From assembly GCA_026396805.1 (NCBI GenBank), contig JAPLVZ010000002.1, positions 1-57,801 of the forward strand: a stretch of 57,801 nt of DNA. Direction: 5' to 3'. Numbering within the stretch: the first letter of the stretch is position 1; each line of letters begins with the position of its first letter. This stretch comes from Candidatus Falkowbacteria bacterium. Its GTDB lineage: Bacteria > Patescibacteriota > Patescibacteriia > Patescibacteriales > UBA12465. Of this stretch, positions 1-57,801 are shown piece after piece. The position numbers and the translations under genes were made by a program. The notes under the pieces are model-generated. The model did not search any database. It was not told the origin of the DNA and saw nothing but the letters and a program-made list of their open reading frames with translations.

Positions 1-147
1 AATGGTATCGGTATGGATTGAACTTAATCTCCGCCCTGGTTTGTATCATATCTTCGGATTTATTGCTTAATCCGAAGATATTACTCCAATTTGCCATATT
101 AGTCAGGGGGGTGTGTTAATTATGTCATGGACGAGTGCAAGAAGATT

Positions 148-275
148 GACATATAAATAACAACATATTTTAGAGCGCATGTGATTTCGTAGAGCAATCC
201 GCCATCCGCCAACCGGCGGAGGCGGATTGCCACAGAAATCACCTAAGCGAAAAAATATGTTGGGATTTATATGTC
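148..275. repeat. Long imperfect inverted repeat (~128-nt rod-like hairpin) upstream of ruvA
   Basis: Nested complementary pairs: 148-158/265-275, 161-171/252-262, 181-188/235-242, 194-203/221-230 and 205-210/215-220 (loop AACC). Confidence 0.85.
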
Positions 276-294
276 TAACTAATATTAACAGTAT

Positions 295-867
295 ATGATC
301 TCATTCTTACGCGGCCGGATAATAAACAAAGGTCTTAATTACGCGATTATTGAAACGCATGATATCGGTTATCAGGTTTTTATGGGCGAAACCCTGCTGG
401 GCGACTTAAAAGTCGGCGCGGAGACCGAATTATATACGCATCACCAAGTTAAGGAAGACGCCAGTAATTTATACGGCTTCAAATCTTTGGAAGACTTGGA
501 ATTATTTGAATTGCTTTTAACGGTTTCCGGCGTCGGACCGAAATCGGCGCTCGGAGTATTGAGCATCGCTTCCGCCGCCGACATCAAAGAAGCGATTGTC
601 CGCGGTGATGCCAACCTTTTGACTAAAGTTTCCGGCATCGGCAAGAAGACGGCCGAGCGTTTAGTTTTGGAACTAAAAACGAAAATAATGCGTTTCGGTG
701 GCAGTTCGATAACTTTAAGTTCACTGGCTGCTGGTGGCGATGATGAAATAGACGCGCTGATGTCTCTAGGCTTTTCCTTGTCGGAAGCGCGCGTGGCTTT
801 GAATTCAGTGAATCAGGAGCTGACCGATAGCGGTGAGCGGGTAAAAGCGGCGCTTAAGAAGATGTAA
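295..867 (+). CDS. ruvA: Holliday junction branch migration protein RuvA
   Basis: MISFLRG start, LYGF, HhH motifs VSGVGPKSAL and VSGIGKKTAERLVLELK, C-terminal ALMSLGFS domain. Confidence 0.97.
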   Translation: MISFLRGRIINKGLNYAIIETHDIGYQVFMGETLLGDLKVGAETELYTHHQVKEDASNLYGFKSLEDLELFELLLTVSGVGPKSALGVLSIASAADIKEAIVRGDANLLTKVSGIGKKTAERLVLELKTKIMRFGGSSITLSSLAAGGDDEIDALMSLGFSLSEARVALNSVNQELTDSGERVKAALKKM

Positions 868-942
868 CGAATAATTTCAAGGCGTGAATGATTATTTGAG
901 ACGCAATAATTATTTACGATGTCAATGGCCATATAATTACCC

Positions 943-984
943 GGCTCTTGAAGATTAAATTATCTTTACAAGAGCCTGTTTTTT
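943..984 (+). terminator. Intrinsic terminator-like hairpin after ruvA
   Basis: GGCTCTTG...CAAGAGCC stem with inner AAGAT/ATCTT, followed by a T-run. Confidence 0.6.
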
Positions 985-993
985 GGTTAAGAT
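965..993 (+). promoter_or_regulatory. Sigma70-type promoter for proS-mreBCD
   Basis: TTTACA (965-970), 17-nt spacer, TAAGAT (988-993). Confidence 0.5.
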
Positions 994-1024
994 GTAGATA
1001 ATTAAACACTCTTAATTTATATTT

Positions 1025-2266
1025 ATGCGCCAATCGCAACTTTTTACCAGGACTGTCAAAGAATTACCGAAAGACGAAACCAGTTATAACGCGCAAGCGC
1101 TGATTCGAGCTGGTTTTATTGATAAAGTTGCGGCCGGTGTTTATTCTTATCTGCCGCTAGGCAAGCGCGTCTTGGATAAGATTTGTCGCCTTATCCGTAA
1201 AGAGATGGATGAAATCGGCGGCCAAGAGATATTAATGTCCGCCCTGATCCCGAAAGAGAATATGGAAGCTTCCGGTCGCTGGGCGGCTTTTGATGTCTTG
1301 TTCCGCTTAAACGGCGGTGATAATGGTGATAATAAAGAGTACGCTCTCGGGGCGACGCACGAAGAAATCGTTTCGCCGCTGGCCAAAAAATTCATTTACT
1401 CCTATAAAGATTTACCTTTCGGCGTTTATCAGATTCAGACTAAGTTCCGTAATGAAAAAAGAGCCAAAGCCGGATTATTGCGCGGTCGGGAATTTTTAAT
1501 GAAAGACTTATATTCTTTTCATACCGACCAGGCGGATTTGGACGCTTATTATGAAAAAGCGACTGCCGCTTATAAGAAGATTTATCAGCGTTTGGGTTTG
1601 GGGGATATTACTTATTTGACCTACGCCGCCGGCGGAACTTTTTCCAAATATTCTCACGAGTTTCAGACGGTGACGCCGGCTGGAGAAGATTCAATTTATA
1701 TCTGTGAGAAATGCTCGAATAAAGTCGCTGTTAATAAGGAGATAATCGCCGAGCAGAACGCTTGCCCGCTTTGCGGCAATAAGAAATTGACGGAGAAAAA
1801 AGCGATTGAAGTCGGCAATATCTTTAAGCTCGGTACGAAGTTTTCCGCGCCTTTTCATATTTCTTATAAAGATAGCGCCGGTCAGGAAAATACCCCGGTT
1901 ATGGGCTGTTACGGTATGGGACCGAGCCGGATTATGGGCGCTATTGTAGAAATTCATCATGATGATAAGGGAATTATCTGGCCGGAAAGTATCGCGCCGT
2001 TTAAGATACATCTTTTGTCTTTAAATGAAAACGAAGCGGCCACGCGTATTTATGTCGAGTTGAGCTTGGCTGGTTTTGAGGTCTTGTATGACGACCGGGA
2101 ATTGTCGGCCGGAGAAAAATTCGCCGACGCCGATTTAATCGGCTGTCCTTATCGTCTCGTCGTCAGTAAGAAAACTTTAAGCGCGGACAGCGTGGAGATA
2201 AAGCGGCGCTCGGCCGCCGCCGGTTCATTGGTTAAGATTAAAGATTTAGCTTCTAAATTAAAATAA
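1025..2266 (+). CDS. proS: Proline--tRNA ligase, short form without the INS editing domain
   Basis: LIRAGFI, LGATHEE, FRNEKRAKAGLLRGREFLMKDLYSF, IEVGNIFKLG, MGCYGMG, anticodon-binding domain; CxxC...CxxC in place of INS. Confidence 0.96.
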   Translation: MRQSQLFTRTVKELPKDETSYNAQALIRAGFIDKVAAGVYSYLPLGKRVLDKICRLIRKEMDEIGGQEILMSALIPKENMEASGRWAAFDVLFRLNGGDNGDNKEYALGATHEEIVSPLAKKFIYSYKDLPFGVYQIQTKFRNEKRAKAGLLRGREFLMKDLYSFHTDQADLDAYYEKATAAYKKIYQRLGLGDITYLTYAAGGTFSKYSHEFQTVTPAGEDSIYICEKCSNKVAVNKEIIAEQNACPLCGNKKLTEKKAIEVGNIFKLGTKFSAPFHISYKDSAGQENTPVMGCYGMGPSRIMGAIVEIHHDDKGIIWPESIAPFKIHLLSLNENEAATRIYVELSLAGFEVLYDDRELSAGEKFADADLIGCPYRLVVSKKTLSADSVEIKRRSAAAGSLVKIKDLASKLK

Positions 2267-2269
2267 TTT

Positions 2270-3310
2270 ATGTTCAATAAATTGCTCGGAAAATTCAGTC
2301 ATGATTTGGGCATCGACCTGGGGACTAAAAATACCTTGGTTTATGTCGTGGATAAAGGGCTGGTAATCAATGAACCGAGCGTCGTTGCCATCAATAAGCG
2401 GACGAATGAAATCTTGGAAGTCGGGGAAGCCGCCAAGAAGATGGTCGGCAAGACGCCGGGGCATATTGAAACGATCAAACCGCTGGTCGAGGGAATTATT
2501 TCCGATTTTGAAGTGACGGAAAAGATGTTGAAATATTTTATAAATAAAGTTCATGCCGAGCATTTTACCCTTATTTCCCGGCCGCGCGTCGTTATCGGCA
2601 TTCCGCTGGACCTGACGGAAGTTGAGAAAAAAGCGGTTGAGGACGCCGCGAAATCCGCCGGCGCTCGGAAAGTTTATCTGATTGAAGAGGCGATGGCCGC
2701 CGCTATCGGCGCGCGTTTGCCGGTGACCGAAGCGACCGCGACCATGATTGTCGATATCGGCGGCGGTACGACTGAAATCGCCGTTATCTCTCTGGGCGGC
2801 GTCGTCACCTGGAAATCTTTAAAAGCGGCCGGTAATGAATTTGATAATGATATTATTGAATATATCCGCGAAGAATTTAATATCCTGATTGGCGAACAGC
2901 TGGCGGAAGCGATTAAGATTGCCGTCGGTTCGGCCATGCCCCTGGAAACGCCGACGGAAATTGAGGTGCGCGGCCGCGACCTGGTGACCGGTTTGCCGAA
3001 AGCCTTAATGGTCAGCGATAAGCAGATTCGGGAAGCGATCAGCCGCACGGTCGTTAAGATAATCGATAATATCAAGACGATTCTGGAAACAACTCCGCCG
3101 GAACTGGTATCCGATATTTATGAGCGCGGGCTTTATCTGTCCGGCGGCGGCGCCTTGCTCCGCGGTTTAGATAAGGCGATTTCTCTGGCCACGAAAATTC
3201 CGGTTAAGATTTCCGACGATCCGCTGACCTGCGTCGTCCGCGGCACCGGAATTTTATTGACCGATAAGGAATTATTGGCGAAAGTCCTCCTGCCTTCAAA
3301 TACCGATTAA
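2270..3310 (+). CDS. mreB: Rod shape-determining actin homolog MreB
   Basis: GIDLGT, EPSVVA, VDIGGGTTE, LSGGGALL; followed by mreC and mreD. Confidence 0.97.
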   Translation: MFNKLLGKFSHDLGIDLGTKNTLVYVVDKGLVINEPSVVAINKRTNEILEVGEAAKKMVGKTPGHIETIKPLVEGIISDFEVTEKMLKYFINKVHAEHFTLISRPRVVIGIPLDLTEVEKKAVEDAAKSAGARKVYLIEEAMAAAIGARLPVTEATATMIVDIGGGTTEIAVISLGGVVTWKSLKAAGNEFDNDIIEYIREEFNILIGEQLAEAIKIAVGSAMPLETPTEIEVRGRDLVTGLPKALMVSDKQIREAISRTVVKIIDNIKTILETTPPELVSDIYERGLYLSGGGALLRGLDKAISLATKIPVKISDDPLTCVVRGTGILLTDKELLAKVLLPSNTD

Positions 3311-3311
3311 T

Positions 3312-4115
3312 ATGGTCATAATAAAAAAAAACAGACTAATCATCTCTGGCTTGATAATCGCCGCCCTTCTGTTTTTTTCGCATCTGATCGGAATCTTACG
3401 TCCGGTGGAAAATTTTTTATTTTATCTGACGAAGCCGATTGCCGGCCGTTTTTATAAGACCGGGACGGATCTTAAAATAGCTTATGACGAGAGTAATACT
3501 CAGGAAAATTTAAACGCCAAAGTCGAGCGCTTAACCAAGGAAGTGGCCGTCTTGACCGTGGCTGATTCTCGCAGCCTGGAAATAGAAGAAGAGAACCGGA
3601 AACTGCGCGAGGCTTTGAAATTTGTCGGTAATAATAATTCCCGCGTCGTGGTCGCGAGCGTCATCGCCAAAGAAGCGGCGGCCGAAGACAGCTTGGGATT
3701 GATTATTAATCGCGGCGCCAAGGACGGCTTGGCTGCCGGTTTGGCGGTCGTCAGCGAAGAAGGTCTGATTGTCGGCAAGGTTTTGGAAACCAAAGATACG
3801 ACGGCTAAGATCTGTCTGACGACCAATCGAAATTGTCAGCTGGCGGCGGCTATCCAGAATTCCAATAGGACCCAAGGAATTACCGACGGTGACCTCGGTT
3901 TAACCATTAAAATGAATTATATTCCGCAATTAGAGAAGATAACGCCCGGTGATATCGTTATCACTTCCGGACTCGGCGAACATATTGCTCGCGGTTTGGT
4001 TATCGGTCGGATTGCGACGGTTTATAACGAGAGTAATGAAGTCTGGCAGTCGGCGACTATCGAGCCTTTGGTTAATTTGAACAATTTAACTATCGTGGCC
4101 GTCATCATTCCTTAA
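3312..4115 (+). CDS. mreC: Rod shape-determining protein MreC
   Basis: N-terminal TM, coiled coil (EEENRKLREAL), INRGAKDG, GDIVITSGLG, GLVIG; synteny. Confidence 0.92.
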   Translation: MVIIKKNRLIISGLIIAALLFFSHLIGILRPVENFLFYLTKPIAGRFYKTGTDLKIAYDESNTQENLNAKVERLTKEVAVLTVADSRSLEIEEENRKLREALKFVGNNNSRVVVASVIAKEAAAEDSLGLIINRGAKDGLAAGLAVVSEEGLIVGKVLETKDTTAKICLTTNRNCQLAAAIQNSNRTQGITDGDLGLTIKMNYIPQLEKITPGDIVITSGLGEHIARGLVIGRIATVYNESNEVWQSATIEPLVNLNNLTIVAVIIP

Positions 4116-4146
4116 GAACCCCCGGTCATTAGAATTATATGGGATT

Positions 4147-4680
4147 ATGTTGAAAAAAATCGGGCAGATATTTTTTTTAGTTCTATTGTTTTCGGGCGTC
4201 GCAATCGTCCAGTTTTCTTTTGTTTTAGCGCTGCCGTCGGTTTTTAATCAGATAAATCTGACGGTGATAGTTTTGGTCTTCACCTTATTTTTTTTCGGCC
4301 TCCGGCCGGCGCTTTACGCCGCCATCATTTTAGGCGGCTGGCTGGATCTTTACTCTTTTAATTTTTTTGGGCTTTATCTGCTTCTTTTTTGTCTGACCGT
4401 TATCCTCGTCAACTGGATACTTAAGGCCTGGCTGACTAACCGCTCTTTATATTCTTTTCTGTTATTAATGTTAATCGCGACGCTGACCTTTGGCTTGGCG
4501 TCGGGTTTCCTGTTTTATTTTTCCGGCGCGTCTTCCGGCGGCTTCTTTTTATGGAGCGGCGCTTTTTGGTCAAAGCTGTTTTATCAGGCGGTTTGGAGCG
4601 AACTGGCCGGTTTACTCTTGTTCAGTTTGACCGGCGCGACGGCGCGCCGTTTCCAGCCCTTTTTTCTGGAGAAAAGATAA
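4147..4680 (+). CDS. mreD: Rod shape-determining protein MreD (probable)
   Basis: 177-aa multi-TM protein with GGWLDLYS..FG motif directly after mreC. Confidence 0.75.
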   Translation: MLKKIGQIFFLVLLFSGVAIVQFSFVLALPSVFNQINLTVIVLVFTLFFFGLRPALYAAIILGGWLDLYSFNFFGLYLLLFCLTVILVNWILKAWLTNRSLYSFLLLMLIATLTFGLASGFLFYFSGASSGGFFLWSGAFWSKLFYQAVWSELAGLLLFSLTGATARRFQPFFLEKR

Positions 4681-4768
4681 TTTTTGGAGCCGGGTTTTTG
4701 GAGAAAGGGGCGCCTTATGTTATTATATAAATAATTAATTTTAATAAGACATTTTATTAACAGCTATT

Positions 4769-5746
4769 ATGTACGATTTTATAACCATCGGCGGGACGAC
4801 GCGCGACATTTCCTTTTTTACCGATCAGGGGGTATTGCTGAATAATGACGCGGATATTTTACGCCAGAAACTTCTGGCGTTTGAATCGGGCGCGAAAATA
4901 AAAGTTGATAAATTTTATTATTCTTACGGCGGCGGGGCGGCCAATGCCGCGGTCTGTCTGGCTAATTTCGGTCTTAGAACCGCCTGTCTCGCGCCGGTTG
5001 GCGACGACAAAAACGGGCGTTTGATTATTGAGAATTTGCGGGCGCGGCGGGTGGATACGCGCTTGATGGACAAGATAAAAAATGAAGAAAGCGGTTCTTC
5101 GTTTATTCTGATCGCTCCGGACGGTGAAAGGATAATTTTCGCCCAGCGCGCCGCCAATACGAGTTTGGCGATAAATGAAAAAGATATTTCTTATTTAAAG
5201 AAGACTAAGGGCATCTACATCGCCTCTTTGGCCGGTGATTGGCCGGGAAATTTAAGGAAGATTTTTTCCGTCGTCGGTGCCAAGGGTCCGAATGTCTTTT
5301 GGAATCCGGGGACGACGCAACTACTGGGCGGAGCGGAGAAGATAAAAATGTATCTGAAAAAAACGACCGTCTTAGCTTGCAATAAGGATGAAGCGCTGGC
5401 TTTAGTCTTAAATTCCGAGGGTTATAAGAATACCGATCATGAGGTTTTAAATAAAACGGAAAATCTTATCAAGATTATTCATAGCTTCGGTCCCAAAATC
5501 GTGGTCATTACTCTGGGGACTGACGGCGTGGTAGTTTTTGACGGCCGGAAGGTTTATCGGCATGGTATTTTAAAAGAAAAGAAGCGCGTGGATACGACCG
5601 GCGTCGGCGACATTTTTAATTCCTCTTTCGCCGCCGGCTGGACTTTACTCAAAGGCGATATTGATAAAGCCCTGCATTTAAGCTTGCAGAACGCCGCCGC
5701 TAAAGTCGCTCATATCGGCGCTCAAACCAGCTTAATTAAGATTTAA
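4769..5746 (+). CDS. PfkB/ribokinase-family carbohydrate kinase
   Basis: GGGAANAAVCLANFG, VGDD..G, VITLGTDG, DTTGVGD signature. Confidence 0.9.
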   Translation: MYDFITIGGTTRDISFFTDQGVLLNNDADILRQKLLAFESGAKIKVDKFYYSYGGGAANAAVCLANFGLRTACLAPVGDDKNGRLIIENLRARRVDTRLMDKIKNEESGSSFILIAPDGERIIFAQRAANTSLAINEKDISYLKKTKGIYIASLAGDWPGNLRKIFSVVGAKGPNVFWNPGTTQLLGGAEKIKMYLKKTTVLACNKDEALALVLNSEGYKNTDHEVLNKTENLIKIIHSFGPKIVVITLGTDGVVVFDGRKVYRHGILKEKKRVDTTGVGDIFNSSFAAGWTLLKGDIDKALHLSLQNAAAKVAHIGAQTSLIKI

Positions 5747-5815
5747 TTTTTGGTCTTATTTTATTGATTCTATTAAAGTATTTGTAGATTAAAACGCCTT
5801 AACTAAACGCCTTAT

Positions 5816-6268
5816 ATGATTAACGGAGTGATTATCAGAAAAATAGAAAAATACGAAGACAATCGCGGTTGGCTGGCGGAAATTTTCCGTCGCGACGAAC
5901 TGCATTTCGATATGGCCATGGCTTACGCCAGTCTGACGAAGCCGGGCGTAATCCGCGGTCCGCACGAACATACGGAGCAGAGCGACTGCTTTGTCTTTTT
6001 GGGCCCGGGTTCTTTCCGTTTGTACCTTTGGGACCGCCGCAACGCTTCATCAACCAGGGGCGAGACTTTAGAAATTGAGGCCGGAGCCGATAACCCGAGT
6101 TTGGTTATCGTGCCACCGGGCGTCGTTCACGGCTATAAATGCGTTTCCGCTCTTCCGGCTTTAGTCATTAATTTTCCCGATAAATTATATAAAGGTGAAG
6201 GGAAGAGGGAAGAGATTGATGAAATCCGCTGGGAAACCAGAGAAGATAGCCCTTACAGAATAAAATAA
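5816..6268 (+). CDS. rmlC: dTDP-4-dehydrorhamnose 3,5-epimerase family cupin
   Basis: DNRGWLAE, GVIRGPHEH, IVPPGVVHGY; near rmlB. Confidence 0.8.
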   Translation: MINGVIIRKIEKYEDNRGWLAEIFRRDELHFDMAMAYASLTKPGVIRGPHEHTEQSDCFVFLGPGSFRLYLWDRRNASSTRGETLEIEAGADNPSLVIVPPGVVHGYKCVSALPALVINFPDKLYKGEGKREEIDEIRWETREDSPYRIK

Positions 6269-6269
6269 T

Positions 6270-6665
6270 ATGTGTATTTTTTGCCAAATAATTAATAATA
6301 AAATCCCCTCCTTTAAGGTTTATGAAAACGATAAGATTTTGGCTATTTTAGATATTCAACCGGTTAATGCCGGCCATACTATCGTGATGAGCAAGAAACA
6401 CTACCCTAATATTGAAGAAGCGGGCGAAGATGATCTCACGGCTATAATTTTAGCGATTAAGAAAATCGGTCATCTTTTGAAAAATAAATTAGGCGTCGCC
6501 GGTTATAACGTTACGGCTAACAATGATCCGGTCGCCGGACAGATTATTCCGCACCTTCATTTTCATGTTATTCCTCGCCGCGAGGGCGACGGCCTGAAAT
6601 TATGGCCGACTTTTGGATATGGTCCGGGCGAGAGAGAAAAGATTTTAAAAAAATTATTGTCTTAA
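6270..6665 (+). CDS. HIT family nucleotide hydrolase
   Basis: CIFC start, DIQP...GHT, histidine triad HLHFHVIPR. Confidence 0.95.
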   Translation: MCIFCQIINNKIPSFKVYENDKILAILDIQPVNAGHTIVMSKKHYPNIEEAGEDDLTAIILAIKKIGHLLKNKLGVAGYNVTANNDPVAGQIIPHLHFHVIPRREGDGLKLWPTFGYGPGEREKILKKLLS

Positions 6666-6668
6666 AAT

Positions 6669-7631
6669 ATGAAACTACTCGTTACCGGCGGCGCCGGCTT
6701 CATCGGTTCTAACTTCATCCATTATTGGCTGAAGAATTATCCTGAAGACAGAATAATCAATCTGGACGCGCTGACTTACGCTGGGAATCTGGATAACCTC
6801 AAGGATTTAGAGGGTCAGGCTAATTATGAATTCGTTAAAGGCGATATCTGTGATGCCGTTTTAGTTAACGATCTGGTCAAAGGCGTTGACTTAATAGTCA
6901 ATTTCGCGGCCGAAAGCCACGTTGACCGCTCCATTAAAAATAGCACCGATTTTATTAAAACGAACGTTGAGGGAACACGCGTCCTGCTGGAAGCCGCGAA
7001 AAATAACGGTAATGTTCGTTTTCATCATATTTCCACCGATGAAGTCTTCGGAGCTTTAGAATTCGGGGCGCTGCCGTTCAATGAAAAGACGCCTTATGAT
7101 CCGCGTTCGCCTTATAGCGCCTCCAAAGCCGCCTCCGATCATCTGGTCCGCGCTTATTATCATACTTATAAATTACCGATCACTATTTCCAATTGCTCCA
7201 ATAACTACGGTCCGTACCAGTATCCGGAAAAGCTGATTCCGCTTTTTATCACTAATCTGATGGCCGGGAAACCGGTTCCGGTTTACGGCGCCGGTGCTAA
7301 TATCCGCGACTGGATTCATGTTGACGACCATAATCGCGGCGTGGATATGATAATTAAGAAAGGCCGTATCGGTGAAACTTATTGCCTGGGCGGACATAAT
7401 GAAAAAACTAATTTGGAAATCACCGGTTTGATCCTAAGCTTGATGGGCAAAGGGAGAGAGATGATTGAATACGTCCCGGATCGCTTAGGCCATGATTTAA
7501 GATACGCGATTGATTTTTCTAAGGCGAAGAAAGAATTAGGCTGGGAGCCGCTCCTATCTTTTGCGGACGGCTTGCGCGCCACCGTCGACTGGTATAAGGT
7601 TAATGTGGCTTGGTGGCAGAAGTTAAAATAA
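6669..7631 (+). CDS. rmlB: dTDP-glucose 4,6-dehydratase
   Basis: GGAGFIG, FAAESHVDRS, STDEV, YSASK, NNYGPYQ.PEKLIP, DRLGHDLRY. Confidence 0.97.
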   Translation: MKLLVTGGAGFIGSNFIHYWLKNYPEDRIINLDALTYAGNLDNLKDLEGQANYEFVKGDICDAVLVNDLVKGVDLIVNFAAESHVDRSIKNSTDFIKTNVEGTRVLLEAAKNNGNVRFHHISTDEVFGALEFGALPFNEKTPYDPRSPYSASKAASDHLVRAYYHTYKLPITISNCSNNYGPYQYPEKLIPLFITNLMAGKPVPVYGAGANIRDWIHVDDHNRGVDMIIKKGRIGETYCLGGHNEKTNLEITGLILSLMGKGREMIEYVPDRLGHDLRYAIDFSKAKKELGWEPLLSFADGLRATVDWYKVNVAWWQKLK

Positions 7632-7643
7632 TTTATTACCCCT

Positions 7644-7686
7644 GAAGAATCGCGGGTTATCCGCCGCCGGTGGTTCGCGATTCTTC
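7644..7686. repeat. Intergenic palindrome with CCGCC-gcc-GGTGG apex
   Basis: GAAGAATCGCG (7644-7654) pairs with CGCGATTCTTC (7676-7686). Confidence 0.7.
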
Positions 7687-7697
7687 CTCGAATAAAT

Positions 7698-8114
7698 ATG
7701 GAGAACAAAAAAATTTTTATCATTGAAGATGACGCCAATCTTCTTTACGGCCTGGAATCGCAGTTTGCCGCCGATGAATTTGAAGTGGCGACCGCGACCG
7801 GCGCCGAGGAGCTGGAAGAACTGATGGAGACGCTCCGGGATTTTGATCCGGATTTTATTATTCTGGATTTGATTTTGCCGAAAATCGATGGTTTTGAAAT
7901 CATCAAGAAATTAAAATCCGACGACGAGCTCAATGATAAGCAGATCTTCATCTTTACCGATTTAAGCGATGAAGACAGCCGTCAGCGCAGCTTACAGTTG
8001 GGAGCCGATTATATTTTTTTCAAAGATGAGCTGGATACTTTTGAATTTGCCGAAAAAGTTAAGCATATTGTCGCGGTGAGCGAGAAGAGCGTTGATCGTG
8101 ACTACGAAGAATAG
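7698..8114 (+). CDS. Stand-alone response regulator receiver domain
   Basis: IIEDD, PDFIILDLILPKIDG, GADYIFFK; no output domain. Confidence 0.88.
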   Translation: MENKKIFIIEDDANLLYGLESQFAADEFEVATATGAEELEELMETLRDFDPDFIILDLILPKIDGFEIIKKLKSDDELNDKQIFIFTDLSDEDSRQRSLQLGADYIFFKDELDTFEFAEKVKHIVAVSEKSVDRDYEE

Positions 8115-8138
8115 AACGAATTTAATAATCTCGCCGGT

Positions 8139-8167
8139 TTGACTAATACCCTTAAAAATACTAAGAT
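8139..8167 (+). promoter_or_regulatory. Sigma70-type promoter for the second mreB
   Basis: TTGACT, 17 nt, TAAGAT. Confidence 0.55.
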
Positions 8168-8198
8168 AGATTGGTATTAGTTTTTGTTAATTACCTCC

Positions 8199-9206
8199 AT
8201 GTTTATTAAAAGAATCGGGATTGATCTCGGTACAACCTATACTTTAATCCATCTGCCCAAGCGCGGTATTGTTATCAATGAACCGAGCGTGGTGGCGGTT
8301 TCGGTTATTGATAAAAAAATCCTGGCGGTCGGAAACGAGGCCAAGGATATGATCGGCCGCACCCCGGATACGATTATCGCCGTTCGCCCTTTGAAAGATG
8401 GGGTAATCGCCGATTATCGGGCGACGGAAGCGATGATTCGTTATTTTATCAATAAGACTTTGGGCGGTATCCGGCTTTTTCGTCCGGAGGTCATGGTCGC
8501 CGTGCCGGCGGGCATTTCTTCCACGGAACGCCGGGCGGTCATCGAAGCGACAATCGCGGCCGGCGCCAAAGCCGCTTATATTATCAAGGAACCGGTCGCG
8601 GCCGCTATCGGCGCCGATATTCCCATCGGTTCGGCCACCGGTCATATGGTTATCGATATCGGCGGCGGAACGGCGGAAATGGCCGTTATTTCTTTAGGCG
8701 GCATCGTCGCCTCCACTTCCGTGCGCGTCGGCGGTAATAAATTTGACGCCGCGATTTTAGAATATATCCGCAAGAAATATAATTTGGCCATCGGCGAACG
8801 CACCGCCGAAGAAATAAAAATCAATATCGGTTCGGCTTTATATATGGAAGATAAATTATATTTGGAAATCCGCGGCCGCGATATCGTCACCGGCTTGCCG
8901 CGCAGCCTGACCGTCTCGAGCGACGATGTGACGGAAGCGATTCAGAATGAATTAGAAATGATTATCGCCGCCGCCAAAAAAGTTTTGCAAAAAACTCCGC
9001 CGGAGCTGTCGGCCGATATCATGGATAAGGGCATAGTGCTTACCGGCGGCAGCGCTTTGCTTAGGAATATCGACCAATTGATCACGCGGACGCTCGGCGT
9101 GGCCGCTTATGTCGCCGATGACGCCATGCTTTGCGTCGCCAAAGGCACCGGTATCGCTTTGGATAATTTAGATTCTTATAAACGCAGTATCTTAGCCACG
9201 AAATAA
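8199..9206 (+). CDS. mreB: Second MreB/Mbl-family actin homolog (ATG at 8199 preferred over 8184)
   Basis: GIDLGT, EPSVVA, PLKDGVIAD, IDIGGGTAE, LTGGSALL. Confidence 0.94.
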   Translation: MFIKRIGIDLGTTYTLIHLPKRGIVINEPSVVAVSVIDKKILAVGNEAKDMIGRTPDTIIAVRPLKDGVIADYRATEAMIRYFINKTLGGIRLFRPEVMVAVPAGISSTERRAVIEATIAAGAKAAYIIKEPVAAAIGADIPIGSATGHMVIDIGGGTAEMAVISLGGIVASTSVRVGGNKFDAAILEYIRKKYNLAIGERTAEEIKINIGSALYMEDKLYLEIRGRDIVTGLPRSLTVSSDDVTEAIQNELEMIIAAAKKVLQKTPPELSADIMDKGIVLTGGSALLRNIDQLITRTLGVAAYVADDAMLCVAKGTGIALDNLDSYKRSILATK

Positions 9207-9238
9207 TCAGCTGATGGCAACATCGGCTTTTTTTATTT

Positions 9239-10453
9239 ATGATAATCGGCATTGACGCTTCACGCGCTAACTTGATCCACAAGACCGGCACCGAATGGTA
9301 CTCTTTTTATTTGATTAAAAATTTAGCGGCCATAGATAAGACCAATATTTATTGGCTCTATCTTAATAAGCCGGCGCGCTCGGAGCTGATTGAGGCGGTT
9401 CGAGATAATCCGAATTTTTCTTTCAAATTTTTAAAGTGGCCGTTTTTTTCTTTTTGGACTTTAGGCCGTTTGACCTTAGAAATGTTATGGTGCCGTCCGG
9501 ACGTTTTGTTCGTTCCGGCCCATACTTTACCGCTATTTAGTCCGCGCCGCACTCTTAATACTATCCATGACATCGCTTTTGTCCGCGCCCATAATCTTTA
9601 TCGGGCAGTGGAGGCGAAGACTAGTTCGGCCGGGACGCGCCGTCTGATTAATTTTTTCGTAAAGCTCTTGACCTTGGGGCGCTATCGCAGCGATTCCGTG
9701 GATTATCTTTATTGGTCGACCGCTTTCGCCCTGCGCCACGCTCGGAAGATTATCGCCGTTTCTGAATTTACTAGGCAAGACATTTTAAATCTTTATCCCA
9801 AGACTCCGGCCGATAAGGTCGTGGTTATTCATAATGGCTATAATAATGAACTATATCGCCGCCTCCAGGCGACCCCGGACAAGACCGCGGCCGTGTTGGA
9901 TAAATACGCTTTAGAAGCGCCATATTTTTTGTATGTCGGACGTCTGGAAAAGAAAAAGAATATTTCCGCTTTAGTGGAAGCTTTCGCTTCTTTAAAAGAA
10001 AACCATCCGGAAATAAAAGCGAAATTAGTCTTAATCGGCGATGCCGGCTTCGGCTATGACGAAATAAGATATATAATTGAAGAATTTAATCTTAATCGTA
10101 AGGTCATCATGCCCGGCTGGGTCGCCGAAGAAGATATGCCTTATATAATGAACGCCGCCGCCGCCTTTATTTTTCCGTCCAAACATGAAGGCTTCGGCAT
10201 TCCGGTTTTGCAGGCTTTGGCCTGCGGCATTCCGACCGCCGTTTCCGATTTACCGGTTTTAAGAGAAGTTGCCGGTGACGCCGTCTTATATTTCAATCAA
10301 AACGACAAACATCTGCTGGCGGAGGCAATGGAGAAAATATTGACTGACGAAGATTTAAGAAAAACCCTGGTGATCAGAGGCCTTGACCGGGTTAAAAAAT
10401 TCAGTTGGCGTAAGTGCGCGGAAGAAACTTTAGCCCTGATCGAGAATCTGTAA
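9239..10453 (+). CDS. GT4 (GT-B) glycosyltransferase
   Basis: GIDAS, TIHD, YVGRLEKKKN, FPSKHEGFGIPVLQALACG, FSWRKCAEET. Confidence 0.93.
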   Translation: MIIGIDASRANLIHKTGTEWYSFYLIKNLAAIDKTNIYWLYLNKPARSELIEAVRDNPNFSFKFLKWPFFSFWTLGRLTLEMLWCRPDVLFVPAHTLPLFSPRRTLNTIHDIAFVRAHNLYRAVEAKTSSAGTRRLINFFVKLLTLGRYRSDSVDYLYWSTAFALRHARKIIAVSEFTRQDILNLYPKTPADKVVVIHNGYNNELYRRLQATPDKTAAVLDKYALEAPYFLYVGRLEKKKNISALVEAFASLKENHPEIKAKLVLIGDAGFGYDEIRYIIEEFNLNRKVIMPGWVAEEDMPYIMNAAAAFIFPSKHEGFGIPVLQALACGIPTAVSDLPVLREVAGDAVLYFNQNDKHLLAEAMEKILTDEDLRKTLVIRGLDRVKKFSWRKCAEETLALIENL

Positions 10454-10488
10454 ATAATAATTTAAATATGCTAGTATTAAGATGTTAT

Positions 10489-12519
10489 ATGAGAAAACTG
10501 ATAACATCTTTTTTTATTCTTTCGTTATTTTTCGTGGAGCCTGTTTTGGCTAATATTACGCCGAACGATTTTTATTATGGTAATCAATGGTATCTGTCTA
10601 AAATTAAGGCTGACAGCGCTTGGGATAAGATTTCCGGCAGTCCGGATATGGTTATCGCGGTGATTGATTCCGGAATCCAGATAAATCATCCCGACTTAAA
10701 AAATAATATTTGGAAAAATGCTCGGGAGATTCCGGGTAATAATATTGACGATGATCAGAACGGCTTTATCGACGATGTTAGCGGTTGGGATTTCGTCAAT
10801 AATCTCCCTGATCCGTCGCCGAAATTTACGGCCGGCTGGACCGAGGCCGGAGTTTCCCACGGCACGATGGTCGCGGGGGTTATCGCCGCAAGCGGAAATA
10901 ATAATGAAGGCGTCGCCGGCGTTACTTGGCAAGCGCAGATAATGGCTCTAAAAGTTTTAAATGATAGTGGCGAAGGAAGATTAAGCAATGTCATCAGAGC
11001 GATCGATTACGCGACGAGTAACGGCGCGGATATAATTAATTTAAGTTTTGTTTCTTTTAATTATAGCGAGGGGATGCAAGAAGCGATCCGACGCGCGCAT
11101 AAGGCCGGAATCATGATTGTGGCCGCCGCCGGCAACGAACAAACGGGCGGCGTCGGTTATGATATTGAAAAAACGCCTATTTATCCGGCTTGTTATGACG
11201 GCGAGCTTATCGGGGAAAATATGGTTATCGGCGTAGCCGCGACGGACGCGCTCGATCAGAAAACGAAATTTTCCAGTTATGGATCGCGTTGCGTTGATCT
11301 GGTCGCTCCGGGCATAAGCTTTTTCAGCACGGTGACCGCCGGCAGCGTGCCCGACTATCCGGATAAGATTTATGACGGCTATTGGTCGGGCACTTCGATG
11401 GCCGCGCCCCAAGTGGCGGCGACCCTGGCTCTCATCGCCCAAGCCAATCCGGAATTAAGCCGCCGGGAAATCGTCAATATCTTATTCGCTTCCACCGATA
11501 ATATCAGCCGGCTTAACCCCGATTATCCGGGCCAGCTCGGCAACGGGCGCTTGAATGTTGATCGAGCGGTAGAAATGGCTAAAGAAAAATTATATAGCCG
11601 CGTCGGGCGCTTGGTCGTCTTACCGCAAAGCGTCGCTAAGAATAGGCCGGCTAAATTAACCGCCGCGACCGGAGAATTAGTCAGCAACCTGTCTTTAGAC
11701 CTTAAGGGCGGAGAAAGCATCGCTGTCGGAGACGTCAACGGCGACGGTAATCAAGAAATGGTTATCGGATCCGGAGCCAACACCGTTCCCGAAGTTTTGA
11801 TATATAGCAGTGCCGGCAAGCTGATTAAGAAACTCTTGGTTTTTGATAAATATTGGCGCGGCGGCCTAAGCGTCGCCTTGATTGATACTGACGGCGATGA
11901 GCAGATGGAAATCGCCACGGCTCAAGCGGCCGGCGGTACCGGACAAATTAAAATTTTTAATTTTAACGGCCAATTAAAAACGCAATTTTTAGCGGACAGT
12001 AAATATTGGCGCGGCGGTTTGAATTTGGCGGCCGGCGACATTGACGGCGACGGCGACCAGGAAATAGTGGCCGCTTACGGCGCCGGGACCGAACCGCAAG
12101 TCCGAATTTTTAACGCGAGCGGTCAAATTGCCGGTATTTTCTTGGCTTATGAAAAAAAATTCCGCGGCGGTGTCAAGGTGGCGGTCGCGAATCTTAACGG
12201 CCGCAAAAATCATAATCAGGCCGACATTATCACGGCGCCGGGCAAGGGCCGCGATCCGCAAATTAAGATTTTTAACAATCGGGCTATCTTAGCGCGCCAG
12301 TTCTTAGCTTATGGCCGTAATTGGCAAGGCGGAGTAAATCTGGCCGCCGGCGACCTTAATAATGACGGTTTGCCGGAAATAGCGACGGCCGCCCAGACGG
12401 GCGCCGCGCCGCATGTCCGCGTTTTTGACGGTCGGGGCGAGTTGATGGAATCATTTTACGCTTGGGAAGAAAACTGGAACGGCGGCGTAAATATTGGTAT
12501 AATAAAAATTGGCAATTAA
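10489..12519 (+). CDS. Secreted S8 (subtilisin) peptidase with C-terminal FG-GAP-like repeats (start likely 10489)
   Basis: Signal peptide; triad motifs IAVIDSG, SHGTMVAG, SGTSMAAP; repeated GD.NGDG..EI and (W/F)RGG repeats. Confidence 0.92.
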   Translation: MRKLITSFFILSLFFVEPVLANITPNDFYYGNQWYLSKIKADSAWDKISGSPDMVIAVIDSGIQINHPDLKNNIWKNAREIPGNNIDDDQNGFIDDVSGWDFVNNLPDPSPKFTAGWTEAGVSHGTMVAGVIAASGNNNEGVAGVTWQAQIMALKVLNDSGEGRLSNVIRAIDYATSNGADIINLSFVSFNYSEGMQEAIRRAHKAGIMIVAAAGNEQTGGVGYDIEKTPIYPACYDGELIGENMVIGVAATDALDQKTKFSSYGSRCVDLVAPGISFFSTVTAGSVPDYPDKIYDGYWSGTSMAAPQVAATLALIAQANPELSRREIVNILFASTDNISRLNPDYPGQLGNGRLNVDRAVEMAKEKLYSRVGRLVVLPQSVAKNRPAKLTAATGELVSNLSLDLKGGESIAVGDVNGDGNQEMVIGSGANTVPEVLIYSSAGKLIKKLLVFDKYWRGGLSVALIDTDGDEQMEIATAQAAGGTGQIKIFNFNGQLKTQFLADSKYWRGGLNLAAGDIDGDGDQEIVAAYGAGTEPQVRIFNASGQIAGIFLAYEKKFRGGVKVAVANLNGRKNHNQADIITAPGKGRDPQIKIFNNRAILARQFLAYGRNWQGGVNLAAGDLNNDGLPEIATAAQTGAAPHVRVFDGRGELMESFYAWEENWNGGVNIGIIKIGN

Positions 12520-12550
12520 TAGTCCTAATTAATTCACGCATATCTCTCAT

Positions 12551-13573
12551 ATGTCTAAACAAGTCATTTTTGACAAGAAGAATATCCTCGTCGCCGGCGG
12601 CGCCGGTTTTATCGGTTCGCACCTTTGCGATGAGCTGATTAAGAATAATAAGGTTATCTGCGTGGATAATTTTATCACCGGCAGCGAGCGCAATATCGAT
12701 CATCTGCTCGCCAATCCTGATTTTATCTTCATCAATCATGATTTATCCAAGCCTTTGGATTTGGAAGCGATTCTGGAGTTGAAGAAATTCAAGGTAGAAT
12801 TTCAGGGTTTGCAGGAAATTTATAATTTGGCTTGTCCGATGTCGCCGCGCCGTTTCTTGGAAAACCGCTTAGCGACGCTTCTGGCTAGTTCTTATGTCGT
12901 CAAAAATCTTTTGGATCTGGCCGTTAAATATAGTTCTAAATTTTTGCAGTTTTCTTCGTCCGTAGTTTATGGACCGCGCCAAGCGGATAATCCCGGTTTA
13001 AAAGTGAAGGAAAGCGATTGGGGCATGGTGGATCAATTATCCGAGCGCAGCTCTTATGATGAAGGCAAGCGTTTCGCGGAAACTATCGTCAGCAATTACC
13101 GCTCCCTTTATAACGTGGACGCGCGCATTTTGCGCCTCTTCCGCGTTTATGGTCCGCGCATGGAAGCGAACGACGATCAGATGATACCTGATTTCATCAA
13201 AGACGCTTTGGATAATAAAGATATTACCATCAGCGGCGACAAGAATTTTTCTTCTTCTTTCTGTTATATAGACGATGTTTTAGACGCAACGGGTAAGTTC
13301 ATGAATTCCGAGATTCCGGGTCCGATAAATATCGGTTCGGATGTGGATATTAATCTGACCGATTTAGTGAAGACGATAATTAATTTAACTAAATCAAGCT
13401 CTAAGATCGTTTATGTTGCCAATAAATTATTCCTAAGCGAATTAGTCTTGCCGGATATTCATCTGGCGCGCAACGAACTGGGCTGGATGCCGGTCGTGAC
13501 GCTGGAGAACGGCCTGAAAAAGACTATTTTCGATATTGAAGCCAATAAGAGATTGCAAGGGTTTGGCAGTTAA
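12551..13573 (+). CDS. NAD-dependent epimerase/dehydratase, UDP-glucuronate decarboxylase-like
   Basis: GGAGFIGSHL, IYNLACP, YDEGKRFAE, RVYGPRM. Confidence 0.85.
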   Translation: MSKQVIFDKKNILVAGGAGFIGSHLCDELIKNNKVICVDNFITGSERNIDHLLANPDFIFINHDLSKPLDLEAILELKKFKVEFQGLQEIYNLACPMSPRRFLENRLATLLASSYVVKNLLDLAVKYSSKFLQFSSSVVYGPRQADNPGLKVKESDWGMVDQLSERSSYDEGKRFAETIVSNYRSLYNVDARILRLFRVYGPRMEANDDQMIPDFIKDALDNKDITISGDKNFSSSFCYIDDVLDATGKFMNSEIPGPINIGSDVDINLTDLVKTIINLTKSSSKIVYVANKLFLSELVLPDIHLARNELGWMPVVTLENGLKKTIFDIEANKRLQGFGS

Positions 13574-13611
13574 TCGAAGTCGTGGGTTCTTAATTATAAA
13601 TTAGTTTCATA

Positions 13612-13638
13612 AAAAGACCGGTTACGCGCCGGTCTTTT
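13612..13638. terminator. Bidirectional terminator-like hairpin between convergent genes
   Basis: AAAAGACCGG / CCGGTCTTTT with a 7-nt loop. Confidence 0.7.
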
Positions 13639-14698
13639 CGGTCATCAATAATATTTTTTCCCTTAAATCATTCTCATCTCCGGGCGCGAATAATCGATCA
13701 TCTTTTCCCATCAATTCCGGAACGCCGCCGAGGCGGCTAGCGATAACCGGCAGGCCGGCGGCCTGGGCGCCATAAATAGTCGTCGGTGAATTTTCATAAC
13801 ATAAGGAGGGAACGATCAGACAATCGCTCGCCGCTTTTACTTTTTCCGTTTCTTCATAAGAGAGCGGTCCTAAGAATTTTATTCGCGCGTCAGTACCGGC
13901 GGCCGCGCGCGCCTTCTCCAGGCTGCCGCCGCCGCCGCGAATGGCGATCGTTAAAGTTAATTCCGGCCGTTTTATTTTCTTGAAAGCGTTAATAAGTAAA
14001 AATATTCCTTTCTGTTCTTCAACTTGGCCGATAAAAAGAAAATTTTTGGCTAGACCGTTCCGAAGTGGATTTTGAATTGTCGTTTTCGGCCAAATAAAGG
14101 GTCTGACTTCATGTTCGGAATCCTTGAAAAAGCCGCGCTGTTTATGCATTTCCAGAAGCCAATCAGACGGCGAGGTTACTTTAACCGGGGAGGCGAAGAG
14201 AGCGCGCGTTAAGGCCTGATAGATTTTGGCCGTCGGTTTATTTATTTTCTGTTCCCGCTTGAAAATCATCAGTCCCGAAGGGTGAAGGAGTTGGATGTCG
14301 TGCAGCCAATGTTCGTGGCGGATATTCAGTTGCCTTAAAACGGACGGAACCATAAATCCTAAACCCATCAGATTGTGCGTGATGATTAAATCCGGTTTTT
14401 CCAGTTTCAGAATTTTTTTTATTTCTCCCGCTTTCCTAAAAGAAAAAATATTGCCGATTTGCCAGAGAGCGCGGTAAAACCGGGAACGCTTATTCAGATT
14501 ATAGAATTCGGAGTTTATATAATAGATTTTGGCGTCTCCGTTCATTATTTCGACTTTCCGGCCACTTTTAGGCCGTGTCGTAATCATAAAAACTTGTTGG
14601 CCGTCCGCCCGGAAATTATTCGCCATAATATTTACGGCCGTCTCCGCGCCGCCGCGGCTGTATTCTCCATATAAATTGTGCATCAGGCCTATTTTCAT
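13622..14698 (-). CDS. GT4 glycosyltransferase
   Basis: GGAE, HN..G, LHD, FIGQVEEQKG, PSLCYENSP, ASRLGGVPE. Confidence 0.9.
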   Translation of the reverse strand: MKIGLMHNLYGEYSRGGAETAVNIMANNFRADGQQVFMITTRPKSGRKVEIMNGDAKIYYINSEFYNLNKRSRFYRALWQIGNIFSFRKAGEIKKILKLEKPDLIITHNLMGLGFMVPSVLRQLNIRHEHWLHDIQLLHPSGLMIFKREQKINKPTAKIYQALTRALFASPVKVTSPSDWLLEMHKQRGFFKDSEHEVRPFIWPKTTIQNPLRNGLAKNFLFIGQVEEQKGIFLLINAFKKIKRPELTLTIAIRGGGGSLEKARAAAGTDARIKFLGPLSYEETEKVKAASDCLIVPSLCYENSPTTIYGAQAAGLPVIASRLGGVPELMGKDDRLFAPGDENDLREKILLMTEKTGA

Positions 14699-14833
14699 AT
14701 ATGTTTAATGATTATATAATTTAAAGTTCTAAAAATATTTTTTCCGTTCAGGATTTTTTCTGTGGGAAAAAATTATTATCATAACTTTTTCCTCTACGAA
14801 AAAATATTCACTCCAAAAACATTTTTATTGGTT

Positions 14834-15961
14834 TTATTTAAATAATCCTTTAAGCCTATCAGCCATCATCTCTTCGCCATATTTGGTTTCAGCCAACACT
14901 CTGGCTTTTCGCGCCATTTCTTCGGGCATCGCCTTATCGCTCATAAATAACGTCAACTTTTTTTCTAAATCAGAAACACTGCCTGGTTCGACCAGTAATC
15001 CTTCTTCGCGGTCAGTAAAGACGCGGCGAACGCCAGGCAAGTCCGACGCCATTACCGGCACGCCGCAAGCCAGCGCTTCTATCAAGACGATACCGAAAGC
15101 CTCATTGCTATTAATTGACGGTAAAATTAATAAATCAGCTTTTTGAAAAACGCGGATAAGGTCCGAGCCGCTTAATTTACCGGCAAACTTCACTTTTTTT
15201 TCTAATCCGAGACGAAGCGCCAGCGCTTCATATTCCGGCCGCTTATCGCCGTCGCCCACTAGCGTCAATTCAAAGTTAAAATTATCTAATCCCGCGGCCG
15301 CGCGCAGTAACACCTCTACGCCCTTGAAATAATGGGCCGCGTCCAGTCCGCCGACAAACAATAAATTAAAGCGATTTTTCTTGATGAAGTTCGCGCTGAT
15401 AAAATTAATGATGGCTTTGGCCTGGGCGAGCAGAGGATTCTTAGCCGGCCGTTTCAGCTCGCTCGGGCGGAATTTTTTTAAGTCCACCGCGAAGGGGATT
15501 TCTCGGAATTTTTCGGGGTGAGCCCTGTAATAATTTTTTATTCTGGATTGACGCACATAATCCAGACTGGCCGTAACGATTATTTCCGCCTGCTTCAGTA
15601 AGGACGCGCGAATCAGGCGGCTCGGCCAGCTTAGTATTTTAGCCAGCGGGCTCAAGCCGACGACATCCATATGATAATGGATTATCAATTTCGGTTTCTG
15701 ATTGAATATTTTAATCAGCCAAACGATTTCCGCCGTGCCGAAATACGGATAATGAAGATAAATATAATCAAATGATTTTAAGCGCCATAAAAGAGATCCC
15801 AAAACAGAACCGTGGCCGTATTTCAGCCACGGTTTCAGGTGGGACGGCGTAAAATCCACGACCTCGTGTTCGGATCTTAATATTTGACTGATTCGGTCGG
15901 CGCTACTGGCGATACCGCCGGCATAGGGCGGCCAGGCGCAAACGATGGAAGCGATTTTCAT
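14834..15961 (-). CDS. GT4 glycosyltransferase
   Basis: PYAGG, FVGGLD..HYFKG, LPS...EAFGIVLIEALACG. Confidence 0.92.
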   Translation of the reverse strand: MKIASIVCAWPPYAGGIASSADRISQILRSEHEVVDFTPSHLKPWLKYGHGSVLGSLLWRLKSFDYIYLHYPYFGTAEIVWLIKIFNQKPKLIIHYHMDVVGLSPLAKILSWPSRLIRASLLKQAEIIVTASLDYVRQSRIKNYYRAHPEKFREIPFAVDLKKFRPSELKRPAKNPLLAQAKAIINFISANFIKKNRFNLLFVGGLDAAHYFKGVEVLLRAAAGLDNFNFELTLVGDGDKRPEYEALALRLGLEKKVKFAGKLSGSDLIRVFQKADLLILPSINSNEAFGIVLIEALACGVPVMASDLPGVRRVFTDREEGLLVEPGSVSDLEKKLTLFMSDKAMPEEMARKARVLAETKYGEEMMADRLKGLFK

Positions 15962-15964
15962 GTT

Positions 15965-16285
15965 TTATTTCTTTAAGGTTATTTGGCGGACGATTTCCGT
16001 GAGATTTTTATCCATTTTCGCGTGATCTAACTGAAGTCGGAAAATGAGATAGAATAAGGCTAAAACCGCGATATAAATCAGAAAATTAATGCCGCTGCCG
16101 GAAAAACCGAGCCAGGCGACCAGGCGGTCTATCTGTTTGATGAAGATGATGGCGGCCGCGGCGACCAGCCAGAAGGCGAGCCATAAAGAAAATTCGTTGT
16201 GACTGATAATTTTTTTCTTTTTTTGCGCGGCGAGCCGAAAAACGAAAAAGATGATTATGACGATGGCGATTATCTGCTGCAGCAT
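15965..16285 (-). CDS. DUF2304-like small membrane protein
   Basis: Three TM segments, LG...G.NFLIY, C-terminal LTEIVRQI coil; typical partner of the adjacent GT2. Confidence 0.75.
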   Translation of the reverse strand: MLQQIIAIVIIIFFVFRLAAQKKKKIISHNEFSLWLAFWLVAAAAIIFIKQIDRLVAWLGFSGSGINFLIYIAVLALFYLIFRLQLDHAKMDKNLTEIVRQITLKK

Positions 16286-16355
16286 AGATTTATTTTGTTG
16301 ATTTATTTATTTATTAGTTTACCTTTTTTAATTTATTTATTTTAGGCCTTTTAAC

Positions 16356-17018
16356 TTATTTGATTATTTTATGGATTAATAAGTCTCTGATGACTTTGAA
16401 ACCGCCGGCCAGCTTTTGGCCGAAATGATGATAGACGACGGTAATCGGCACTTCCGCTATCCGTAATTTTTCTTGGAAAGCTTTTATTTGGATTTCGCTG
16501 TTGTGAGCCATTCCCCGGTTATTTATTCTGATCCGCCTAGCGGCCGCTTGACTAAGCGCCCTAAAACCGTTTTGCGGATCGCTTAACTTTATCCCAAGAA
16601 TCACGCGCGTAAAAAGTCGCGCGAGCGGCATGATCAGATATTTTTTAAACGTCGGCAAATTAGATTTTTTCCCCAAGAAACGGGAACCGAAAACAATATC
16701 GGCGCGCCCCGCCAGTATCGGCGCGACCATATCTTTTATTTCGCTCGCCAAGAATTGGTCGTCGGCGTCAAAATGGACGATGATATCGGCCTGATGCTCC
16801 AGGGCGTAATCATTGCCGGTCTGCAGAGCCGCGCCTTGTCCGCGGTTGAGCGGATGGCGGAAAACTATCGCGCCCGCCTGTTTCGCCAAATCAAAAGTAT
16901 CATCTCGGGAGCAATCATCTACGACCACCACCTCATCGACAAAGGGGCGGACGCCGCTCACGACCAGCGAAATATTTTTAGCTTCATTATAAGCGGGGAT
17001 GACGCAGGTTATTTTCAT
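16356..17018 (-). CDS. GT2 glycosyltransferase (polyprenol-phosphate glycosyltransferase-like)
   Basis: VIPAYNE, VVDDCSRD, NRGQGAA, FDADDQ, GSRF, SDPQNGFR. Confidence 0.93.
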   Translation of the reverse strand: MKITCVIPAYNEAKNISLVVSGVRPFVDEVVVVDDCSRDDTFDLAKQAGAIVFRHPLNRGQGAALQTGNDYALEHQADIIVHFDADDQFLASEIKDMVAPILAGRADIVFGSRFLGKKSNLPTFKKYLIMPLARLFTRVILGIKLSDPQNGFRALSQAAARRIRINNRGMAHNSEIQIKAFQEKLRIAEVPITVVYHHFGQKLAGGFKVIRDLLIHKIIK

Positions 17019-17020
17019 AT

Positions 17021-18031
17021 TTATATTAATCCGTCTTTGGTTTTTCTGAAGTGGTCGTCGGCTAAAGGGCGGAAGCCATTTTTTAGCGCCAGTTTTTCCA
17101 GCTTGGTTTGATAGTTCTTAAATTCTTGGCCGCGCGCTTCAATCAGAAATTTTTTCAGAGCCGGCGTAATTTTTAAAATTTCAAATAAACCGATGGCGCG
17201 GCGCTGGTCGGGAGCGGTTTTTTTAACTTTCCTTTTCAAGACGGCTAAGCGCTGACTGACAATCATCTTCAGGCTATCCAGTTTCAATTTCAAGGGCAAC
17301 GGCCAGGCTATTATTTTTTCCAGCACCTCCCAAGAGTTATCGGCCTCAATCGTGCCGAAAACCAAGCGTCCGCTCGCCGCCGCCCGGATGGCCAGTCCTA
17401 AGGCCTTAGTTTCATCAAGATCGTCGGCTAAGATTATTTCCGAATCCAGAGTCAGGATTTTTTCCCAGTTAGTCGCGGTTGGAACTAAAGAGACAATTCC
17501 CGGAATCTCATAAGCGCGATGTTTCAGAAAAGAATAAATGCTCTTATTAGAATCACTTAATTCAAGAAGCAGGGAATTAAGGGTGGCGCTTTTGCCGCCG
17601 CCGCCGGGAGAACCGATAAGTATCAGTCCCGACTTTAAGCCCAGAGATTTTTTTATTTCCTGAAGCTCGGACCGTTGCAGGCCGAGCTGGTTGAGGCGCC
17701 AGAGAGTAGCCGGTGGCTTAATGAGATTAATAATCATCTTTTCGCCGCTCGCCTCCGGCAGAATGGTCAGATAAAAATTCAAACAGCCGGTCCGATGGGG
17801 CAGCCGGCCATATTTTTGGGCGGTGAATTCTCCGGGAGCGACGGTTAATATTCTTCTTAGACTGGAAAATAATTCTTGTTCCAGTTTTTTTGGCAAGACT
17901 AAGCTTCGTTTGGCTCGCCCGACAAAATAACAATCCAAAATCAGCTGGTCGGCCTGCCTGGTGATAACCAAATTATCCGCTCCTTCGCCGGCGGCGTAAT
18001 TGAATATTTTAGTAATAATTTTTTGGCTCAT
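17021..18031 (-). CDS. Degenerate PilB/GspE-family secretion ATPase
   Basis: GEKMII, L.QLGL, GLILIGSPGGGKSATL, IVSQRL, R.AIGLFEIL, GFRPL..D...K...G; Asp-box and His-box not conserved. Confidence 0.75.
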   Translation of the reverse strand: MSQKIITKIFNYAAGEGADNLVITRQADQLILDCYFVGRAKRSLVLPKKLEQELFSSLRRILTVAPGEFTAQKYGRLPHRTGCLNFYLTILPEASGEKMIINLIKPPATLWRLNQLGLQRSELQEIKKSLGLKSGLILIGSPGGGGKSATLNSLLLELSDSNKSIYSFLKHRAYEIPGIVSLVPTATNWEKILTLDSEIILADDLDETKALGLAIRAAASGRLVFGTIEADNSWEVLEKIIAWPLPLKLKLDSLKMIVSQRLAVLKRKVKKTAPDQRRAIGLFEILKITPALKKFLIEARGQEFKNYQTKLEKLALKNGFRPLADDHFRKTKDGLI

Positions 18032-18112
18032 AATATCTTAATTATAACATAGTTTTGTATTATTTTAAAATGTGATAAACTAAAAATAAAGAGATTATTC
18101 GCTTATTTTTTT

Positions 18113-18526
18113 ATGGCTTATTCTAATTTTTACGCCAATTTTTACTCTTTCTGTCAAGAAATAAGGGCTGCGGGCGCGGCGCTTTGGCGTTTTATCCCGA
18201 GCCGCTTTTATTTAGGGATAGCCGTTCTCTTGCAGGCCGCCAGTTGGTTACAAGCGATTTTTATTTATAAGCACCTAAGCGGAGAACTCCTGGTTCTTCA
18301 TTATAATATCGATTTCGGCATCAATTTGATCGGAGAACCGCGACGGATATTTTTGTATCCGCTGTTTGGTTTGGGAATTTTCGCGCTGAATTGGATAATC
18401 GCCGCCGCCCTGCGCCGGCGTCAGTATTTTCGTTTATTCACTCATCTCCTCCTGACGGCCGCTCTGTTATTTTCTTTATTCGTCAGTTTGGCTTTAATGT
18501 TTATTTATTTGATTAATTTTAGATAA
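18113..18526 (+). CDS. Membrane protein (DUF1648-like)
   Basis: Three TM segments with LVLHYNIDFGINLIG motif. Confidence 0.6.
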   Translation: MAYSNFYANFYSFCQEIRAAGAALWRFIPSRFYLGIAVLLQAASWLQAIFIYKHLSGELLVLHYNIDFGINLIGEPRRIFLYPLFGLGIFALNWIIAAALRRRQYFRLFTHLLLTAALLFSLFVSLALMFIYLINFR

Positions 18527-18535
18527 CCTCGCTTT

Positions 18536-19585
18536 ATGATGGAATTTTATACTGTTAAGATTTTGTTTTTTTCCGCACTCGCTTTTATTTTTACGATTAT
18601 CGTCGCGCCGCTTTTAACCCATTATCTTTATAAATATAAATTAGGGAAGAAAATTCGCCGCGGCGGCGAGACGCCGATTTTCAGCGAACTTCACGCCCAT
18701 AAAGAGGGAACGCCGACTATGGGCGGCGTCCTGATTTGGGGGACGGTTTTGATTTTTATTCTCGGTTTTTCCCTGTTAAACAACCTTTTCCCCGGCAGTA
18801 TTTTCCAGCACCTGAATTTTTTGTCCCGCTCGGAAACCCTCCTGCCTCTGGGCGCTTTGATTATTTCCGCTCTGATCGGACTCTTTGACGATTGGCTGGA
18901 TGTGCGCGGCAAAGGCGTGCTCGGCGGCGGCGGCTTAAAAATGCGTCATCGCCTGCTTATCTATGTCCTAATCGCGATCGCCGGCGCGCTGTGGTTTTAT
19001 TATAAATTGGATTGGACGGTTTTCCATATCCCTTTTTTGGGTAATTTTGAAATCGGCGGCTGGTATATTCCGATATTTATCTTTATCATCGTCGCCACTT
19101 CTTTCTCGGTCAATGAGACTGACGGCTTGGACGGTTTGGCCGGCGGGACTTTGGCGATCGCTTTCGCCGCTTACGGCGTAATCGCGTTTATCTTGGGACG
19201 TTATGAACTCGCGACTTTTTGTGGCGTCATTATCGGCGCCCTCCTCGCTTTCTTATGGTTTAATATTCCGCCCGCCCGCTTCTATCTGGGCGACACCGGG
19301 TCCATGAGTCTGGGAGTCACCCTCGGCATTATCGCCATGCTCACCAATAATTCGCTCCTGCTTATTTTTATCGGTTTGATTTTCTTGTTGGAATCACTAT
19401 CAGTCATTATCCAGGTCTTATCCAAGAAATTCCGTGGCCGCAAAGTTTTTTTATCAGCGCCCATCCATCATCATTACCAGGCTAAGGGCTGGCCGGAAGC
19501 GAAAGTCGTGATGCGTTTTTGGGTGATAGCGGGCATCGGCTCGGCCATCGCGCTGATGATTTTTTTTCTTGATCAAAAGTTTTAA
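18536..19585 (+). CDS. mraY: Phospho-N-acetylmuramoyl-pentapeptide transferase
   Basis: HKEGTPTMGG, GLFDD, NETDGLDGL, YLGDTGS, APIHHH. Confidence 0.97.
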   Translation: MMEFYTVKILFFSALAFIFTIIVAPLLTHYLYKYKLGKKIRRGGETPIFSELHAHKEGTPTMGGVLIWGTVLIFILGFSLLNNLFPGSIFQHLNFLSRSETLLPLGALIISALIGLFDDWLDVRGKGVLGGGGLKMRHRLLIYVLIAIAGALWFYYKLDWTVFHIPFLGNFEIGGWYIPIFIFIIVATSFSVNETDGLDGLAGGTLAIAFAAYGVIAFILGRYELATFCGVIIGALLAFLWFNIPPARFYLGDTGSMSLGVTLGIIAMLTNNSLLLIFIGLIFLLESLSVIIQVLSKKFRGRKVFLSAPIHHHYQAKGWPEAKVVMRFWVIAGIGSAIALMIFFLDQKF

Positions 19586-19605
19586 GTCCGTCCGAATTTT
19601 TTATT

Positions 19606-20757
19606 ATGCTGCGAATTTTCCGAGGAAAATCGGCGCCGCGTCCGAGCGAGCATGAACCCGATAAAAGCCTGATAACGGCTTTATTCGTTTTGCTTATTTT
19701 CGGACTGGTAATGCTTTTCAGCGCCTCTTGGATCGTTTCTTACGCCCGTTTTGGCAATACTTATCATTATCTTATCGGCCAGGTTTTCAGTCTAGCAATC
19801 GCCTTAGCGGTTTTTTTTATCGCCACGCGCGTTGATTATCATTGGTGGAAGAAGTTCGCCGGTTTCTTCCTGCTATTTTCCATCATTCTGCTTTTATTGG
19901 TTTTTATTCCCGGACTCCAGGCCGGCTATGGCACCGCTCGCAGTTGGATATATATCTTCGGTCAATCCTTCCAGCCGTCGGAATTGGTGAAAGTTTCTTT
20001 CTTGATATATCTGGCGACATGGCTCGAAGCGAAAAAAGAGGGACTCGGCAGCCTGACGAGCGGCGTCATCCCTTTTTTAATAATCCTGGGAGTTATCAGC
20101 GCGCTCATGATCTTGCAGCCTGATTTAGGAACGCTGTTTATTATCGCTTTCACGGCTCTGGTTGTTTTTTTCGCCGGCGGCGGACGAGTGACTCATATTA
20201 TCATCGCCTTGCTCTTAGCCACTCTGGCCGTATTTTTATTTTTGAATTTAAAATCTTATCAGAGTGACCGTTTTAAATGTTTGCAAGATCCCAGTTACAG
20301 TACTAATGATAAATGCTATCAGATTAACCAATCGCTGATCGCGGTCGGTTCCGGCGGACTTTTCGGCCGCGGTTTAGGTCAGAGCCGTCAGAAGTTCATG
20401 TATTTGCCGGAGGTCTGGAGCGATTCCATCTTTTCGATTATCGCCGAAGAGATCGGGTTTTTCTTTTCCACGCTTTTGATATTATTATATCTATTCCTGT
20501 TTTATCGCGGTTTGCTTATTGCCCGCGGCGCTCCGGATCTTTACGGCAGTTCCTTGGCGATTGGCATCGTCGTCTGGCTGGCGGTCCAGACATTCCTAAA
20601 TATCGGCGGTATGACTAACCTTATCCCGATGACCGGCGTGCCTTTGCCCTTTATTTCCGCCGGCGGATCGGCGGCCTTGTCGTCTCTACTTGGTATGGGC
20701 ATACTGGTTAATATAAGCAAACAGACAAAACGACGCGGGTATAATAAGACGGCTTAG
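19606..20757 (+). CDS. ftsW: SEDS peptidoglycan polymerase FtsW
   Basis: FQPSELVK, QPDLGT, GSGGLFGRG, YLPE..SD, P.TGVPLPFISAGG; between mraY and murG. Confidence 0.93.
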   Translation: MLRIFRGKSAPRPSEHEPDKSLITALFVLLIFGLVMLFSASWIVSYARFGNTYHYLIGQVFSLAIALAVFFIATRVDYHWWKKFAGFFLLFSIILLLLVFIPGLQAGYGTARSWIYIFGQSFQPSELVKVSFLIYLATWLEAKKEGLGSLTSGVIPFLIILGVISALMILQPDLGTLFIIAFTALVVFFAGGGRVTHIIIALLLATLAVFLFLNLKSYQSDRFKCLQDPSYSTNDKCYQINQSLIAVGSGGLFGRGLGQSRQKFMYLPEVWSDSIFSIIAEEIGFFFSTLLILLYLFLFYRGLLIARGAPDLYGSSLAIGIVVWLAVQTFLNIGGMTNLIPMTGVPLPFISAGGSAALSSLLGMGILVNISKQTKRRGYNKTA

Positions 20758-20783
20758 ATAATAATAAATTAGATAATAATAAA

Positions 20784-21914
20784 ATGGCTAATAGTCGACC
20801 GACAAAAATAATAATGTTCAGCGGCGGCGGAACCGGGGGATCGGTGGCTCCGCTTTTGGCCGTGGCCGAAGAGCTATGGAAGGAACCGGGCGATTCTGAT
20901 TTACGGTTTGTCTTCGTCGGCACCAAGAGCGGCCCGGAAAGGGAAATGGTCGCCGCTTTTAATAAGGAAATCGGCCCGATGGAATTCATTCCGCTTATCA
21001 GCGGCAAATGGCGCCGTTATTTCTCTATTTATAATTTTTTGGACATTTTTAAAATTATCGCCGCTTGGTTTCAATCTTTCGGCCTGTTGGCAAAAATTCG
21101 TCCGGATATCGTCATCAGCGCCGGCGCTTTCGTCAGCGTCCCTTTAGTTTGGGCGGCGACCGGAAAAAAAATTCCCGTCCTCATTCATCAGCAGGATTTA
21201 CGTCCCGGCCTGGCCAATAAATTAATGGCCCATCGAGCGCGCGCCATTACCGTCGTTTTTGAAAAATCTCTGCTTGATTATGGTCCGAAAGCGGTCTTAG
21301 CGGGGAATCCGATACGCCAATTAATGAATATCCGAGATGAAAATTTGGTTAAAAAATTAAAAGCTGAATATTCTTTAGATAATTCCATTCCTCTGGTTTT
21401 ATTTTTTGGCGGCGGTCTCGGCGCGACCGGAATAAACCGTTTAGTTTTTAAGGCCGCCTCCGGTCTGGCCCGGGACTGTCAGATTATCCATCTGACCGGT
21501 CGGGGGAAGATGCCTGAAGATTCTAATTTATTAAAGATTAATAATTATCATGTCTTAGAATTTCTAGATAATCGTGAATTAGCTACCTTGATGGCTCTGT
21601 CCGATTTGGTCGTTTCTCGCGCCGGTCTCGGCACTTTGACGGAATTATCTTATTGGCGCAAGCCGACAATTCTGATTCCGATGCCGAACTCGCATCAGGA
21701 AGAAAACGCCGCTTATTTCGCGCAGGAGCGGGCGGCTTTATTTATGAATCAAGCGGAACTCACTCCGGAAAAATTAACGGCGGCCGTCAAAGACGTTTTG
21801 GCTGATTCGATCTTAAAAAGGGAATTAAGCAATAATATCGGCAAGATTATGAAGCGCGGCGCGGCCGGCACCATTGCCGGGATTATCTGGGAAATTATCG
21901 GCGGACAAAAATAA
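20784..21914 (+). CDS. murG: Lipid II GlcNAc transferase MurG
   Basis: GGGTGGSV.P, HQQD..PGLAN, GNPIR, GGGLGA, SRAG, HQEENA. Confidence 0.95.
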   Translation: MANSRPTKIIMFSGGGTGGSVAPLLAVAEELWKEPGDSDLRFVFVGTKSGPEREMVAAFNKEIGPMEFIPLISGKWRRYFSIYNFLDIFKIIAAWFQSFGLLAKIRPDIVISAGAFVSVPLVWAATGKKIPVLIHQQDLRPGLANKLMAHRARAITVVFEKSLLDYGPKAVLAGNPIRQLMNIRDENLVKKLKAEYSLDNSIPLVLFFGGGLGATGINRLVFKAASGLARDCQIIHLTGRGKMPEDSNLLKINNYHVLEFLDNRELATLMALSDLVVSRAGLGTLTELSYWRKPTILIPMPNSHQEENAAYFAQERAALFMNQAELTPEKLTAAVKDVLADSILKRELSNNIGKIMKRGAAGTIAGIIWEIIGGQK

Positions 21915-21969
21915 ATGGACAAAAATAAATCAGGACGGATAAAAGGCGGCGCTTTAACTTGATTTCATT

Positions 21970-23496
21970 ATGGCTAAATTAATAAAGACAAAAAAAAATA
22001 AAATAAAGAAAAATATTTATTTTATCGGCATCAAAGGTGCGGGTATGACGATGCTGGCTCAATTTTTAGCGGCGCAGGGACACCAGGTTTCCGGTTCCGA
22101 TATCCAAGATTCTTTTTTGACCGATAAAGTCTTAAAGAAGGCCAAAATAAAAGTTTTGTCGCCGTTTGCGGCGAGTAATATTCCCGTCCGGCCGGATTTG
22201 ATAATTTATTCTTCCGCTTATAACGAGAAAAATAATCCGGAAATGGCTGAAATAAAAAAGCCGGCGGATTTTAAGAATATTCCCGTTTTATCTTACGCCG
22301 CCGCTTTAGGCCGGGTTTTTAATGAACATGACGGCGTCGCGGTCTGCGGCAGCCACGGAAAAACCACGACTTCCGCTTGGCTCGGCTATGTCCTGATGAA
22401 AGCCGGTCAGGAGCCGAACGTGCTCGTCGGTTCCCGCGTCCCTCAATTTAGCGGCAGCAGTTTAAAAGGTTCATCGCCTTATCTTATCGCTGAAGTCGAT
22501 GAATATCAAAATAAATTACAATACTTCCGACCCATTGGCGTCGTGCTAAATAATATTGATTACGACCACCCCGATTATTTTAAGACCGCCGCCGCTTATA
22601 CTAAAGTTTTCGCCGACTTTATCAAGAAAATTTCGCCGGCCGGCTTCTTAATCATCAATGGCCGCGATCAAGAAATAAAAAAGATAAAAAAATATTGCCG
22701 CGGCCGGGTGCGCTCTTATGATTTAGCGCCGAACGCCAAGACCTTTGTCGAGGCGGAAGAAGCAATTAAGACCGAAGTCGATTATTTGGCTTATGATTTA
22801 AGGTTGAGAAACGGCTATCAAATATTTAAAGTCGCAAGCCGCGAGACAAAAGTGAGCGCTAAGCTGCGCGTCGAAAATGTTTACGGCTTGGGAGAATTCA
22901 AGATCAGTCTCTGGGGAGAACATAACGCGCTCAACGCGCTCGCGGTTCTTGCCGCCGCCCGTGAATTAAAAGTGTCTTTAGAAGAAGTCAGAAGCGCCCT
23001 GGCCTCATTCACCGGTACCGAACGCCGCGCTCAAATCCTTGGGAAATATCACGGCGCTCTGATAATCGACGATTACGCCCATCATCCGACGGAAATCGCG
23101 GCGACTCTGAAAGGCCTGTGCGCTCATTATCCGGATAAAAATATTATTACCGTCTTTCATCCTCATACTTTCACCCGCACCAAAGAATTTTTCCATGATT
23201 TTGTGACCAGTTTTACCTCTTCCGATGAACTCATAATTCTGGATATTTACGGTTCGGCTCGGGAATCCGCCGGCCGGCGGACGGTGGAAGCAAAAGACGG
23301 AATTTCCAGCCGCCAACTGGTCGTTGCTATCGATAAATTCAACAAAAATCAGAAGCGCAAGCAGTCGGTCAAATATTTAGGCACTATACCAGAAGTAATC
23401 GCGTATTTGCGCCGGCGTTTGACTTCCAAAGACACTTTACTGTTAATGGGAGCCGGCGATGTTTTTAGAATCGGGGAAGACTTGTTAAAACCATAA
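21970..23496 (+). CDS. murC: UDP-N-acetylmuramate--L-alanine ligase
   Basis: FIGIKGAGM, GSHGKTTT, DYDHPDY, GEHNALNA, DDYAHHPTEI, FHPHTFTRT, LMGAGD; several short insertions. Confidence 0.96.
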   Translation: MAKLIKTKKNKIKKNIYFIGIKGAGMTMLAQFLAAQGHQVSGSDIQDSFLTDKVLKKAKIKVLSPFAASNIPVRPDLIIYSSAYNEKNNPEMAEIKKPADFKNIPVLSYAAALGRVFNEHDGVAVCGSHGKTTTSAWLGYVLMKAGQEPNVLVGSRVPQFSGSSLKGSSPYLIAEVDEYQNKLQYFRPIGVVLNNIDYDHPDYFKTAAAYTKVFADFIKKISPAGFLIINGRDQEIKKIKKYCRGRVRSYDLAPNAKTFVEAEEAIKTEVDYLAYDLRLRNGYQIFKVASRETKVSAKLRVENVYGLGEFKISLWGEHNALNALAVLAAARELKVSLEEVRSALASFTGTERRAQILGKYHGALIIDDYAHHPTEIAATLKGLCAHYPDKNIITVFHPHTFTRTKEFFHDFVTSFTSSDELIILDIYGSARESAGRRTVEAKDGISSRQLVVAIDKFNKNQKRKQSVKYLGTIPEVIAYLRRRLTSKDTLLLMGAGDVFRIGEDLLKP

Positions 23497-23518
23497 AAAT
23501 TTTGTATTATTCCTATCT

Positions 23519-25309
23519 ATGATTCAAGTCGACGAAAATAAAACTGAAAAAGAGAGTATCTCCTGGAAGCGTTTTTGGGTGGAATTATGGCGTTTACTGG
23601 CGTCTTTTAGGAAATTATTCGGGACGATAACGATTGTCACTCTGCTGGCGGCGATTTTGGATTTGGGAAAACCCTATATCTTAAAATTGGTTATCGACAA
23701 TTTGAATAATTTTTCCAAGGATCAATTATTCTTCTTATTAAAACTGATCGTTCTTTATCTGGCGACGGATGAGTTTCGTTCTTTTATATCTTATCTGGGT
23801 GATCGTTGGATTCTGAAATTATTGGTCAAGGTGGAATATTTTTTGGGCATGACCGCCCAGGAAAAATTGGTTTTTTTAAGCTTGGGCTATCATGAGCGCC
23901 AAAATACCGGGGCGAAGATAATTAAGATTGAAAGAGGGGTGGAAAAGATTTCCGAATTTTTGAATAATATTTTTTGGGAAGTCTTGCCGACCGTGTTTCA
24001 ACTTGTTTTTACTCTCGTGGCTTTATTCTGGTCCGATTGGCGCATCGGCCTTTCCTTTTTGGTTTTCGCGCCGCTTTTTATCTTCATAACCTATTGGTCC
24101 AATAAGCGGATGTATCCGATTCGGAAAGCGATTTATCGCGATTATGAAATCGCTTCCGGCAAGATGGGGCAGGCGATAATCAATATCAACGCCGTCCAAT
24201 CTTTCGTGCAGGAAGAGAACGAACTGAAAGGCTTCGGACGCGTCAAAGCGAAGATCCGTGATAACGAAGACAAGCAATGGGGCTGGATGATGAAAATCGG
24301 CCTGGGGCGCAATTTTATCGTTGATTTCGGCCGGGCGGCCGTTTTATTTCTAGGCGTTTATTTGGTTTACAAGGGAACGCTCTCCGTCGGTTCTTTGATT
24401 TTCGTCTTCACGCTAAGCGAGAAAGCCTATGCGTCTTTATTTCGTCTTTCCCGTTTTTACGACCGGATGGAAGAAGGCCGTGAAGGCGTCAACCGCTTGA
24501 TCGCCCTGTTTAACGAGGAGAATGAAATCGTCAATCCGCCAGGTGGCTTGAAACCGTCAGACATCAAAGGCGAAATAAAATTTGATCATGCTTCTTTCCA
24601 TTACAATATTAATAAGCGAGCCGCGGTCAGCGATTTGAGTTTTACAATCAAAGCGGGCAGCATCACGGCCTTAGTCGGTCCTTCCGGCGGCGGTAAAACT
24701 ACCGTCGCCCGCTTGGTTTATCGTCATTATGATCCTCAAGTCGGCCGCGTCTTACTAGACGGGAAAGACCTGCGCGCTTATGATTTGCGGAGCTTCAGGA
24801 AATTTTTAGCCATCGTTCCGCAAGAGGTGGAAATTTTCGATCTGACCGTGGCGGCCAATATCGCTTACGCCCGTCCCGAGGCCACACGCGCGGAGATTGT
24901 TGAAGCGGCACGCATCGCTAACGCGGACGAATTCATCGCTCGGCTTGATAAGGGTTATGATACGTTAACCGGCGAAAGAGGCATAAAATTATCCGGCGGT
25001 CAGCGCCAGCGCCTCGGCATCGCTCGGGCGATTCTGGCTAATCCGCGTGTTCTAATTTTTGATGAAGCGACTTCTAATCTGGATAGTCAAAGTGAAGCGC
25101 TGATTCAAGACGCGATAAAAAAAATCAGCCGCAATCGGACAATGATAATCATCGCCCATCGTTTAAGCACGATCAAACAAGCCGATAAGATTGTCGTTTT
25201 GGAAGGCGGGAAAGTCGTTGAAGAGGGAAGCCATAAAGAATTGGCTTCCGCTCAGGGCGGCTTATACGCCAAGCTCTTGAAACTGCAGGCGCTGGGAGAA
25301 GTAGATTAA
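23519..25309 (+). CDS. ABC exporter half-transporter (TMD + NBD, MsbA/Sav1866-like)
   Basis: Six-TM domain, GPSGGGKT, LSGGQRQR, IFDEATS, IAHRLST. Confidence 0.95.
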   Translation: MIQVDENKTEKESISWKRFWVELWRLLASFRKLFGTITIVTLLAAILDLGKPYILKLVIDNLNNFSKDQLFFLLKLIVLYLATDEFRSFISYLGDRWILKLLVKVEYFLGMTAQEKLVFLSLGYHERQNTGAKIIKIERGVEKISEFLNNIFWEVLPTVFQLVFTLVALFWSDWRIGLSFLVFAPLFIFITYWSNKRMYPIRKAIYRDYEIASGKMGQAIININAVQSFVQEENELKGFGRVKAKIRDNEDKQWGWMMKIGLGRNFIVDFGRAAVLFLGVYLVYKGTLSVGSLIFVFTLSEKAYASLFRLSRFYDRMEEGREGVNRLIALFNEENEIVNPPGGLKPSDIKGEIKFDHASFHYNINKRAAVSDLSFTIKAGSITALVGPSGGGKTTVARLVYRHYDPQVGRVLLDGKDLRAYDLRSFRKFLAIVPQEVEIFDLTVAANIAYARPEATRAEIVEAARIANADEFIARLDKGYDTLTGERGIKLSGGQRQRLGIARAILANPRVLIFDEATSNLDSQSEALIQDAIKKISRNRTMIIIAHRLSTIKQADKIVVLEGGKVVEEGSHKELASAQGGLYAKLLKLQALGEVD

Positions 25310-25336
25310 TCAAAATTTTCCGATTATAATGGGAAT

Positions 25337-26356
25337 ATGTTAAAGATTGAACCAAATAAAAATTTAACTCGCCTCACGACTCTTCAAATCGGCGCTCCGG
25401 CCGAATTTTTCGCTGTTATCAAGAGCCGAGAAGATCTGGACGAAGCGATTGTCTGGGCCAAAAAAAACAAGAAAACCATTTGGATATTGGGAGGCGGTTC
25501 TAACGTCTTGATTTCTAAAAAAATAGTCGGCTTGGTTTTAAAGAATGAGATCAGGGGCATGGCCATAAAGAAAGAAGGCGCGACCACGGCGATTGTCGAG
25601 GCGAAGTCCGGAGAAAGCTGGATTCGTTTCGTTAATTTTACCGTAGAACATAATTTAAGCGGGCTGGAAAATTTATTTTTAATTTACGGCACCGTCGGCG
25701 CCGCTCCGGTTCAAAATATCGGCGCTTACGGCGTGGAACTAAAAGATGTTTTTTATTCGCTCACGGCGATTGATTTAAAAACCGGGTGCGAAAGAATCTT
25801 TAAGCCGGCCGATTGTCGCTTCGGCTATCGCGACAGTATTTTCAAGAATAAATTGAAAGGCCGCTACTTTATATATTCCGTCGCCGTCAAGTTAAGCAAG
25901 AAACCGTCTTTAAAATTAGATTACGGATCTTTGCGGGAAAAATTGGCCGAGCAAGGGATAAAGAAGCCGTCTCTAAAAGATGTTGTGGCCGCGATTGCCG
26001 AAATCAGAAACAGTAAGTTGCCGAATCCCGGGACTCTGCCCAACGCCGGCTCTTTCTTTAAAAATATAGAAACGAGCTTAGCTATTTATAAAAAATTATT
26101 AAAAAAATATCCGGGCTTGCCGTTCTGGCCGGTCTCCGCCGCCCGCGTTAAGATTCCGGCCGGCTGGCTGATAGAGAACGCCGGGTTCAAGGGCAAGAAA
26201 TTTGGTTCGGTCGGCATGCACGATAAACAAGCCTTGATTCTCGTTAATTACGGCGGCGCGAGCGCCAAACAGGCCGGCGCTTTAGTTAAGAAGGTTAAAG
26301 CCGCGGTCAAGAAGAAATTTGGCCTTGATTTAGAGGAAGAAGTTAATATAATATAG
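25337..26356 (+). CDS. murB: UDP-N-acetylenolpyruvoylglucosamine reductase
   Basis: LGGGSNVL, GTVGAAPVQNIGAYG, FGYRDSIFK, NAGSFFKN, LEEEV. Confidence 0.96.
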   Translation: MLKIEPNKNLTRLTTLQIGAPAEFFAVIKSREDLDEAIVWAKKNKKTIWILGGGSNVLISKKIVGLVLKNEIRGMAIKKEGATTAIVEAKSGESWIRFVNFTVEHNLSGLENLFLIYGTVGAAPVQNIGAYGVELKDVFYSLTAIDLKTGCERIFKPADCRFGYRDSIFKNKLKGRYFIYSVAVKLSKKPSLKLDYGSLREKLAEQGIKKPSLKDVVAAIAEIRNSKLPNPGTLPNAGSFFKNIETSLAIYKKLLKKYPGLPFWPVSAARVKIPAGWLIENAGFKGKKFGSVGMHDKQALILVNYGGASAKQAGALVKKVKAAVKKKFGLDLEEEVNII

Positions 26357-26362
26357 AAACCT

Positions 26363-28210
26363 ATGAACTCGCATGAACTCCGCCAAAAATATTTGGATTT
26401 TTTTAAGAGCCATAATCACGCCGTGATTTCCGGCGCTTCTTTGATTCCGGAAAACGATCCGACCGTCCTGTTCACGACCGCCGGCATGCATCCGCTGGTT
26501 CCTTATTTATTGGGCGAGAAACATCCGTCCGGGACTCGACTGGTTAATGTGCAAAAATGTATCCGCACGGGCGATATTGACGAGGTCGGCGACAAAACTC
26601 ATCACACTTTTTTTGAGATGATGGGAAATTGGTCCCTCGGCGATTATTTTAAGCCCGAATCCATTAATTACAGCTGGGAGTTTTTGACTGATCCGAAATG
26701 GCTTGGTTTAGACAAGAATCGTTTGGCCGTTTCTGTCTTTGAAGGCGACGCCGACGCGCCATATGACGAGGAAGCTTATAATTTATGGGCGGAAATATTC
26801 AAGAAAAATAACCTGCCCTTGGAACGTATCGCTAAGCTGCCGAAAAAGAATAATTGGTGGGGACCAGCCGGCGCGACCGGTCCTTGCGGCCCGGATATAG
26901 AAATTTTTTATTGGGGCGGCGCCGCCAATCAAGTTCCCGGAAGTTTTAACGATGACAACGAGGCCTGGATAGAAATCTGGAATAACGTTTTCATGCAATA
27001 TAATAAGAACGCCGCCGGGAAGTTTGAACCCTTAGCTCAAAAAAACGTGGATACCGGCTTGGGGCTAGAAAGAGTCTTGGCGGTTATGAATGGCTTGGAT
27101 GATAATTATAAGACCGATTTGTTTAGTCATATTATTAAGAAAATAGAAGATTTAACCTTAAATCCCAAAACTGGAGATCGACATATATATGGCGAAAGTC
27201 CTGAAACTACGCGGGCGATGCGCATTATCGCCGACCATCTCAAGGCCGCGACTTTTATTATCGGCGACGACCGCGGTGTCTCCCCGTCTAATACCGACCA
27301 AGGTTATGTCGTCCGTCGCTTGATTAGACGAGCGATAAGATATGCCAAATTAATCGGCATTAAAGAAGCGCATTTTACCTCTGAAATCGCTAAAATTGTC
27401 ATTGTTCAATATAAAAATATTTATCCCGAGTTAGAAATGAATCAAGATTTTATTATTGAAAATTTAGTAAAAGAAGAAAATAAATTCGTTGGCACCCTGG
27501 AAAAAGGCTTGATTGAATTCAATAAATTAGCCACTGACGGCATCAGCGGCAAAGAAGCTTTTAAGCTTTATCAGAGTTATGGTTTTCCGCTGGAAATAAC
27601 CGAGGAATTGGCGAAAGAAAAAGGCGTCACTATCGACCGTACCGGTTTCGAAGTTGAACTCCAGAAACATCAATCCCTCTCCCGCACCGCTTCGGCCGGA
27701 AAATTCAAGGGTGGTTTGGCTGATGCCGGAGAAGAAACGACTAAGCTCCATACGGCCGCGCACCTGCTCTTGGCCTCTTTGCGCCGTGTTCTCGGTGATC
27801 ACGTAACTCAAAAGGGAAGTAATATCACCCCCGAACGTTTACGTCTGGATTTTTCTCATCCCGATAAAATGACTCCAATCCAAATCAAACAAGTCGAGGA
27901 CTTAGTCAACGGCGCGATTAAAAATGATTTTAAAGTCGTTTGCGAAGAATTATCTCTGGAAGAAGCTAAAAAACGCGGCGCCATGGGAGTTTTTGACTCT
28001 AAATACGGAGAAAAAGTTAAAGTTTATACTATCTGTCATTTGGGTGAAGGTAATATATTAGCTCCCGAATGCTTAAAGTCCGCCTTTTCCCAAGAAATTT
28101 GCGGCGGTCCGCATGTCGCCAATACTGAAGTATTAGGCCATTTTTCCATTCAAAAAGAAGAGGCCTCAAGCGCCGGAGTTAGAAGGATTAAAGCTGTCTT
28201 AACGAAATAA
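26363..28210 (+). CDS. alaS: Alanine--tRNA ligase, shortened (no C-Ala domain)
   Basis: FTTAGMHP, HHTFFEMMGNWS, DTGLGLER, HTAAHLL, EICGGPHV, GVRRIKA at the very end. Confidence 0.96.
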   Translation: MNSHELRQKYLDFFKSHNHAVISGASLIPENDPTVLFTTAGMHPLVPYLLGEKHPSGTRLVNVQKCIRTGDIDEVGDKTHHTFFEMMGNWSLGDYFKPESINYSWEFLTDPKWLGLDKNRLAVSVFEGDADAPYDEEAYNLWAEIFKKNNLPLERIAKLPKKNNWWGPAGATGPCGPDIEIFYWGGAANQVPGSFNDDNEAWIEIWNNVFMQYNKNAAGKFEPLAQKNVDTGLGLERVLAVMNGLDDNYKTDLFSHIIKKIEDLTLNPKTGDRHIYGESPETTRAMRIIADHLKAATFIIGDDRGVSPSNTDQGYVVRRLIRRAIRYAKLIGIKEAHFTSEIAKIVIVQYKNIYPELEMNQDFIIENLVKEENKFVGTLEKGLIEFNKLATDGISGKEAFKLYQSYGFPLEITEELAKEKGVTIDRTGFEVELQKHQSLSRTASAGKFKGGLADAGEETTKLHTAAHLLLASLRRVLGDHVTQKGSNITPERLRLDFSHPDKMTPIQIKQVEDLVNGAIKNDFKVVCEELSLEEAKKRGAMGVFDSKYGEKVKVYTICHLGEGNILAPECLKSAFSQEICGGPHVANTEVLGHFSIQKEEASSAGVRRIKAVLTK

Positions 28211-28230
28211 GGCTTTTTCGGCTCTATGTC

Positions 28231-28259
28231 TTGACAATTCCCAATCTTATCTCTATAAT
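28231..28259 (+). promoter_or_regulatory. Perfect consensus sigma70 promoter for the infA-rpsI cluster
   Basis: TTGACA (28231-28236), 17 nt, TATAAT (28254-28259). Confidence 0.85.
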
Positions 28260-28352
28260 AATTTTATTAAGATTATTAGAAAAAATAACTTAAATAATTT
28301 TTAAAGAATTTTGATAAAACGCCTTTAGCCTTTATCAAATTTTTTTGTGTTA

Positions 28353-28610
28353 ATGTCAAACGAAAAAGAAAATATTAACGACAGTTCGGTCACTCTTAAC
28401 GCCAAAGACTTCATTGAAATGCAGGGCGAAGTCCTGAAACTGATGCCGGCGGCCAGTTTCAAGGTCGGTTTGGAAAACGGCCATGAAATCTTGGCGCACC
28501 TGTCGGGGAAAATGCGGATGAATAAGATTCGTCTGCTTCCGGGAGATAAAGTCAAGCTGCAAATAAGTCCCTACGATCTGACCAAGGGTCGGATAACTTA
28601 TCGCCTGTAA
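28353..28610 (+). CDS. infA: Translation initiation factor IF-1
   Basis: [48 protein letters not shown]. Confidence 0.96.
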
Positions 28611-28619
28611 TCCGGCGGA

Positions 28620-28657
28620 TAAGTCGATATTTTTTTAATAAGTCGATATTTTTTTAA
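28620..28657. repeat. Perfect 19-bp tandem duplication
   Basis: TAAGTCGATATTTTTTTAA twice (28620-28638, 28639-28657). Confidence 0.9.
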
Positions 28658-28674
28658 TTAGATAAATTTTTTAT

Positions 28675-28788
28675 ATGAAAGTAAGAGCCAGCATTAAAAA
28701 AATTTGTAAAGATTGCAAAGTGGTGCGCCGTAAAGGCTGTATCCATGTTATTTGCAAAAATCCTAAACATAAACAGAGACAGGGTTAA
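28675..28788 (+). CDS. rpmJ: 50S ribosomal protein L36 (not in the ORF track)
   Basis: Manual translation [37 protein letters not shown]. Confidence 0.97.
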
Positions 28789-28806
28789 TTTTTAAATACC
28801 TAAAAT

Positions 28807-29202
28807 ATGGCAGTAAGAATCGCGGGAGTCAATATCCCCAATGACAAAAGAATCGAAATCGCTTTAACCTATATCCATGGTGTTGGCCGCACCCGGTCCA
28901 ATAAGATTTTGGCGGACGCTAAGGTTAATCGGGATACCAGAGTTAAGGACTTAAAAGAAACTGAAGTTAACGCCCTTCGGGAAATCGTTGAAAAGAAATA
29001 TACGGTTGAAGGCGATTTGCGGCGCGATGTTCAGAGTAATATCAAGCGTCTAAGAGAAATCGGCTGCTATCGCGGCCTGCGCCACGCCAAGCATTTGCCG
29101 GTTCGCGGCCAGCGCACTAAGACCAATAGCCGGACGGTTAGAGGCAATAAGCGCGTGACCATGGGCAGCGGTAAGAGCAAGGCCGGTTTGCAGAAGACCT
29201 AA
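28807..29202 (+). CDS. rpsM: 30S ribosomal protein S13
   Basis: [38 protein letters not shown]. Confidence 0.98.
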
Positions 29203-29254
29203 TCTGGAGAACTAATTAAGTGATTTAAACTTTACGAATTAAGAATTAAGAATT

Positions 29255-29833
29255 ATGTCCGAAGAAGTAAAAAAAGAAGACGCTCCGGCAGCTGACGGGG
29301 GTAATGGAGAAAAAATTAGCGAGCCCAAAGAAAGCGGCTCCCCGGAAAAGGAAGGCGCTGATTTTTCTTTTGATTCGGTCGTGGAAGAATTGCCGGAAGA
29401 AATCAAACAGAAGCTGGAAAGCAATAAAGCCGCGCGAGCGAAAAAGAAATTAATCAAGAAGAAAAAGAAGAAAGTCGCCAGAGTCGTTAAAGTCGGCCGC
29501 GCTTATATCCAGGCGACTTATAACAACACCATGATTACGCTGACCGATGCCAGCGGCGACGTGATTTCTTGGGCGAGCGCCGGTTTGGCCGGTTTCAAGG
29601 GCGCCAAAAAGGCGACGCCTTATGCCGCTCAAATTATCACTAAAATCGCCTCTCAAAAAGCCAGAGAAGAATATGGTTTGGAAGAAGTGAGCGTTTTTGT
29701 TTCCGGCGTCGGCACCGGCCGAGAAGCGGCCATTCGCGCTTTAAACGCCAACGGTTTGAACGTCACTTCGATTAAAGATATGACCTCCGTTCCTCATAAC
29801 GGTTGTCGTCCGAAAAAACCGAGAAGAGTTTAA
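29255..29833 (+). CDS. rpsK: 30S ribosomal protein S11 with a long N-terminal extension
   Basis: [35 protein letters not shown]. Confidence 0.97.
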
Positions 29834-29875
29834 TTTTAACTACAAAAGACCTAAGGTCATTAACGATATAAAGCT

Positions 29876-30505
29876 ATGGGAAGAAATATTGACAGTACCT
29901 GCAGCCAGTGCCGCCGTTCCGGCGAGAAGCTGTTCTTAAAAGGAGATCGCTGTTTCACTCCGAAATGCGCGATGGTTAAGCGTAACTACGCTCCCGGTTT
30001 CCACGGTCCTAAGGGCCGCAAGCGTTTGAGCGATTACGGCGCTCAATTGGCCGAAAAGCAGAAAGCCAAGAAATTTTATGGCTTGCTGGAAAAGCAATTC
30101 CGCTTGACGCTTACCAAAGCCTCCAAAAAAACCGGGGACGCCGGCAAGAATTTTTTGCGCGCTTTGGAGATGCGCCTGGATAACGTCGTTTATCGTTTGG
30201 GTTGGGCCACTTCCCGAGCGGCCGCCCGCCAATTAGTCAATCACGGCCATTTCACCGTTGATAATCGTAAAGCCGATATCCCGTCTTTTTCCGTTAAAGT
30301 CGGTCAGACCATAAGAGTTAAGAAAAATAGCGCCAATAATGTTTATTTCAAAAGAGCGGGGGAGAATCTAAAGAGGGCGGAACGTCCGAGCTGGTTGAAT
30401 TTTGACGTTAAAGATCTTAGCGCCAAGGTTTTACACGAACCGAAAGACGCTGATTTGCCTCTGAACCTGAATGTCCAAGTCATCATTGAGTATTACTCGA
30501 AATAA
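29876..30505 (+). CDS. rpsD: 30S ribosomal protein S4
   Basis: CSQCRRSGEKLFLKG, LAEKQK, LEMRLDNVVYRLG, ARQLVNHGH, IIEYYSK. Confidence 0.98.
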   Translation: MGRNIDSTCSQCRRSGEKLFLKGDRCFTPKCAMVKRNYAPGFHGPKGRKRLSDYGAQLAEKQKAKKFYGLLEKQFRLTLTKASKKTGDAGKNFLRALEMRLDNVVYRLGWATSRAAARQLVNHGHFTVDNRKADIPSFSVKVGQTIRVKKNSANNVYFKRAGENLKRAERPSWLNFDVKDLSAKVLHEPKDADLPLNLNVQVIIEYYSK

Positions 30506-30520
30506 TCTCAACATAAAGCT

Positions 30521-30549
30521 TTCGCCGTCCGCCACCTAGCGGAGGCGAA
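30521..30549. repeat. TCCGCC-N4-(G/A)GCGGA palindromic element between rpsD and rpoA
   Basis: TTCGCC-G-TCCGCC-ACCT-AGCGGA-GGCGAA; same layout as 198-226. Confidence 0.65.
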
Positions 30550-30566
30550 TTGTATAATAAAAAAAT

Positions 30567-31397
30567 ATGCAAAACATCGCTTTGCCAAAAAAAATTGAAT
30601 TCAAAGCCGGTAATGATCTCCATGAAGGGATTATTACGGTTGAACCATTATTCCCGGGCTACGGCATGACTTTAGGCAACTCGCTTCGCCGCGTTCTCTT
30701 ATCCTCTCTTCCGGGAGCCGCCGTTATCGGCGCTAAAATCAAAGGCGCCAGTCATGAATTCATGGTTTTGCCTCATATTAAAGAAGATGTTTTGGAAATT
30801 TTATTGAATTTAAAACAATTGCGCCTGAAGATTTTTACGGAAGAAGAGGTGCGCCTGGAATTAAAAATCAAGGGCAAGAAAACGGTTAAGGCCGGCGATA
30901 TCATCAAGAATTCTTTGGTAGAAATCAAGAATCCGGAACTCGTCATCGCTCATGTCACCAATGAAGCCGGCAGTTTGGACATAGAAATTACCGTCAAGGA
31001 AGGCCACGGCTATAAGTTAGCCGATGACACCAAGAAGGACAATCGCGAGATCGGCTATATTGAAATTGATTCTATTTTTTCTCCGGTTACTATCGTCAGC
31101 ATCAATGTGGAAAATACCCGCGTCGGCAAAATGACTGATTGGGATAAATTGGTTCTTAACGTTAAAACCGACGGAACCATCAGCGCCGAAAACGCTTTTA
31201 AGGAAGCGGTGAAGATTCTCGTCGATCAGTATTCTTCATTCTTGGCTATCGCCGGTCAGAAAGAAGAAACAGCGGCGCCCGAAGCTAAAATGGTGTTTGA
31301 AGAAATTGAAGAAGTTGAAAAAGTTAAGGAAGAAAAAGAAGGCCAAGAAGAGAAGGCGGCCAAAAAAGAAAAGAAAACCAAAAAAATTAAAAAATAA
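30567..31397 (+). CDS. rpoA: RNA polymerase alpha subunit lacking the alpha-CTD
   Basis: EPLFPGYGMTLGNSLRRVLLSS, EDVLEILLNLK, IDSIFSPV, TDGTI; ends in an E/K-rich tail. Confidence 0.96.
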   Translation: MQNIALPKKIEFKAGNDLHEGIITVEPLFPGYGMTLGNSLRRVLLSSLPGAAVIGAKIKGASHEFMVLPHIKEDVLEILLNLKQLRLKIFTEEEVRLELKIKGKKTVKAGDIIKNSLVEIKNPELVIAHVTNEAGSLDIEITVKEGHGYKLADDTKKDNREIGYIEIDSIFSPVTIVSINVENTRVGKMTDWDKLVLNVKTDGTISAENAFKEAVKILVDQYSSFLAIAGQKEETAAPEAKMVFEEIEEVEKVKEEKEGQEEKAAKKEKKTKKIKK

Positions 31398-31421
31398 TTC
31401 GTAATTTGTAATTGAACCGAT

Positions 31422-31772
31422 ATGCGCCACAGAAATAAAAATAAAATCCTTGACCGCCAGAAAGGTCCGCGCGAACTAATGCTTCGTAATTTAGCTTCCA
31501 GTATTTTGTTATATGAAAAAGTTAAGACGACCAGAGCGAAAGCGGCCGCCGTCCGTCCTTTGGTTGAGAAATTGATTACCGCTTCCAAAGCCGGAGATTT
31601 GACGGCTCGCCGCGGTTTAATCAAGGTATTACTCCAGAAGAATGCCGTTAAGAAAGCGATTGAAGTGCTCGGTGTCCGCTATAAGAATCGTCCGGGGGGC
31701 TATACTCGCACCGTTAAATTAGAGGCGCGCCAAGGCGATGGTGCGGCCATGGTCCAGATTGAATTAGTCTAA
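31422..31772 (+). CDS. rplQ: 50S ribosomal protein L17
   Basis: MRHR, TTRAKA, VEKLIT, RPGGYTR, R.GDGA. Confidence 0.97.
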   Translation: MRHRNKNKILDRQKGPRELMLRNLASSILLYEKVKTTRAKAAAVRPLVEKLITASKAGDLTARRGLIKVLLQKNAVKKAIEVLGVRYKNRPGGYTRTVKLEARQGDGAAMVQIELV

Positions 31773-31777
31773 ATTAT

Positions 31778-32134
31778 ATGAAAAATATTGAAAGAAAATT
31801 ACAGAAGATTGACGCGACCGGCCAGACCATCGGTCGGATGGCGACCAAGATTGCTAATATCTTGCGCGGCAAGACTAAGCCGGAATTCCAGCCGTATTTA
31901 GATTTAGGCGATATCGTCGAAGTTTCAAATATCGCAAAAGTGAAATTCACCGGCAAAAAGCTCGGTCAGAAAGAGTATCATCATTACTCCGGCTATTTGG
32001 GCGGTTTAAAAACCAAGAAAATGAGCGAAGTTTATCTGAAGGACCCGGGCGAAGTTTTAATTAAGGCCGTGCGCGAGATGCTTCCGCCGACGAAATTGCG
32101 CGTCGATATGCTCAAAAGATTAATTATCAAATAA
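31778..32134 (+). CDS. rplM: 50S ribosomal protein L13 (short form)
   Basis: IDATGQTIGRMAT, LRGK.KP.FQP..D.GD, HSGY.GG-like (HYSGYLGG), AVREMLP. Confidence 0.95.
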   Translation: MKNIERKLQKIDATGQTIGRMATKIANILRGKTKPEFQPYLDLGDIVEVSNIAKVKFTGKKLGQKEYHHYSGYLGGLKTKKMSEVYLKDPGEVLIKAVREMLPPTKLRVDMLKRLIIK

Positions 32135-32135
32135 T

Positions 32136-32669
32136 ATGGCAGAGAGAAAAACAAAATCCGCTAAAGTCAAAGAGACTCCAGTTGAGGAAGTTTTAGTTGC
32201 CGAAATCCCGGCGGAAAAAGAAGCGGAAGAAGAAAAAGACTGGGCGAATCTGCCGGCTGGCGGAGAAGTCGCCGAATTCAAAGGAAAATATATCAAGACG
32301 GTCGGCCGCCGTAAGACCGCGGTCGCCAAAGTCCGTTTATATGAAGGCGGCAAGGGCATAATCATGGTTAACGGTTTGCGCGCCAGTCAGTATTTCCCGG
32401 GTGAAGGCGCCAATCTTATTTCTCAACCGCTCCGAGTGACCGGCCACGGCCGCGATTATAATTTTTCCATAATCGCCCAAAGCGGCGGCAAGCAAGGTCA
32501 GATTGGCGCTGTCCGTTTGGGTATTGCGCGCGCTGTTCTGGCGATTGATCCGGCAGCCAAAGAAGCTCTGAAGGCCAATGATTTCTTAACCCGCGACCCC
32601 AGACAGGTGGAAAGAAAGAAACCCGGTCTGCGCAAAGCCAGAAAAGCCCCGCAATGGAGCAAGCGCTAA
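32136..32669 (+). CDS. rpsI: 30S ribosomal protein S9 with N-terminal extension
   Basis: VGRRKTAVAKVR, GG..GQ.GAVRLGIARA, LTRDPRQVERKKPGLRKARKAPQWSKR. Confidence 0.97.
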   Translation: MAERKTKSAKVKETPVEEVLVAEIPAEKEAEEEKDWANLPAGGEVAEFKGKYIKTVGRRKTAVAKVRLYEGGKGIIMVNGLRASQYFPGEGANLISQPLRVTGHGRDYNFSIIAQSGGKQGQIGAVRLGIARAVLAIDPAAKEALKANDFLTRDPRQVERKKPGLRKARKAPQWSKR

Positions 32670-32687
32670 ATTTATATCTACGATTAG

Positions 32688-32717
32688 AAATACCACGGAC
32701 AACCGTGGTATTTTTTT
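32688..32717 (+). terminator. Intrinsic terminator of the ribosomal protein cluster
   Basis: AAATACCACGG-ACAA-CCGTGGTATTT plus T-run. Confidence 0.85.
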
Positions 32718-32962
32718 GAATGTCGGGCGTTTCTTATTATTTTGGGTATTAAACCTTATTTGCAAAAAATGGCAGGTACCCCAAACCCTAGATACTTTAG
32801 GGGGATTAGTATATAATATCCATAGGACAATATATCGTTATAATCACACCAGAATACATACTAAATTAAAAATGCCGCCTGTTTTGTACAGTCGGCAATA
32901 TCATGAGCTCCATAGACAATGTGTCTAAGGAAAGGGGTACCCCCCAGTTGAGAAATAATATT

Positions 32963-33491
32963 ATGGAAATCACCTCCAAATCCTTGCACCACGCCAATAT
33001 CGTCTTTGTTTTTGAGGAAAATAAGTTCGTCATGCCGGACAATTCAGCGATATTGTCTTTGTATAAAGGGCAGATAGCGGGCGGGGCTAATTTTGCCGAT
33101 GATGTGACGCTAAGGGCTAAGGTTCTTGATTTGCCCCGTTTAAAAATACAAATCAGCGTCGAGCCGTATCGTTTGCGGATAGATAATAATTCTCAGCAGG
33201 AGCTAGGCGGGATGATGCTGGTTAAAGAGGCTATCGCCGTTTATCGCCAACTTTTCCCTAAGACGCCATTAACCGGTTTTGGTTTTAATTTCGATATTTA
33301 TTATCAGTTTAAGGAGGTTTTGATGATTAAAAATTTCTTCGCGCGTTTTGTTGAACCGCAAATATGAAATAGCGGTCCACGTTAATCATCATTTTTTTCG
33401 GTCGCAAATACCAGAGCAGTCGGATTTTCAGCGGCTTCTGGAAACATGCTACCGCGAAATTGATGAAGTGGTTAATAATTTAAAGTTTTAA
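32963..33491 (+). pseudogene. Hypothetical protein, apparently frameshifted near 33363
   Basis: ORF (MEITSK...GFGFNF...VEPQI) stops at TGA 33365-33367. The +1 frame continues as YEIAVHVNHHFFRSQIPEQSDFQRLLETCYREIDEVVNNLKF to TAA 33491. Confidence 0.55.
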
Positions 33492-33535
33492 AATCAGTGT
33501 TTAATCATTAATCTCATTATTTTCCGCCAGTTTCT

Positions 33536-34438
33536 ATGAGTATCACCTCTCGCGGTGTAAAATTTAATCATAAGCCGAAGGGTATTATTCTCCTGGGTTT
33601 TTTCACTTTGGTGGAATATGTTTTAACGACTATCTTCTTTATTTCCCTGTCGGCTAATATTTGGTATCCGGAAAGAGCGAGAGCAGCTCAAGGTGTTTCT
33701 AAGATTCTTTCCTATCAAGGCCGATTGACTGATATTAACAGTAATCCTTTGGGCGGATCCGGGACTAATTATTGTTTCCGTTTTTCTATTTATAATAATT
33801 CGTCCGGCGGGGCTCCGCTTTGGCCGAACGGCACGCCGACGTCCAACACGATTAGCGTGGCTAATGGTATATTTAATGCCGGCATCGGTCAAGCGGATGA
33901 TCTTGGTACTTTTAATTTTTATGAAAATTATGACACCGGCATTTACTTAAATATCGAAGTTAATAATACGCCGGTAACTTGTACCGGCAGTTGGGAGACG
34001 CTTTTGCCGCGACAGAGAATTGATGCGGTCGGTTATGCCCAGGTAGCGAGGGATGTTTACGGCGATTTACTCCGCACGCTTAACAGCGCTACTCCGCCAC
34101 GGGTACAAATCGGCACCGGTTCGGGCGTCAGCACCCCGGTCTATCTTAGTTTGGATGTTAAAAATAGCGGCGAGGATCCAATCGGCGGCAGTGATTGTAG
34201 CAGCATCATCGGCAATGGGCGAATTTGGTATAACTCTACTAATGGCCGGGCTCTAGTTTGTGAAAATAATGTTTTTAAAGCGGTCGGCAACGCCTCGGAA
34301 CTTTCCGGCGTTAAAGCCGAGGGGGCGGCTTCTCTTATCAGTTCCGGGTCCTTGGTCTTAGTGGGCGGCAATAATATTACTTTAAGCCAAGCGACTGGTA
34401 CCGGGGGGGGGGACAATCACAATCTCCGCCGGCAATAA
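33536..34438 (+). CDS. Fibre fragment 1: signal peptide + YQGRL-type N-terminal domain
   Basis: Hydrophobic segment ending ARA-A; SYQGRLTD..NPL, FRFSIY...GG..LW, NGIFN..IG, PRQRI.AVGYA. Confidence 0.8.
   Translation: MSITSRGVKFNHKPKGIILLGFFTLVEYVLTTIFFISLSANIWYPERARAAQGVSKILSYQGRLTDINSNPLGGSGTNYCFRFSIYNNSSGGAPLWPNGTPTSNTISVANGIFNAGIGQADDLGTFNFYENYDTGIYLNIEVNNTPVTCTGSWETLLPRQRIDAVGYAQVARDVYGDLLRTLNSATPPRVQIGTGSGVSTPVYLSLDVKNSGEDPIGGSDCSSIIGNGRIWYNSTNGRALVCENNVFKAVGNASELSGVKAEGAASLISSGSLVLVGGNNITLSQATGTGGGDNHNLRRQ
34403..34412 (+). repeat. G10 homopolymer causing a frameshift (candidate slipped-strand switch)
   Basis: ACC-G10-ACAATC; G9 gives T-G-G-G-T-I-T-I-S-A-G-N-N-G-G-S-G-V-G-G-I-G, in frame with the 34452 ORF. 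Confidence 0.85.
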
Positions 34439-34451
34439 TGGCGGGAGCGGT

Positions 34452-35936
34452 GTGGGCGGAATTGGCGCGGGAACGCAGACGGCCAGCGTTGGCACGGTTA
34501 TTTTTTCTAACGCTAATAATGTTTCTTTCGGTTTGGACGGCCAAATCATTACGGCCAGCTTCGCCCCTAGCGCTAACGCCGGGGTTGGCGGCATCGCGGT
34601 GGGGACGCAGATCGCTTCCAGCGGTACGATCCAATTATTCGGCGGTAATAATGTTACTTTATCTCAAGAAGGGAATGCTATTACTATATTAGGCGGCGCG
34701 TTTAATCAATCTGTTCAGACCCAGAATGTTCATGATGTTGTTTTGGGAGGGAATACCACTGGCACCATGTTCACAATTTCTTCCGGCGTAATGACGTTCG
34801 CCGGCGGTAACAATATTACTCTGTCTCAAAATGGTAACGCGGTTACAATTGTGGGGCCAAGTAATTTTGCTACGAATGATTTTTTGGGAACGGGAGCTAC
34901 TTCCAACTTCTTGGGAACGGGAGCTACTTCCAACTTTTTGGGAACGGGAGCTACTTCCAACTTTTTGGGGACGGGAGCGAGTGGTTCGTTCCTCTTAACT
35001 GGCGCTACTTCTGATTTCCTGGGCATTAATGCCGGCTCTGATTTCCAATATACTTCCGCCAACACTAACTTCTTGGGCACCGCCGCTTCCGGCTCATTCC
35101 TCCAGACGGCCAATAGTTCGCTACTCCAGGTTTCCGGCAACTATCTGACTACGGCGATGGCGTCTAATGCCGGGTCTAATTTCTTAGGGGCGGGAGCTAG
35201 CGCTGACTTCCTCGCATCCAATGCCGGTTCCAACTTCTTCGCCTCTAATGCCGGAACTGGTTTCATGGCTACCGGGGAAAGAGTTAGCTATCTCCAAACT
35301 GCTAATTCAAATCTCTTCCAATTATCAGGTAACTATCAAACAGCTGGCGCCTATCTCACCACCGCGATGGCCTCTGATGCGGGGACTAACTTCCTATCTA
35401 ACAACGCTGGCTCTAATTTCTTAGCTGTTGGTGTTTCAACAAATTTTCTCTCCAATAATGCTGGGTCATTATTCTTGGGTTCCGCTGCTTCTGCTAACTT
35501 CCTATCAAACAATGCTGGAACATTATTCTTAGCTTCTAACGCCGGCACAGGTTTCATGGCCACTGGTGAAAGAGCTAACTATTTTCTCGCTGCTAATAGC
35601 ACTAATCTACAACCGACCGGTGCCTATCTTACCACCGCCATGTTGTCTAATGCCGGGTCTAATTTCTTAGGGGCGGGAGCTAGCGCTGACTTCCTCGCAT
35701 CTAATGCCGGATCCAATTTCCAACCTACCGGAAATTATCTCACTACCGCGATGGCCTCTGATGCGGGATCATTATTCATGGGTGCTAACGCTGGTTCTAA
35801 TTTTCTAGCGGCTAACGCCGGCACAGGTTTCATGGCTACCGGGGAAAGAGTTAGCTATCTCCAAACTGCTAATTCAAATCTCTTCCAATTATCAGGTAAC
35901 TATCAAACAGCTGGCGTCATTATTCATGGGTGCTAA
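34452..35936 (+). CDS. Fibre fragment 2: beta-repeat modules and start of the S/N/A/G/T-rich stalk
   Basis: GGNNITLSQNGNAVTI modules, then NFLGTGATS and NYLTTAMASNAGS repeats. Confidence 0.7.
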   Translation: MGGIGAGTQTASVGTVIFSNANNVSFGLDGQIITASFAPSANAGVGGIAVGTQIASSGTIQLFGGNNVTLSQEGNAITILGGAFNQSVQTQNVHDVVLGGNTTGTMFTISSGVMTFAGGNNITLSQNGNAVTIVGPSNFATNDFLGTGATSNFLGTGATSNFLGTGATSNFLGTGASGSFLLTGATSDFLGINAGSDFQYTSANTNFLGTAASGSFLQTANSSLLQVSGNYLTTAMASNAGSNFLGAGASADFLASNAGSNFFASNAGTGFMATGERVSYLQTANSNLFQLSGNYQTAGAYLTTAMASDAGTNFLSNNAGSNFLAVGVSTNFLSNNAGSLFLGSAASANFLSNNAGTLFLASNAGTGFMATGERANYFLAANSTNLQPTGAYLTTAMLSNAGSNFLGAGASADFLASNAGSNFQPTGNYLTTAMASDAGSLFMGANAGSNFLAANAGTGFMATGERVSYLQTANSNLFQLSGNYQTAGVIIHGC

Positions 35937-38900
35937 CGCTGGTTCTAATTTTCTAGCGGCTAACGCCGGCACAGGTTTCATGGCTACCGGGGAAAGAGCC
36001 AGCTATCTCCAAACTGCTAATTCAAATCTCTTCCAATTATCAGGTAACTATCAAACAGCCGGCAACTATCTGACCACGGCCATGTTATCCAATGCCGGAT
36101 CTCTATTCCAGTCAACCGGAAATTATTTGACGACCGCCATGGCCTCTAATGAGGGATCTAATTTCTTAGCTGTTGGTGCTTCAACAAATTTCCTCTCCAA
36201 TAATGCCGGGTCTTTCTTAGCTGTTGGTGCTTCAACAAATTTCCTCTCCAATAATGCCGGGTCATTATTCTTGGGTTCTAATGCCGGATCTCTATTCCAG
36301 TCAACCGGAAATTATTTGACGACCGCCATGGCCTCTAATGAGGGATCTAATTTCTTAGCTGTTGGTGCTTCAACAAATTTTCTCTCCAATAATGCCGGGT
36401 CATTATTCTTGGGTTCTAATGCCTCAACTAATTATCTCCAAACAGCCAATAGTTCACTATTTCAATACACTTCAGCCAATACTAATTTCCTCGCCTCTAA
36501 GGCACTGGTTTCATGTCTACCGGAGAAAGAGCTAATTATTTAGGTACTGCCTATACTGCCAACTTCCTCTCTAACAATGCTGGGTCTAATTTCTTAGCTG
36601 TTGGTGCTTCAACAAATTTCCTCTCCAATAATGCCGGGTCATTATTCTTGGGTTCTAATGCCGGATCTAATTTCTTAGCATCTAATGCTGGCACTGGTTT
36701 CATGTCTACCGGAGAAAGAGCCAGTTATTTCCTCACGGCCAACTCCTCATTATTCCAAGCCTCCGGAAATTATTTGACGACCGCCATGGCCTCTAATGAG
36801 GGATCTAATTTCTTAGCTATTGGTGCTTCAACAAATTTCCTCTCCAATAATGCTGGGTCTAACTTCCTCGCATCTAATGCCGGGTCTGCTTTCCAATATA
36901 CTTCCGCCAACACTAACTTTCTGGGCACCGCCGCCTCCGGTTCATTCCTCCAGACGGCCAACAGTTCGTTGTTTCAATATACTTCCGCCAATACTAACTT
37001 CCTGGGCGTTGGCGCGGCCGCCTCTTTCCGCTACACCTCCAACGATTCATTATTACAGGCCTCCGGCAACTATCTGACCACGGCGATGGCCTCCAACGCC
37101 GGGTCTCTATTCCAATATACTTCCGCCAACACTAACTTTCTGGGCACTAATGCCGGCACCGGTTTCATGTCGACGGGCGAGAGAGCCAGCTATTTCCTCA
37201 CGGCTAACTCCTCGCTCCTGCAAGCCTCGGGGAATTACCTGACCACGGCGATGTTATCCAACGCTGGTTCTGCTTTCCAATATACATCTGCTAATTCCAA
37301 CTTCTTTGCTGTTGCCAACTCCTCCAACCTGCTCGGCACCGCGGCGAGCGGCTCGTTCCTCCAGACGGCTAATTCCTCTCTCTTCCAATACACTTCGGCC
37401 AACACTAACTTCCTGGGCACTAACGCCGGCACTGGTTTCATGTCGACGGGCGAAAGAGTCAGCTATTTCCTCACCGCCAACTCTTCGCTTCTGCAGGCCT
37501 CGGGCAATTACCTTACCACCGCCATGGCCTCCAACGCCGGGTCTCTATTCCAATATACTTCCGCCAATACTAATTTCCTCGGCACTAACGCCGGCACTGG
37601 TTTCATGAGCACCGGAGAAAGAGTCAGCTATTTCCTCACCGCCAACTCCTCACTGTTACAGGCCTCCGGTAATTATTTGACCACCGCCATGTTATCCAAC
37701 GCTGGTTCCGCTTTCCAATATACTTCCGCCAATACTAACTTCCTCGGCACCGCCGCTTCCGGTTCATTCCTCCAGACCGCCAACAGTTCGCTGTTTCAAT
37801 ATACTAGTGCTAACACTAATTTCCTCGGCACCGCCGCGAGTGGTTTATTCCTCCAGACGGCCAACAGTTCGCTGTTTCAATATACTAGTGCTAACACTAA
37901 TTTCCTGGGTACTAACGCCGGCACTGGCTTCATGAGCACCGGCGAAAGAGCCAGCTATCTCCTTACGGCCAACTCCTCGCTCCTGCAAGCCTCCGGCAAC
38001 TACCTGACCACGGCGATGGCCTCCAACGCCGGGTCTCTATTTCAATATACTTCCGCCAACACTAATTTCCTCGGCACTAATGCCGGAACTGGTTTCATGT
38101 CGACGGGCGAAAGAGTCAGCTATTTTCTCACGGCCAACTCTTCGCTCTTGCAGACCACGGGCAATTATCTCACCACGGCGATGCTGTCTAATGCCGGATC
38201 AGCTTTCCAATATACCTCGGCCAACACTAATTTCATGCAGGGCTGGGCGCTCGCCGGAGCTAACACTGCCGGTACCACCTCCAGCGCGCAGGGAACACAA
38301 TTATATTTTTCCGGCGGAAACATGATGACTATTTCCGGCAATTCCAATTCTCTGGTCTTCTCAGTCAACACCGCCAGCCTATTGGGTACCGGCGCAGCCG
38401 CTTCTTTCCTATATACCTCCGCTTCCTCCAACCTGCTCAATACCTCCGCTTCCTCCAATTTCTTCCTCACGGCCAACTCCTCACTGTTACAGGCCTCGGG
38501 AAATTACCTGACCACGGCGATGTTATCCAACGCTGGTTCCGCTTTCCAATATACTTCCGCCAACACTAATTTTCTCGGCACTAACGCCGGAACTGGTTTC
38601 ATGTCGACGGGCGAAAGAGCCAGCTATTTTCTCACCGCCAACTCCTCGCTCCTGCAGGCCTCCGGAAACTACTTGACGACAGCCATGGCCTCCAATGTCG
38701 GATCTCTATTCCAATACACTTCAGCCAACACTAACTTCCTGGGTACCGCCGCCAGCGGATCATTCCTCCAGACGGCTAACAGTTCGCTGTTTCAATATAC
38801 TAGCGCCAACACTAATTTCCTGGGTTCGGCCGCGAGCGGATCGTTCCTCGGCACCGCGGCCTCTGGCTCGTTCCTCCAGACGGCCAACTCCTCTCTCTTC

Positions 38901-39110
38901 CAATACACATCCGCCAACACTAATTTCCTGGGTTCGGCCGCTTCCTCCAACTTCCTCTCATCTAATGCTAGCTCTAATTACCTCGGTTCCGGAGCAACTT
39001 CCAACTTCCTCTCATCTAATGCTAGCTCTAATTACCTCGGTTCCGGAGCCTCTTCTAATTTTCTCTCATCTAATGCTAGTTCTAATTATTTGGGCACCGG
39101 TAATAGTAGT
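34884..39110 (+). repeat. Internal coding repeat region (~4.2 kb) of shuffled ~24-30-bp units and larger duplicated blocks
   Basis: 27-bp unit three times at 34884-34964; near-exact 148-bp tandem block starting at 35769 and 35917; many copies of FQYTSANTNFLG, NYLTTAM and TGFMSTGER. Confidence 0.92.
35926..36543 (+). CDS. Fibre fragment 3: stalk repeats only
   Basis: Same repeat vocabulary as the flanking fragments; no independent start features. Confidence 0.6.
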   Translation: MGANAGSNFLAANAGTGFMATGERASYLQTANSNLFQLSGNYQTAGNYLTTAMLSNAGSLFQSTGNYLTTAMASNEGSNFLAVGASTNFLSNNAGSFLAVGASTNFLSNNAGSLFLGSNAGSLFQSTGNYLTTAMASNEGSNFLAVGASTNFLSNNAGSLFLGSNASTNYLQTANSSLFQYTSANTNFLASKALVSCLPEKELII

Positions 39111-40205
39111 AACATCGTTCGTAATTTTACAATTGGCGGTAACTCCACTAGCGTTGGCGGAGGATATGTTGCAATCAGTAGCGGTACAATGTTGTTAGCC
39201 GGTGGCGCTAATATTACTTTGTCGCAGAATGGCCAATCAATTACCATACTCGGCGGCGCCGGTGGCGGTGGTTTCGCGATGTCGCTCAGTGGCAATTCTA
39301 CCAGTAATGGTGGCGGCTATTCCTTAATTACTAATGGCACGATGTATTTAGCCGGCGGTAACGGTATCACCCTTTCTCAAAACGGACAATCAATAACAAT
39401 TTCCGCGGCCAATAACCTTAATGGTATCGTAATTGGCGGCAACACCGCCGGTGTGACCGCTTCAATATCTTCCGGTTACATGACTTTAGCGGGCGGCGAT
39501 AACATCACCATATCTCAGAACGGCAACGCGCTGACCATTTCCGGTGCCGCTGCGGCTGGCGGCGGAGCGACTTTATCGAATTTTCGCCCAATGGAAAATA
39601 TCTTCTCTTCAATTGGTACTATCCCACAGGGGTCGTGCTCGATAAGGCCGGTTTATATACCGTTCAATGTAACGGGAAGCGTCATGAAATTTGCTGTTTC
39701 TAACAACGTCGGTACTGTCGCAAATAATTCTTCAGCCGGCCAAAATATTAGTATGAATGTGGCAATCTATTCTTATAATAATTCCAGCCTTTCGCTAATC
39801 ACCTCCGGAAGCACTTATCAGTATGCTTCTTATTCCAGCAACGTCACCGGGTCCATGACCGGCATGAAGCAACTTACCGTTCCCATCGATATTAATATCG
39901 CGCCGGGCGAGTATTGGATAGGGTTGGCAGTTTCATGGGCCACGAGCGGGCAGACATCGCTCGGCCAATCAAAGACTCTTTACGGGGATCCTCTGATGCC
40001 TACCGCAGCTCAAGCTAATAACATTGGTAATATAGGCAATGGGACGGCCACGATCAGGCATGCTTATCCGTTTCTTGGGGTTTACACCGCCGGGATATCC
40101 GCCTGCCCCGTGTCCATCAGCTCCGGACAAATTAATGCCACCTCTGCATCCAATCCGGTAAGGGCTAATTTCTGGTTTGAAATGCGGAGCAATCAGCCGT
40201 GGTAA
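36513..40205 (+). CDS. Fibre fragment 4: stalk repeats, beta-modules and C-terminal tip domain
   Basis: 1230 aa; repeats to ~39110, three LAGG.NIT.SQNG..I/LTI modules, then a ~200-aa non-repetitive beta-rich domain (IAPGEYWIGL). Confidence 0.8.
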   Translation: MSTGERANYLGTAYTANFLSNNAGSNFLAVGASTNFLSNNAGSLFLGSNAGSNFLASNAGTGFMSTGERASYFLTANSSLFQASGNYLTTAMASNEGSNFLAIGASTNFLSNNAGSNFLASNAGSAFQYTSANTNFLGTAASGSFLQTANSSLFQYTSANTNFLGVGAAASFRYTSNDSLLQASGNYLTTAMASNAGSLFQYTSANTNFLGTNAGTGFMSTGERASYFLTANSSLLQASGNYLTTAMLSNAGSAFQYTSANSNFFAVANSSNLLGTAASGSFLQTANSSLFQYTSANTNFLGTNAGTGFMSTGERVSYFLTANSSLLQASGNYLTTAMASNAGSLFQYTSANTNFLGTNAGTGFMSTGERVSYFLTANSSLLQASGNYLTTAMLSNAGSAFQYTSANTNFLGTAASGSFLQTANSSLFQYTSANTNFLGTAASGLFLQTANSSLFQYTSANTNFLGTNAGTGFMSTGERASYLLTANSSLLQASGNYLTTAMASNAGSLFQYTSANTNFLGTNAGTGFMSTGERVSYFLTANSSLLQTTGNYLTTAMLSNAGSAFQYTSANTNFMQGWALAGANTAGTTSSAQGTQLYFSGGNMMTISGNSNSLVFSVNTASLLGTGAAASFLYTSASSNLLNTSASSNFFLTANSSLLQASGNYLTTAMLSNAGSAFQYTSANTNFLGTNAGTGFMSTGERASYFLTANSSLLQASGNYLTTAMASNVGSLFQYTSANTNFLGTAASGSFLQTANSSLFQYTSANTNFLGSAASGSFLGTAASGSFLQTANSSLFQYTSANTNFLGSAASSNFLSSNASSNYLGSGATSNFLSSNASSNYLGSGASSNFLSSNASSNYLGTGNSSNIVRNFTIGGNSTSVGGGYVAISSGTMLLAGGANITLSQNGQSITILGGAGGGGFAMSLSGNSTSNGGGYSLITNGTMYLAGGNGITLSQNGQSITISAANNLNGIVIGGNTAGVTASISSGYMTLAGGDNITISQNGNALTISGAAAAGGGATLSNFRPMENIFSSIGTIPQGSCSIRPVYIPFNVTGSVMKFAVSNNVGTVANNSSAGQNISMNVAIYSYNNSSLSLITSGSTYQYASYSSNVTGSMTGMKQLTVPIDINIAPGEYWIGLAVSWATSGQTSLGQSKTLYGDPLMPTAAQANNIGNIGNGTATIRHAYPFLGVYTAGISACPVSISSGQINATSASNPVRANFWFEMRSNQPW

Positions 40206-40250
40206 AGCCCTGTCAAAAATATTTATCTTACTTAATAAATTTCTAATAAC

Positions 40251-41264
40251 ATGATCAAACGATTCATAATCTTCATAGTCAGCGGGGTCATTATTTTAGG
40301 GATCGGCATAAGCATCGGTTATTATCGGGCGCATTTTTTGTTATCTACAATGTCTGCCGTTAATACCCAGCCTGCTTATACCGTCGCTCCTGCCATTTTT
40401 AATAGCAATGACGATGCGTTTCCGTTCATAAATCCTACGGTTACCTCAAATTTGGGCAAACATTTTATCATTAACTTTAAGCCGCTCAAAGAACAAATGA
40501 CCGCTATCCAGAAAAAATACCCTCAACATACCTATATTTACTTTTCATATCTTAATAATTCTTCCTGGGTGGGCATAAACGAACGCGATTTATTCGTGTC
40601 GGCCAGTACCATTAAAGTTCCTTTAACCATGGCCGTATTAAAGGCCGAGGAGGATAATAAATTGAAATTGGCAGACAAATATGCGCTGGAAGAATTGGAT
40701 CTGGATGGTAATTTCGGAGAATTGTATCAAGTCGGATCTGATAAAGAATTATCGGTTGAAGAATTAATAAAGATCATGTTGGAGAAGTCGGATAATACGG
40801 CGATGAGAGCCATCATCAATATTTTAAATAAGATCGGAATCAATGATCCTTTTGTCAACGTTTATGAGGCAATGGGATGGGATACCAGCGATACCGACTT
40901 AATACCCGAAATTGGAAAGGCGCCAAATTATCAAGCGATCAATCTCAAAACTTTGTCCAATATGTTCATAGCTCTTTATGATTCAAAGTATATCAATACA
41001 GAAAATTCCAATAGGGTTCTTGAATACTTGGCCAATACGCCATTCAACGATAAAATAGTCGCCGGCGTGCCCAAGGACATACTAGTCGCGCACAAGATCG
41101 GAATTTCTGTGACGGATAATACCTTTTCCGATTGCGGAATCGTTTACGCGCCTAACCGGAATTATATTTTATGCTTGGGTTCAAGCGGCGCTGACGAAGC
41201 GAACGCCGACAAATTCATGGCTGAAATCTCGAAAGTCGTGTATCAGTTTGTGATAAATAACTAG
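40251..41264 (+). CDS. Membrane-anchored serine hydrolase, class A beta-lactamase/PBP-like fold
   Basis: N-terminal TM; SxxK (SASTIK), SDN (KSDNTA), HKIG in place of KTG, DCGIVY. Confidence 0.85.
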   Translation: MIKRFIIFIVSGVIILGIGISIGYYRAHFLLSTMSAVNTQPAYTVAPAIFNSNDDAFPFINPTVTSNLGKHFIINFKPLKEQMTAIQKKYPQHTYIYFSYLNNSSWVGINERDLFVSASTIKVPLTMAVLKAEEDNKLKLADKYALEELDLDGNFGELYQVGSDKELSVEELIKIMLEKSDNTAMRAIINILNKIGINDPFVNVYEAMGWDTSDTDLIPEIGKAPNYQAINLKTLSNMFIALYDSKYINTENSNRVLEYLANTPFNDKIVAGVPKDILVAHKIGISVTDNTFSDCGIVYAPNRNYILCLGSSGADEANADKFMAEISKVVYQFVINN

Positions 41265-41303
41265 ACCCGATTAATCCACGGGAGGATTAATTTCCAGTTA
41301 AAT

Positions 41304-41332
41304 TTGACCCCTTATAATGTTGTTGCTATACT
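41304..41332 (+). promoter_or_regulatory. Sigma70 promoter with extended -10 for the GT-MTase-cohesin/dockerin genes
   Basis: TTGACC, 17 nt, TG-c-TATACT. Confidence 0.65.
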
Positions 41333-41377
41333 AATTTTTAGATAAAATAAATTATAATTAAGTTAAAATTAATATTT

Positions 41378-42097
41378 ATGCAAGCTCAAATTGTTAGTGA
41401 AAATTTTCAGGGCCGTCATAATTCTGATATTCTAAGCAGCGTTGAGCGCTTAGAAAATGGCCAAGGTTATCGAGACTTATCAACCATCTGTGTCGTTCCA
41501 ACCAGAGGCATGATTCCGGCTAAGGCCGCGCAAAGCTGGATGGGCATGATGTCGCCGATGAATCAGAAGTTTACTCGCCTTTTTATGATTGGCATGGAAG
41601 TCGGCGAAGCTTATAATTCAGTGATTGAGAGTATCCTGGCTAACCCAGAATTATCCAAATGGAAATATTTGTTGACCCTGGAAGAAGATAATTTGCCGCC
41701 GCCCGATGGCCTCTTGAAGCTTTACGAACACATTGACGATTACGCGGCTTTAGGCGGTTTGTATTGGACAAAAGGCGAGGGCGGTCAGCCCATGATTTAC
41801 GGCGAGGGGAAGGAAGGCGATATGCATTTCCGCCCTCAACCGCCAACTTTAGAGATTCAGGAATGTGATGGTTTGGGCATGGGCTTTACCTTGTTTAAAA
41901 TGGATATTTTTAAAGATCCGCGTTTAGAAAAACCCTGGTTCAAGACTTGTCAGGAGTTTGATCCGGCGCGCGGCGCTAAAGTTATGACCCAAGACCTTTA
42001 TTTCTTTGAGAAGATTAGGAAGCTGGGTTATAAAGTCGCTTGCGATACGCGCGTGCGGGTCGGGCATTACGATTATAATATGGATATCGTCTGGTAA
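41378..42097 (+). CDS. GT-A fold (GT2-like) glycosyltransferase
   Basis: ICVVPTRG, YLLTLEEDNLPP (DxD-equivalent), GMGFTLFK..IF, QDLYFF..IRKLGYKV.CD..V.VGH. Confidence 0.75.
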   Translation: MQAQIVSENFQGRHNSDILSSVERLENGQGYRDLSTICVVPTRGMIPAKAAQSWMGMMSPMNQKFTRLFMIGMEVGEAYNSVIESILANPELSKWKYLLTLEEDNLPPPDGLLKLYEHIDDYAALGGLYWTKGEGGQPMIYGEGKEGDMHFRPQPPTLEIQECDGLGMGFTLFKMDIFKDPRLEKPWFKTCQEFDPARGAKVMTQDLYFFEKIRKLGYKVACDTRVRVGHYDYNMDIVW

Positions 42098-42132
42098 ATT
42101 AAAATAGTATAAAAATTAACTAATATCATCAT

Positions 42133-42723
42133 ATGAAACTAGACATCGCCTGCGGGCAAAACAAGCAAGTTGGATTTATGGGCGTCGATATCGCTGCCGC
42201 TCCCGGCGTCGACTTCGTTTTTGACTTAGAAAAATTTCCCTGGACGCAATTTAAAGACAACTCTGTTGAGGAAGTTTATTGCAGCCATTATCTAGAGCAT
42301 GTACCGAATCTGGTAAAATTTTTTGATGAAGTCTGGCGAATTTGTTCTAATGGCGCCAAAGTAACTTTTTTGAGCCCTTACTATACTTCCATCCGGGCCT
42401 GGCAGGATCCGACTCACGTCCGGCCGATTTCCGAAGCCACCTTCTTATATACTGATAAGAATTGGCGGATTTCTCAAAAATTAGACCATTATCCGATGCA
42501 GTGTAATTTTAAGACAGAAAAATTGACCGTTTTCTTTGTCCCGCCTTGGGATAAGAAAACCGAAGAAGCGCGTCAGTTCGCCGCTCAGCATTATTTTAAT
42601 GTTATTTCCGATATTGTTGTGGAACTCACGGTTATTAAAGATCAAATCGAAGCCAAGTCCCAAGAAAAGACCCCAGAGAAGCCAGAAGAAAAGTCCCCCA
42701 AAAAGCCGGCCGTTAAGAAATAA
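42133..42723 (+). CDS. Class I SAM-dependent methyltransferase
   Basis: KLDIACG, GVDI, DNSVEEVYCSHYLEH, EVWRI...GA, DPTH. Confidence 0.88.
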   Translation: MKLDIACGQNKQVGFMGVDIAAAPGVDFVFDLEKFPWTQFKDNSVEEVYCSHYLEHVPNLVKFFDEVWRICSNGAKVTFLSPYYTSIRAWQDPTHVRPISEATFLYTDKNWRISQKLDHYPMQCNFKTEKLTVFFVPPWDKKTEEARQFAAQHYFNVISDIVVELTVIKDQIEAKSQEKTPEKPEEKSPKKPAVKK

Positions 42724-42736
42724 TCTAAAATAGACA

Positions 42737-43240
42737 ATGCGCGACCAAATTATCGGAAAAATTTATAAGATTATCGGTTTGATTTTAATGATTCTTATTC
42801 TCGCCTTGATATTTTGGTTACGGTCCGACAGGGCGTCCTTTCCCACGACGCAACCCGAAAGCGGGTTTCAGCTTGCTCCCCTAAGTCCCGGATTTAGCAA
42901 CGGGTCAACGCCGGAAAATAGCACCAGTTCCACAGCTATCCTCCCACCCCCCAGCCAATTTTCTTATTTTAATTACGACCTCGCGTCGCTAAACACTAAA
43001 AATACTTTATCCATAGAAATAAAATGCCAAGCGGCCTATTATACGATTCTGGTCTTCAGTTCTAAGGATGATTACCGGGAAAACCCCGCCGCCGCCCGGT
43101 TTAATCAGGCGACGCCTTGCCGCCTAGGGGAAGAGATTAAGCGCAGTTTGGACTTAAAGGAACTTAATCTGACGGCAGGGAGATATTATTATATCCGGGC
43201 TGATCAGGGCCAGGCCGGCAGTTGGTATAATGCCCGTTAA
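42737..43240 (+). CDS. Hypothetical membrane-anchored protein
   Basis: N-terminal TM, P/S/T linker, small beta-rich domain (L.AGRYYYIRADQG). Confidence 0.7.
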   Translation: MRDQIIGKIYKIIGLILMILILALIFWLRSDRASFPTTQPESGFQLAPLSPGFSNGSTPENSTSSTAILPPPSQFSYFNYDLASLNTKNTLSIEIKCQAAYYTILVFSSKDDYRENPAAARFNQATPCRLGEEIKRSLDLKELNLTAGRYYYIRADQGQAGSWYNAR

Positions 43241-43294
43241 TATCCGGTAATGCCCAGAAAAAAATAATTTAAATTGATATAAAAATAAAAAACT

Positions 43295-43744
43295 ATGTTC
43301 CAATTTATTAAAACTAAGAAATTTTGGCTGAAGGCCGTTATCGCGATTATCGTGCTGGCCGCTCTCGTTATAATTCTCCAAAAGCCTTTAGTAAAGCTTT
43401 GGGCGAAGATTCCCTTAGGCAAGCCGGTCTATTACGCCGTCCAGCTGAACAATAACCAAGTTTATTTCGGCCATATTAAATCGATAAATTCTAATACCAT
43501 CGTTCTGACCGATGTCTTTTATTTCGAATCTTACGAATCGCCCGCCAGCCAGAGTCCGGACGGCAATCTGCAAATCCAATCGACATCCCAGAAAATTTAT
43601 AATTTTACCAAGCGGGGCGCTGTTAGCCCGATGTTGACCGATAATCGGATGTTTATTAATCGGGCCGCGGTGCTTTTTTGGGAAAAATTGAGCGCCGGAT
43701 CCGATATGGCCAAGTGGATAGACCAGGGGAAAGCCCAAAAATAA
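43295..43744 (+). CDS. Hypothetical membrane-anchored protein with Sm-like YYAVQLNNNQVYFG motif
   Basis: N-terminal TM; YAVxL.N.QVYFG, L.DVFY, INR..VLFWE.L. Confidence 0.72.
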   Translation: MFQFIKTKKFWLKAVIAIIVLAALVIILQKPLVKLWAKIPLGKPVYYAVQLNNNQVYFGHIKSINSNTIVLTDVFYFESYESPASQSPDGNLQIQSTSQKIYNFTKRGAVSPMLTDNRMFINRAAVLFWEKLSAGSDMAKWIDQGKAQK

Positions 43745-43786
43745 ATTTTCCAGTTTTAAGGATTGCGCCTAATCTTGCTCATCAAT

Positions 43787-45829
43787 ATGCCAAATAGAGC
43801 TATTATCGCTATTTTGGTTTTCTTCACTATTATTATTGTTGTTTCCCGAGCCGAGGCTTTTGACGCCAATTCTTCACACTTCAAATTAAACGCGGCGGCC
43901 ATTGACAGTATCGCGGGTAGCGGCGCTTCGGCGAGTTTTAAGAATACCGGCGCCGGCGGGCAACTCGCCAGCGGTTTGTCTACTAATATCCAAAAAATTT
44001 ATTCCGGCATTCTTTATTGGTTATATAGTTCTAATCACGCCCCGCTGTTTACTATCGGTGACGAACCGCGCGAAGACCCAATTTCTAACAGTGACACGCC
44101 GACGGAAGTAGACGCTAATGTGACGTTTAAGGCTAGGGCCACTGATGCCGAAGGCGACGGTTGGTATTTGGCTATTTGCAAAGGAGAGGGAATTATTCCT
44201 GGGACCAGCGGTACCGTGCCGAGTTGTACTAATGGGACTTGGGCTAAATCCAGCTCTTTTTTTGTTTCTGGCTCGGAAATAACTCTTAACTATAAAGTCA
44301 CAGCTAGCGAGGTAAATGACAATTACGTTTGGTATGCTTACGCCTGTGATAATAACATTAAAGAACCCTTATGTTCCCCGGTTTCTAACAGCGGTACCGG
44401 CGGCGGCAATGGTTCGCCTTTTAATGTTCATGTCGCCGCTCCTCCGGTCGTCATCACGAACCCTACTCAGTCCGTGACAGTGGTGGCTGGTAGTGATGTA
44501 ATTAACCCCACTATTAATATTGACTCCCTAACCACTGATAACGGGACGGCGACCAGCGCGACATTACCAGCCATTACTTTGAATGTCACGACCAGCCTGT
44601 CCACAACTGCAGTTAATGTGGCGATTCCTAGCAACACAGAAATTATGGCGCCAACGGGATGGAATGGAATCATTAATGCTCCTCAAGTAAAACCTAATTC
44701 TAGTGTTACTGTCACACCGGATAGTGGAAAAACTGTCACAATATCTTCTGTCATTGAAATCGGATCCGATGATATAAAATTAACTTTTGATAAGGCGGTG
44801 CGTATTCTTATGCCCGGACAGTCAGGGAAATATGGCGGTTATTATCGAAGCGGCGTTTTTACCAAGATAACCAATACTTGTTCTAGCGACACGCAAACAG
44901 CCGGGAATGCTTTAGGACCAGAAGGTGATTGTAAAATAGACGTCGGCTCAGACATGATTATCTGGACAAAGCATTTTACTAGTTTTGTTACTTATACGCA
45001 GACAACTAATACGGACGGCGGAAGCAGTGGGAGCGGAAGCAGTGGGAGCGGAAGCAGTGGGGGCGGCGGCGCGGCCTCTTTACCGTCTACTGTAACTTTG
45101 TCCGGCCGCGCTTATCCCTTGAGCCAGGTTACTATTTTAAAAGACGGACAGATTGCCGCCACGACTATCGCCGGTCCTGACGCCAGTTTTAAAGTTTCTT
45201 TGGCTATCGCGAGCAGCGGCAATTATATTATCGCTGTTTATGGCGAAGATTCTCAGGGCATCAGATCAAATCTATTTACTTTCCCTATGTCTTTAGCAAC
45301 CGGTTCGTCTTCAACGGTCAATGATATTTTCATCGCCCCGACTATCACGATTGATAAGACAGAAGTCAAGCGCGGCGACACTCTGGTTATTTTTGGACAA
45401 TCATCGCCTAACGCGGAAATGACCATTGAAGTGAATTCCGAAAATAGCCTTTTCTTTAAAACTATCGCGGATAGTAAAGGCGCCTATTTAAGTAATTTTG
45501 ACACCTCGCCATTAGAGGTCGGCCAGCATTTAACGCGGTCGAAAGCCGCCGCGGCCGGCAAGATAAGTCCGGCGAGTAAAACTCTTAGCTTCGCAGTTAA
45601 CGACACTGGTTCTGTCTTAGCTCCGACTACGCCGACCACGGCTAAAATTCTCAAAGGCGATTTAAATAAAGACGGCCGAGTGAATCTGATTGATTTTTCT
45701 ATCGCTGCTTATTGGTATAAGCGTACTTTAAGCACTGCCTCTAGCGCTCTAGAAAAAGAACGTTTGAACGGTGATGGGAAAATCGACTTGATTGATTTCA
45801 GCATCATGGCTTATTATTGGACCGGCTAA
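43787..45829 (+). CDS. Secreted multidomain surface protein with C-terminal dockerin-like EF-hand repeats (start likely 43787)
   Basis: Signal peptide (AEA), Cys-containing beta domain, WTKHFTSF domain, (GSSGS)n linker, Ig-like domains (LSGRAYP, FGQSSPNA), GDLNKDGRVNLIDFSI and NGDGKIDLIDFSI. Confidence 0.82.
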   Translation: MPNRAIIAILVFFTIIIVVSRAEAFDANSSHFKLNAAAIDSIAGSGASASFKNTGAGGQLASGLSTNIQKIYSGILYWLYSSNHAPLFTIGDEPREDPISNSDTPTEVDANVTFKARATDAEGDGWYLAICKGEGIIPGTSGTVPSCTNGTWAKSSSFFVSGSEITLNYKVTASEVNDNYVWYAYACDNNIKEPLCSPVSNSGTGGGNGSPFNVHVAAPPVVITNPTQSVTVVAGSDVINPTINIDSLTTDNGTATSATLPAITLNVTTSLSTTAVNVAIPSNTEIMAPTGWNGIINAPQVKPNSSVTVTPDSGKTVTISSVIEIGSDDIKLTFDKAVRILMPGQSGKYGGYYRSGVFTKITNTCSSDTQTAGNALGPEGDCKIDVGSDMIIWTKHFTSFVTYTQTTNTDGGSSGSGSSGSGSSGGGGAASLPSTVTLSGRAYPLSQVTILKDGQIAATTIAGPDASFKVSLAIASSGNYIIAVYGEDSQGIRSNLFTFPMSLATGSSSTVNDIFIAPTITIDKTEVKRGDTLVIFGQSSPNAEMTIEVNSENSLFFKTIADSKGAYLSNFDTSPLEVGQHLTRSKAAAAGKISPASKTLSFAVNDTGSVLAPTTPTTAKILKGDLNKDGRVNLIDFSIAAYWYKRTLSTASSALEKERLNGDGKIDLIDFSIMAYYWTG

Positions 45830-45855
45830 ATTTTATTTAGTACGACCTCGTTAAT

Positions 45856-46740
45856 ATGGTTCCGAAAAAATCTTTGTCCAAAATTATTAATTACTTCGCC
45901 GTCGCTTTAGTGATTGTCGGGTTTTTTAGTGTTGTTAAATCGGTTAAAGCCGTTGCGTTGCGGGTCGACTCCACCACGCGGGCAGTGCCCGTTAGCGGAC
46001 AATTAGCCGCCAATATTTTTTTGGACAATGTTGACACGGCTGTTAACGCCATCGCGGGCGAAATTACTTTTCCGGACGGACTTTTGGAATTACAGACAGT
46101 TAGTGACGGTGATTCTATTATTAACTTTTGGATAGAGCGCCCCCAGGTCGTTAACGGGAAAGTTATTTTTTCCGGAATCATCCCGGGCGGGTATTCCGGG
46201 CCGAGCGGTTCACTTTTTTCGCTTATTTTTAAAGCGAAAACTATCGGGTCGGGTGCGGTGTCTATTAGTCGGGCGCAAGTCTTACTGAATGATGGCAAGG
46301 GTGGGGAAGCAACGACTACGCTGGTGAATTTAGAGTTTCAAAACCTGCCTCAAACCGCCACTACCTCGGCGGTAATTGCCAAGATTGACGATCAGGAGAA
46401 ACCGGAAAATTTTATGCCGATTGTCGCCACCGATTCAGAAATTTTTTTCGGAAAAAAGTTTCTCGTATTCGCTACCCAGGATAAAGGGTCGGGGATTGAT
46501 CATTATGAGGTGCAGGAAGGCGATCGTGCCTGGCAACTGGCAATTAGCCCCTATCTTTTACAGGATCAAAATTTAGATAAAATTATCAGAGTCAAGGCTA
46601 TTGATAAAAATGGTAATACTCTCATCGTCAGCTTGCCGGCGCCCCCCCATGTTTGGTATAATAGTTATTGGTTAATAATAATCTCAATTTTATTATTAGG
46701 ACTCGTATATTTTATCAGCCGACGAGTATGGCGGAAATAG
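45856..46740 (+). CDS. Cohesin-domain protein with C-terminal TM anchor
   Basis: Signal peptide, VNAIAGEITFP, SIINFWIERP, FSGIIPGG, LLNDGKG, D..SGIDHYEV, TM + basic tail. Confidence 0.8.
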   Translation: MVPKKSLSKIINYFAVALVIVGFFSVVKSVKAVALRVDSTTRAVPVSGQLAANIFLDNVDTAVNAIAGEITFPDGLLELQTVSDGDSIINFWIERPQVVNGKVIFSGIIPGGYSGPSGSLFSLIFKAKTIGSGAVSISRAQVLLNDGKGGEATTTLVNLEFQNLPQTATTSAVIAKIDDQEKPENFMPIVATDSEIFFGKKFLVFATQDKGSGIDHYEVQEGDRAWQLAISPYLLQDQNLDKIIRVKAIDKNGNTLIVSLPAPPHVWYNSYWLIIISILLLGLVYFISRRVWRK

Positions 46741-48548
46741 TCGTAAAACCGACGTCGAAATATCAGTTAAACAGACGCCTAGTTTTAAGTGTCGGGTTGG
46801 CATTTATATTTAGCGTCTTTTTGGCGTTGCCGGCGACAGCGCTGGCGGCGTCGCTGTATTTTTCTCCCTCGGCCGGCGCTTATGAAGTGGGGAAAACTTT
46901 TAGCGTCAGCGTCTATGTTTCCAGCGCCGATCAAGCGATGAACGCCGCCTCGGGTGCCATTTCTTTCCCTAAGGATAAGTTAGAGATCACGGCTCTTTCC
47001 AAGAGTGGTTCGATTTTTTCTCTTTGGGTGCAAGAGCCGGTGTTTTCCAATAGTACCGGCGTCATTAATTTTGAAGGCATTGTTTTGAATCCTGGTTTTA
47101 GCGGTTCCGGCGGAAAAATCATGACAATTAATTTTAAAGTGAAAGCAGCCGGTCAGGCGGGCTTAAATTTTTCTTCCGGTTCAATTTTGGCCAATGACGG
47201 AGCGGGTACCAATATTTTGAAAAGCCTGGGCTCGGCAAGTTATAAGTTATCGGCCGCCGCCAGTCCGGGAACGCCGGTGGGGCAAGTGACCGAAGCAAAA
47301 CCAGCCGTAGCCGGGGAAGTTCCGGCGCCAGCGGCTCCGCCGGCAATTGCGGGCGTTCCGGCGGCTCCACAAATATTATCCTCCACCCATCCCGACCCCA
47401 ACGCTTGGTATAATAACAATAACCCTAAATTTACCTGGAAAGTACCGGCAGGTATAACAACGGTTCGGGTTCTCTATGATAAATATCCGGTTTCCAATCC
47501 CACTGTTGTCTATCAGCCACCCATTAGCGGCAAGGACTTAGTTGGATTGTCAGACGGCACCTATTATTTCCACGCCCAATTCCGTAACGCCAAAGGCTGG
47601 GGGGCGGTCAGTCATTTCCGTTTTCAGATCGATACCGTCCCGCCCGTCGCCTTTACCGTTAAATTTCCGTCTCAACAGAATACTAATGATCCGCGTCCGG
47701 TCGTTTTATTCGATACTACCGACGAATTATCCGGCATTGATTATTATGAAATTAAGGCGGGCGACGGGCAAGCTTTTAAAGTGACGCCGGGCGAGATAGT
47801 GGGGTCCAATCCTTATGTCCTGCCGGTTCAGAAACCGGGACAGCATTCCATAATCGTCAAAGCGGTAGACAAGGCGGGAAATTCCGCCACCGCCTCGGAA
47901 ATATTTAGCGTGACCGCTTTAGATGCTCCGGTTTTGGACTATTATCCCAACGATTTGACTGAAGGCGATGTCTTAAAGGTTCCCGGCAAGACTTACCCCG
48001 AATCCAACGTTACGATTTTTGTCAGAGATGAATTAGGTTTGGTTTCCAGCGATACGATTATCAGCAACTCCCAAGGCAACTTTACCATGATCTGGTCTAA
48101 GCGGTTATTGGTCGGTACCTATAGTCTCTGGGCGCAAGTAACGAATGTAGACGGCGCCAAGAGTGCTATTACCACACCCAGCACTTTTGTCGTCAGACAG
48201 CCGGTGTTGGATAAAATAGCTAACCTAGTTTTAAACTATCTCTCCGTCTTTATGCTGTTAGTTTTCTTTATTCTCGGTTTGATTTTCTTCGCTTGGTATG
48301 GCTGGCATAAGTTCTTATTGCTGAAAAAGAAGATTAAGAAGGAAGCCAAAGGAGTAGAAAAGGATTTCTTGGATATTTTTGATCATTTACAGCAAGATAT
48401 TGAACAGCAGATACGGCTGATTGAGAAAGCGAAAAACCGCCGGGAGTTAACCACGGAAGAAAAGCGTATCATTACTATCTTAAGACGCGACTTGGCCGTC
48501 GCTAAAAAAGTTTTAAGCGAAGAGATGAAAAATATCGCCACGAAATAA
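46728..48548 (+). CDS. Cohesin-domain protein with Ig-like domains, TM and cytoplasmic coiled coil (start likely 46728)
   Basis: ASLYFSP, MNAASGAISFP, SIFSLWVQEP, LANDGAGT, SSTHPD..WY, DELSGIDYYEI, TM, K/E-rich helix. Confidence 0.8.
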   Translation: MAEIVVKPTSKYQLNRRLVLSVGLAFIFSVFLALPATALAASLYFSPSAGAYEVGKTFSVSVYVSSADQAMNAASGAISFPKDKLEITALSKSGSIFSLWVQEPVFSNSTGVINFEGIVLNPGFSGSGGKIMTINFKVKAAGQAGLNFSSGSILANDGAGTNILKSLGSASYKLSAAASPGTPVGQVTEAKPAVAGEVPAPAAPPAIAGVPAAPQILSSTHPDPNAWYNNNNPKFTWKVPAGITTVRVLYDKYPVSNPTVVYQPPISGKDLVGLSDGTYYFHAQFRNAKGWGAVSHFRFQIDTVPPVAFTVKFPSQQNTNDPRPVVLFDTTDELSGIDYYEIKAGDGQAFKVTPGEIVGSNPYVLPVQKPGQHSIIVKAVDKAGNSATASEIFSVTALDAPVLDYYPNDLTEGDVLKVPGKTYPESNVTIFVRDELGLVSSDTIISNSQGNFTMIWSKRLLVGTYSLWAQVTNVDGAKSAITTPSTFVVRQPVLDKIANLVLNYLSVFMLLVFFILGLIFFAWYGWHKFLLLKKKIKKEAKGVEKDFLDIFDHLQQDIEQQIRLIEKAKNRRELTTEEKRIITILRRDLAVAKKVLSEEMKNIATK

Positions 48549-48569
48549 AAGAATAATATATCTTTTTAC

Positions 48570-48599
48570 AAAAACGTCCGTTTACTCGGGCGTTTTTTT
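48570..48599 (+). terminator. Intrinsic terminator closing the accessory block
   Basis: AAAAACGTCCG-TTTACT-CGGGCGTTTTTTT. Confidence 0.8.
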
Positions 48600-48631
48600 G
48601 ATTAGGGTACTCCTAGCCAATTTGGCAGGCC

Positions 48632-48762
48632 TTTACAAAAATATAATATTATTGTAATATATTTAATAATTCACAGATCTTTAAAAAACAAGATTATCTG
48701 GGTTAATTGCTAAATTTATTTAGCGTTTAGATGAATTTGGCAATTAACCGAGTATTAATCTT
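48632..48762 (+). promoter_or_regulatory. Promoter, boxA-like sequence and long leader hairpin
   Basis: TTTACA-17-TAATAT; AGATCTTTAAAAA (48675-48687); stem 48701-48749 closed by GGTTAATTGC/GCAATTAACC. Confidence 0.6.
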
Positions 48763-48775
48763 AAAAGTTTAAACA

Positions 48776-49303
48776 ATGAAAAAACTAGTCGTATTTTTAT
48801 TACCGCTCATGCTAATTATTAGCTGTGAAAAAGAAAACACAGCCCAGGGTTTTAAGACCTTACCAATTTTGGATCTAAGGGTAAATAATAATTTATTACC
48901 ATCACTATGGTTAACCGATTATCCTGAAGAAATCGTACCCCTCTCCGGCACTAATCCCGTTCGATATGATACCTTGGGTCGTACGAAAGTGTTTTTTAAC
49001 AAAGATTTAATCTTTGATTATCAATGGGAATTTGGGTATCAGTCGCCAATTCATCGAAAATCCAAAGTCTTATTTTCAGCTACTGAAAAAACTGAAGTGG
49101 TATTTATTAGCCGTACAGACGTATTTTTTACCATGATGGCTATAATAAGCAACGGGTCACTGATAAAAAAAATCGATTTTTCAACAGTCAATATTAAAAA
49201 AGTTGAGATCGATGAAATAAATAAACAATTAAGGGTTACCAGCAATAAAGGCTGGACCAGAACTGGCGAATTGCCGGATGATATAACAGTTATTAACTAT
49301 TAA
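48776..49303 (+). CDS. Hypothetical lipoprotein
   Basis: MKK-hydrophobic-IISC lipobox-like signal; AT-rich; own promoter and terminator. Confidence 0.7.
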   Translation: MKKLVVFLLPLMLIISCEKENTAQGFKTLPILDLRVNNNLLPSLWLTDYPEEIVPLSGTNPVRYDTLGRTKVFFNKDLIFDYQWEFGYQSPIHRKSKVLFSATEKTEVVFISRTDVFFTMMAIISNGSLIKKIDFSTVNIKKVEIDEINKQLRVTSNKGWTRTGELPDDITVINY

Positions 49304-49321
49304 TAACCGGGTAAGATTAAC

Positions 49322-49348
49322 AGGGGACTTAACATAGCCCCCTTTTTT
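49322..49348 (+). terminator. Intrinsic terminator-like hairpin
   Basis: AGGGG.CT...AG.CCCCT imperfect stem plus T-run. Confidence 0.6.
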
Positions 49349-49392
49349 ATTTAAACGTTTATTTCTTAATTATTTCTGTTATAATATAAGAT

Positions 49393-50520
49393 ATGGAAAA
49401 TCTCTTGAAAAAAATGGAAGAACTGCGCGAACGCTTTTTAAAGACGAAAGCGCTTTTAGATATTGACCGCAAAGCGGTTCAAGAAAGGGAATTGCGTCTG
49501 CGGATGTCGGAACCGGATTTTTGGGACGACCGCGAGAGCGCCGTTAAGATCGGTCGGGAAGTAGAAGAACTGGCTCTCCAAACTAAAGAATGGCGGGCGC
49601 TTGAAAAAGAAATCAGGGAAGCGGAAGAAATAATGGCTTTGGCTGAAAAAGAAACGCTAAAGGACCCGACTAAATCCGAAAAAGAAGGTGAAACCGGCCT
49701 GTCCGCGGATATGGAGAAAAAATATTTGGAACTGGAAAATAAATTCAGTCAGCTGGAGTTCATTTCGCTTTTTTCCGAAAAATATGACCATGACAACGCC
49801 CTACTAGCTATTCATGCCGGTACCGGCGGTGTAGACGCGCAGGATTGGGCGCAAATGTTGGAACGATTATATTTGCGCTTCAGCGAGCGCCAGGGCTGGA
49901 AAGCGGAAATCATGGACAGAAATTACGGCGGTGAAGCGGGAATTAAAAACGTCGTGATGCGCGTATCCGGCTCTTGGGTTTACGGGTATTTAAAAAGCGA
50001 GAACGGCTCGCATCGCTTACTGCGCAATTCGCCATATAACGCCGACGGCCTGCGCCAGACTTCTTATGCGCTCGTGGAAGTTATTCCGGAAATCAAAGAT
50101 GACGGATTGATAGTGATTAAGGAAGAAGATGTGCGCGTTGACGTCTTCCGTTCCAGCGGCCCCGGCGGTCAAAGCGTCAACACGACTGATTCGGCCGTAC
50201 GCCTGATCCATATCCCGACCGGAATTACCGTCGCCTGCCAGAGCGAGCGCTCCCAGCATCAGAACAAGGAAAATGCTTTTAAGATTCTGAAGGCCAAACT
50301 ATATCAGCGCGTTTTAGAGGAAAGGGAAGCGGAAGAACGGAAACTTAAAGGCGAAGTCCAAAAAGCGGCCTGGAGTTCACAGATTCGGTCTTATTGTTTA
50401 TATGGCAAGCGCTATGTCAAGGATCATCGGACCGGTTATGAAACCTCCAATATTGACGCTGTGCTGGACGGAGCTTTAGAACCGTTTATGGAAGCGTATT
50501 TAAGGTGGCTGAAGAAATAA
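49393..50520 (+). CDS. prfB: Peptide chain release factor 2, no programmed frameshift
   Basis: FWDD, IHAGTGGVDAQDWA.ML.R.Y, SPY in place of SPF, SSGPGGQSVNTTDSAVR, W.SQIRSY, VKDHRT. Confidence 0.95.
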   Translation: MENLLKKMEELRERFLKTKALLDIDRKAVQERELRLRMSEPDFWDDRESAVKIGREVEELALQTKEWRALEKEIREAEEIMALAEKETLKDPTKSEKEGETGLSADMEKKYLELENKFSQLEFISLFSEKYDHDNALLAIHAGTGGVDAQDWAQMLERLYLRFSERQGWKAEIMDRNYGGEAGIKNVVMRVSGSWVYGYLKSENGSHRLLRNSPYNADGLRQTSYALVEVIPEIKDDGLIVIKEEDVRVDVFRSSGPGGQSVNTTDSAVRLIHIPTGITVACQSERSQHQNKENAFKILKAKLYQRVLEEREAEERKLKGEVQKAAWSSQIRSYCLYGKRYVKDHRTGYETSNIDAVLDGALEPFMEAYLRWLKK

Positions 50521-50526
50521 TTCGGC

Positions 50527-50590
50527 CTTTATCTTTTCTTCATCTCCAATGTTATAGAATACCGTTATAAGTCATAACGGTATTTTTTTA
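50527..50590 (+). repeat. 64-bp direct repeat, copy 1 (contains prfB terminator-like hairpin)
   Basis: 54/64 identical to 51212-51275; stem AATACCGTTAT/ATAACGGTATT plus T7. Confidence 0.9.
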
Positions 50591-50683
50591 GTACACATAT
50601 TGGCTGATTTTCGCATATTATTCTGAAAACCGCCATGTGTGTGTGCACATTAATTATCGCCACCATCGGGCCGAATCAGGCTA

Positions 50684-50827
50684 TTGACAATATTTTATAT
50701 ATGTGCTATAGTTGCGTTATAAAAATTGAACGCCCTTTAACAAAATGGTTAATATCAAGATTTAATTACTTACTAGCTTCTTAATAATTAAGGGGTTGAT
50801 AAGTAATTAAATCAAATAATACTAACC
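50684..50827 (+). promoter_or_regulatory. Promoter, boxA-like sequence and long leader hairpin
   Basis: TTGACA-17-TATAGT with TG extension; CGCCCTTTAACAA (50731-50743); 14-bp perfect stem 50759-50772/50800-50813. Confidence 0.7.
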
Positions 50828-50860
50828 GCTTCAAAAAGAAGCACAAAAAAAAGGAAAAAC

Positions 50861-51178
50861 ATGAGAAAATTAATCTTGGTAAGTGGAAATGGCGACAGAA
50901 TTACCGGCGCCACAGTAATTACAAATGTTGAAATCATTGATTTGGAACTTCGTAAGAAGATAGTTCGCGTCATCACTAAAGTCGCAAAAATCGCGGTTCA
51001 GGCCATTCTGCTGACAGCGCTGTTTATACCAATGGTCGCCGGGATTATTGATAACACAGCTGGAACAAACTTTTTTTCTTTTTTTCAGAGAAATACTACT
51101 GAGATGGGATTCGCTTTTCGCGAATTGATCATTTTTTTAGCAGTATGTATTTTTTCTAGCCTGACTAGTCAAAGATGA
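50861..51178 (+). CDS. Small hypothetical membrane protein
   Basis: 105 aa, two hydrophobic segments, AAGGA upstream, strong promoter. Confidence 0.6.
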   Translation: MRKLILVSGNGDRITGATVITNVEIIDLELRKKIVRVITKVAKIAVQAILLTALFIPMVAGIIDNTAGTNFFSFFQRNTTEMGFAFRELIIFLAVCIFSSLTSQR

Positions 51179-51211
51179 TGATTTTATCAGAAAGCTTAGT
51201 ATAAGTTAGGA

Positions 51212-51275
51212 CTTTATCTTTTCTTCATCTCTGATGTTATAGAATGCTGTTATGAGTTACGACAGCATTTTTTTA
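51212..51275 (+). repeat. 64-bp direct repeat, copy 2 (abuts the comEC ATG)
   Basis: Stem AATGCTGT/ACAGCATT plus T7; compensatory changes relative to copy 1. Confidence 0.9.
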
Positions 51276-52711
51276 TGGAAAAATTTAAAATTGAGGCCAG
51301 CCCTAAAAAACGTCCCTTCTGGCGCTCGCCGGCGCGAGTTTTGTTAGTCGCCAATTTAATTTTTATCGTTGTCATTTTTATTTTAGGTTTTTCCCCAAAG
51401 GCTTTTCGGACGGAAATAGGCCAAGATGATTTGGCGTTTTATAACGGCCGAAAAATAATATTTTCCGGTCGCGTCTGCGAGGAAGCGGATGTGGATTATA
51501 AGAATCAAAGATTGACGCTTTGCGCCGGCGGGCAAACGCGCGGCCGCGCTCTGGTGACGGCCAATCTTTATCCGGTTTATGATTACGGCGACTTCTTGAA
51601 AATCAGCGGGGAACTGCAAACTCCGCCCGTTATAGAAGGTTTTGATTATGAAACTTATTTGGCGCGTTATGATATTTATTCGGTGATGTATTATCCGAAA
51701 ATAAAAAGGTTGAGCGGAAGCTTGACTTGGCCGCAGAGTATTTATTTGAGACTGATACGCGGGAAGCAATATTTAAAAGCGATTATGGATTCTAATTTGC
51801 CCGAACCTGAAGCCGGCCTGGCGGACGCGCTCCTCTTAGGTTATCGCCGCACCGTAGACAGGGAAGACTTGAATATTTTTTCTCGCGTCGGGTTGAGCCA
51901 TATGATTGCCATTTCCGGCTCGCATATCACGATTTTAAGCGCCATGGCTCTTAATTTCTTATTGGCGCTTGGTTTTCACCGCCGCCGCGCTTTGAAAATA
52001 ATTTTCGTCTTTTTATTTTTATATCCGCTCATTACCGGCCTATCCGCTTCGGCCGTCCGTTCCGCTCTGATGGGGGCGCTGGCATTACTGGCGATTTATT
52101 ATCAGCGGATTAGTTCGCTGATAAGGGCGCTTATCTTCGCGGCCGCGCTCATGCTCGCTTTCAATCCGCGCCTCTTGCGCGACGATATCGGTTTTCAATT
52201 GTCGTTTTTGGCGCTCTTAGGCATCATCTATATTTATCCGCTGGGAGAAAGAATAACGCGGCGATTCTTGGCCAAGAGAAAATGGCGCGCCGGAGTCAAG
52301 AAACGGCTTGAAAATATCTTGGGTACCGTTAACCTCACGCTCGTTTCCCAGATAATGATCCTGCCCATCGCTCTAATAGATTTTAAGCAGTTTTCCCTGA
52401 TTGCGCCGCTGGCTAATGTTTTAGTCCTTTGGGTCTTCGCGCCGCTACTCGCCGCTCTTATTATCGGGATTCTGGCGAGCGCTTTAATCCCGCCTTTGGG
52501 AGTATTATTTTTCGCTCCGGCTTATTTTTTATTAAAATTCATTTTTCTGATGGCCGGCGCGTTGGCTCGGCCAAGCTGGGCGGCGGTTCCGGCAAGCGGG
52601 TTTAATTGGTATCAGGGAGCTTTATATTATTTATTTTTGGCCGCTCTTGTAATTTTTGTTCGGAAAATCTTAAAATCTCGTTCTAGTAATCGGTTTGGTA
52701 AAAGACTTTAG
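51275..52711 (+). CDS. comEC: ComEC/Rec2 competence channel protein without a C-terminal MBL domain
   Basis: OB domain (FDYETYL), GLSHMIAISGSHI, SASAVRS..M, DIGFQLSF, P.AN.LV. Confidence 0.92.
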   Translation: MEKFKIEASPKKRPFWRSPARVLLVANLIFIVVIFILGFSPKAFRTEIGQDDLAFYNGRKIIFSGRVCEEADVDYKNQRLTLCAGGQTRGRALVTANLYPVYDYGDFLKISGELQTPPVIEGFDYETYLARYDIYSVMYYPKIKRLSGSLTWPQSIYLRLIRGKQYLKAIMDSNLPEPEAGLADALLLGYRRTVDREDLNIFSRVGLSHMIAISGSHITILSAMALNFLLALGFHRRRALKIIFVFLFLYPLITGLSASAVRSALMGALALLAIYYQRISSLIRALIFAAALMLAFNPRLLRDDIGFQLSFLALLGIIYIYPLGERITRRFLAKRKWRAGVKKRLENILGTVNLTLVSQIMILPIALIDFKQFSLIAPLANVLVLWVFAPLLAALIIGILASALIPPLGVLFFAPAYFLLKFIFLMAGALARPSWAAVPASGFNWYQGALYYLFLAALVIFVRKILKSRSSNRFGKRL

Positions 52712-52715
52712 GGGC

Positions 52716-52842
52716 TTGATAAAAATTGACAGATGTGGTAATTTTAAATGTTGAATCTAGAGACTGATTTAGAGTTGGGTTTAATCGACAAGTTTGAGCC
52801 GTGTCAATCGCGGCCGCTTCTAAATTAAAAGAACTTTAACAA
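52716..52842 (+). promoter_or_regulatory. Promoter, structured leader and boxA-like sequence
   Basis: TTGATA-17-TAATTT with TG extension; TGATTTAGAG/TTCTAAATTA-closed multi-stem; GAACTTTAACAA (52831-52842). Confidence 0.5.
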
Positions 52843-52868
52843 TTTAAAATACTGATATTAACTAAAAA

Positions 52869-53627
52869 ATGAAAGGGAATAAAATGGAAAGAAAAATTTT
52901 TGAAGCCGCTGTTTGGGCTTTCGCCAAAAGTGGACAATATGAAAAGGCTTTAAACGCCACTTTTAAATTTAAAGAAGGTTTAAATCTCTCAAAACAACTT
53001 TTCAAATACTATCTACGACAGATGGATTTGCTAAATTGCCGCAAATTGTCAGCCGGCGACTGGACTCAGATTTTGGAATATTTCAAAGCGGCTCTTGAGG
53101 TTGCTGAAAAAATTTACTTTTTTCAACGCCATTCTCGCTATAGAAAAGAAGTTATTATGAAGGGATTGGAATATCTTCAGAAACCGAATGCTCCCGTAGA
53201 GGAACTTGTCGAATTCTTATACGAAACGCGGGCGGGATTCGACGACGTTCTCATAAAAACGGTGATAAAAATTTATTTGAGTATTCCCCAGCTTGGAGGC
53301 GCGGAGATATTAAAAATTACCCAGTTAATGATGTCGGAAGAGAGGCTTCCAGAGGTTAAAAAACTCGTCCCGATTTTTATTAAACGGGGCGACTATGAAG
53401 CCTTGGAACTGATAAGAAAAAATGACGGAAAATTTGGAGACGAAATCATTTCCCAGTCAGAGCAGATAATTCTATCCTGTTTGAGGCGGGGGAGAATAGA
53501 AAATGCTGCCGGGGCGGTATCTCTAATACCTGACGATAACAAACGTCAAAAGTACTGTATGCTCCTCGGTGTCGATTTTGTGCCTAATGGCTCTGATGTT
53601 TCTGACGCCGAAGAAAAAATAAACTAA
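52869..53627 (+). CDS. Hypothetical alpha-helical (repeat-like) protein
   Basis: 252-aa ORF with amphipathic helical segments (GQYEKAL, GDYEALE, GRIENAA); no recognised family. Confidence 0.65.
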   Translation: MKGNKMERKIFEAAVWAFAKSGQYEKALNATFKFKEGLNLSKQLFKYYLRQMDLLNCRKLSAGDWTQILEYFKAALEVAEKIYFFQRHSRYRKEVIMKGLEYLQKPNAPVEELVEFLYETRAGFDDVLIKTVIKIYLSIPQLGGAEILKITQLMMSEERLPEVKKLVPIFIKRGDYEALELIRKNDGKFGDEIISQSEQIILSCLRRGRIENAAGAVSLIPDDNKRQKYCMLLGVDFVPNGSDVSDAEEKIN

Positions 53628-53637
53628 GAGGGGAAAC

Positions 53638-53667
53638 AAAAGAGACGTTTTTTAAACGCCTCTTTTT
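53638..53667. terminator. Bidirectional terminator between the orphan gene and rpmB
   Basis: AAAAGAGACGTTT-TTT-AAACGCCTCTTTTT. Confidence 0.75.
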
Positions 53668-53687
53668 CATATCTTGATTTGAAAATT

Positions 53688-53900
53688 TTATTTTACCGGC
53701 TTTTTCGATTTTCTCTTAGCCTTGACGCGCTTCGGTTTATTAATAGTGCGCAGGCAAGAAGTGCAAAGTCTGGCCTTTGAACCGTCAACGATTCGACTCT
53801 GTAAATTGATATTCTGTCTTTTTAGGGTCTTGATTTTAGAATGAGATCGGCTGGCGCCTTTAGTCGCGCTCCGTCCGCATAAATCGCATTTTTTCGCCAT
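53688..53900 (-). CDS. rpmB: 50S ribosomal protein L28
   Basis: MAKKCDLCGR, SRSHS...T.KRQNINLQ, LCTSCLRT. Confidence 0.93.
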   Translation of the reverse strand: MAKKCDLCGRSATKGASRSHSKIKTLKRQNINLQSRIVDGSKARLCTSCLRTINKPKRVKAKRKSKKPVK

Positions 53901-53989
53901 ATTGGTTGGGGTTATCTTCTTTATTTTTTTAATGGTTTTATTCTAACAATGTTTTTAAAATTAATCAAGCTATGCTATAATATTTCCAT

Positions 53990-54589
53990 ATGATTGAAGT
54001 ATTTCAAATTGTTATTCTGATATTATCGGCCGTCGCCCATGAATATATGCATGGCTGGATGGCCTATCGCCTCGGCGACAATACGGCCAAGAACGCCGGC
54101 CGTCTGACTTTAAATCCGTTGGCGCATCTGGAATGGTTCGGGTCGTTATTTTTACCCTTAGTCATGATCATTTCCGGGATGCCGTTTGTTTTCGGTTGGG
54201 CCAAGCCGGTTCCTTATAATCCCTTTAATCTCCGGGATAAGAAATATGGTGAAGCGAAAGTGGCTCTCGCCGGTCCCCTGGCTAACCTGATAATTGCGGT
54301 ATTTTTTGGTTTATGTTTAAGGTTCCTGCCATTTTTTAGTATTAATTTCTACGGCCTTTTGGGAGTTATCGTCTATATCAACCTTGTTCTGATGATTTTT
54401 AATCTGGTGCCGATACCGCCCCTGGACGGTTCTAAAATCTTGGCGACCTTTTTGCCGGCGCATCTCCGGGAGCGCTATTTGGGAAGCGAAAGGATAGGTT
54501 TTATCTTTGTAATCCTTTTCGTGATGCTGGCCGGAAGCCTGATTATGCCCCTAGTCAATTTTTTGTTTAAAGTTATTGTCGGAGTTTAG
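53990..54589 (+). CDS. Site-2 protease family (M50) membrane metalloprotease
   Basis: HEYMH, GRLTLNPL.H, GWAKPVP, ALAGP.AN, FNLVPIPPLDG. Confidence 0.93.
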   Translation: MIEVFQIVILILSAVAHEYMHGWMAYRLGDNTAKNAGRLTLNPLAHLEWFGSLFLPLVMIISGMPFVFGWAKPVPYNPFNLRDKKYGEAKVALAGPLANLIIAVFFGLCLRFLPFFSINFYGLLGVIVYINLVLMIFNLVPIPPLDGSKILATFLPAHLRERYLGSERIGFIFVILFVMLAGSLIMPLVNFLFKVIVGV

Positions 54590-54644
54590 GTCTCTAAAGA
54601 GGGGTTTTCGCTAAAAATAGCCATTCCTGGATTTTTGGGCGACC

Positions 54645-54673
54645 TTGACTTATGTTTTATATTTTGTTAAATT
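54645..54673 (+). promoter_or_regulatory. Sigma70 promoter of the str operon
   Basis: TTGACT, 17 nt, TG-t-TAAATT. Confidence 0.6.
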
Positions 54674-54747
54674 AAATTAGTAATAAAAACAGTCTAAATT
54701 CATCCTGAGTATTCAGGATTATTTTTGATTATCAAGATTATAAGTTT

Positions 54748-55170
54748 ATGCCAACAATAAACCAATTAGTCCGCCAGGGACGCAAATCGCAGGGAAAAAG
54801 ACGCAATGCGATCGCTCTTCACACCAGCCTTGATTCTTTGCACCGCAAGAAGAAAGACACCGCTAAAGGCGCTCCTTTTAAACAAGGCGTCTGCTTAAAG
54901 GTAACTACGACCACTCCGAAGAAACCGAACTCCGCTTTACGTAAAATCGCCCGCGTCCGCCTGTCTAACGGCATGGAAGTCACCGCCTATATTCCGGGCA
55001 TGGGTCATAATCTGCAGGAGCACTCCATCGTTTTGGTAAAAGGCGGGAAAACCAAAGATTTGCCGGGTGTCCGTTATAAAATCGTTCGCGGCGTTTTTGA
55101 CGCTTCCGGCGTGGAAGCTCGCCGTCAAGGCCGAAGCTGTTATGGCGCCAAGAAACCGAAAAGCAAATAA
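54748..55170 (+). CDS. rpsL: 30S ribosomal protein S12
   Basis: [38 protein letters not shown]. Confidence 0.98.
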
Positions 55171-55191
55171 TTGAAAAATTAAAATAAATTT

Positions 55192-55659
55192 ATGAGAGGC
55201 AAACCAGCTCCTAAAAGAACAATCGGCGGCGACGCGAAATATAACGATATCAATATCGCCAAATTTATTAACTATGTCATGGAACGCGGCAAGAAAAGCG
55301 GGGCCGAAAAGATCGTCTACGGCTCTTTTGAGATTTTAAAAGACAAGACCAAACAGGATCCGCGCCATATTTTTAATAAAGCGATTAAGAAAGTTTCTCC
55401 GCTGGTTGAGGTCAGGGGCAAGCGCGTCGGCGGCGCCAACTATCAGGTTCCTTTTCAGGTTCGCGGTGAAAGACGTTATTTTTTGGCTTGCAATTGGATT
55501 ATCAAGGCGGCTAATGACCGCAAAGGCCGCTCAACCGCGGAAAAATTAGCCACGGAGATTTTGGACGCTAGTAACGGTGAGGGTACGGCGGTTAAGAAAA
55601 GGGAAGCGGTTCATAAGATGGCCGAAGCCAATAAAGCCTTTGCTCATTTCTCCAGATAA
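55192..55659 (+). CDS. rpsG: 30S ribosomal protein S7
   Basis: FINYVM..GKK, RVGGANYQVP, HKMAEANKAFAHF. Confidence 0.98.
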   Translation: MRGKPAPKRTIGGDAKYNDINIAKFINYVMERGKKSGAEKIVYGSFEILKDKTKQDPRHIFNKAIKKVSPLVEVRGKRVGGANYQVPFQVRGERRYFLACNWIIKAANDRKGRSTAEKLATEILDASNGEGTAVKKREAVHKMAEANKAFAHFSR

Positions 55660-55702
55660 ATCAATTTCCTTAATATTTTTTTAAAGTAAATTTATACATA
55701 AA

Positions 55703-57781
55703 ATGGCTCGAGACTACGCGTTGGAAAACATCAGGAATATTGGTATCATGGCGCACATTGACGCCGGCAAAACTACTTTTACCGAGCGTGTTTTGTTTTA
55801 TACCGGTAAGAAGCACAAGATCGGCGAGGTTCATGAAGGCGCCGCGGAAATGGACTGGATGGAACAGGAAAAAGAAAGAGGCATCACCATCACCTCCGCC
55901 GCCACCACTTGTTTTTGGAAACACAATAAAATCAATATCATCGATACTCCAGGTCACGTCGACTTCACGGTTGAAGTCGAGCGATCCCTCCGCGTTTTAG
56001 ACGGGGCGGTCGCTGTTTTTGACGGTCAGGCCGGCGTTGAACCGCAGTCCGAAACCGTTTGGCGCCAAGCGGATAAATATAATGTTCCCCGCCTTTGCTT
56101 CATCAATAAGATGGATAAGATGGGCGCGGATTTTTACATGAGCTTGAATTCCATCCGTACCAGATTGAACCAGAAAGCGGTCGCTATCCAGTTACCTATC
56201 GGCACGGAAAGTAACTTAAAGGGCGTCATTGATTTATTGGCTCAAAAAGCTTACCAGTTCACCGGCATCAACGGCGTCAATATTGAAAAAATTCCGATTC
56301 CGGAAGATATGAAAAAAAAAGTCGCCGAGTTCCATAATGAATTAATCGAAAGGGCGGTGGAATGCGATGAAAAAACGATGGAAAAATATTTGAGCGGAAG
56401 CGAAATCAGCTCGGAGGAATTAAAAACCGCCATTAGAAAAGGCGTTATCGCTAACGCGATTTATCCGGTTTTATGCGGGGCGGCACTACAAAACATCGGC
56501 GTTCAATTAGTTTTAGATGCGGTCAATGATTATCTCCCGTCTCCTTTAGATGTTCCGAAGCTGGAAGTGACCGATGTAAATGACGCGGATAAAAAAATAA
56601 TCATTTCGGCTGATGATAGCAAACCTTTCGTCGGTTTGGCTTTTAAGATCGCCACCGACCCCTTCGTCGGCAAGCTTTGTTTCGTTCGCGTTTATCAAGG
56701 CGTTTTGACCGCCGGTTCTTATATTCTCAACTCCTCTAAAGATAACAAGGAAAGAGTCGGTCGCTTGGTTCGCATGCACGCCAACCATCGCGAGGAAATC
56801 AAAGAAGTTTGCGCCGGCGATATCGCCGCCGTCATCGGTTTGAAAAATACTACTACCGGCAATACTTTATGCGCTGAAGATAATCCGGTCTTGCTGGAGT
56901 CGATTGTTTTTCCGGAACCGGTCATTAAGATTGCGGTTGAGCCGAAGACTAAGGTTGATCAGGAGAAGATGGGCGTCGCTTTGCAGCGTTTGGCGGAAGA
57001 AGATCCGACTTTTAGAGTAGAAACCGACCCGGAAACTAATCAGGTCTTAATTTCCGGCATGGGCGAACTTCATTTGGAAATCATCGTTGACAGAATGAAG
57101 CGCGAATTCGGCGTGGAAGCCAATGTCGGCAATCCGCAAGTTTCTTATCGTGAAACCATCACTAAAATCGCGGAAGCGGAACATAAGTATGTCAAACAAT
57201 CCGGCGGACGCGGTCAATACGGCCATTGTTCTCTGCGGGTTGAACCGCTTGAGTCCGGTAAAGGTTTTGAATTCGCCGATGAAGTTAAAGGCGGCGTCAT
57301 TCCGAGAGAATTTATTCCGGCGATTGAGAAGGGCGTTAAAGAAGCTCTTCTTAGCGGTACCGTGGCCGGTTATCCGATGATTGACGTTAAGGCGGCCGTT
57401 TTCTACGGTTCTTATCATGAAGTTGATTCTTCGGAAATCGCTTTTAAACTGGCGGCCATTTTCGCTTTTAAAGAGGCTTGCCAAAAAGCTGGGCCGATAC
57501 TCTTAGAACCGATCATGAAAATTGAAGTCACCACTCCGGAAGAATATATGGGTAACATTATCGGCGATTTGAGTTCCAAGCGCGGGCAGATAGAAGAAAT
57601 GTCCGATCGCGCGAACATTAAAGTCGTGAAGGCGAAAGCGCCGTTATCGGAAATGTTCGGTTATTCCACCTCTCTGCGTTCCATGAGCCAAGGCCGGGCC
57701 AATTACACGATGGAATTTTCCCATTACGCCGAAGTGCCGAAGAGTGTCTTGGAAATTATAAAAGAGAAACAGGGTAAATAA
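55703..57781 (+). CDS. fusA: Elongation factor G
   Basis: [49 protein letters not shown]. Confidence 0.99.
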
Positions 57782-57801
57782 GATTTAAAATTATGTTTCC
57801 G

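Follow-up and report, generated by a model that had tools for sequence, protein, structure and literature searches.

Whether a run of co-oriented genes that encode a giant fibre, a set of enzymes and a cohesin-dockerin group builds one surface appendage, as a sequence-only reading of this locus had proposed, or brings together systems that work apart, is the question examined here. The window, that is, the whole stretch of DNA analysed, is 57,801 nt of contig sequence from a freshwater Candidatus Falkowbacteria bacterium with a tiny genome of 827.6 kb. We lean, by a modest degree of belief, towards the reading that 32.67-48.55 kb of the window is a horizontally acquired island with two separable surface modules, a fibre cassette (module A, 32.9-43.7 kb) and a display set (module B). 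The features are collected in Table 1.

The distance from rpsI to the release-factor gene is 75-106 bp in four of five same-genus genomes (G010, G016, G005 and G002), 1.3 kb in the nearest relative, G007, and 15.9 kb in this genome; the 15.9-kb block is a horizontally acquired insertion, a point absent from the earlier account. The sequence at its right edge (48555-48598) matches that found directly 3' of rpsI in G007 (blastn, 87% identity, 46 nt). Hairpins with T-runs are visible at both of the flanking terminators that had been described, but a consensus terminator scan listed neither of them. The genes between the two are co-oriented as claimed, every ORF of at least 140 aa within 32.9-48.55 kb lying on the + strand, and their content had been read largely correctly, though the upstream o207-like gene of the conserved cluster (32903-33488) was left out. 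The internal promoter placed at 41304 does match the consensus at 10 of 12 positions, but it is just one among 47 such matches found by the consensus scan, where shuffled sequences gave 30.1 ± 6.7.

Table 1. Features of the island and its edges (positions in the window)
Feature	Position	Strand	Basis or remark
rpsI 3' hairpin and T-run	32688..32717	+	Left insertion edge; seen by eye
o207-family homologue, cytoplasmic, split over two frames	32903-33367 and 33366-33488	+	tblastn of L010 o207
Fibre part 1: signal/anchor residues 17-35, A-x-A site, N-domain, first shaft repeats	33536..34438	+	
G10 homopolymer, frame break 1	34403..34412	+	With G9, part 1 would be joined to the remainder
Fibre part 2, frame 0: shaft repeats of GGNNITLSQ type followed by S/T/N/G/A-rich ones	34413..35936	+	
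148-bp tandem duplication	35769..36063	+	Frame break 2 falls at its junction, 35916/35917
Fibre part 3, frame 1	35926..36543	+	Frame break 3 at 36500/36501
Fibre part 4: repeat expansion, shaft repeats (~39.1-39.55 kb), C-terminal jelly-roll tip (~39555-40202)	36513..40205	+	
Membrane-anchored serine hydrolase, penicillin-binding/class-A beta-lactamase fold	40251..41264	+	Pfam PF13354 Beta-lactamase2, 5e-37
Promoter-like match in the 113-bp gap 5' of the GT gene	41304..41332	+	10/12 consensus match, TG present; consensus only
Cytoplasmic GT-A fold glycosyltransferase (GT)	41378..42097	+	Structure model and fold search
Cytoplasmic class-I SAM methyltransferase (MT)	42133..42723	+	Pfam Methyltransf_11, 2e-6, 28.7 bits (cut-off 21.2)
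sm1, small N-anchored protein	42737..43240	+	One N-terminal hydrophobic segment
sm2, small N-anchored protein	43295..43744	+	One N-terminal hydrophobic segment
Secreted or N-anchored protein, Big_6 and C-terminal dockerin (45653-45811); first gene of module B	43763..45829	+	Pfam Dockerin_1, 2.3e-6
coh1, cohesin-like paralogue, C-terminal membrane anchor	45856..46740	+	tblastn to cohesin region, 33% identity, 6e-14
coh2, cohesin (46875-47195), Ig-like domains, C-terminal membrane anchor, cytoplasmic tail	46668..48548	+	Pfam
Hairpin (48570-48599) and T-run, right insertion edge	48555..48599	+	Seen by eye; blastn vs G007

As assembled, the fibre gene runs through four ORFs in frames 2, 0, 1 and 0, with lengths of 300, 494, 205 and 1230 aa. 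The second and third of its frame breaks look like repeat mis-assemblies: Logan contigs of runs X1 and X9 carry 35 additional bases at break 2, giving a period of 183, and those of runs X1, X5 and X9 have TGCC inserted at break 3. Both contig-supported insertions together open the frame all the way from 34413 through 40205 (1,943 codons), and the G10 tract, 24 nt 5' of the stop of part 1, is the single real frame break of the three. Loss of one G from it would restore a single 2,235-aa frame; the fibre of about 2,230 aa that had been announced can thus be reconstructed with G9 and the two insertions, but it is four ORFs in the assembly. The repeat number is that of the assembly and is unconfirmed, because the short-read contigs do not span the repeats, and the fibre length is therefore unconfirmed as well; the length variation suggested earlier is indistinguishable from repeat mis-assembly.

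The ON/OFF variation suggested with it finds no counterpart in the contigs, which, although blind to minority tract lengths, are identical at G10 in all three covering runs (X1, X2 and X5, from two studies) and show no ON variant. No RNA run containing the stretch was found. The tract is the sole G/C run longer than 7 in the genome, against a rough chance expectation for a G10 of ~0.35 at this size and composition, which is not very improbable, and a family member at locus L021 is broken at a G8 tract immediately before its tip domain. The fibre gene is OFF at G10 in the sampled populations, and the cause is a switch by strand slippage, which is plausible, or else a recent inactivation.

The conserved N-domain of the fibre, some 130-250 aa long, directly follows the signal peptide, and fibre part 1 is matched by 2175 representative clusters (E<=1e-3). 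The protein is rich in S (14.5%), T (10.5%), N (11.7%), G (12.4%) and A (12.9%), with nearly charge-free repeats, and the ~1,650-aa S/T/N/G/A-rich expansion of the shaft is seen in this genome only. The trimeric form ascribed to the fibre agrees with modelling, by which the shaft is predicted to be a homotrimer: the fibre end gives an ipSAE of 0.84 (best control 0.00), with contact agreement between runs of at least 87% and partner pLDDT of at least 76. This score is the model's own confidence, phage fibres resemble solved trimers, and the mark was calibrated with two copies, not three, being reached by 20 of 30 solved pairs and 1 of 23 single chains. The tip domain, in a monomer model of low confidence (pLDDT 62.4), resembles a cyanophage A4 capsid-unit chain (Z 9.9), the Bxb1 tail tip (Z 9.5) and then CBM6/35-type modules, jelly-roll matches at Z <8 being commonplace, and the best BFVD match is a phage parallel beta-helix protein (7e-12).

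The remaining products of module A are largely what had been read from the letters. The membrane-anchored hydrolase of beta-lactamase/PBP type bears out its description with its Pfam match and one N-terminal hydrophobic segment; it scores 79 bits against a cut-off of 200 for NCBIfam bla_class_A, and its SxxK, SDN and HK[IVFE]G motifs are kept in 22 of 22 sequences. The GT matches only Glycos_transf_2 in Pfam, at E 0.13, and belongs to a family of more than 5,600 proteins for which there is no Pfam model; its GT-A fold is nevertheless confirmed by a structure model (pLDDT 84.7) that matches STIV A197 (7.8e-11), the GT domain of LH3 and SpsA, with COLGALT1 and Mimivirus R699 as further neighbours, and the residues T100-x-E102-x-D104, TQD204-206 and GH229-230 are invariant. 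The SAM methyltransferase, above its Pfam cut-off, also matches PHROG methyltransferase families, and the two small membrane-anchored proteins are likewise confirmed; the C-domain of sm1 also terminates the up526 protein in related islands. Upstream, the o207 homologue, whose family has a constant place 5' of the fibre gene in the cellular loci, has no hydrophobic segment; tblastn aligns residues 1-133 of L010 o207 with 32963-33361 and, in another frame, residues 167-207 with 33366-33488. Apart from this gene and the fibre, the genes of the island are open frames. The p435, p356 and p339 genes of fuller islands are absent from it.

The same genes recur together elsewhere. Most of 28 GT-bearing genome loci have the order o207, fibre N-domain, GT, hydrolase, MT, sm1 and (sm2), with the GT 59-77% identical across them; these loci come from diverse Patescibacteria MAGs and have varied flanks (GatB, CCA-adding enzyme, Nramp, FtsX). 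The gene-neighbourhood comparison proposed with the earlier reading thus links the fibre to GT, MT, hydrolase and small proteins by conserved synteny in distant Patescibacteria. The module is rare all the same: searches for the GT gave 0 of 40 relatives and 2 of 400 phylum genomes.

A viral side to module A, which the sequence-only reading had missed, emerges from 18 IMG/VR loci with the GT: the MT adjoins it in 17 of the 18, and 13 encode homologues of the fibre shaft or tip. Phage hallmarks lie close by, namely tail sheath genes (6e-68 and 2e-90, in L043 and L033), a tail spike or virion protein (L036), a major head protein adjoining the L030 fibre (1.3e-16), and portal and primase genes (L034). 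The closest homologues of the tip are viral (L030, 38%, 1e-50), ahead of the cellular ones (L010, 31%, 1e-11). The core of module A, made up of fibre shaft and tip, GT and MT, is shared with genuine phage virion modules.

Such a kinship raises the possibility that module A is what remains of a phage structural cassette in decay, without present function in the cell here and with the G10 tract and split o207 as signs of pseudogenisation. The rare and patchy distribution of the module, the three missing cluster genes and the OFF state of the fibre in contigs of three runs all accord with decay, as do the shared core and the viral tip relatives. We nonetheless think this unlikely, given that the signal peptide with the N-domain, the hydrolase, sm1/2 and o207 are invariant in the cellular version, where most genome loci keep them with open frames, and absent from 18 of 18 viral loci, which also have no dockerin or cohesin genes. 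No tail sheath gene was found in this genome, and no capsid, terminase or other virion ORF in the island. The hydrolase motifs are intact, every other island gene is open, and an open frame as long as that 3' of G10, once the two contig-supported insertions are in place, would be unexpected in a long-dead gene.

Under the preferred two-module reading, the fibre would be Sec-exported and resemble in its build the virion fibres of phages or the MAT fibres of Bdellovibrio, with a signal peptide, the N-domain, a beta-helical shaft formed as a homotrimer and, as its tip, a jelly-roll of carbohydrate-binding type. The N-domain would probably hold the fibre on the cell. Since both enzymes travel with this fibre type in cells and phages alike, GT and MT may equip the fibre with a methylated glycan or otherwise serve its maturation, while the hydrolase and the two small anchored proteins, which belong to the cellular version only, probably act in the envelope and install the fibre. 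In its most likely role, the fibre would attach an epibiont to its host by binding the glycans of that other cell.

The enzymes could also be directed elsewhere: GT, MT and hydrolase might remodel the envelope glycans or peptidoglycan of the cell itself, for example masking a receptor that phages with the same fibre use, with the fibre a co-inherited competitor or decoy and not a substrate. Temperate phages often have glycan-modifying genes adjoining their tail fibre genes, GT and MT lie in the cytoplasm and the hydrolase outside it, and N-x-S/T sequons are not enriched in the fibre (52 observed, 63.6 ± 6.5 in shuffles), all of which would suit this explanation. We hold it to be quite improbable, however, as GT and MT adjoin the fibre gene across very different backgrounds, in the viral loci counted above and in G317 too, and a pair of product and substrate therefore fits better. 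Furthermore, the GT neighbours LH3 and COLGALT1 (collagen), Mimivirus R699 and STIV A197 glycosylate structural fibres or virions, although this is a likeness of fold only, and profile searches revealed no flippase or polyprenyl-phosphate GT in the island.

Module B matches its earlier description in content. The secreted protein has two calcium-loop repeats in its dockerin, DLNKDGRVNLID and LNGDGKIDLID, in addition to its Big_6 domain. Of the two TM-anchored cohesin proteins, coh2 has Pfam matches to Cohesin (2.2e-5, 25.1 bits, cut-off 24.1) and Big_13; coh1, which has no cohesin match in Pfam, is recognised as its paralogue, and both have hydrophobic segments at the N- and C-terminus. We found no paper that describes this fixed dockerin-coh1-coh2 trio of Patescibacteria.

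That the fibre is physically mounted on this scaffold, all genes forming one appendage system, was the original proposal. Both modules do lie inside the same insertion, the only dockerin and the only cohesin pair of the genome are both in the island, and of 17 GT-anchored loci that extend ~10 kb downstream, 9 have the fibre module followed by the trio. The other 8 lack the trio within that distance, however, and 6 of 6 trio loci inspected have no fibre, GT or MT gene, so that the proposed association of cohesin and dockerin genes with the fibre holds in part only. The coh2 family occurs in 104 of 400 phylum genomes, some 50 times as often as the GT. A Pfam profile search found no dockerin or cohesin domain in the fibre, and in G005 the dockerin sits on another giant protein, no shorter than 5,244 aa; the cohesins therefore have a cargo of their own. 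A unitary system thus seems very unlikely to us. In the two-module reading, module B would be a display set widespread in Patescibacteria, in which a secreted protein tagged with a dockerin goes with two cohesin proteins anchored in the membrane; the set is often found beside module A and would function without it.

Among known systems, homopolymer contingency loci bring about phase variation of surface proteins through slipped strands. The G10 tract differs from them in its constant length in the contigs of three runs; it resembles them in lying inside a surface-protein gene, a single base off an open frame, as the only long G/C run of its genome and with the broken L021 relative as a parallel. 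Serine-rich-repeat adhesins, the analogy drawn originally, have dedicated glycosyltransferases, and the window likewise encodes a long S/T-rich surface protein together with a cytoplasmic glycosyltransferase. The island differs in that it has no accessory Sec genes, its GT has a GT-A fold, the repeats are S/T/N/G/A-rich and nearly uncharged, and the fibre is N-anchored or secreted with a predicted phage-type trimeric shaft.

Cohesin and dockerin modules exist outside cellulosomes, and module B is like such pairs in having one dockerin with two calcium-loop repeats, two membrane-anchored cohesin-type proteins and no glycoside hydrolases. It departs from them in the C-terminal membrane anchors and cytoplasmic tail of its cohesin carriers and in a gene order fixed in many Patescibacteria, and both domains are barely above their Pfam cut-offs. 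Phage fibres may have glycosyl- and methyltransferases encoded next to them, examples being glycosylated mycobacteriophage virions and chlorovirus capsid glycosylation. The shaft and tip of the window fibre have homologues in IMG/VR contigs among fibres whose genes neighbour those for head, sheath and portal proteins, and there too the GT-MT pair lies directly downstream; unlike those, the window fibre stands apart from virion genes and begins with a Sec signal and a cell-type N-domain (0 of 18 viral loci) instead of a baseplate or capsid attachment.

The mosaic adhesive trimer (MAT) fibres of Bdellovibrio bacteriovorus have a conserved beta-rich N-domain directly after the signal peptide (PMC10769870). 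Bdello_MAT_N is the sole NCBIfam match both of the window fibre, through part 1 (7.7e-5), and of 3 of 10 relatives, though at 22.5 bits it is far under the family cut-off of 60, and a Pfam profile search found no S74 chaperone-protease domain in the fibre. The bearer here is a monoderm-type Patescibacterium, whereas Bdellovibrio is a Gram-negative predator, and the window gene belongs to a conserved cluster of GT, MT and PBP-fold hydrolase such as the parts of the MAT report available to us do not describe (PMC10769870). The likeness lies in the whole plan: an N-domain after the signal peptide, a long trimeric shaft (here predicted), an independently folding C-terminal tip and phage-like proteins, in the MAT case in an organism that lives on other bacteria (PMC10769870).

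The window is an entire contig of an 827.6-kb genome (17 contigs, 90% complete) and, within it, the gap between rpsI and the release-factor (RF) gene extends to 16.7 kb; the same gap measures 75-106 bp in four same-genus genomes (G010, G016, G005 and G002) and 1.3 kb in another, G007. Housekeeping genes lie on either side, those for L13 and S9 upstream and those for RF, ComEC, S12, S7 and EF-G downstream. The second edge hairpin (48555-48598) corresponds to the sequence directly after rpsI in G007 (87% over 46 nt) and, because of this match, the insertion can be bounded at approximately 32670-48555. The 10-mer TCGGGCGTTT occurs at both edges (32723-32732 and 48586-48595), where about 0.07 such repeats would be expected by chance on a rough estimate; it could be a target duplication or a chance repeat and, at this expectation, is too weak for a target-site duplication to be called. 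It is also part of the ancestral rpsI terminator arm. The window holds no tRNA gene, and no integrase was noticed in it. Between the island and the RF gene stands an ORF for a 175-aa lipoprotein-like protein (48776-49303); neither G007 nor G010 nor any of the fetched loci has a homologue, and in G007 its place is taken by a 407-aa membrane protein. A gene for a ComEC-type competence channel (51275-52711) lies 2.7 kb downstream of the island.

All ORFs of at least 140 aa from 32.9 to 48.55 kb are on the + strand, in agreement with the sequence-only reading, and the terminators proposed there for both edges can be read by eye as a hairpin and T-run at 32688-32717 and at 48570-48599, though neither is listed by a consensus terminator scan. 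Most of its gene list also holds; the '~2,230-aa fibre', however, is in fact four ORFs separated by three breaks. A hydropathy scan gives no hydrophobic segment in the o207-like protein, the glycosyltransferase (GT; gene at 41378-42097) or the methyltransferase (MT), a single N-terminal segment each in the fibre, the hydrolase, the small proteins sm1 and sm2 and the dockerin protein, and both N- and C-terminal segments in the cohesin-type proteins coh1 and coh2. The closest homologues bearing names come from Patescibacteria MAGs. Pfam offered nothing usable at E<=10 for the fibre N-domain, the tip, sm1, sm2, coh1 or orf154, and a PHROG search gave no match for the fibre, sm1/2, the dockerin protein or coh1.

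Features of the island and positions of the breaks in the fibre gene
Feature	Position	Strand	Basis
Break 1	34403-34412	+	G10 run
Break 2	35916	+	junction of 148-bp tandem duplication, 2.0 copies, 97% identity
Break 3	36500	+	resembles 4-base loss relative to neighbouring repeat copies
Beta-lactamase2 (PF13354)	40251-41264	+	Pfam 5e-37
Methyltransf_11	42133-42723	+	Pfam 2e-6
Big_6 + Dockerin_1	43763-45829	+	Pfam
coh1	45856-46740	+	no Pfam cohesin match; cohesin-region paralogue, tblastn 6e-14
Cohesin + Big_13	46668-48548	+	Pfam

The four fibre ORFs encode 300, 494, 205 and 1230 aa in frames 2, 0, 1 and 0. Logan contigs from four sequencing runs in three studies were compared with the window over 33400-40400. 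Across 33400-34940 the contigs of runs X1, X2 and X5 (two studies) are identical to the window, G10 included, and G10 is therefore the assembled consensus there. At break 3, contigs of X1, X5 and X9 carry an inserted TGCC and no contig backs the window's version; at break 2, contigs of X1 and X9 run CC and then 35736 onward, adding 35 bases with a period of 183. When both insertions are made, a stop-counting script finds the frame open from 34413 to 40205 (1,943 codons), and both insertions together with a G9 give a single frame of 2,235 aa, a length that presumes the window's repeat number, as the contigs span no repeats. Since the contig insertions restore the frame and leave G10 unchanged, the simplest account of breaks 2 and 3 is repeat mis-assembly or minor variation, and G10 is the sole real interruption of the fibre frame. 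To tell the homopolymer break apart from two repeat mis-assemblies changes the annotation of the 'giant fibre'. Parts of the repeat region are covered solely by short, multi-mapping contigs, several of which join different repeat copies, and no contig spans the repeats, so that their number is given as assembled only.

Apart from this G10, no G/C run in the genome exceeds 7. The contigs of X1, X2 and X5, which as contigs drop rare variants, show no variation in tract length. No RNA sequencing run is among those listed with this sequence. Poly-G tracts were also seen elsewhere: in an Azambacteria MAG (L021) the fibre homologue is interrupted by a G8 within the Gly-linker that precedes the tip (L021:4802), the tip lying in another frame, which makes a second poly-G break in this gene family, and a G9 tract lies within the hydrolase gene of another island (L003:11296). 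Fibres in relatives are 486-849 aa long and the additional ~1,650 aa in the window consist of repeats. An LTTAM-type motif occurs 16 times in the window, once in L017 and in none of the other fetched loci, and for the repeat region (residues 100-600 of part 4) the databases give just 32 relatives at E<=1e-3, none with a name.

The enzymes that accompany the fibre stand much as the sequence-only reading named them. The GT was modelled with pLDDT 84.7 and pTM 0.81, and Foldseek returns 217 PDB matches at E<=1e-3, with STIV A197 first (7.8e-11) and the LH3 GT domain, Mimivirus R699, COLGALT1, KfiA and SpsA next; model and matches agree on a predicted GT-A, Rossmann-like fold. Residues T100, E102, D104, T204-Q-D206 and G229-H230 are invariant in 22 sequences, and E102/D104 form an ExD arrangement, a candidate DxD-type motif. 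The family profile (A1) finds nothing among PDB sequences at E<=10 and a single-sequence search gives matches at chance level only. The family counts more than 5,600 database members, none of them named or with a Pfam domain on record, and in the Atlas the window's GT falls among clusters labelled 87-97% viral. The SAM methyltransferase is upheld by its Pfam match, and the membrane-anchored beta-lactamase/PBP-like hydrolase by PF13354, an N-terminal hydrophobic segment and the motifs S[TL]xK, SDN and HKxG (middle residue I, V, F or E, not T/S) in 22/22 sequences, which point to a putative penicillin-binding-fold serine hydrolase. It passes the broad PF13354 only and falls short of the class A beta-lactamase equivalog (bla_class_A, 79 bits against a cut-off of 200).

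With one genome taken per species, a scan for the GT yielded 28 loci, on which the window proteins were run by tblastn. The recurrent order is o207, fibre N-domain, GT, hydrolase, MT, sm1, (sm2) and p435, and the GT is 59-77% identical to that of the window, the hydrolase 47-66% and the MT 49-71%; the window's order of hydrolase before GT recurs in a few loci (L014, L021). Flanking genes vary among loci (GatB, CCA-adding enzyme, Nramp, FtsX). The GT was not detected in the 24 same-genus and 16 same-order genomes searched and was detected in 2 of 400 genomes sampled across the phylum; one of the two, G317, combines a fibre-like gene with GT, MT and p356/p339-like genes and lacks the N-domain, hydrolase, dockerin and cohesin. 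This fibre cassette (module A) is a conserved, rare and mobile unit.

Fuller islands contain further genes. The first is up526, encoding a 526-aa anchored, proline-rich protein that ends in the C-terminal domain of sm1 (window 42998-43225; L010:2264-3844), and three secreted proteins, p435, p356 and p339, are encoded between sm2 and the dockerin gene (L010:9328-12809; also L009, L016, G083 and G317). A common C-terminal domain is found in p435 and p356 and a C-terminal membrane anchor in p339, a layout that may resemble the WxL/Csc surface clusters of Gram-positive bacteria. Pfam matches none of these three, and at E<=0.1 nothing significant was returned for up526, o207, p435, p356 or p339 of L010, save up526 against Caa3_CtaG (4.7e-4, 20.1 bits, below the cut-off of 27.7). 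An Atlas lead for o207 as 'TIGR04255 family' (score 0.92, recognition under the usual level) was set aside. The window lacks up526, p435, p356 and p339, its o207 homologue is split, and the N-terminal 440 aa of its dockerin protein differ from those of relatives.

The main rival reading is that this copy is decaying. In its favour are the split o207 gene, the missing cluster genes and a fibre that is OFF as assembled; the great length of open frame downstream of G10 and the intact state of the remaining island genes speak against it.

The dockerin-coh1-coh2 trio (module B) has another distribution. Gathering scores are passed by Cohesin (25.1; cut-off 24.1) and Dockerin_1 (28.2; cut-off 22.9), which score 27.9 and 31.6 bits in a whole-genome search, and the genome holds one dockerin and one Pfam cohesin, both within the island. 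The proposed dockerin protein is thereby confirmed; of the two proposed cohesins, coh2 passes Pfam but coh1 is cohesin-type through paralogy alone. As listed, coh2 starts at a TTG (46668) and shares 73 nt with coh1; since the profile match begins at 46746, an ATG some 60 nt further on is the more probable start; a C7 run (46642-46648) lies just upstream of the overlap. A coh2 profile (A4) has matches in 104 of the 400 genomes from the phylum and in 13 of the 40 from the same genus. Six trio loci were taken from genomes in which the GT was not found or not sought: the order dockerin protein, coh1, coh2 is kept in all six, and upstream of the trio none has the fibre N-domain, GT, MT, sm1 or sm2. 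One of these loci (G083) also carries p435, p356 and p339. In G005 a long distance separates the trio, at 423 kb, from rpsI, at 81 kb. The dockerin there is the end of an ORF of 5,244 aa or more that is rich in Gly, Ala and Asn (L065:52-15786, G005:C1) and immediately precedes coh1-coh2, so some relatives may use the cohesin pair to display giant proteins.

The sequence-only reading had joined all of these genes in one host-attachment system. The gene neighbourhoods bear out the linkage of fibre, GT and MT, which is kept across loci, but among the 17 GT-anchored genome loci with about 10 kb of downstream sequence the trio adjoins in 9 only (L002, L004, L008, L009, L010, L016, L022, L025 and L026) and is absent from 8 (L003, L007, L012, L014, L017, L019, L024 and L028). 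A unitary system is argued against by the six trios that stand without fibre, GT or MT and by their far greater frequency (104/400 against 2/400 for the GT), and nothing tested points to a physical link between fibre and trio. These data support an island of two modules, in which the trio is a separate display set, far commoner than module A and often but not necessarily adjoining it. No paper describing the trio or the fibre-GT-MT cassette was found, though supplements could hold relevant gene lists; the part of PMC13059738 seen has generic adhesion domains only. Judged by the coh2 profile, roughly one in four of the Patescibacteria genomes sampled has this trio of fixed gene order.

The counterpart of module A is found in phages. 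A scan of IMG/VR for the GT gave 18 loci, of which 17 have the MT adjoining it and 13 have fibre shaft/tip homologues nearby; the fibre N-domain, hydrolase, sm1, sm2, dockerin and cohesin genes occur in none. These contigs are phages: tail sheath genes are present in L043 (6e-68) and L033 (2e-90), a tail spike or virion protein in L036, a primase (9e-101) and a portal gene in L034 and, in L030, a major head protein gene (1.3e-16) directly upstream of a 1,283-aa fibre. The tip and shaft of the window are 38-42% identical to the fibres of L030, L032 and L036, and for the tip the viral fibres (L030, 38%, 1e-50; L032, 42%) are nearer relatives than the cellular ones (L010, 31%, 1e-11). The phrog_23 sheath gene is not in the window's genome, and PHROG structural families have no match among the island proteins scanned (coh2 left out).

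Structure prediction for three copies of the last 300 aa gives an ipSAE of 0.84 (best control 0.00), with at least 87% contact agreement among runs, partner pLDDT of at least 76 and an interface along the shaft (residues 6-102) and tip. The ipSAE mark was calibrated on two copies, not three; 20 of 30 solved pairs attained it, as did 1 of 23 single chains. Because phage fibres are similar to solved trimers, the score for a homotrimeric fibre end is a likeness rather than proof. As a monomer the same segment has a pLDDT of 62.4. When residues 94-300 are compared by VIA-align, a cyanophage A4 capsid-unit chain comes out on top (Z 9.9), ahead of the Bxb1 tail tip (Z 9.5), with CBM6/35-type modules and other phage tip proteins at Z 5-7.4. 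The top BFVD match of the fibre end is a phage parallel beta-helix protein (7e-12); collagen-like and C1q rows with low TM scores were discarded because of the low confidence of the monomer model. The fibre as a whole has no enrichment of N-glycosylation sequons (52 against 63.6 ± 6.5) and the tip a mild one (9 against 4.4 ± 1.8), and sequons were not used as evidence of glycosylation.

Fibre, GT and MT are a unit that travels between phages and cells, to which the cellular form adds an export signal, a putatively anchoring N-domain, the PBP-fold hydrolase and the small anchored proteins. We infer that the fibre is modified or matured by GT and MT and binds glycans on another cell, with its expression gated by the G10 tract. 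The most far-reaching version, which we put forward tentatively and consider rather doubtful, is that epibiotic Patescibacteria domesticated a phage receptor-binding fibre with its dedicated GT/MT pair, gave it a Sec signal and an N-domain for anchoring to the cell, and passed it on as a rare mobile 'host-range island', tending to land beside their own cohesin-dockerin genes and gated by poly-G slippage. Were this domestication true, phages and epibionts would compete for or share the same host-cell glycan receptors. To our knowledge, little is known of how ultrasmall Patescibacteria recognise and hold their hosts beyond type IV pili. A mobile fibre cassette with a clear phage counterpart offers a route by which phages and epibionts could exchange host range, and the GT-A and MT pair, which tracks one fibre family through phages and cells, is a candidate fibre/virion glycosylation system.

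Two known systems invite comparison. The features of surface location visible in the fibre sequence are a signal/anchor segment and an A-x-A site, which precede the N-domain. A type IV pilin was considered on account of a prepilin-like N-terminus (GFFTLVE) and dropped because the homologues have an A-x-A signal-peptidase site and, in an alignment of 23, no conserved G-F-T-L-x-E. The N-domain has 2,175 representative relatives at E<=1e-3, those with names being Patescibacteria, and many head proteins of 1,000-2,250 aa. Its sole NCBIfam match is Bdello_MAT_N (NF053851; residues 50-123, 22.5 bits, E 7.7e-5, cut-off 60), which also matches 3 of 10 relatives at 18-21 bits, and a remote homology to the MAT N-domain is possible. 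MAT fibres, in the part of their description seen (PMC10769870), have the same layout of signal peptide then N-domain, and the N-domain is proposed there to bind the cell's own surface. A MAT fibre is expected to have a conserved, beta-rich N-domain of about 130 aa directly behind its signal peptide; the window's N-domain is in the right position, but its score lies well under the family cut-off; the homotrimeric, intertwined shaft and independently folding tip of the MAT type are predicted here also. With phage virion fibres the window fibre shares homology to fibres of structural modules, but where those are encoded in the virion module, it lies instead in an island flanked by rpsI and the release-factor gene.

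Follow-up and report, generated by a model that had tools for sequence, protein, structure and literature searches.

A predicted surface-fibre gene of Candidatus Falkowbacteria bacterium carries a run of ten G residues that brings its reading frame to an early stop. Weighing the evidence below, we lean towards a fibre gene that was inactivated recently and is at the start of its decay, rather than a retained ON/OFF switch. The gene lies in a window of 57,801 nucleotides (assembly GCA_026396805.1, contig JAPLVZ010000002.1, positions 1 to 57,801 of the forward strand), by which we mean the whole stretch of DNA that was analysed. The tract shifts the frame of the gene, the same G10 is present in independent assemblies, the orthologs are intact and free of the tract, the frame changes again downstream, and no MutS or MutL matches were obtained in the genome. 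There is good support for a +1 slip in a G9 tract as the cause of the OFF state; slippage would be its origin, and the fibre gene would have lost its function.

The course of events that we propose begins with a fibre gene carrying an in-frame G9 (Gly-Gly-Gly). Slippage during replication would have added one G, shifting the frame into a stop 8 codons on, and the G10 allele is the consensus of every sample examined. With further lesions downstream, the gene would most likely be off for good. As no mismatch-repair genes were found, the tract should go on changing length often, and it would yield G9 revertants that encode a 799-aa fibre without its tip. The features of the gene are as follows.

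33536-40205, + strand: whole ancestral gene of ~2,220 codons in four pieces, as judged from synteny and the ortholog L012
34403-34412, + strand: G10 homopolymer, one G over an in-frame G9 (three GGG glycine codons)
33536-34438, + strand: piece 1, 300 aa, with a signal/anchor helix, the N-domain, the first NITLSQ module and an 8-residue out-of-frame tail ending in TAA
34404-35936, + strand: piece 2 (frame 0, open from the tract), with NITLSQ modules and then NFLxxxAGS-type repeats
35769-36064, + strand: candidate lesion 2, an out-of-phase 148-bp duplication with its junction at 35916/35917, from comparison of the copies in this assembly
35917-36543 (ORF 35926-36543), + strand: piece 3 (frame 1), with NFL/GNYLTTAMAS repeats and a TAG after lesion 3
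36490-36506, + strand: candidate lesion 3, a 4-nt deletion near 36495, from comparison with unit copies
36513-40205, + strand: piece 4, 1230 aa when counted from its first ATG; a long series of NFL repeats leads to three NITLSQ modules and, last, a predicted all-beta C-terminal domain of ~230 aa

The G10 tract and its reading frames

The ten consecutive G residues at 34403-34412 form codons 290-292 of ORF1 (33536-34438, 300 aa), whose C-terminal end is ...NITLSQATGTGGGDNHNLRRQ (in a longer form of the translation, ...GGNNITLSQATGTGGGDNHNLRRQ). The G10 frame closes at 34438 with a TAA, 26 nt past the tract. When one G was dropped, the frame read GGGTITISAGNNGG... and stayed open until 35936, with ...GTGGGTITISAG... 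as the peptide across the tract. In silico, the stop-free stretch through the tract (locus L095) was 799 codons with G9, 508 with G10 and 512 with G11, and the G9 state joined ORF1 and ORF2 into a product of 799 aa. A preliminary description made from the sequence alone had placed the tract in a fibre gene as the sole long G-run of the window, with a stop at 34438, and had proposed that 9 or 12 G residues restore the local reading, complete a NITLSQ module and fuse the product to the next ORF. Scanning the sequence bore out the position, the singularity and the stop. G9 or G12 restored the local reading, G9 completed the module with the same residue count as in the orthologs, and the fusion was confirmed by the 799 open codons. 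The module, GGNN[IV]TLSQ-x-[AT][IV]TI, has two more copies downstream. That the tract sits in a surface-fibre gene and that G10 is an OFF length were likewise supported.

The same description proposed a contingency locus. In the form that we considered, a host-attachment fibre in cells without mismatch repair would toggle between G9 (ON) and G10 or G11 (OFF) and populations would be mixed, with the samples mostly OFF; we regard it as possible but doubtful. In its favor, a mutable tract of about 8 or more G/C inside a reading frame or promoter is a feature of such loci, the G10 tract is coding, and G9 restores the orthologous reading exactly. Several over-represented tracts per genome are another such feature, and here the evidence is contrary. 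The window has no further G/C run longer than 7, and across the genome (17 contigs, 827,600 bases) G10 is the sole G/C run of at least 8, with 278, 41, 9, 0, 0 and 1 runs of lengths 5, 6, 7, 8, 9 and 10, respectively.

Codon usage bears on the origin of the tract. GGG was the rarest glycine codon, with 12.6% of 16,405 glycine codons in 630 ORFs of at least 150 aa, and the commonest spelling of Gly-Gly-Gly windows was GGC GGC GGC (54 of 163). Three GGG codons are thus atypical here, as had been remarked at the outset, and this counts for a switch. Against it stand the chance expectations. All-GGG triplets are expected 0.33 times per genome, and 40 Markov simulations at each of orders 3 and 5 yielded, per genome, ~0.25 runs of length 9 and 0.05-0.075 runs of at least 10. 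Given the expectations of 0.33 and ~0.25, a G9 that appeared by chance and subsequently slipped is not far-fetched.

Weak or absent mismatch repair is a further feature of contingency loci, and it was observed here. Profiles for MutS_V (PF00488) and MutL/DNA_mis_repair (PF01119) gave 0 matches in the genome, which is 90.1% complete; as controls, the same profiles matched in 11 of 14 reference genomes. Because neither MutS nor MutL was found, the G10 tract should be hypermutable. Campylobacter is described as being without MutS/MutL, and by analogy minority G9 and G11 alleles would be expected in these populations whatever the evolutionary status of the tract. The missing MutS/MutL matches fit a switch and the decay that we favor alike.

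With the DNA fixed at G10, the OFF frame could also be bypassed during expression. RNA polymerase slippage on C10, or a +1 slip of tRNA-Gly on GGG_G, would yield the stub together with a minority of long fibre. Ten identical bases permit perfect re-pairing after a slip of one base, the downstream frame is intact for 507 codons, and in reduced endosymbiont genomes transcriptional slippage at long homopolymers rescues frameshifted genes. However, the zero-frame codon directly 3' of the tract is GAC, which is neither a stop nor an evident hungry codon, documented transcriptional slippage in bacteria is mostly on A/T runs, and a product that passed the tract would be cut short at lesions 2 and 3. 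We therefore give recoding little credence.

Long G/C runs are not confined to this genome. Runs of at least 9 were present in 29 of the 69 genomes of the genus, and 30 loci were inspected. Four of these runs were at contig ends and are probably artefacts (e.g., C16 at L098, C52 at L107 and G10 at L117), and about ten were located 0-70 nt 3' of a stop codon. Three were in-frame G9 tracts in three other species, two of them in glycosyltransferase genes (GT2 and GT-D) and one in a SAM methyltransferase gene. Glycosyltransferase and methyltransferase gene classes phase-vary in other bacteria, and these three tracts count in favor of a contingency locus. Among the 30 inspected loci, a long reading frame was split by the tract of the window alone.

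In 6 of the 69 genomes, a run of G9 to G15 lay directly upstream of, or in the opening codons of the longest frame of, a reverse-transcriptase (RT) gene of ~340 aa. Because of these RT-adjacent runs, we tested whether the tract of the window is the G-rich end of the variable region of a diversity-generating retroelement (DGR). This genome does have one RT, and the location of the tract 26 nt before the ORF1 stop would fit. The 250 nt 5' of the tract, however, had no second copy in the genome by blastn (word size 7) or by an adenine-tolerant ungapped scan, the sole RT is on another contig (C8) without an upstream homopolymer, and in the orthologs ORF1 is the front of a longer gene. With no template copy in the 90%-complete genome and the RT on C8, the DGR variable region was rejected, and we assign it a negligible probability.

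Tract length in independent assemblies and orthologs

The stretch is present in eleven public runs of three studies, which are labelled freshwater where a label is given. These, like all 14 runs on record, are kept as contigs, and 0 RNA runs are on record at the locus. Four runs were compared: X1 and X2 (study P1), X6 (study P2) and X9 (study P3). All three contigs that span 33800-34800 (X1, X2 and X6, with word depths of 16.8, 31.4 and 9.2) carried G10, with 0 differences and 0 gaps; they come from two studies, and one of them is possibly the source of the window itself. In addition, the protein collection has an entry identical to the truncated product of 300 aa, from 2 contigs.

These data bear on a homopolymer error, named in the preliminary description as the main alternative, in which the true sequence would be G9 and the gene intact at this site. 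Homopolymers are error-prone, and the artefacts at contig ends described above are from other assemblies of the same genus. The tract of the window, in contrast, is internal, and its flanks are unique. Because G10 was found in all three separately assembled spanning contigs and the 300-aa product on 2 contigs, we consider a sequencing or assembly error very unlikely.

No other tract length was seen among the three spanning contigs, although contigs drop minority alleles, and the protein collection (165-2000 aa) held no form of at least 90% identity with a different tract length. These results count against a switch, but because contigs hide minority alleles the absence of G9 and G11 says little. 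Genuine contingency loci, moreover, often have OFF as their consensus state. Metagenome contigs were also scanned for exact copies of the two flanks separated by 6-14 bases; this returned 0 matches and hence no alleles of this population. A search for related loci returned 80, the closest at 82% identity.

Run X9, at a depth of 3-8, had no contig across the tract. A 194-nt contig reached 34411, the ninth G of the tract, and the following one began at 34466. If a k=31 graph branched into G9 and G10, a contig would break at exactly this position. The same 1-kb stretch of X9 also has a 343-nt hole, so the contig break carries no weight either way.

Orthologs of the gene are rare. A search with the N-terminal 292 aa against an initial 36 genomes of the genus found nothing, and across all 68 other genomes of the genus it found a single ortholog (genome G077, locus L010, 77% identity). 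Since an ortholog is found in only 1 of 68, the fibre gene appears dispensable in this clade, which speaks against a retained switch. Two metagenome contigs, L011 and L012, provided further orthologs that are 82% identical to the query and identical to each other at the tract site. Across this site, L010 reads ...SQITGAAGGTIIIS... and L011/L012 read ...SQATNANGGTITIS..., each in a single ORF, and the window reads SQATGTGGG(+1)TITIS. The codons are ATT ACT GGC GCA GCG GGT GGA ACA (ITGAAGG-T) in L010, GCG ACT AAT GCT AAT GGC GGA ACA (ATNANGG-T) in L011/L012 and GCG ACT GGT ACC GGG GGG GGG (G) ACA in the window. The number of residues at the site is equal in all three orthologous loci and in the G9 state of the window.

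None of L010, L011 and L012 has a G/C run of at least 7, and a homopolymer at the site is present in 0 of the 3 loci (2 lineages). The preliminary description had asked whether orthologs keep a poly-G here and had named mixed codons as an outcome that would refute phase variation; mixed Gly/Ala/Asn codons were found in 3 of 3 loci. Because all three read through without a tract, we conclude that G9 is the in-frame state and that the tract is lineage specific. The distance from either ortholog to G9 is at least 3 substitutions towards G, which counts against the decay that we favor.

Selection was compared on the two sides of the tract. The dN/dS ratios of the upstream (292 codons) and downstream (165 codons) parts were 0.10 and 0.10 against L012 and 0.14 and 0.08 against L010, with dS exceeding 1 in these comparisons. 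A ratio of ~0.1 past the tract suggests that the downstream part was under purifying selection until recently. Together with the 1230 codons of piece 4 that contain no stop, the ratios of ~0.1 on both sides suggest that the inactivation is recent. The same clean downstream frame and low dN/dS also fit a contingency locus.

The ortholog at L012 shows what an intact gene looks like. It is a single uninterrupted ORF of 1108 aa flanked by homologues of orf154 and orf239, with an N-domain, NFL repeats that have three NITLSQ modules on either side, and a C-domain. The fibre gene of the window likewise lies between orf154 and orf239, although a beta-lactamase-family gene separates it from orf239.

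The predicted fibre protein and the probable downstream lesions

Piece 1 begins with a hydrophobic helix and an AxA site; the domain that comes next has an invariant G-R-L...G-T-N-Y-C-F-R-F. The NCBIfam model NF053851 (Bdello_MAT_N) matched residues 50-123 at an E value of 7e-5 and 22.7 bits. Because this score is below the cut-off of 60, the protein is not a Bdello_MAT_N member by NCBI's rule. Among 28 aligned relatives, 22 matched the model at E values of 0.01 or lower (best, 4.3e-8). The sequence match indicates that the N-domain is distantly related to Bdello_MAT_N, short of membership. Assemblies labelled Patescibacteria contain hundreds of relatives, with lengths from ~450 to >1,800 aa. 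The family has 1 match in this genome, which is therefore its single such gene; that the tract falls in this very gene counts in favor of a switch, and a surface fibre is a kind of gene with known switches, which also counts against the decay that we favor.

The four pieces had no Pfam family at E values of 0.01 or lower. Extending Pfam to E = 1 for three queries (the L012 ortholog, the last 301 aa of piece 4 and the relative P0007) gave chance-level matches only, as did a PDB sequence search with the L012 ortholog. The NITLSQ and NFL shaft repeats have no Pfam or NCBIfam model. A structural model of the C-terminal 239 aa is all-beta (mean pLDDT, 60.6; pTM, 0.59) and resembles, weakly, phage capsid, tail-tip and TNF-like jelly rolls in the PDB (E value, 7.8e-4; TM, 0.39-0.45). 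Because the model is of low confidence, the jelly-roll/TNF-like likeness is a mere hint. The C-terminus is also divergent in sequence, with ~34% identity to L012 compared with 82% at the N-terminus. "Fibre" is a fair name for this protein, and its function would be that of a surface fibre or host-attachment fibre.

Downstream of the tract, the frame changes twice more. Piece 2, 60% identical to residues 291-748 of L012, ends with a TAA at 35934-35936, just past lesion 2. This lesion consists of two near-identical copies with a 148-nt period (148 = 1 mod 3; spacing 148 in family D7); at the junction ...CAAACAGCTGGCG|TCATTATTCATGGG... the reading of the repeats passes from frame 0 to frame 1. 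At lesion 3, the sequence is TCTAA-GGCACTGGTTTCATG where the readable unit copies have TCTAATGCYGGCACNGGTTTCATG, also written TCTAATGCYGGCAC.GGTTTCATG in the readable other copies, and the frame returns from 1 to 0. The lesion 3 comparison was based on 11 GGTTTCATG-containing copies and on a 239-nt spacing in families D2 and D6. Along the gene the frame order is thus 2 -> 0 -> 1 -> 0, produced by three lesions of three different kinds. None of pieces 2-4 starts with a signal peptide. Because the stops of pieces 1, 2 and 3 are TAA, TAA and TAG, a TGA-reassigned code gives no rescue.

We also considered read-through by a four-letter code word. ACCG, GTAC, TACC and GGTA were tried, and none gave a single clean shift at the break, each being either met elsewhere in the frame or absent at the break. 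The pieces were analysed separately.

The fusion of two ORFs proposed at the outset is thus correct as far as it goes, with G9 joining pieces 1 and 2, but the gene consists of four pieces and has two more frame lesions. Because of these, a return to G9 and nothing else would give a 799-aa protein that lacks the distal repeats and the C-terminal domain, and the ON allele of a switch would be tipless. With two more frame-breaking lesions downstream, the gene is most likely permanently off. Disabling lesions in a gene that close relatives keep intact are what is expected of a pseudogene, and the fibre gene shows this pattern; lesions 2 and 3 are read from this assembly.

How far can these two lesions be trusted? 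Both lie in a repeat zone, where stretches of 79-131 nt are 97-100% identical, and all three spanning Logan contigs stop near 34940, at the start of the repeats and short of both lesions. The exact sequences of pieces 2, 3 and 4 were not in the protein collection, which neither supports nor opposes the lesions. Their junctions are unique, and an assembler normally would not invent them; we therefore consider that they are probably real in the genome. If they were misassembled, G10 would be the sole lesion, a G9 revertant would be fully functional and the locus would be switch-like. That the lesions are repeat assembly artefacts and that G9/G10 is a working switch of the only MAT-like predicted host-attachment fibre of this genome seems to us rather improbable. 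For its part, the inference of a contingency locus in the preliminary description was not supported, given orthologs without poly-G, the lack of a length variant, a single tract in the genome and two more lesions.

Significance and comparison with known systems

The data point to a more ordinary explanation: a dispensable fibre gene that evolves fast and has only begun to decay, one of its lesions being a homopolymer slip. Should the locus be a switch after all, no contingency locus would have been described before it in the candidate phyla radiation, and the in-frame G9 tracts that sister species carry in glycosyltransferase and methyltransferase genes would hint at a genus-wide strategy. Uncultured episymbionts with minimal genomes would then vary their attachment stochastically, which bears on host change and escape. 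A search of the literature available to us returned no report of phase variation in these bacteria. In the available part of PMC11032452, phase variation appears only as a discussion or reference comparison with other systems and is not shown in Saccharibacteria.

Two by-products of the analysis may prove more useful. There appears to be a widespread fibre family in Patescibacteria whose N-domain is distantly shared with the prey-recognition fibres of Bdellovibrio. In addition, a gene-caller yields four "hypothetical proteins" from what is one gene, and annotation would be misled.

One formal likeness is to the poly-G loci of Campylobacter jejuni, and also of Helicobacter, Neisseria and Haemophilus, in which an intragenic tract of ~8-11 G lies in a gene for a surface structure and the ON state is one base away. 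Like Campylobacter, this genome is without detectable MutS/MutL. Genomes of the C. jejuni type, however, carry tens of tracts, compared with a single tract here. Their strains share the tracts, and a population is mixed in tract length, whereas the tract described here is absent from all three orthologous loci, with no variation seen, and the gene has two other lesions. The background on poly-G contingency loci is given, in the parts available, in PMC3025981, PMC8437040 and PMC5084427.

Phages of Campylobacter (Fletchervirus) offer a second comparison: in their receptor-binding genes, a poly-G frameshift falls in a fibre-type host-recognition protein, as it does here, according to the available part of PMC11032452. 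A phage, too, has to attach to another cell. The phages have several tracts with measured variation, whereas here there is one tract, known from sequence.

In layout, the protein resembles the MAT (mosaic adhesive trimer) fibres of Bdellovibrio bacteriovorus, with a signal peptide, a beta-rich N-domain, a shaft of repeats and a divergent C-domain (PMC10769870, available part). These fibres are thought to be at the cell surface, where they present variable C-terminal tips (same source). The available main text of PMC10769870 makes no mention of Patescibacteria. A predatory or episymbiotic life, moreover, needs recognition of another bacterium in both cases. The protein differs from the MAT family in its score of 22.7 bits against a cut-off of 60 and in its NITLSQ and NFL repeats, which are without models, and it is so far a predicted protein.

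The fourth comparison is with the homopolymer frameshift pseudogenes of reduced symbionts. Those pseudogenes are usually caused by poly-A/T runs in AT-rich genomes, whereas the run here is of G, the decay is at a very early stage and the pieces are free of in-frame stops. What the present gene shares with them is a small genome (828 kb) in which no mismatch repair was found, further small lesions in the same gene and intact orthologs in related bacteria.

Gene neighbourhood of the fibre gene and mismatch repair

We compared the surroundings of the fibre gene with those of its ortholog at locus L012. In the window, the fibre gene is separated from orf239 by the following gene:

40251-41264, class-A-type beta-lactamase-family gene (PF13354, E 5e-37)

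At L012, a homologue of orf239 lies directly after the fibre gene. A search of the whole source genome, G000 (828 kb, 90% complete), for the mismatch-repair domains MutS_V and MutL (DNA_mis_repair) gave no match to either.

Poly-G tracts beside reverse transcriptase genes

Six genomes of the genus carry a reverse transcriptase (RT) gene of about 340 aa with a run of G9 to G15 directly at its 5' side:

position ~1501 in each of loci L106, L108, L110, L111, L119 and L120, G9-G15 tract

The RT start codon lies 13 to 19 nt downstream of the run in L108, L110 and L111; in L106, L119 and L120 the run is itself part of the RT gene's longest open frame, among its initial codons. The sequence 5' of the runs is conserved in several of the six loci. 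For one of these RTs, the top NCBIfam match was a group II intron RT/maturase; it scored 140 bits, short of the 300 that the model requires. Such a run could be either the G-rich end of the template repeat of a diversity-generating retroelement (DGR) or a 5' leader of variable length. The RT of G000 itself, on contig C8, has GGAGGGCGGAG at the position where six other genomes have the G-run. About 450 nt upstream of its RT domain (locus L121), the contig contains a 13-N scaffold gap. Both flanks of this gap are the same 17-nt sequence (TTAAAATAGCCATTG...), which suggests that a short repeat was left unresolved beside the RT cassette.

Other long G/C runs in the genus

Elsewhere in the genus, about ten G9/C9 runs follow a gene, frequently of ~460 to 500 aa, at a distance of 0 to 70 nt from its stop codon:

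L091, L093, L094, L096, L097, L100, L102, L103, L113 and L118, G9/C9 after a stop codon

These runs may be the ends of DGR variable regions or parts of terminators. Poly-G/C of length 10 to 52 was also seen at contig ends, or no more than 60 nt from them, and is probably an artefact of sequencing chemistry rather than biology:

L098, L107, L115, L117 and G009:C33:1-13, contig-end poly-G/C

In sister species, three genes contain a G9 tract in frame, encoding Gly-Gly-Gly:

L101 (G075), GT2 glycosyltransferase, codon 229 of 342
L112 (G015), GT-D glycosyltransferase, codon 47 of 265
L116 (G090), SAM-dependent methyltransferase, codon 72 of 314

Glycosyltransferase and methyltransferase genes are classes subject to poly-G phase variation in Campylobacter, and we regard these three genes as candidate contingency loci.

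N-terminal domain of the fibre family

The fibre family is widespread in Patescibacteria. Two database relatives, P0124 and P0134, have arginine/proline-rich C-terminal tails atypical for the family; these odd tails suggest that assemblies of its genes often contain frameshifts or chimeric contigs. The main text of the paper on Bdellovibrio MAT (mosaic adhesive trimer) fibres makes no mention of Patescibacteria. We compared N-domains using window positions 33536-34411 and an alignment of relatives (A1), in which 22 of the 28 relatives match the NCBIfam model Bdello_MAT_N at E <= 0.01; the window's own fibre protein scores 22.7 bits against this model, under its cut-off of 60. Judged by sequence, the N-terminal domain of the Patescibacteria family is distant kin of the N-domain in the MAT prey-recognition fibres of Bdellovibrio.
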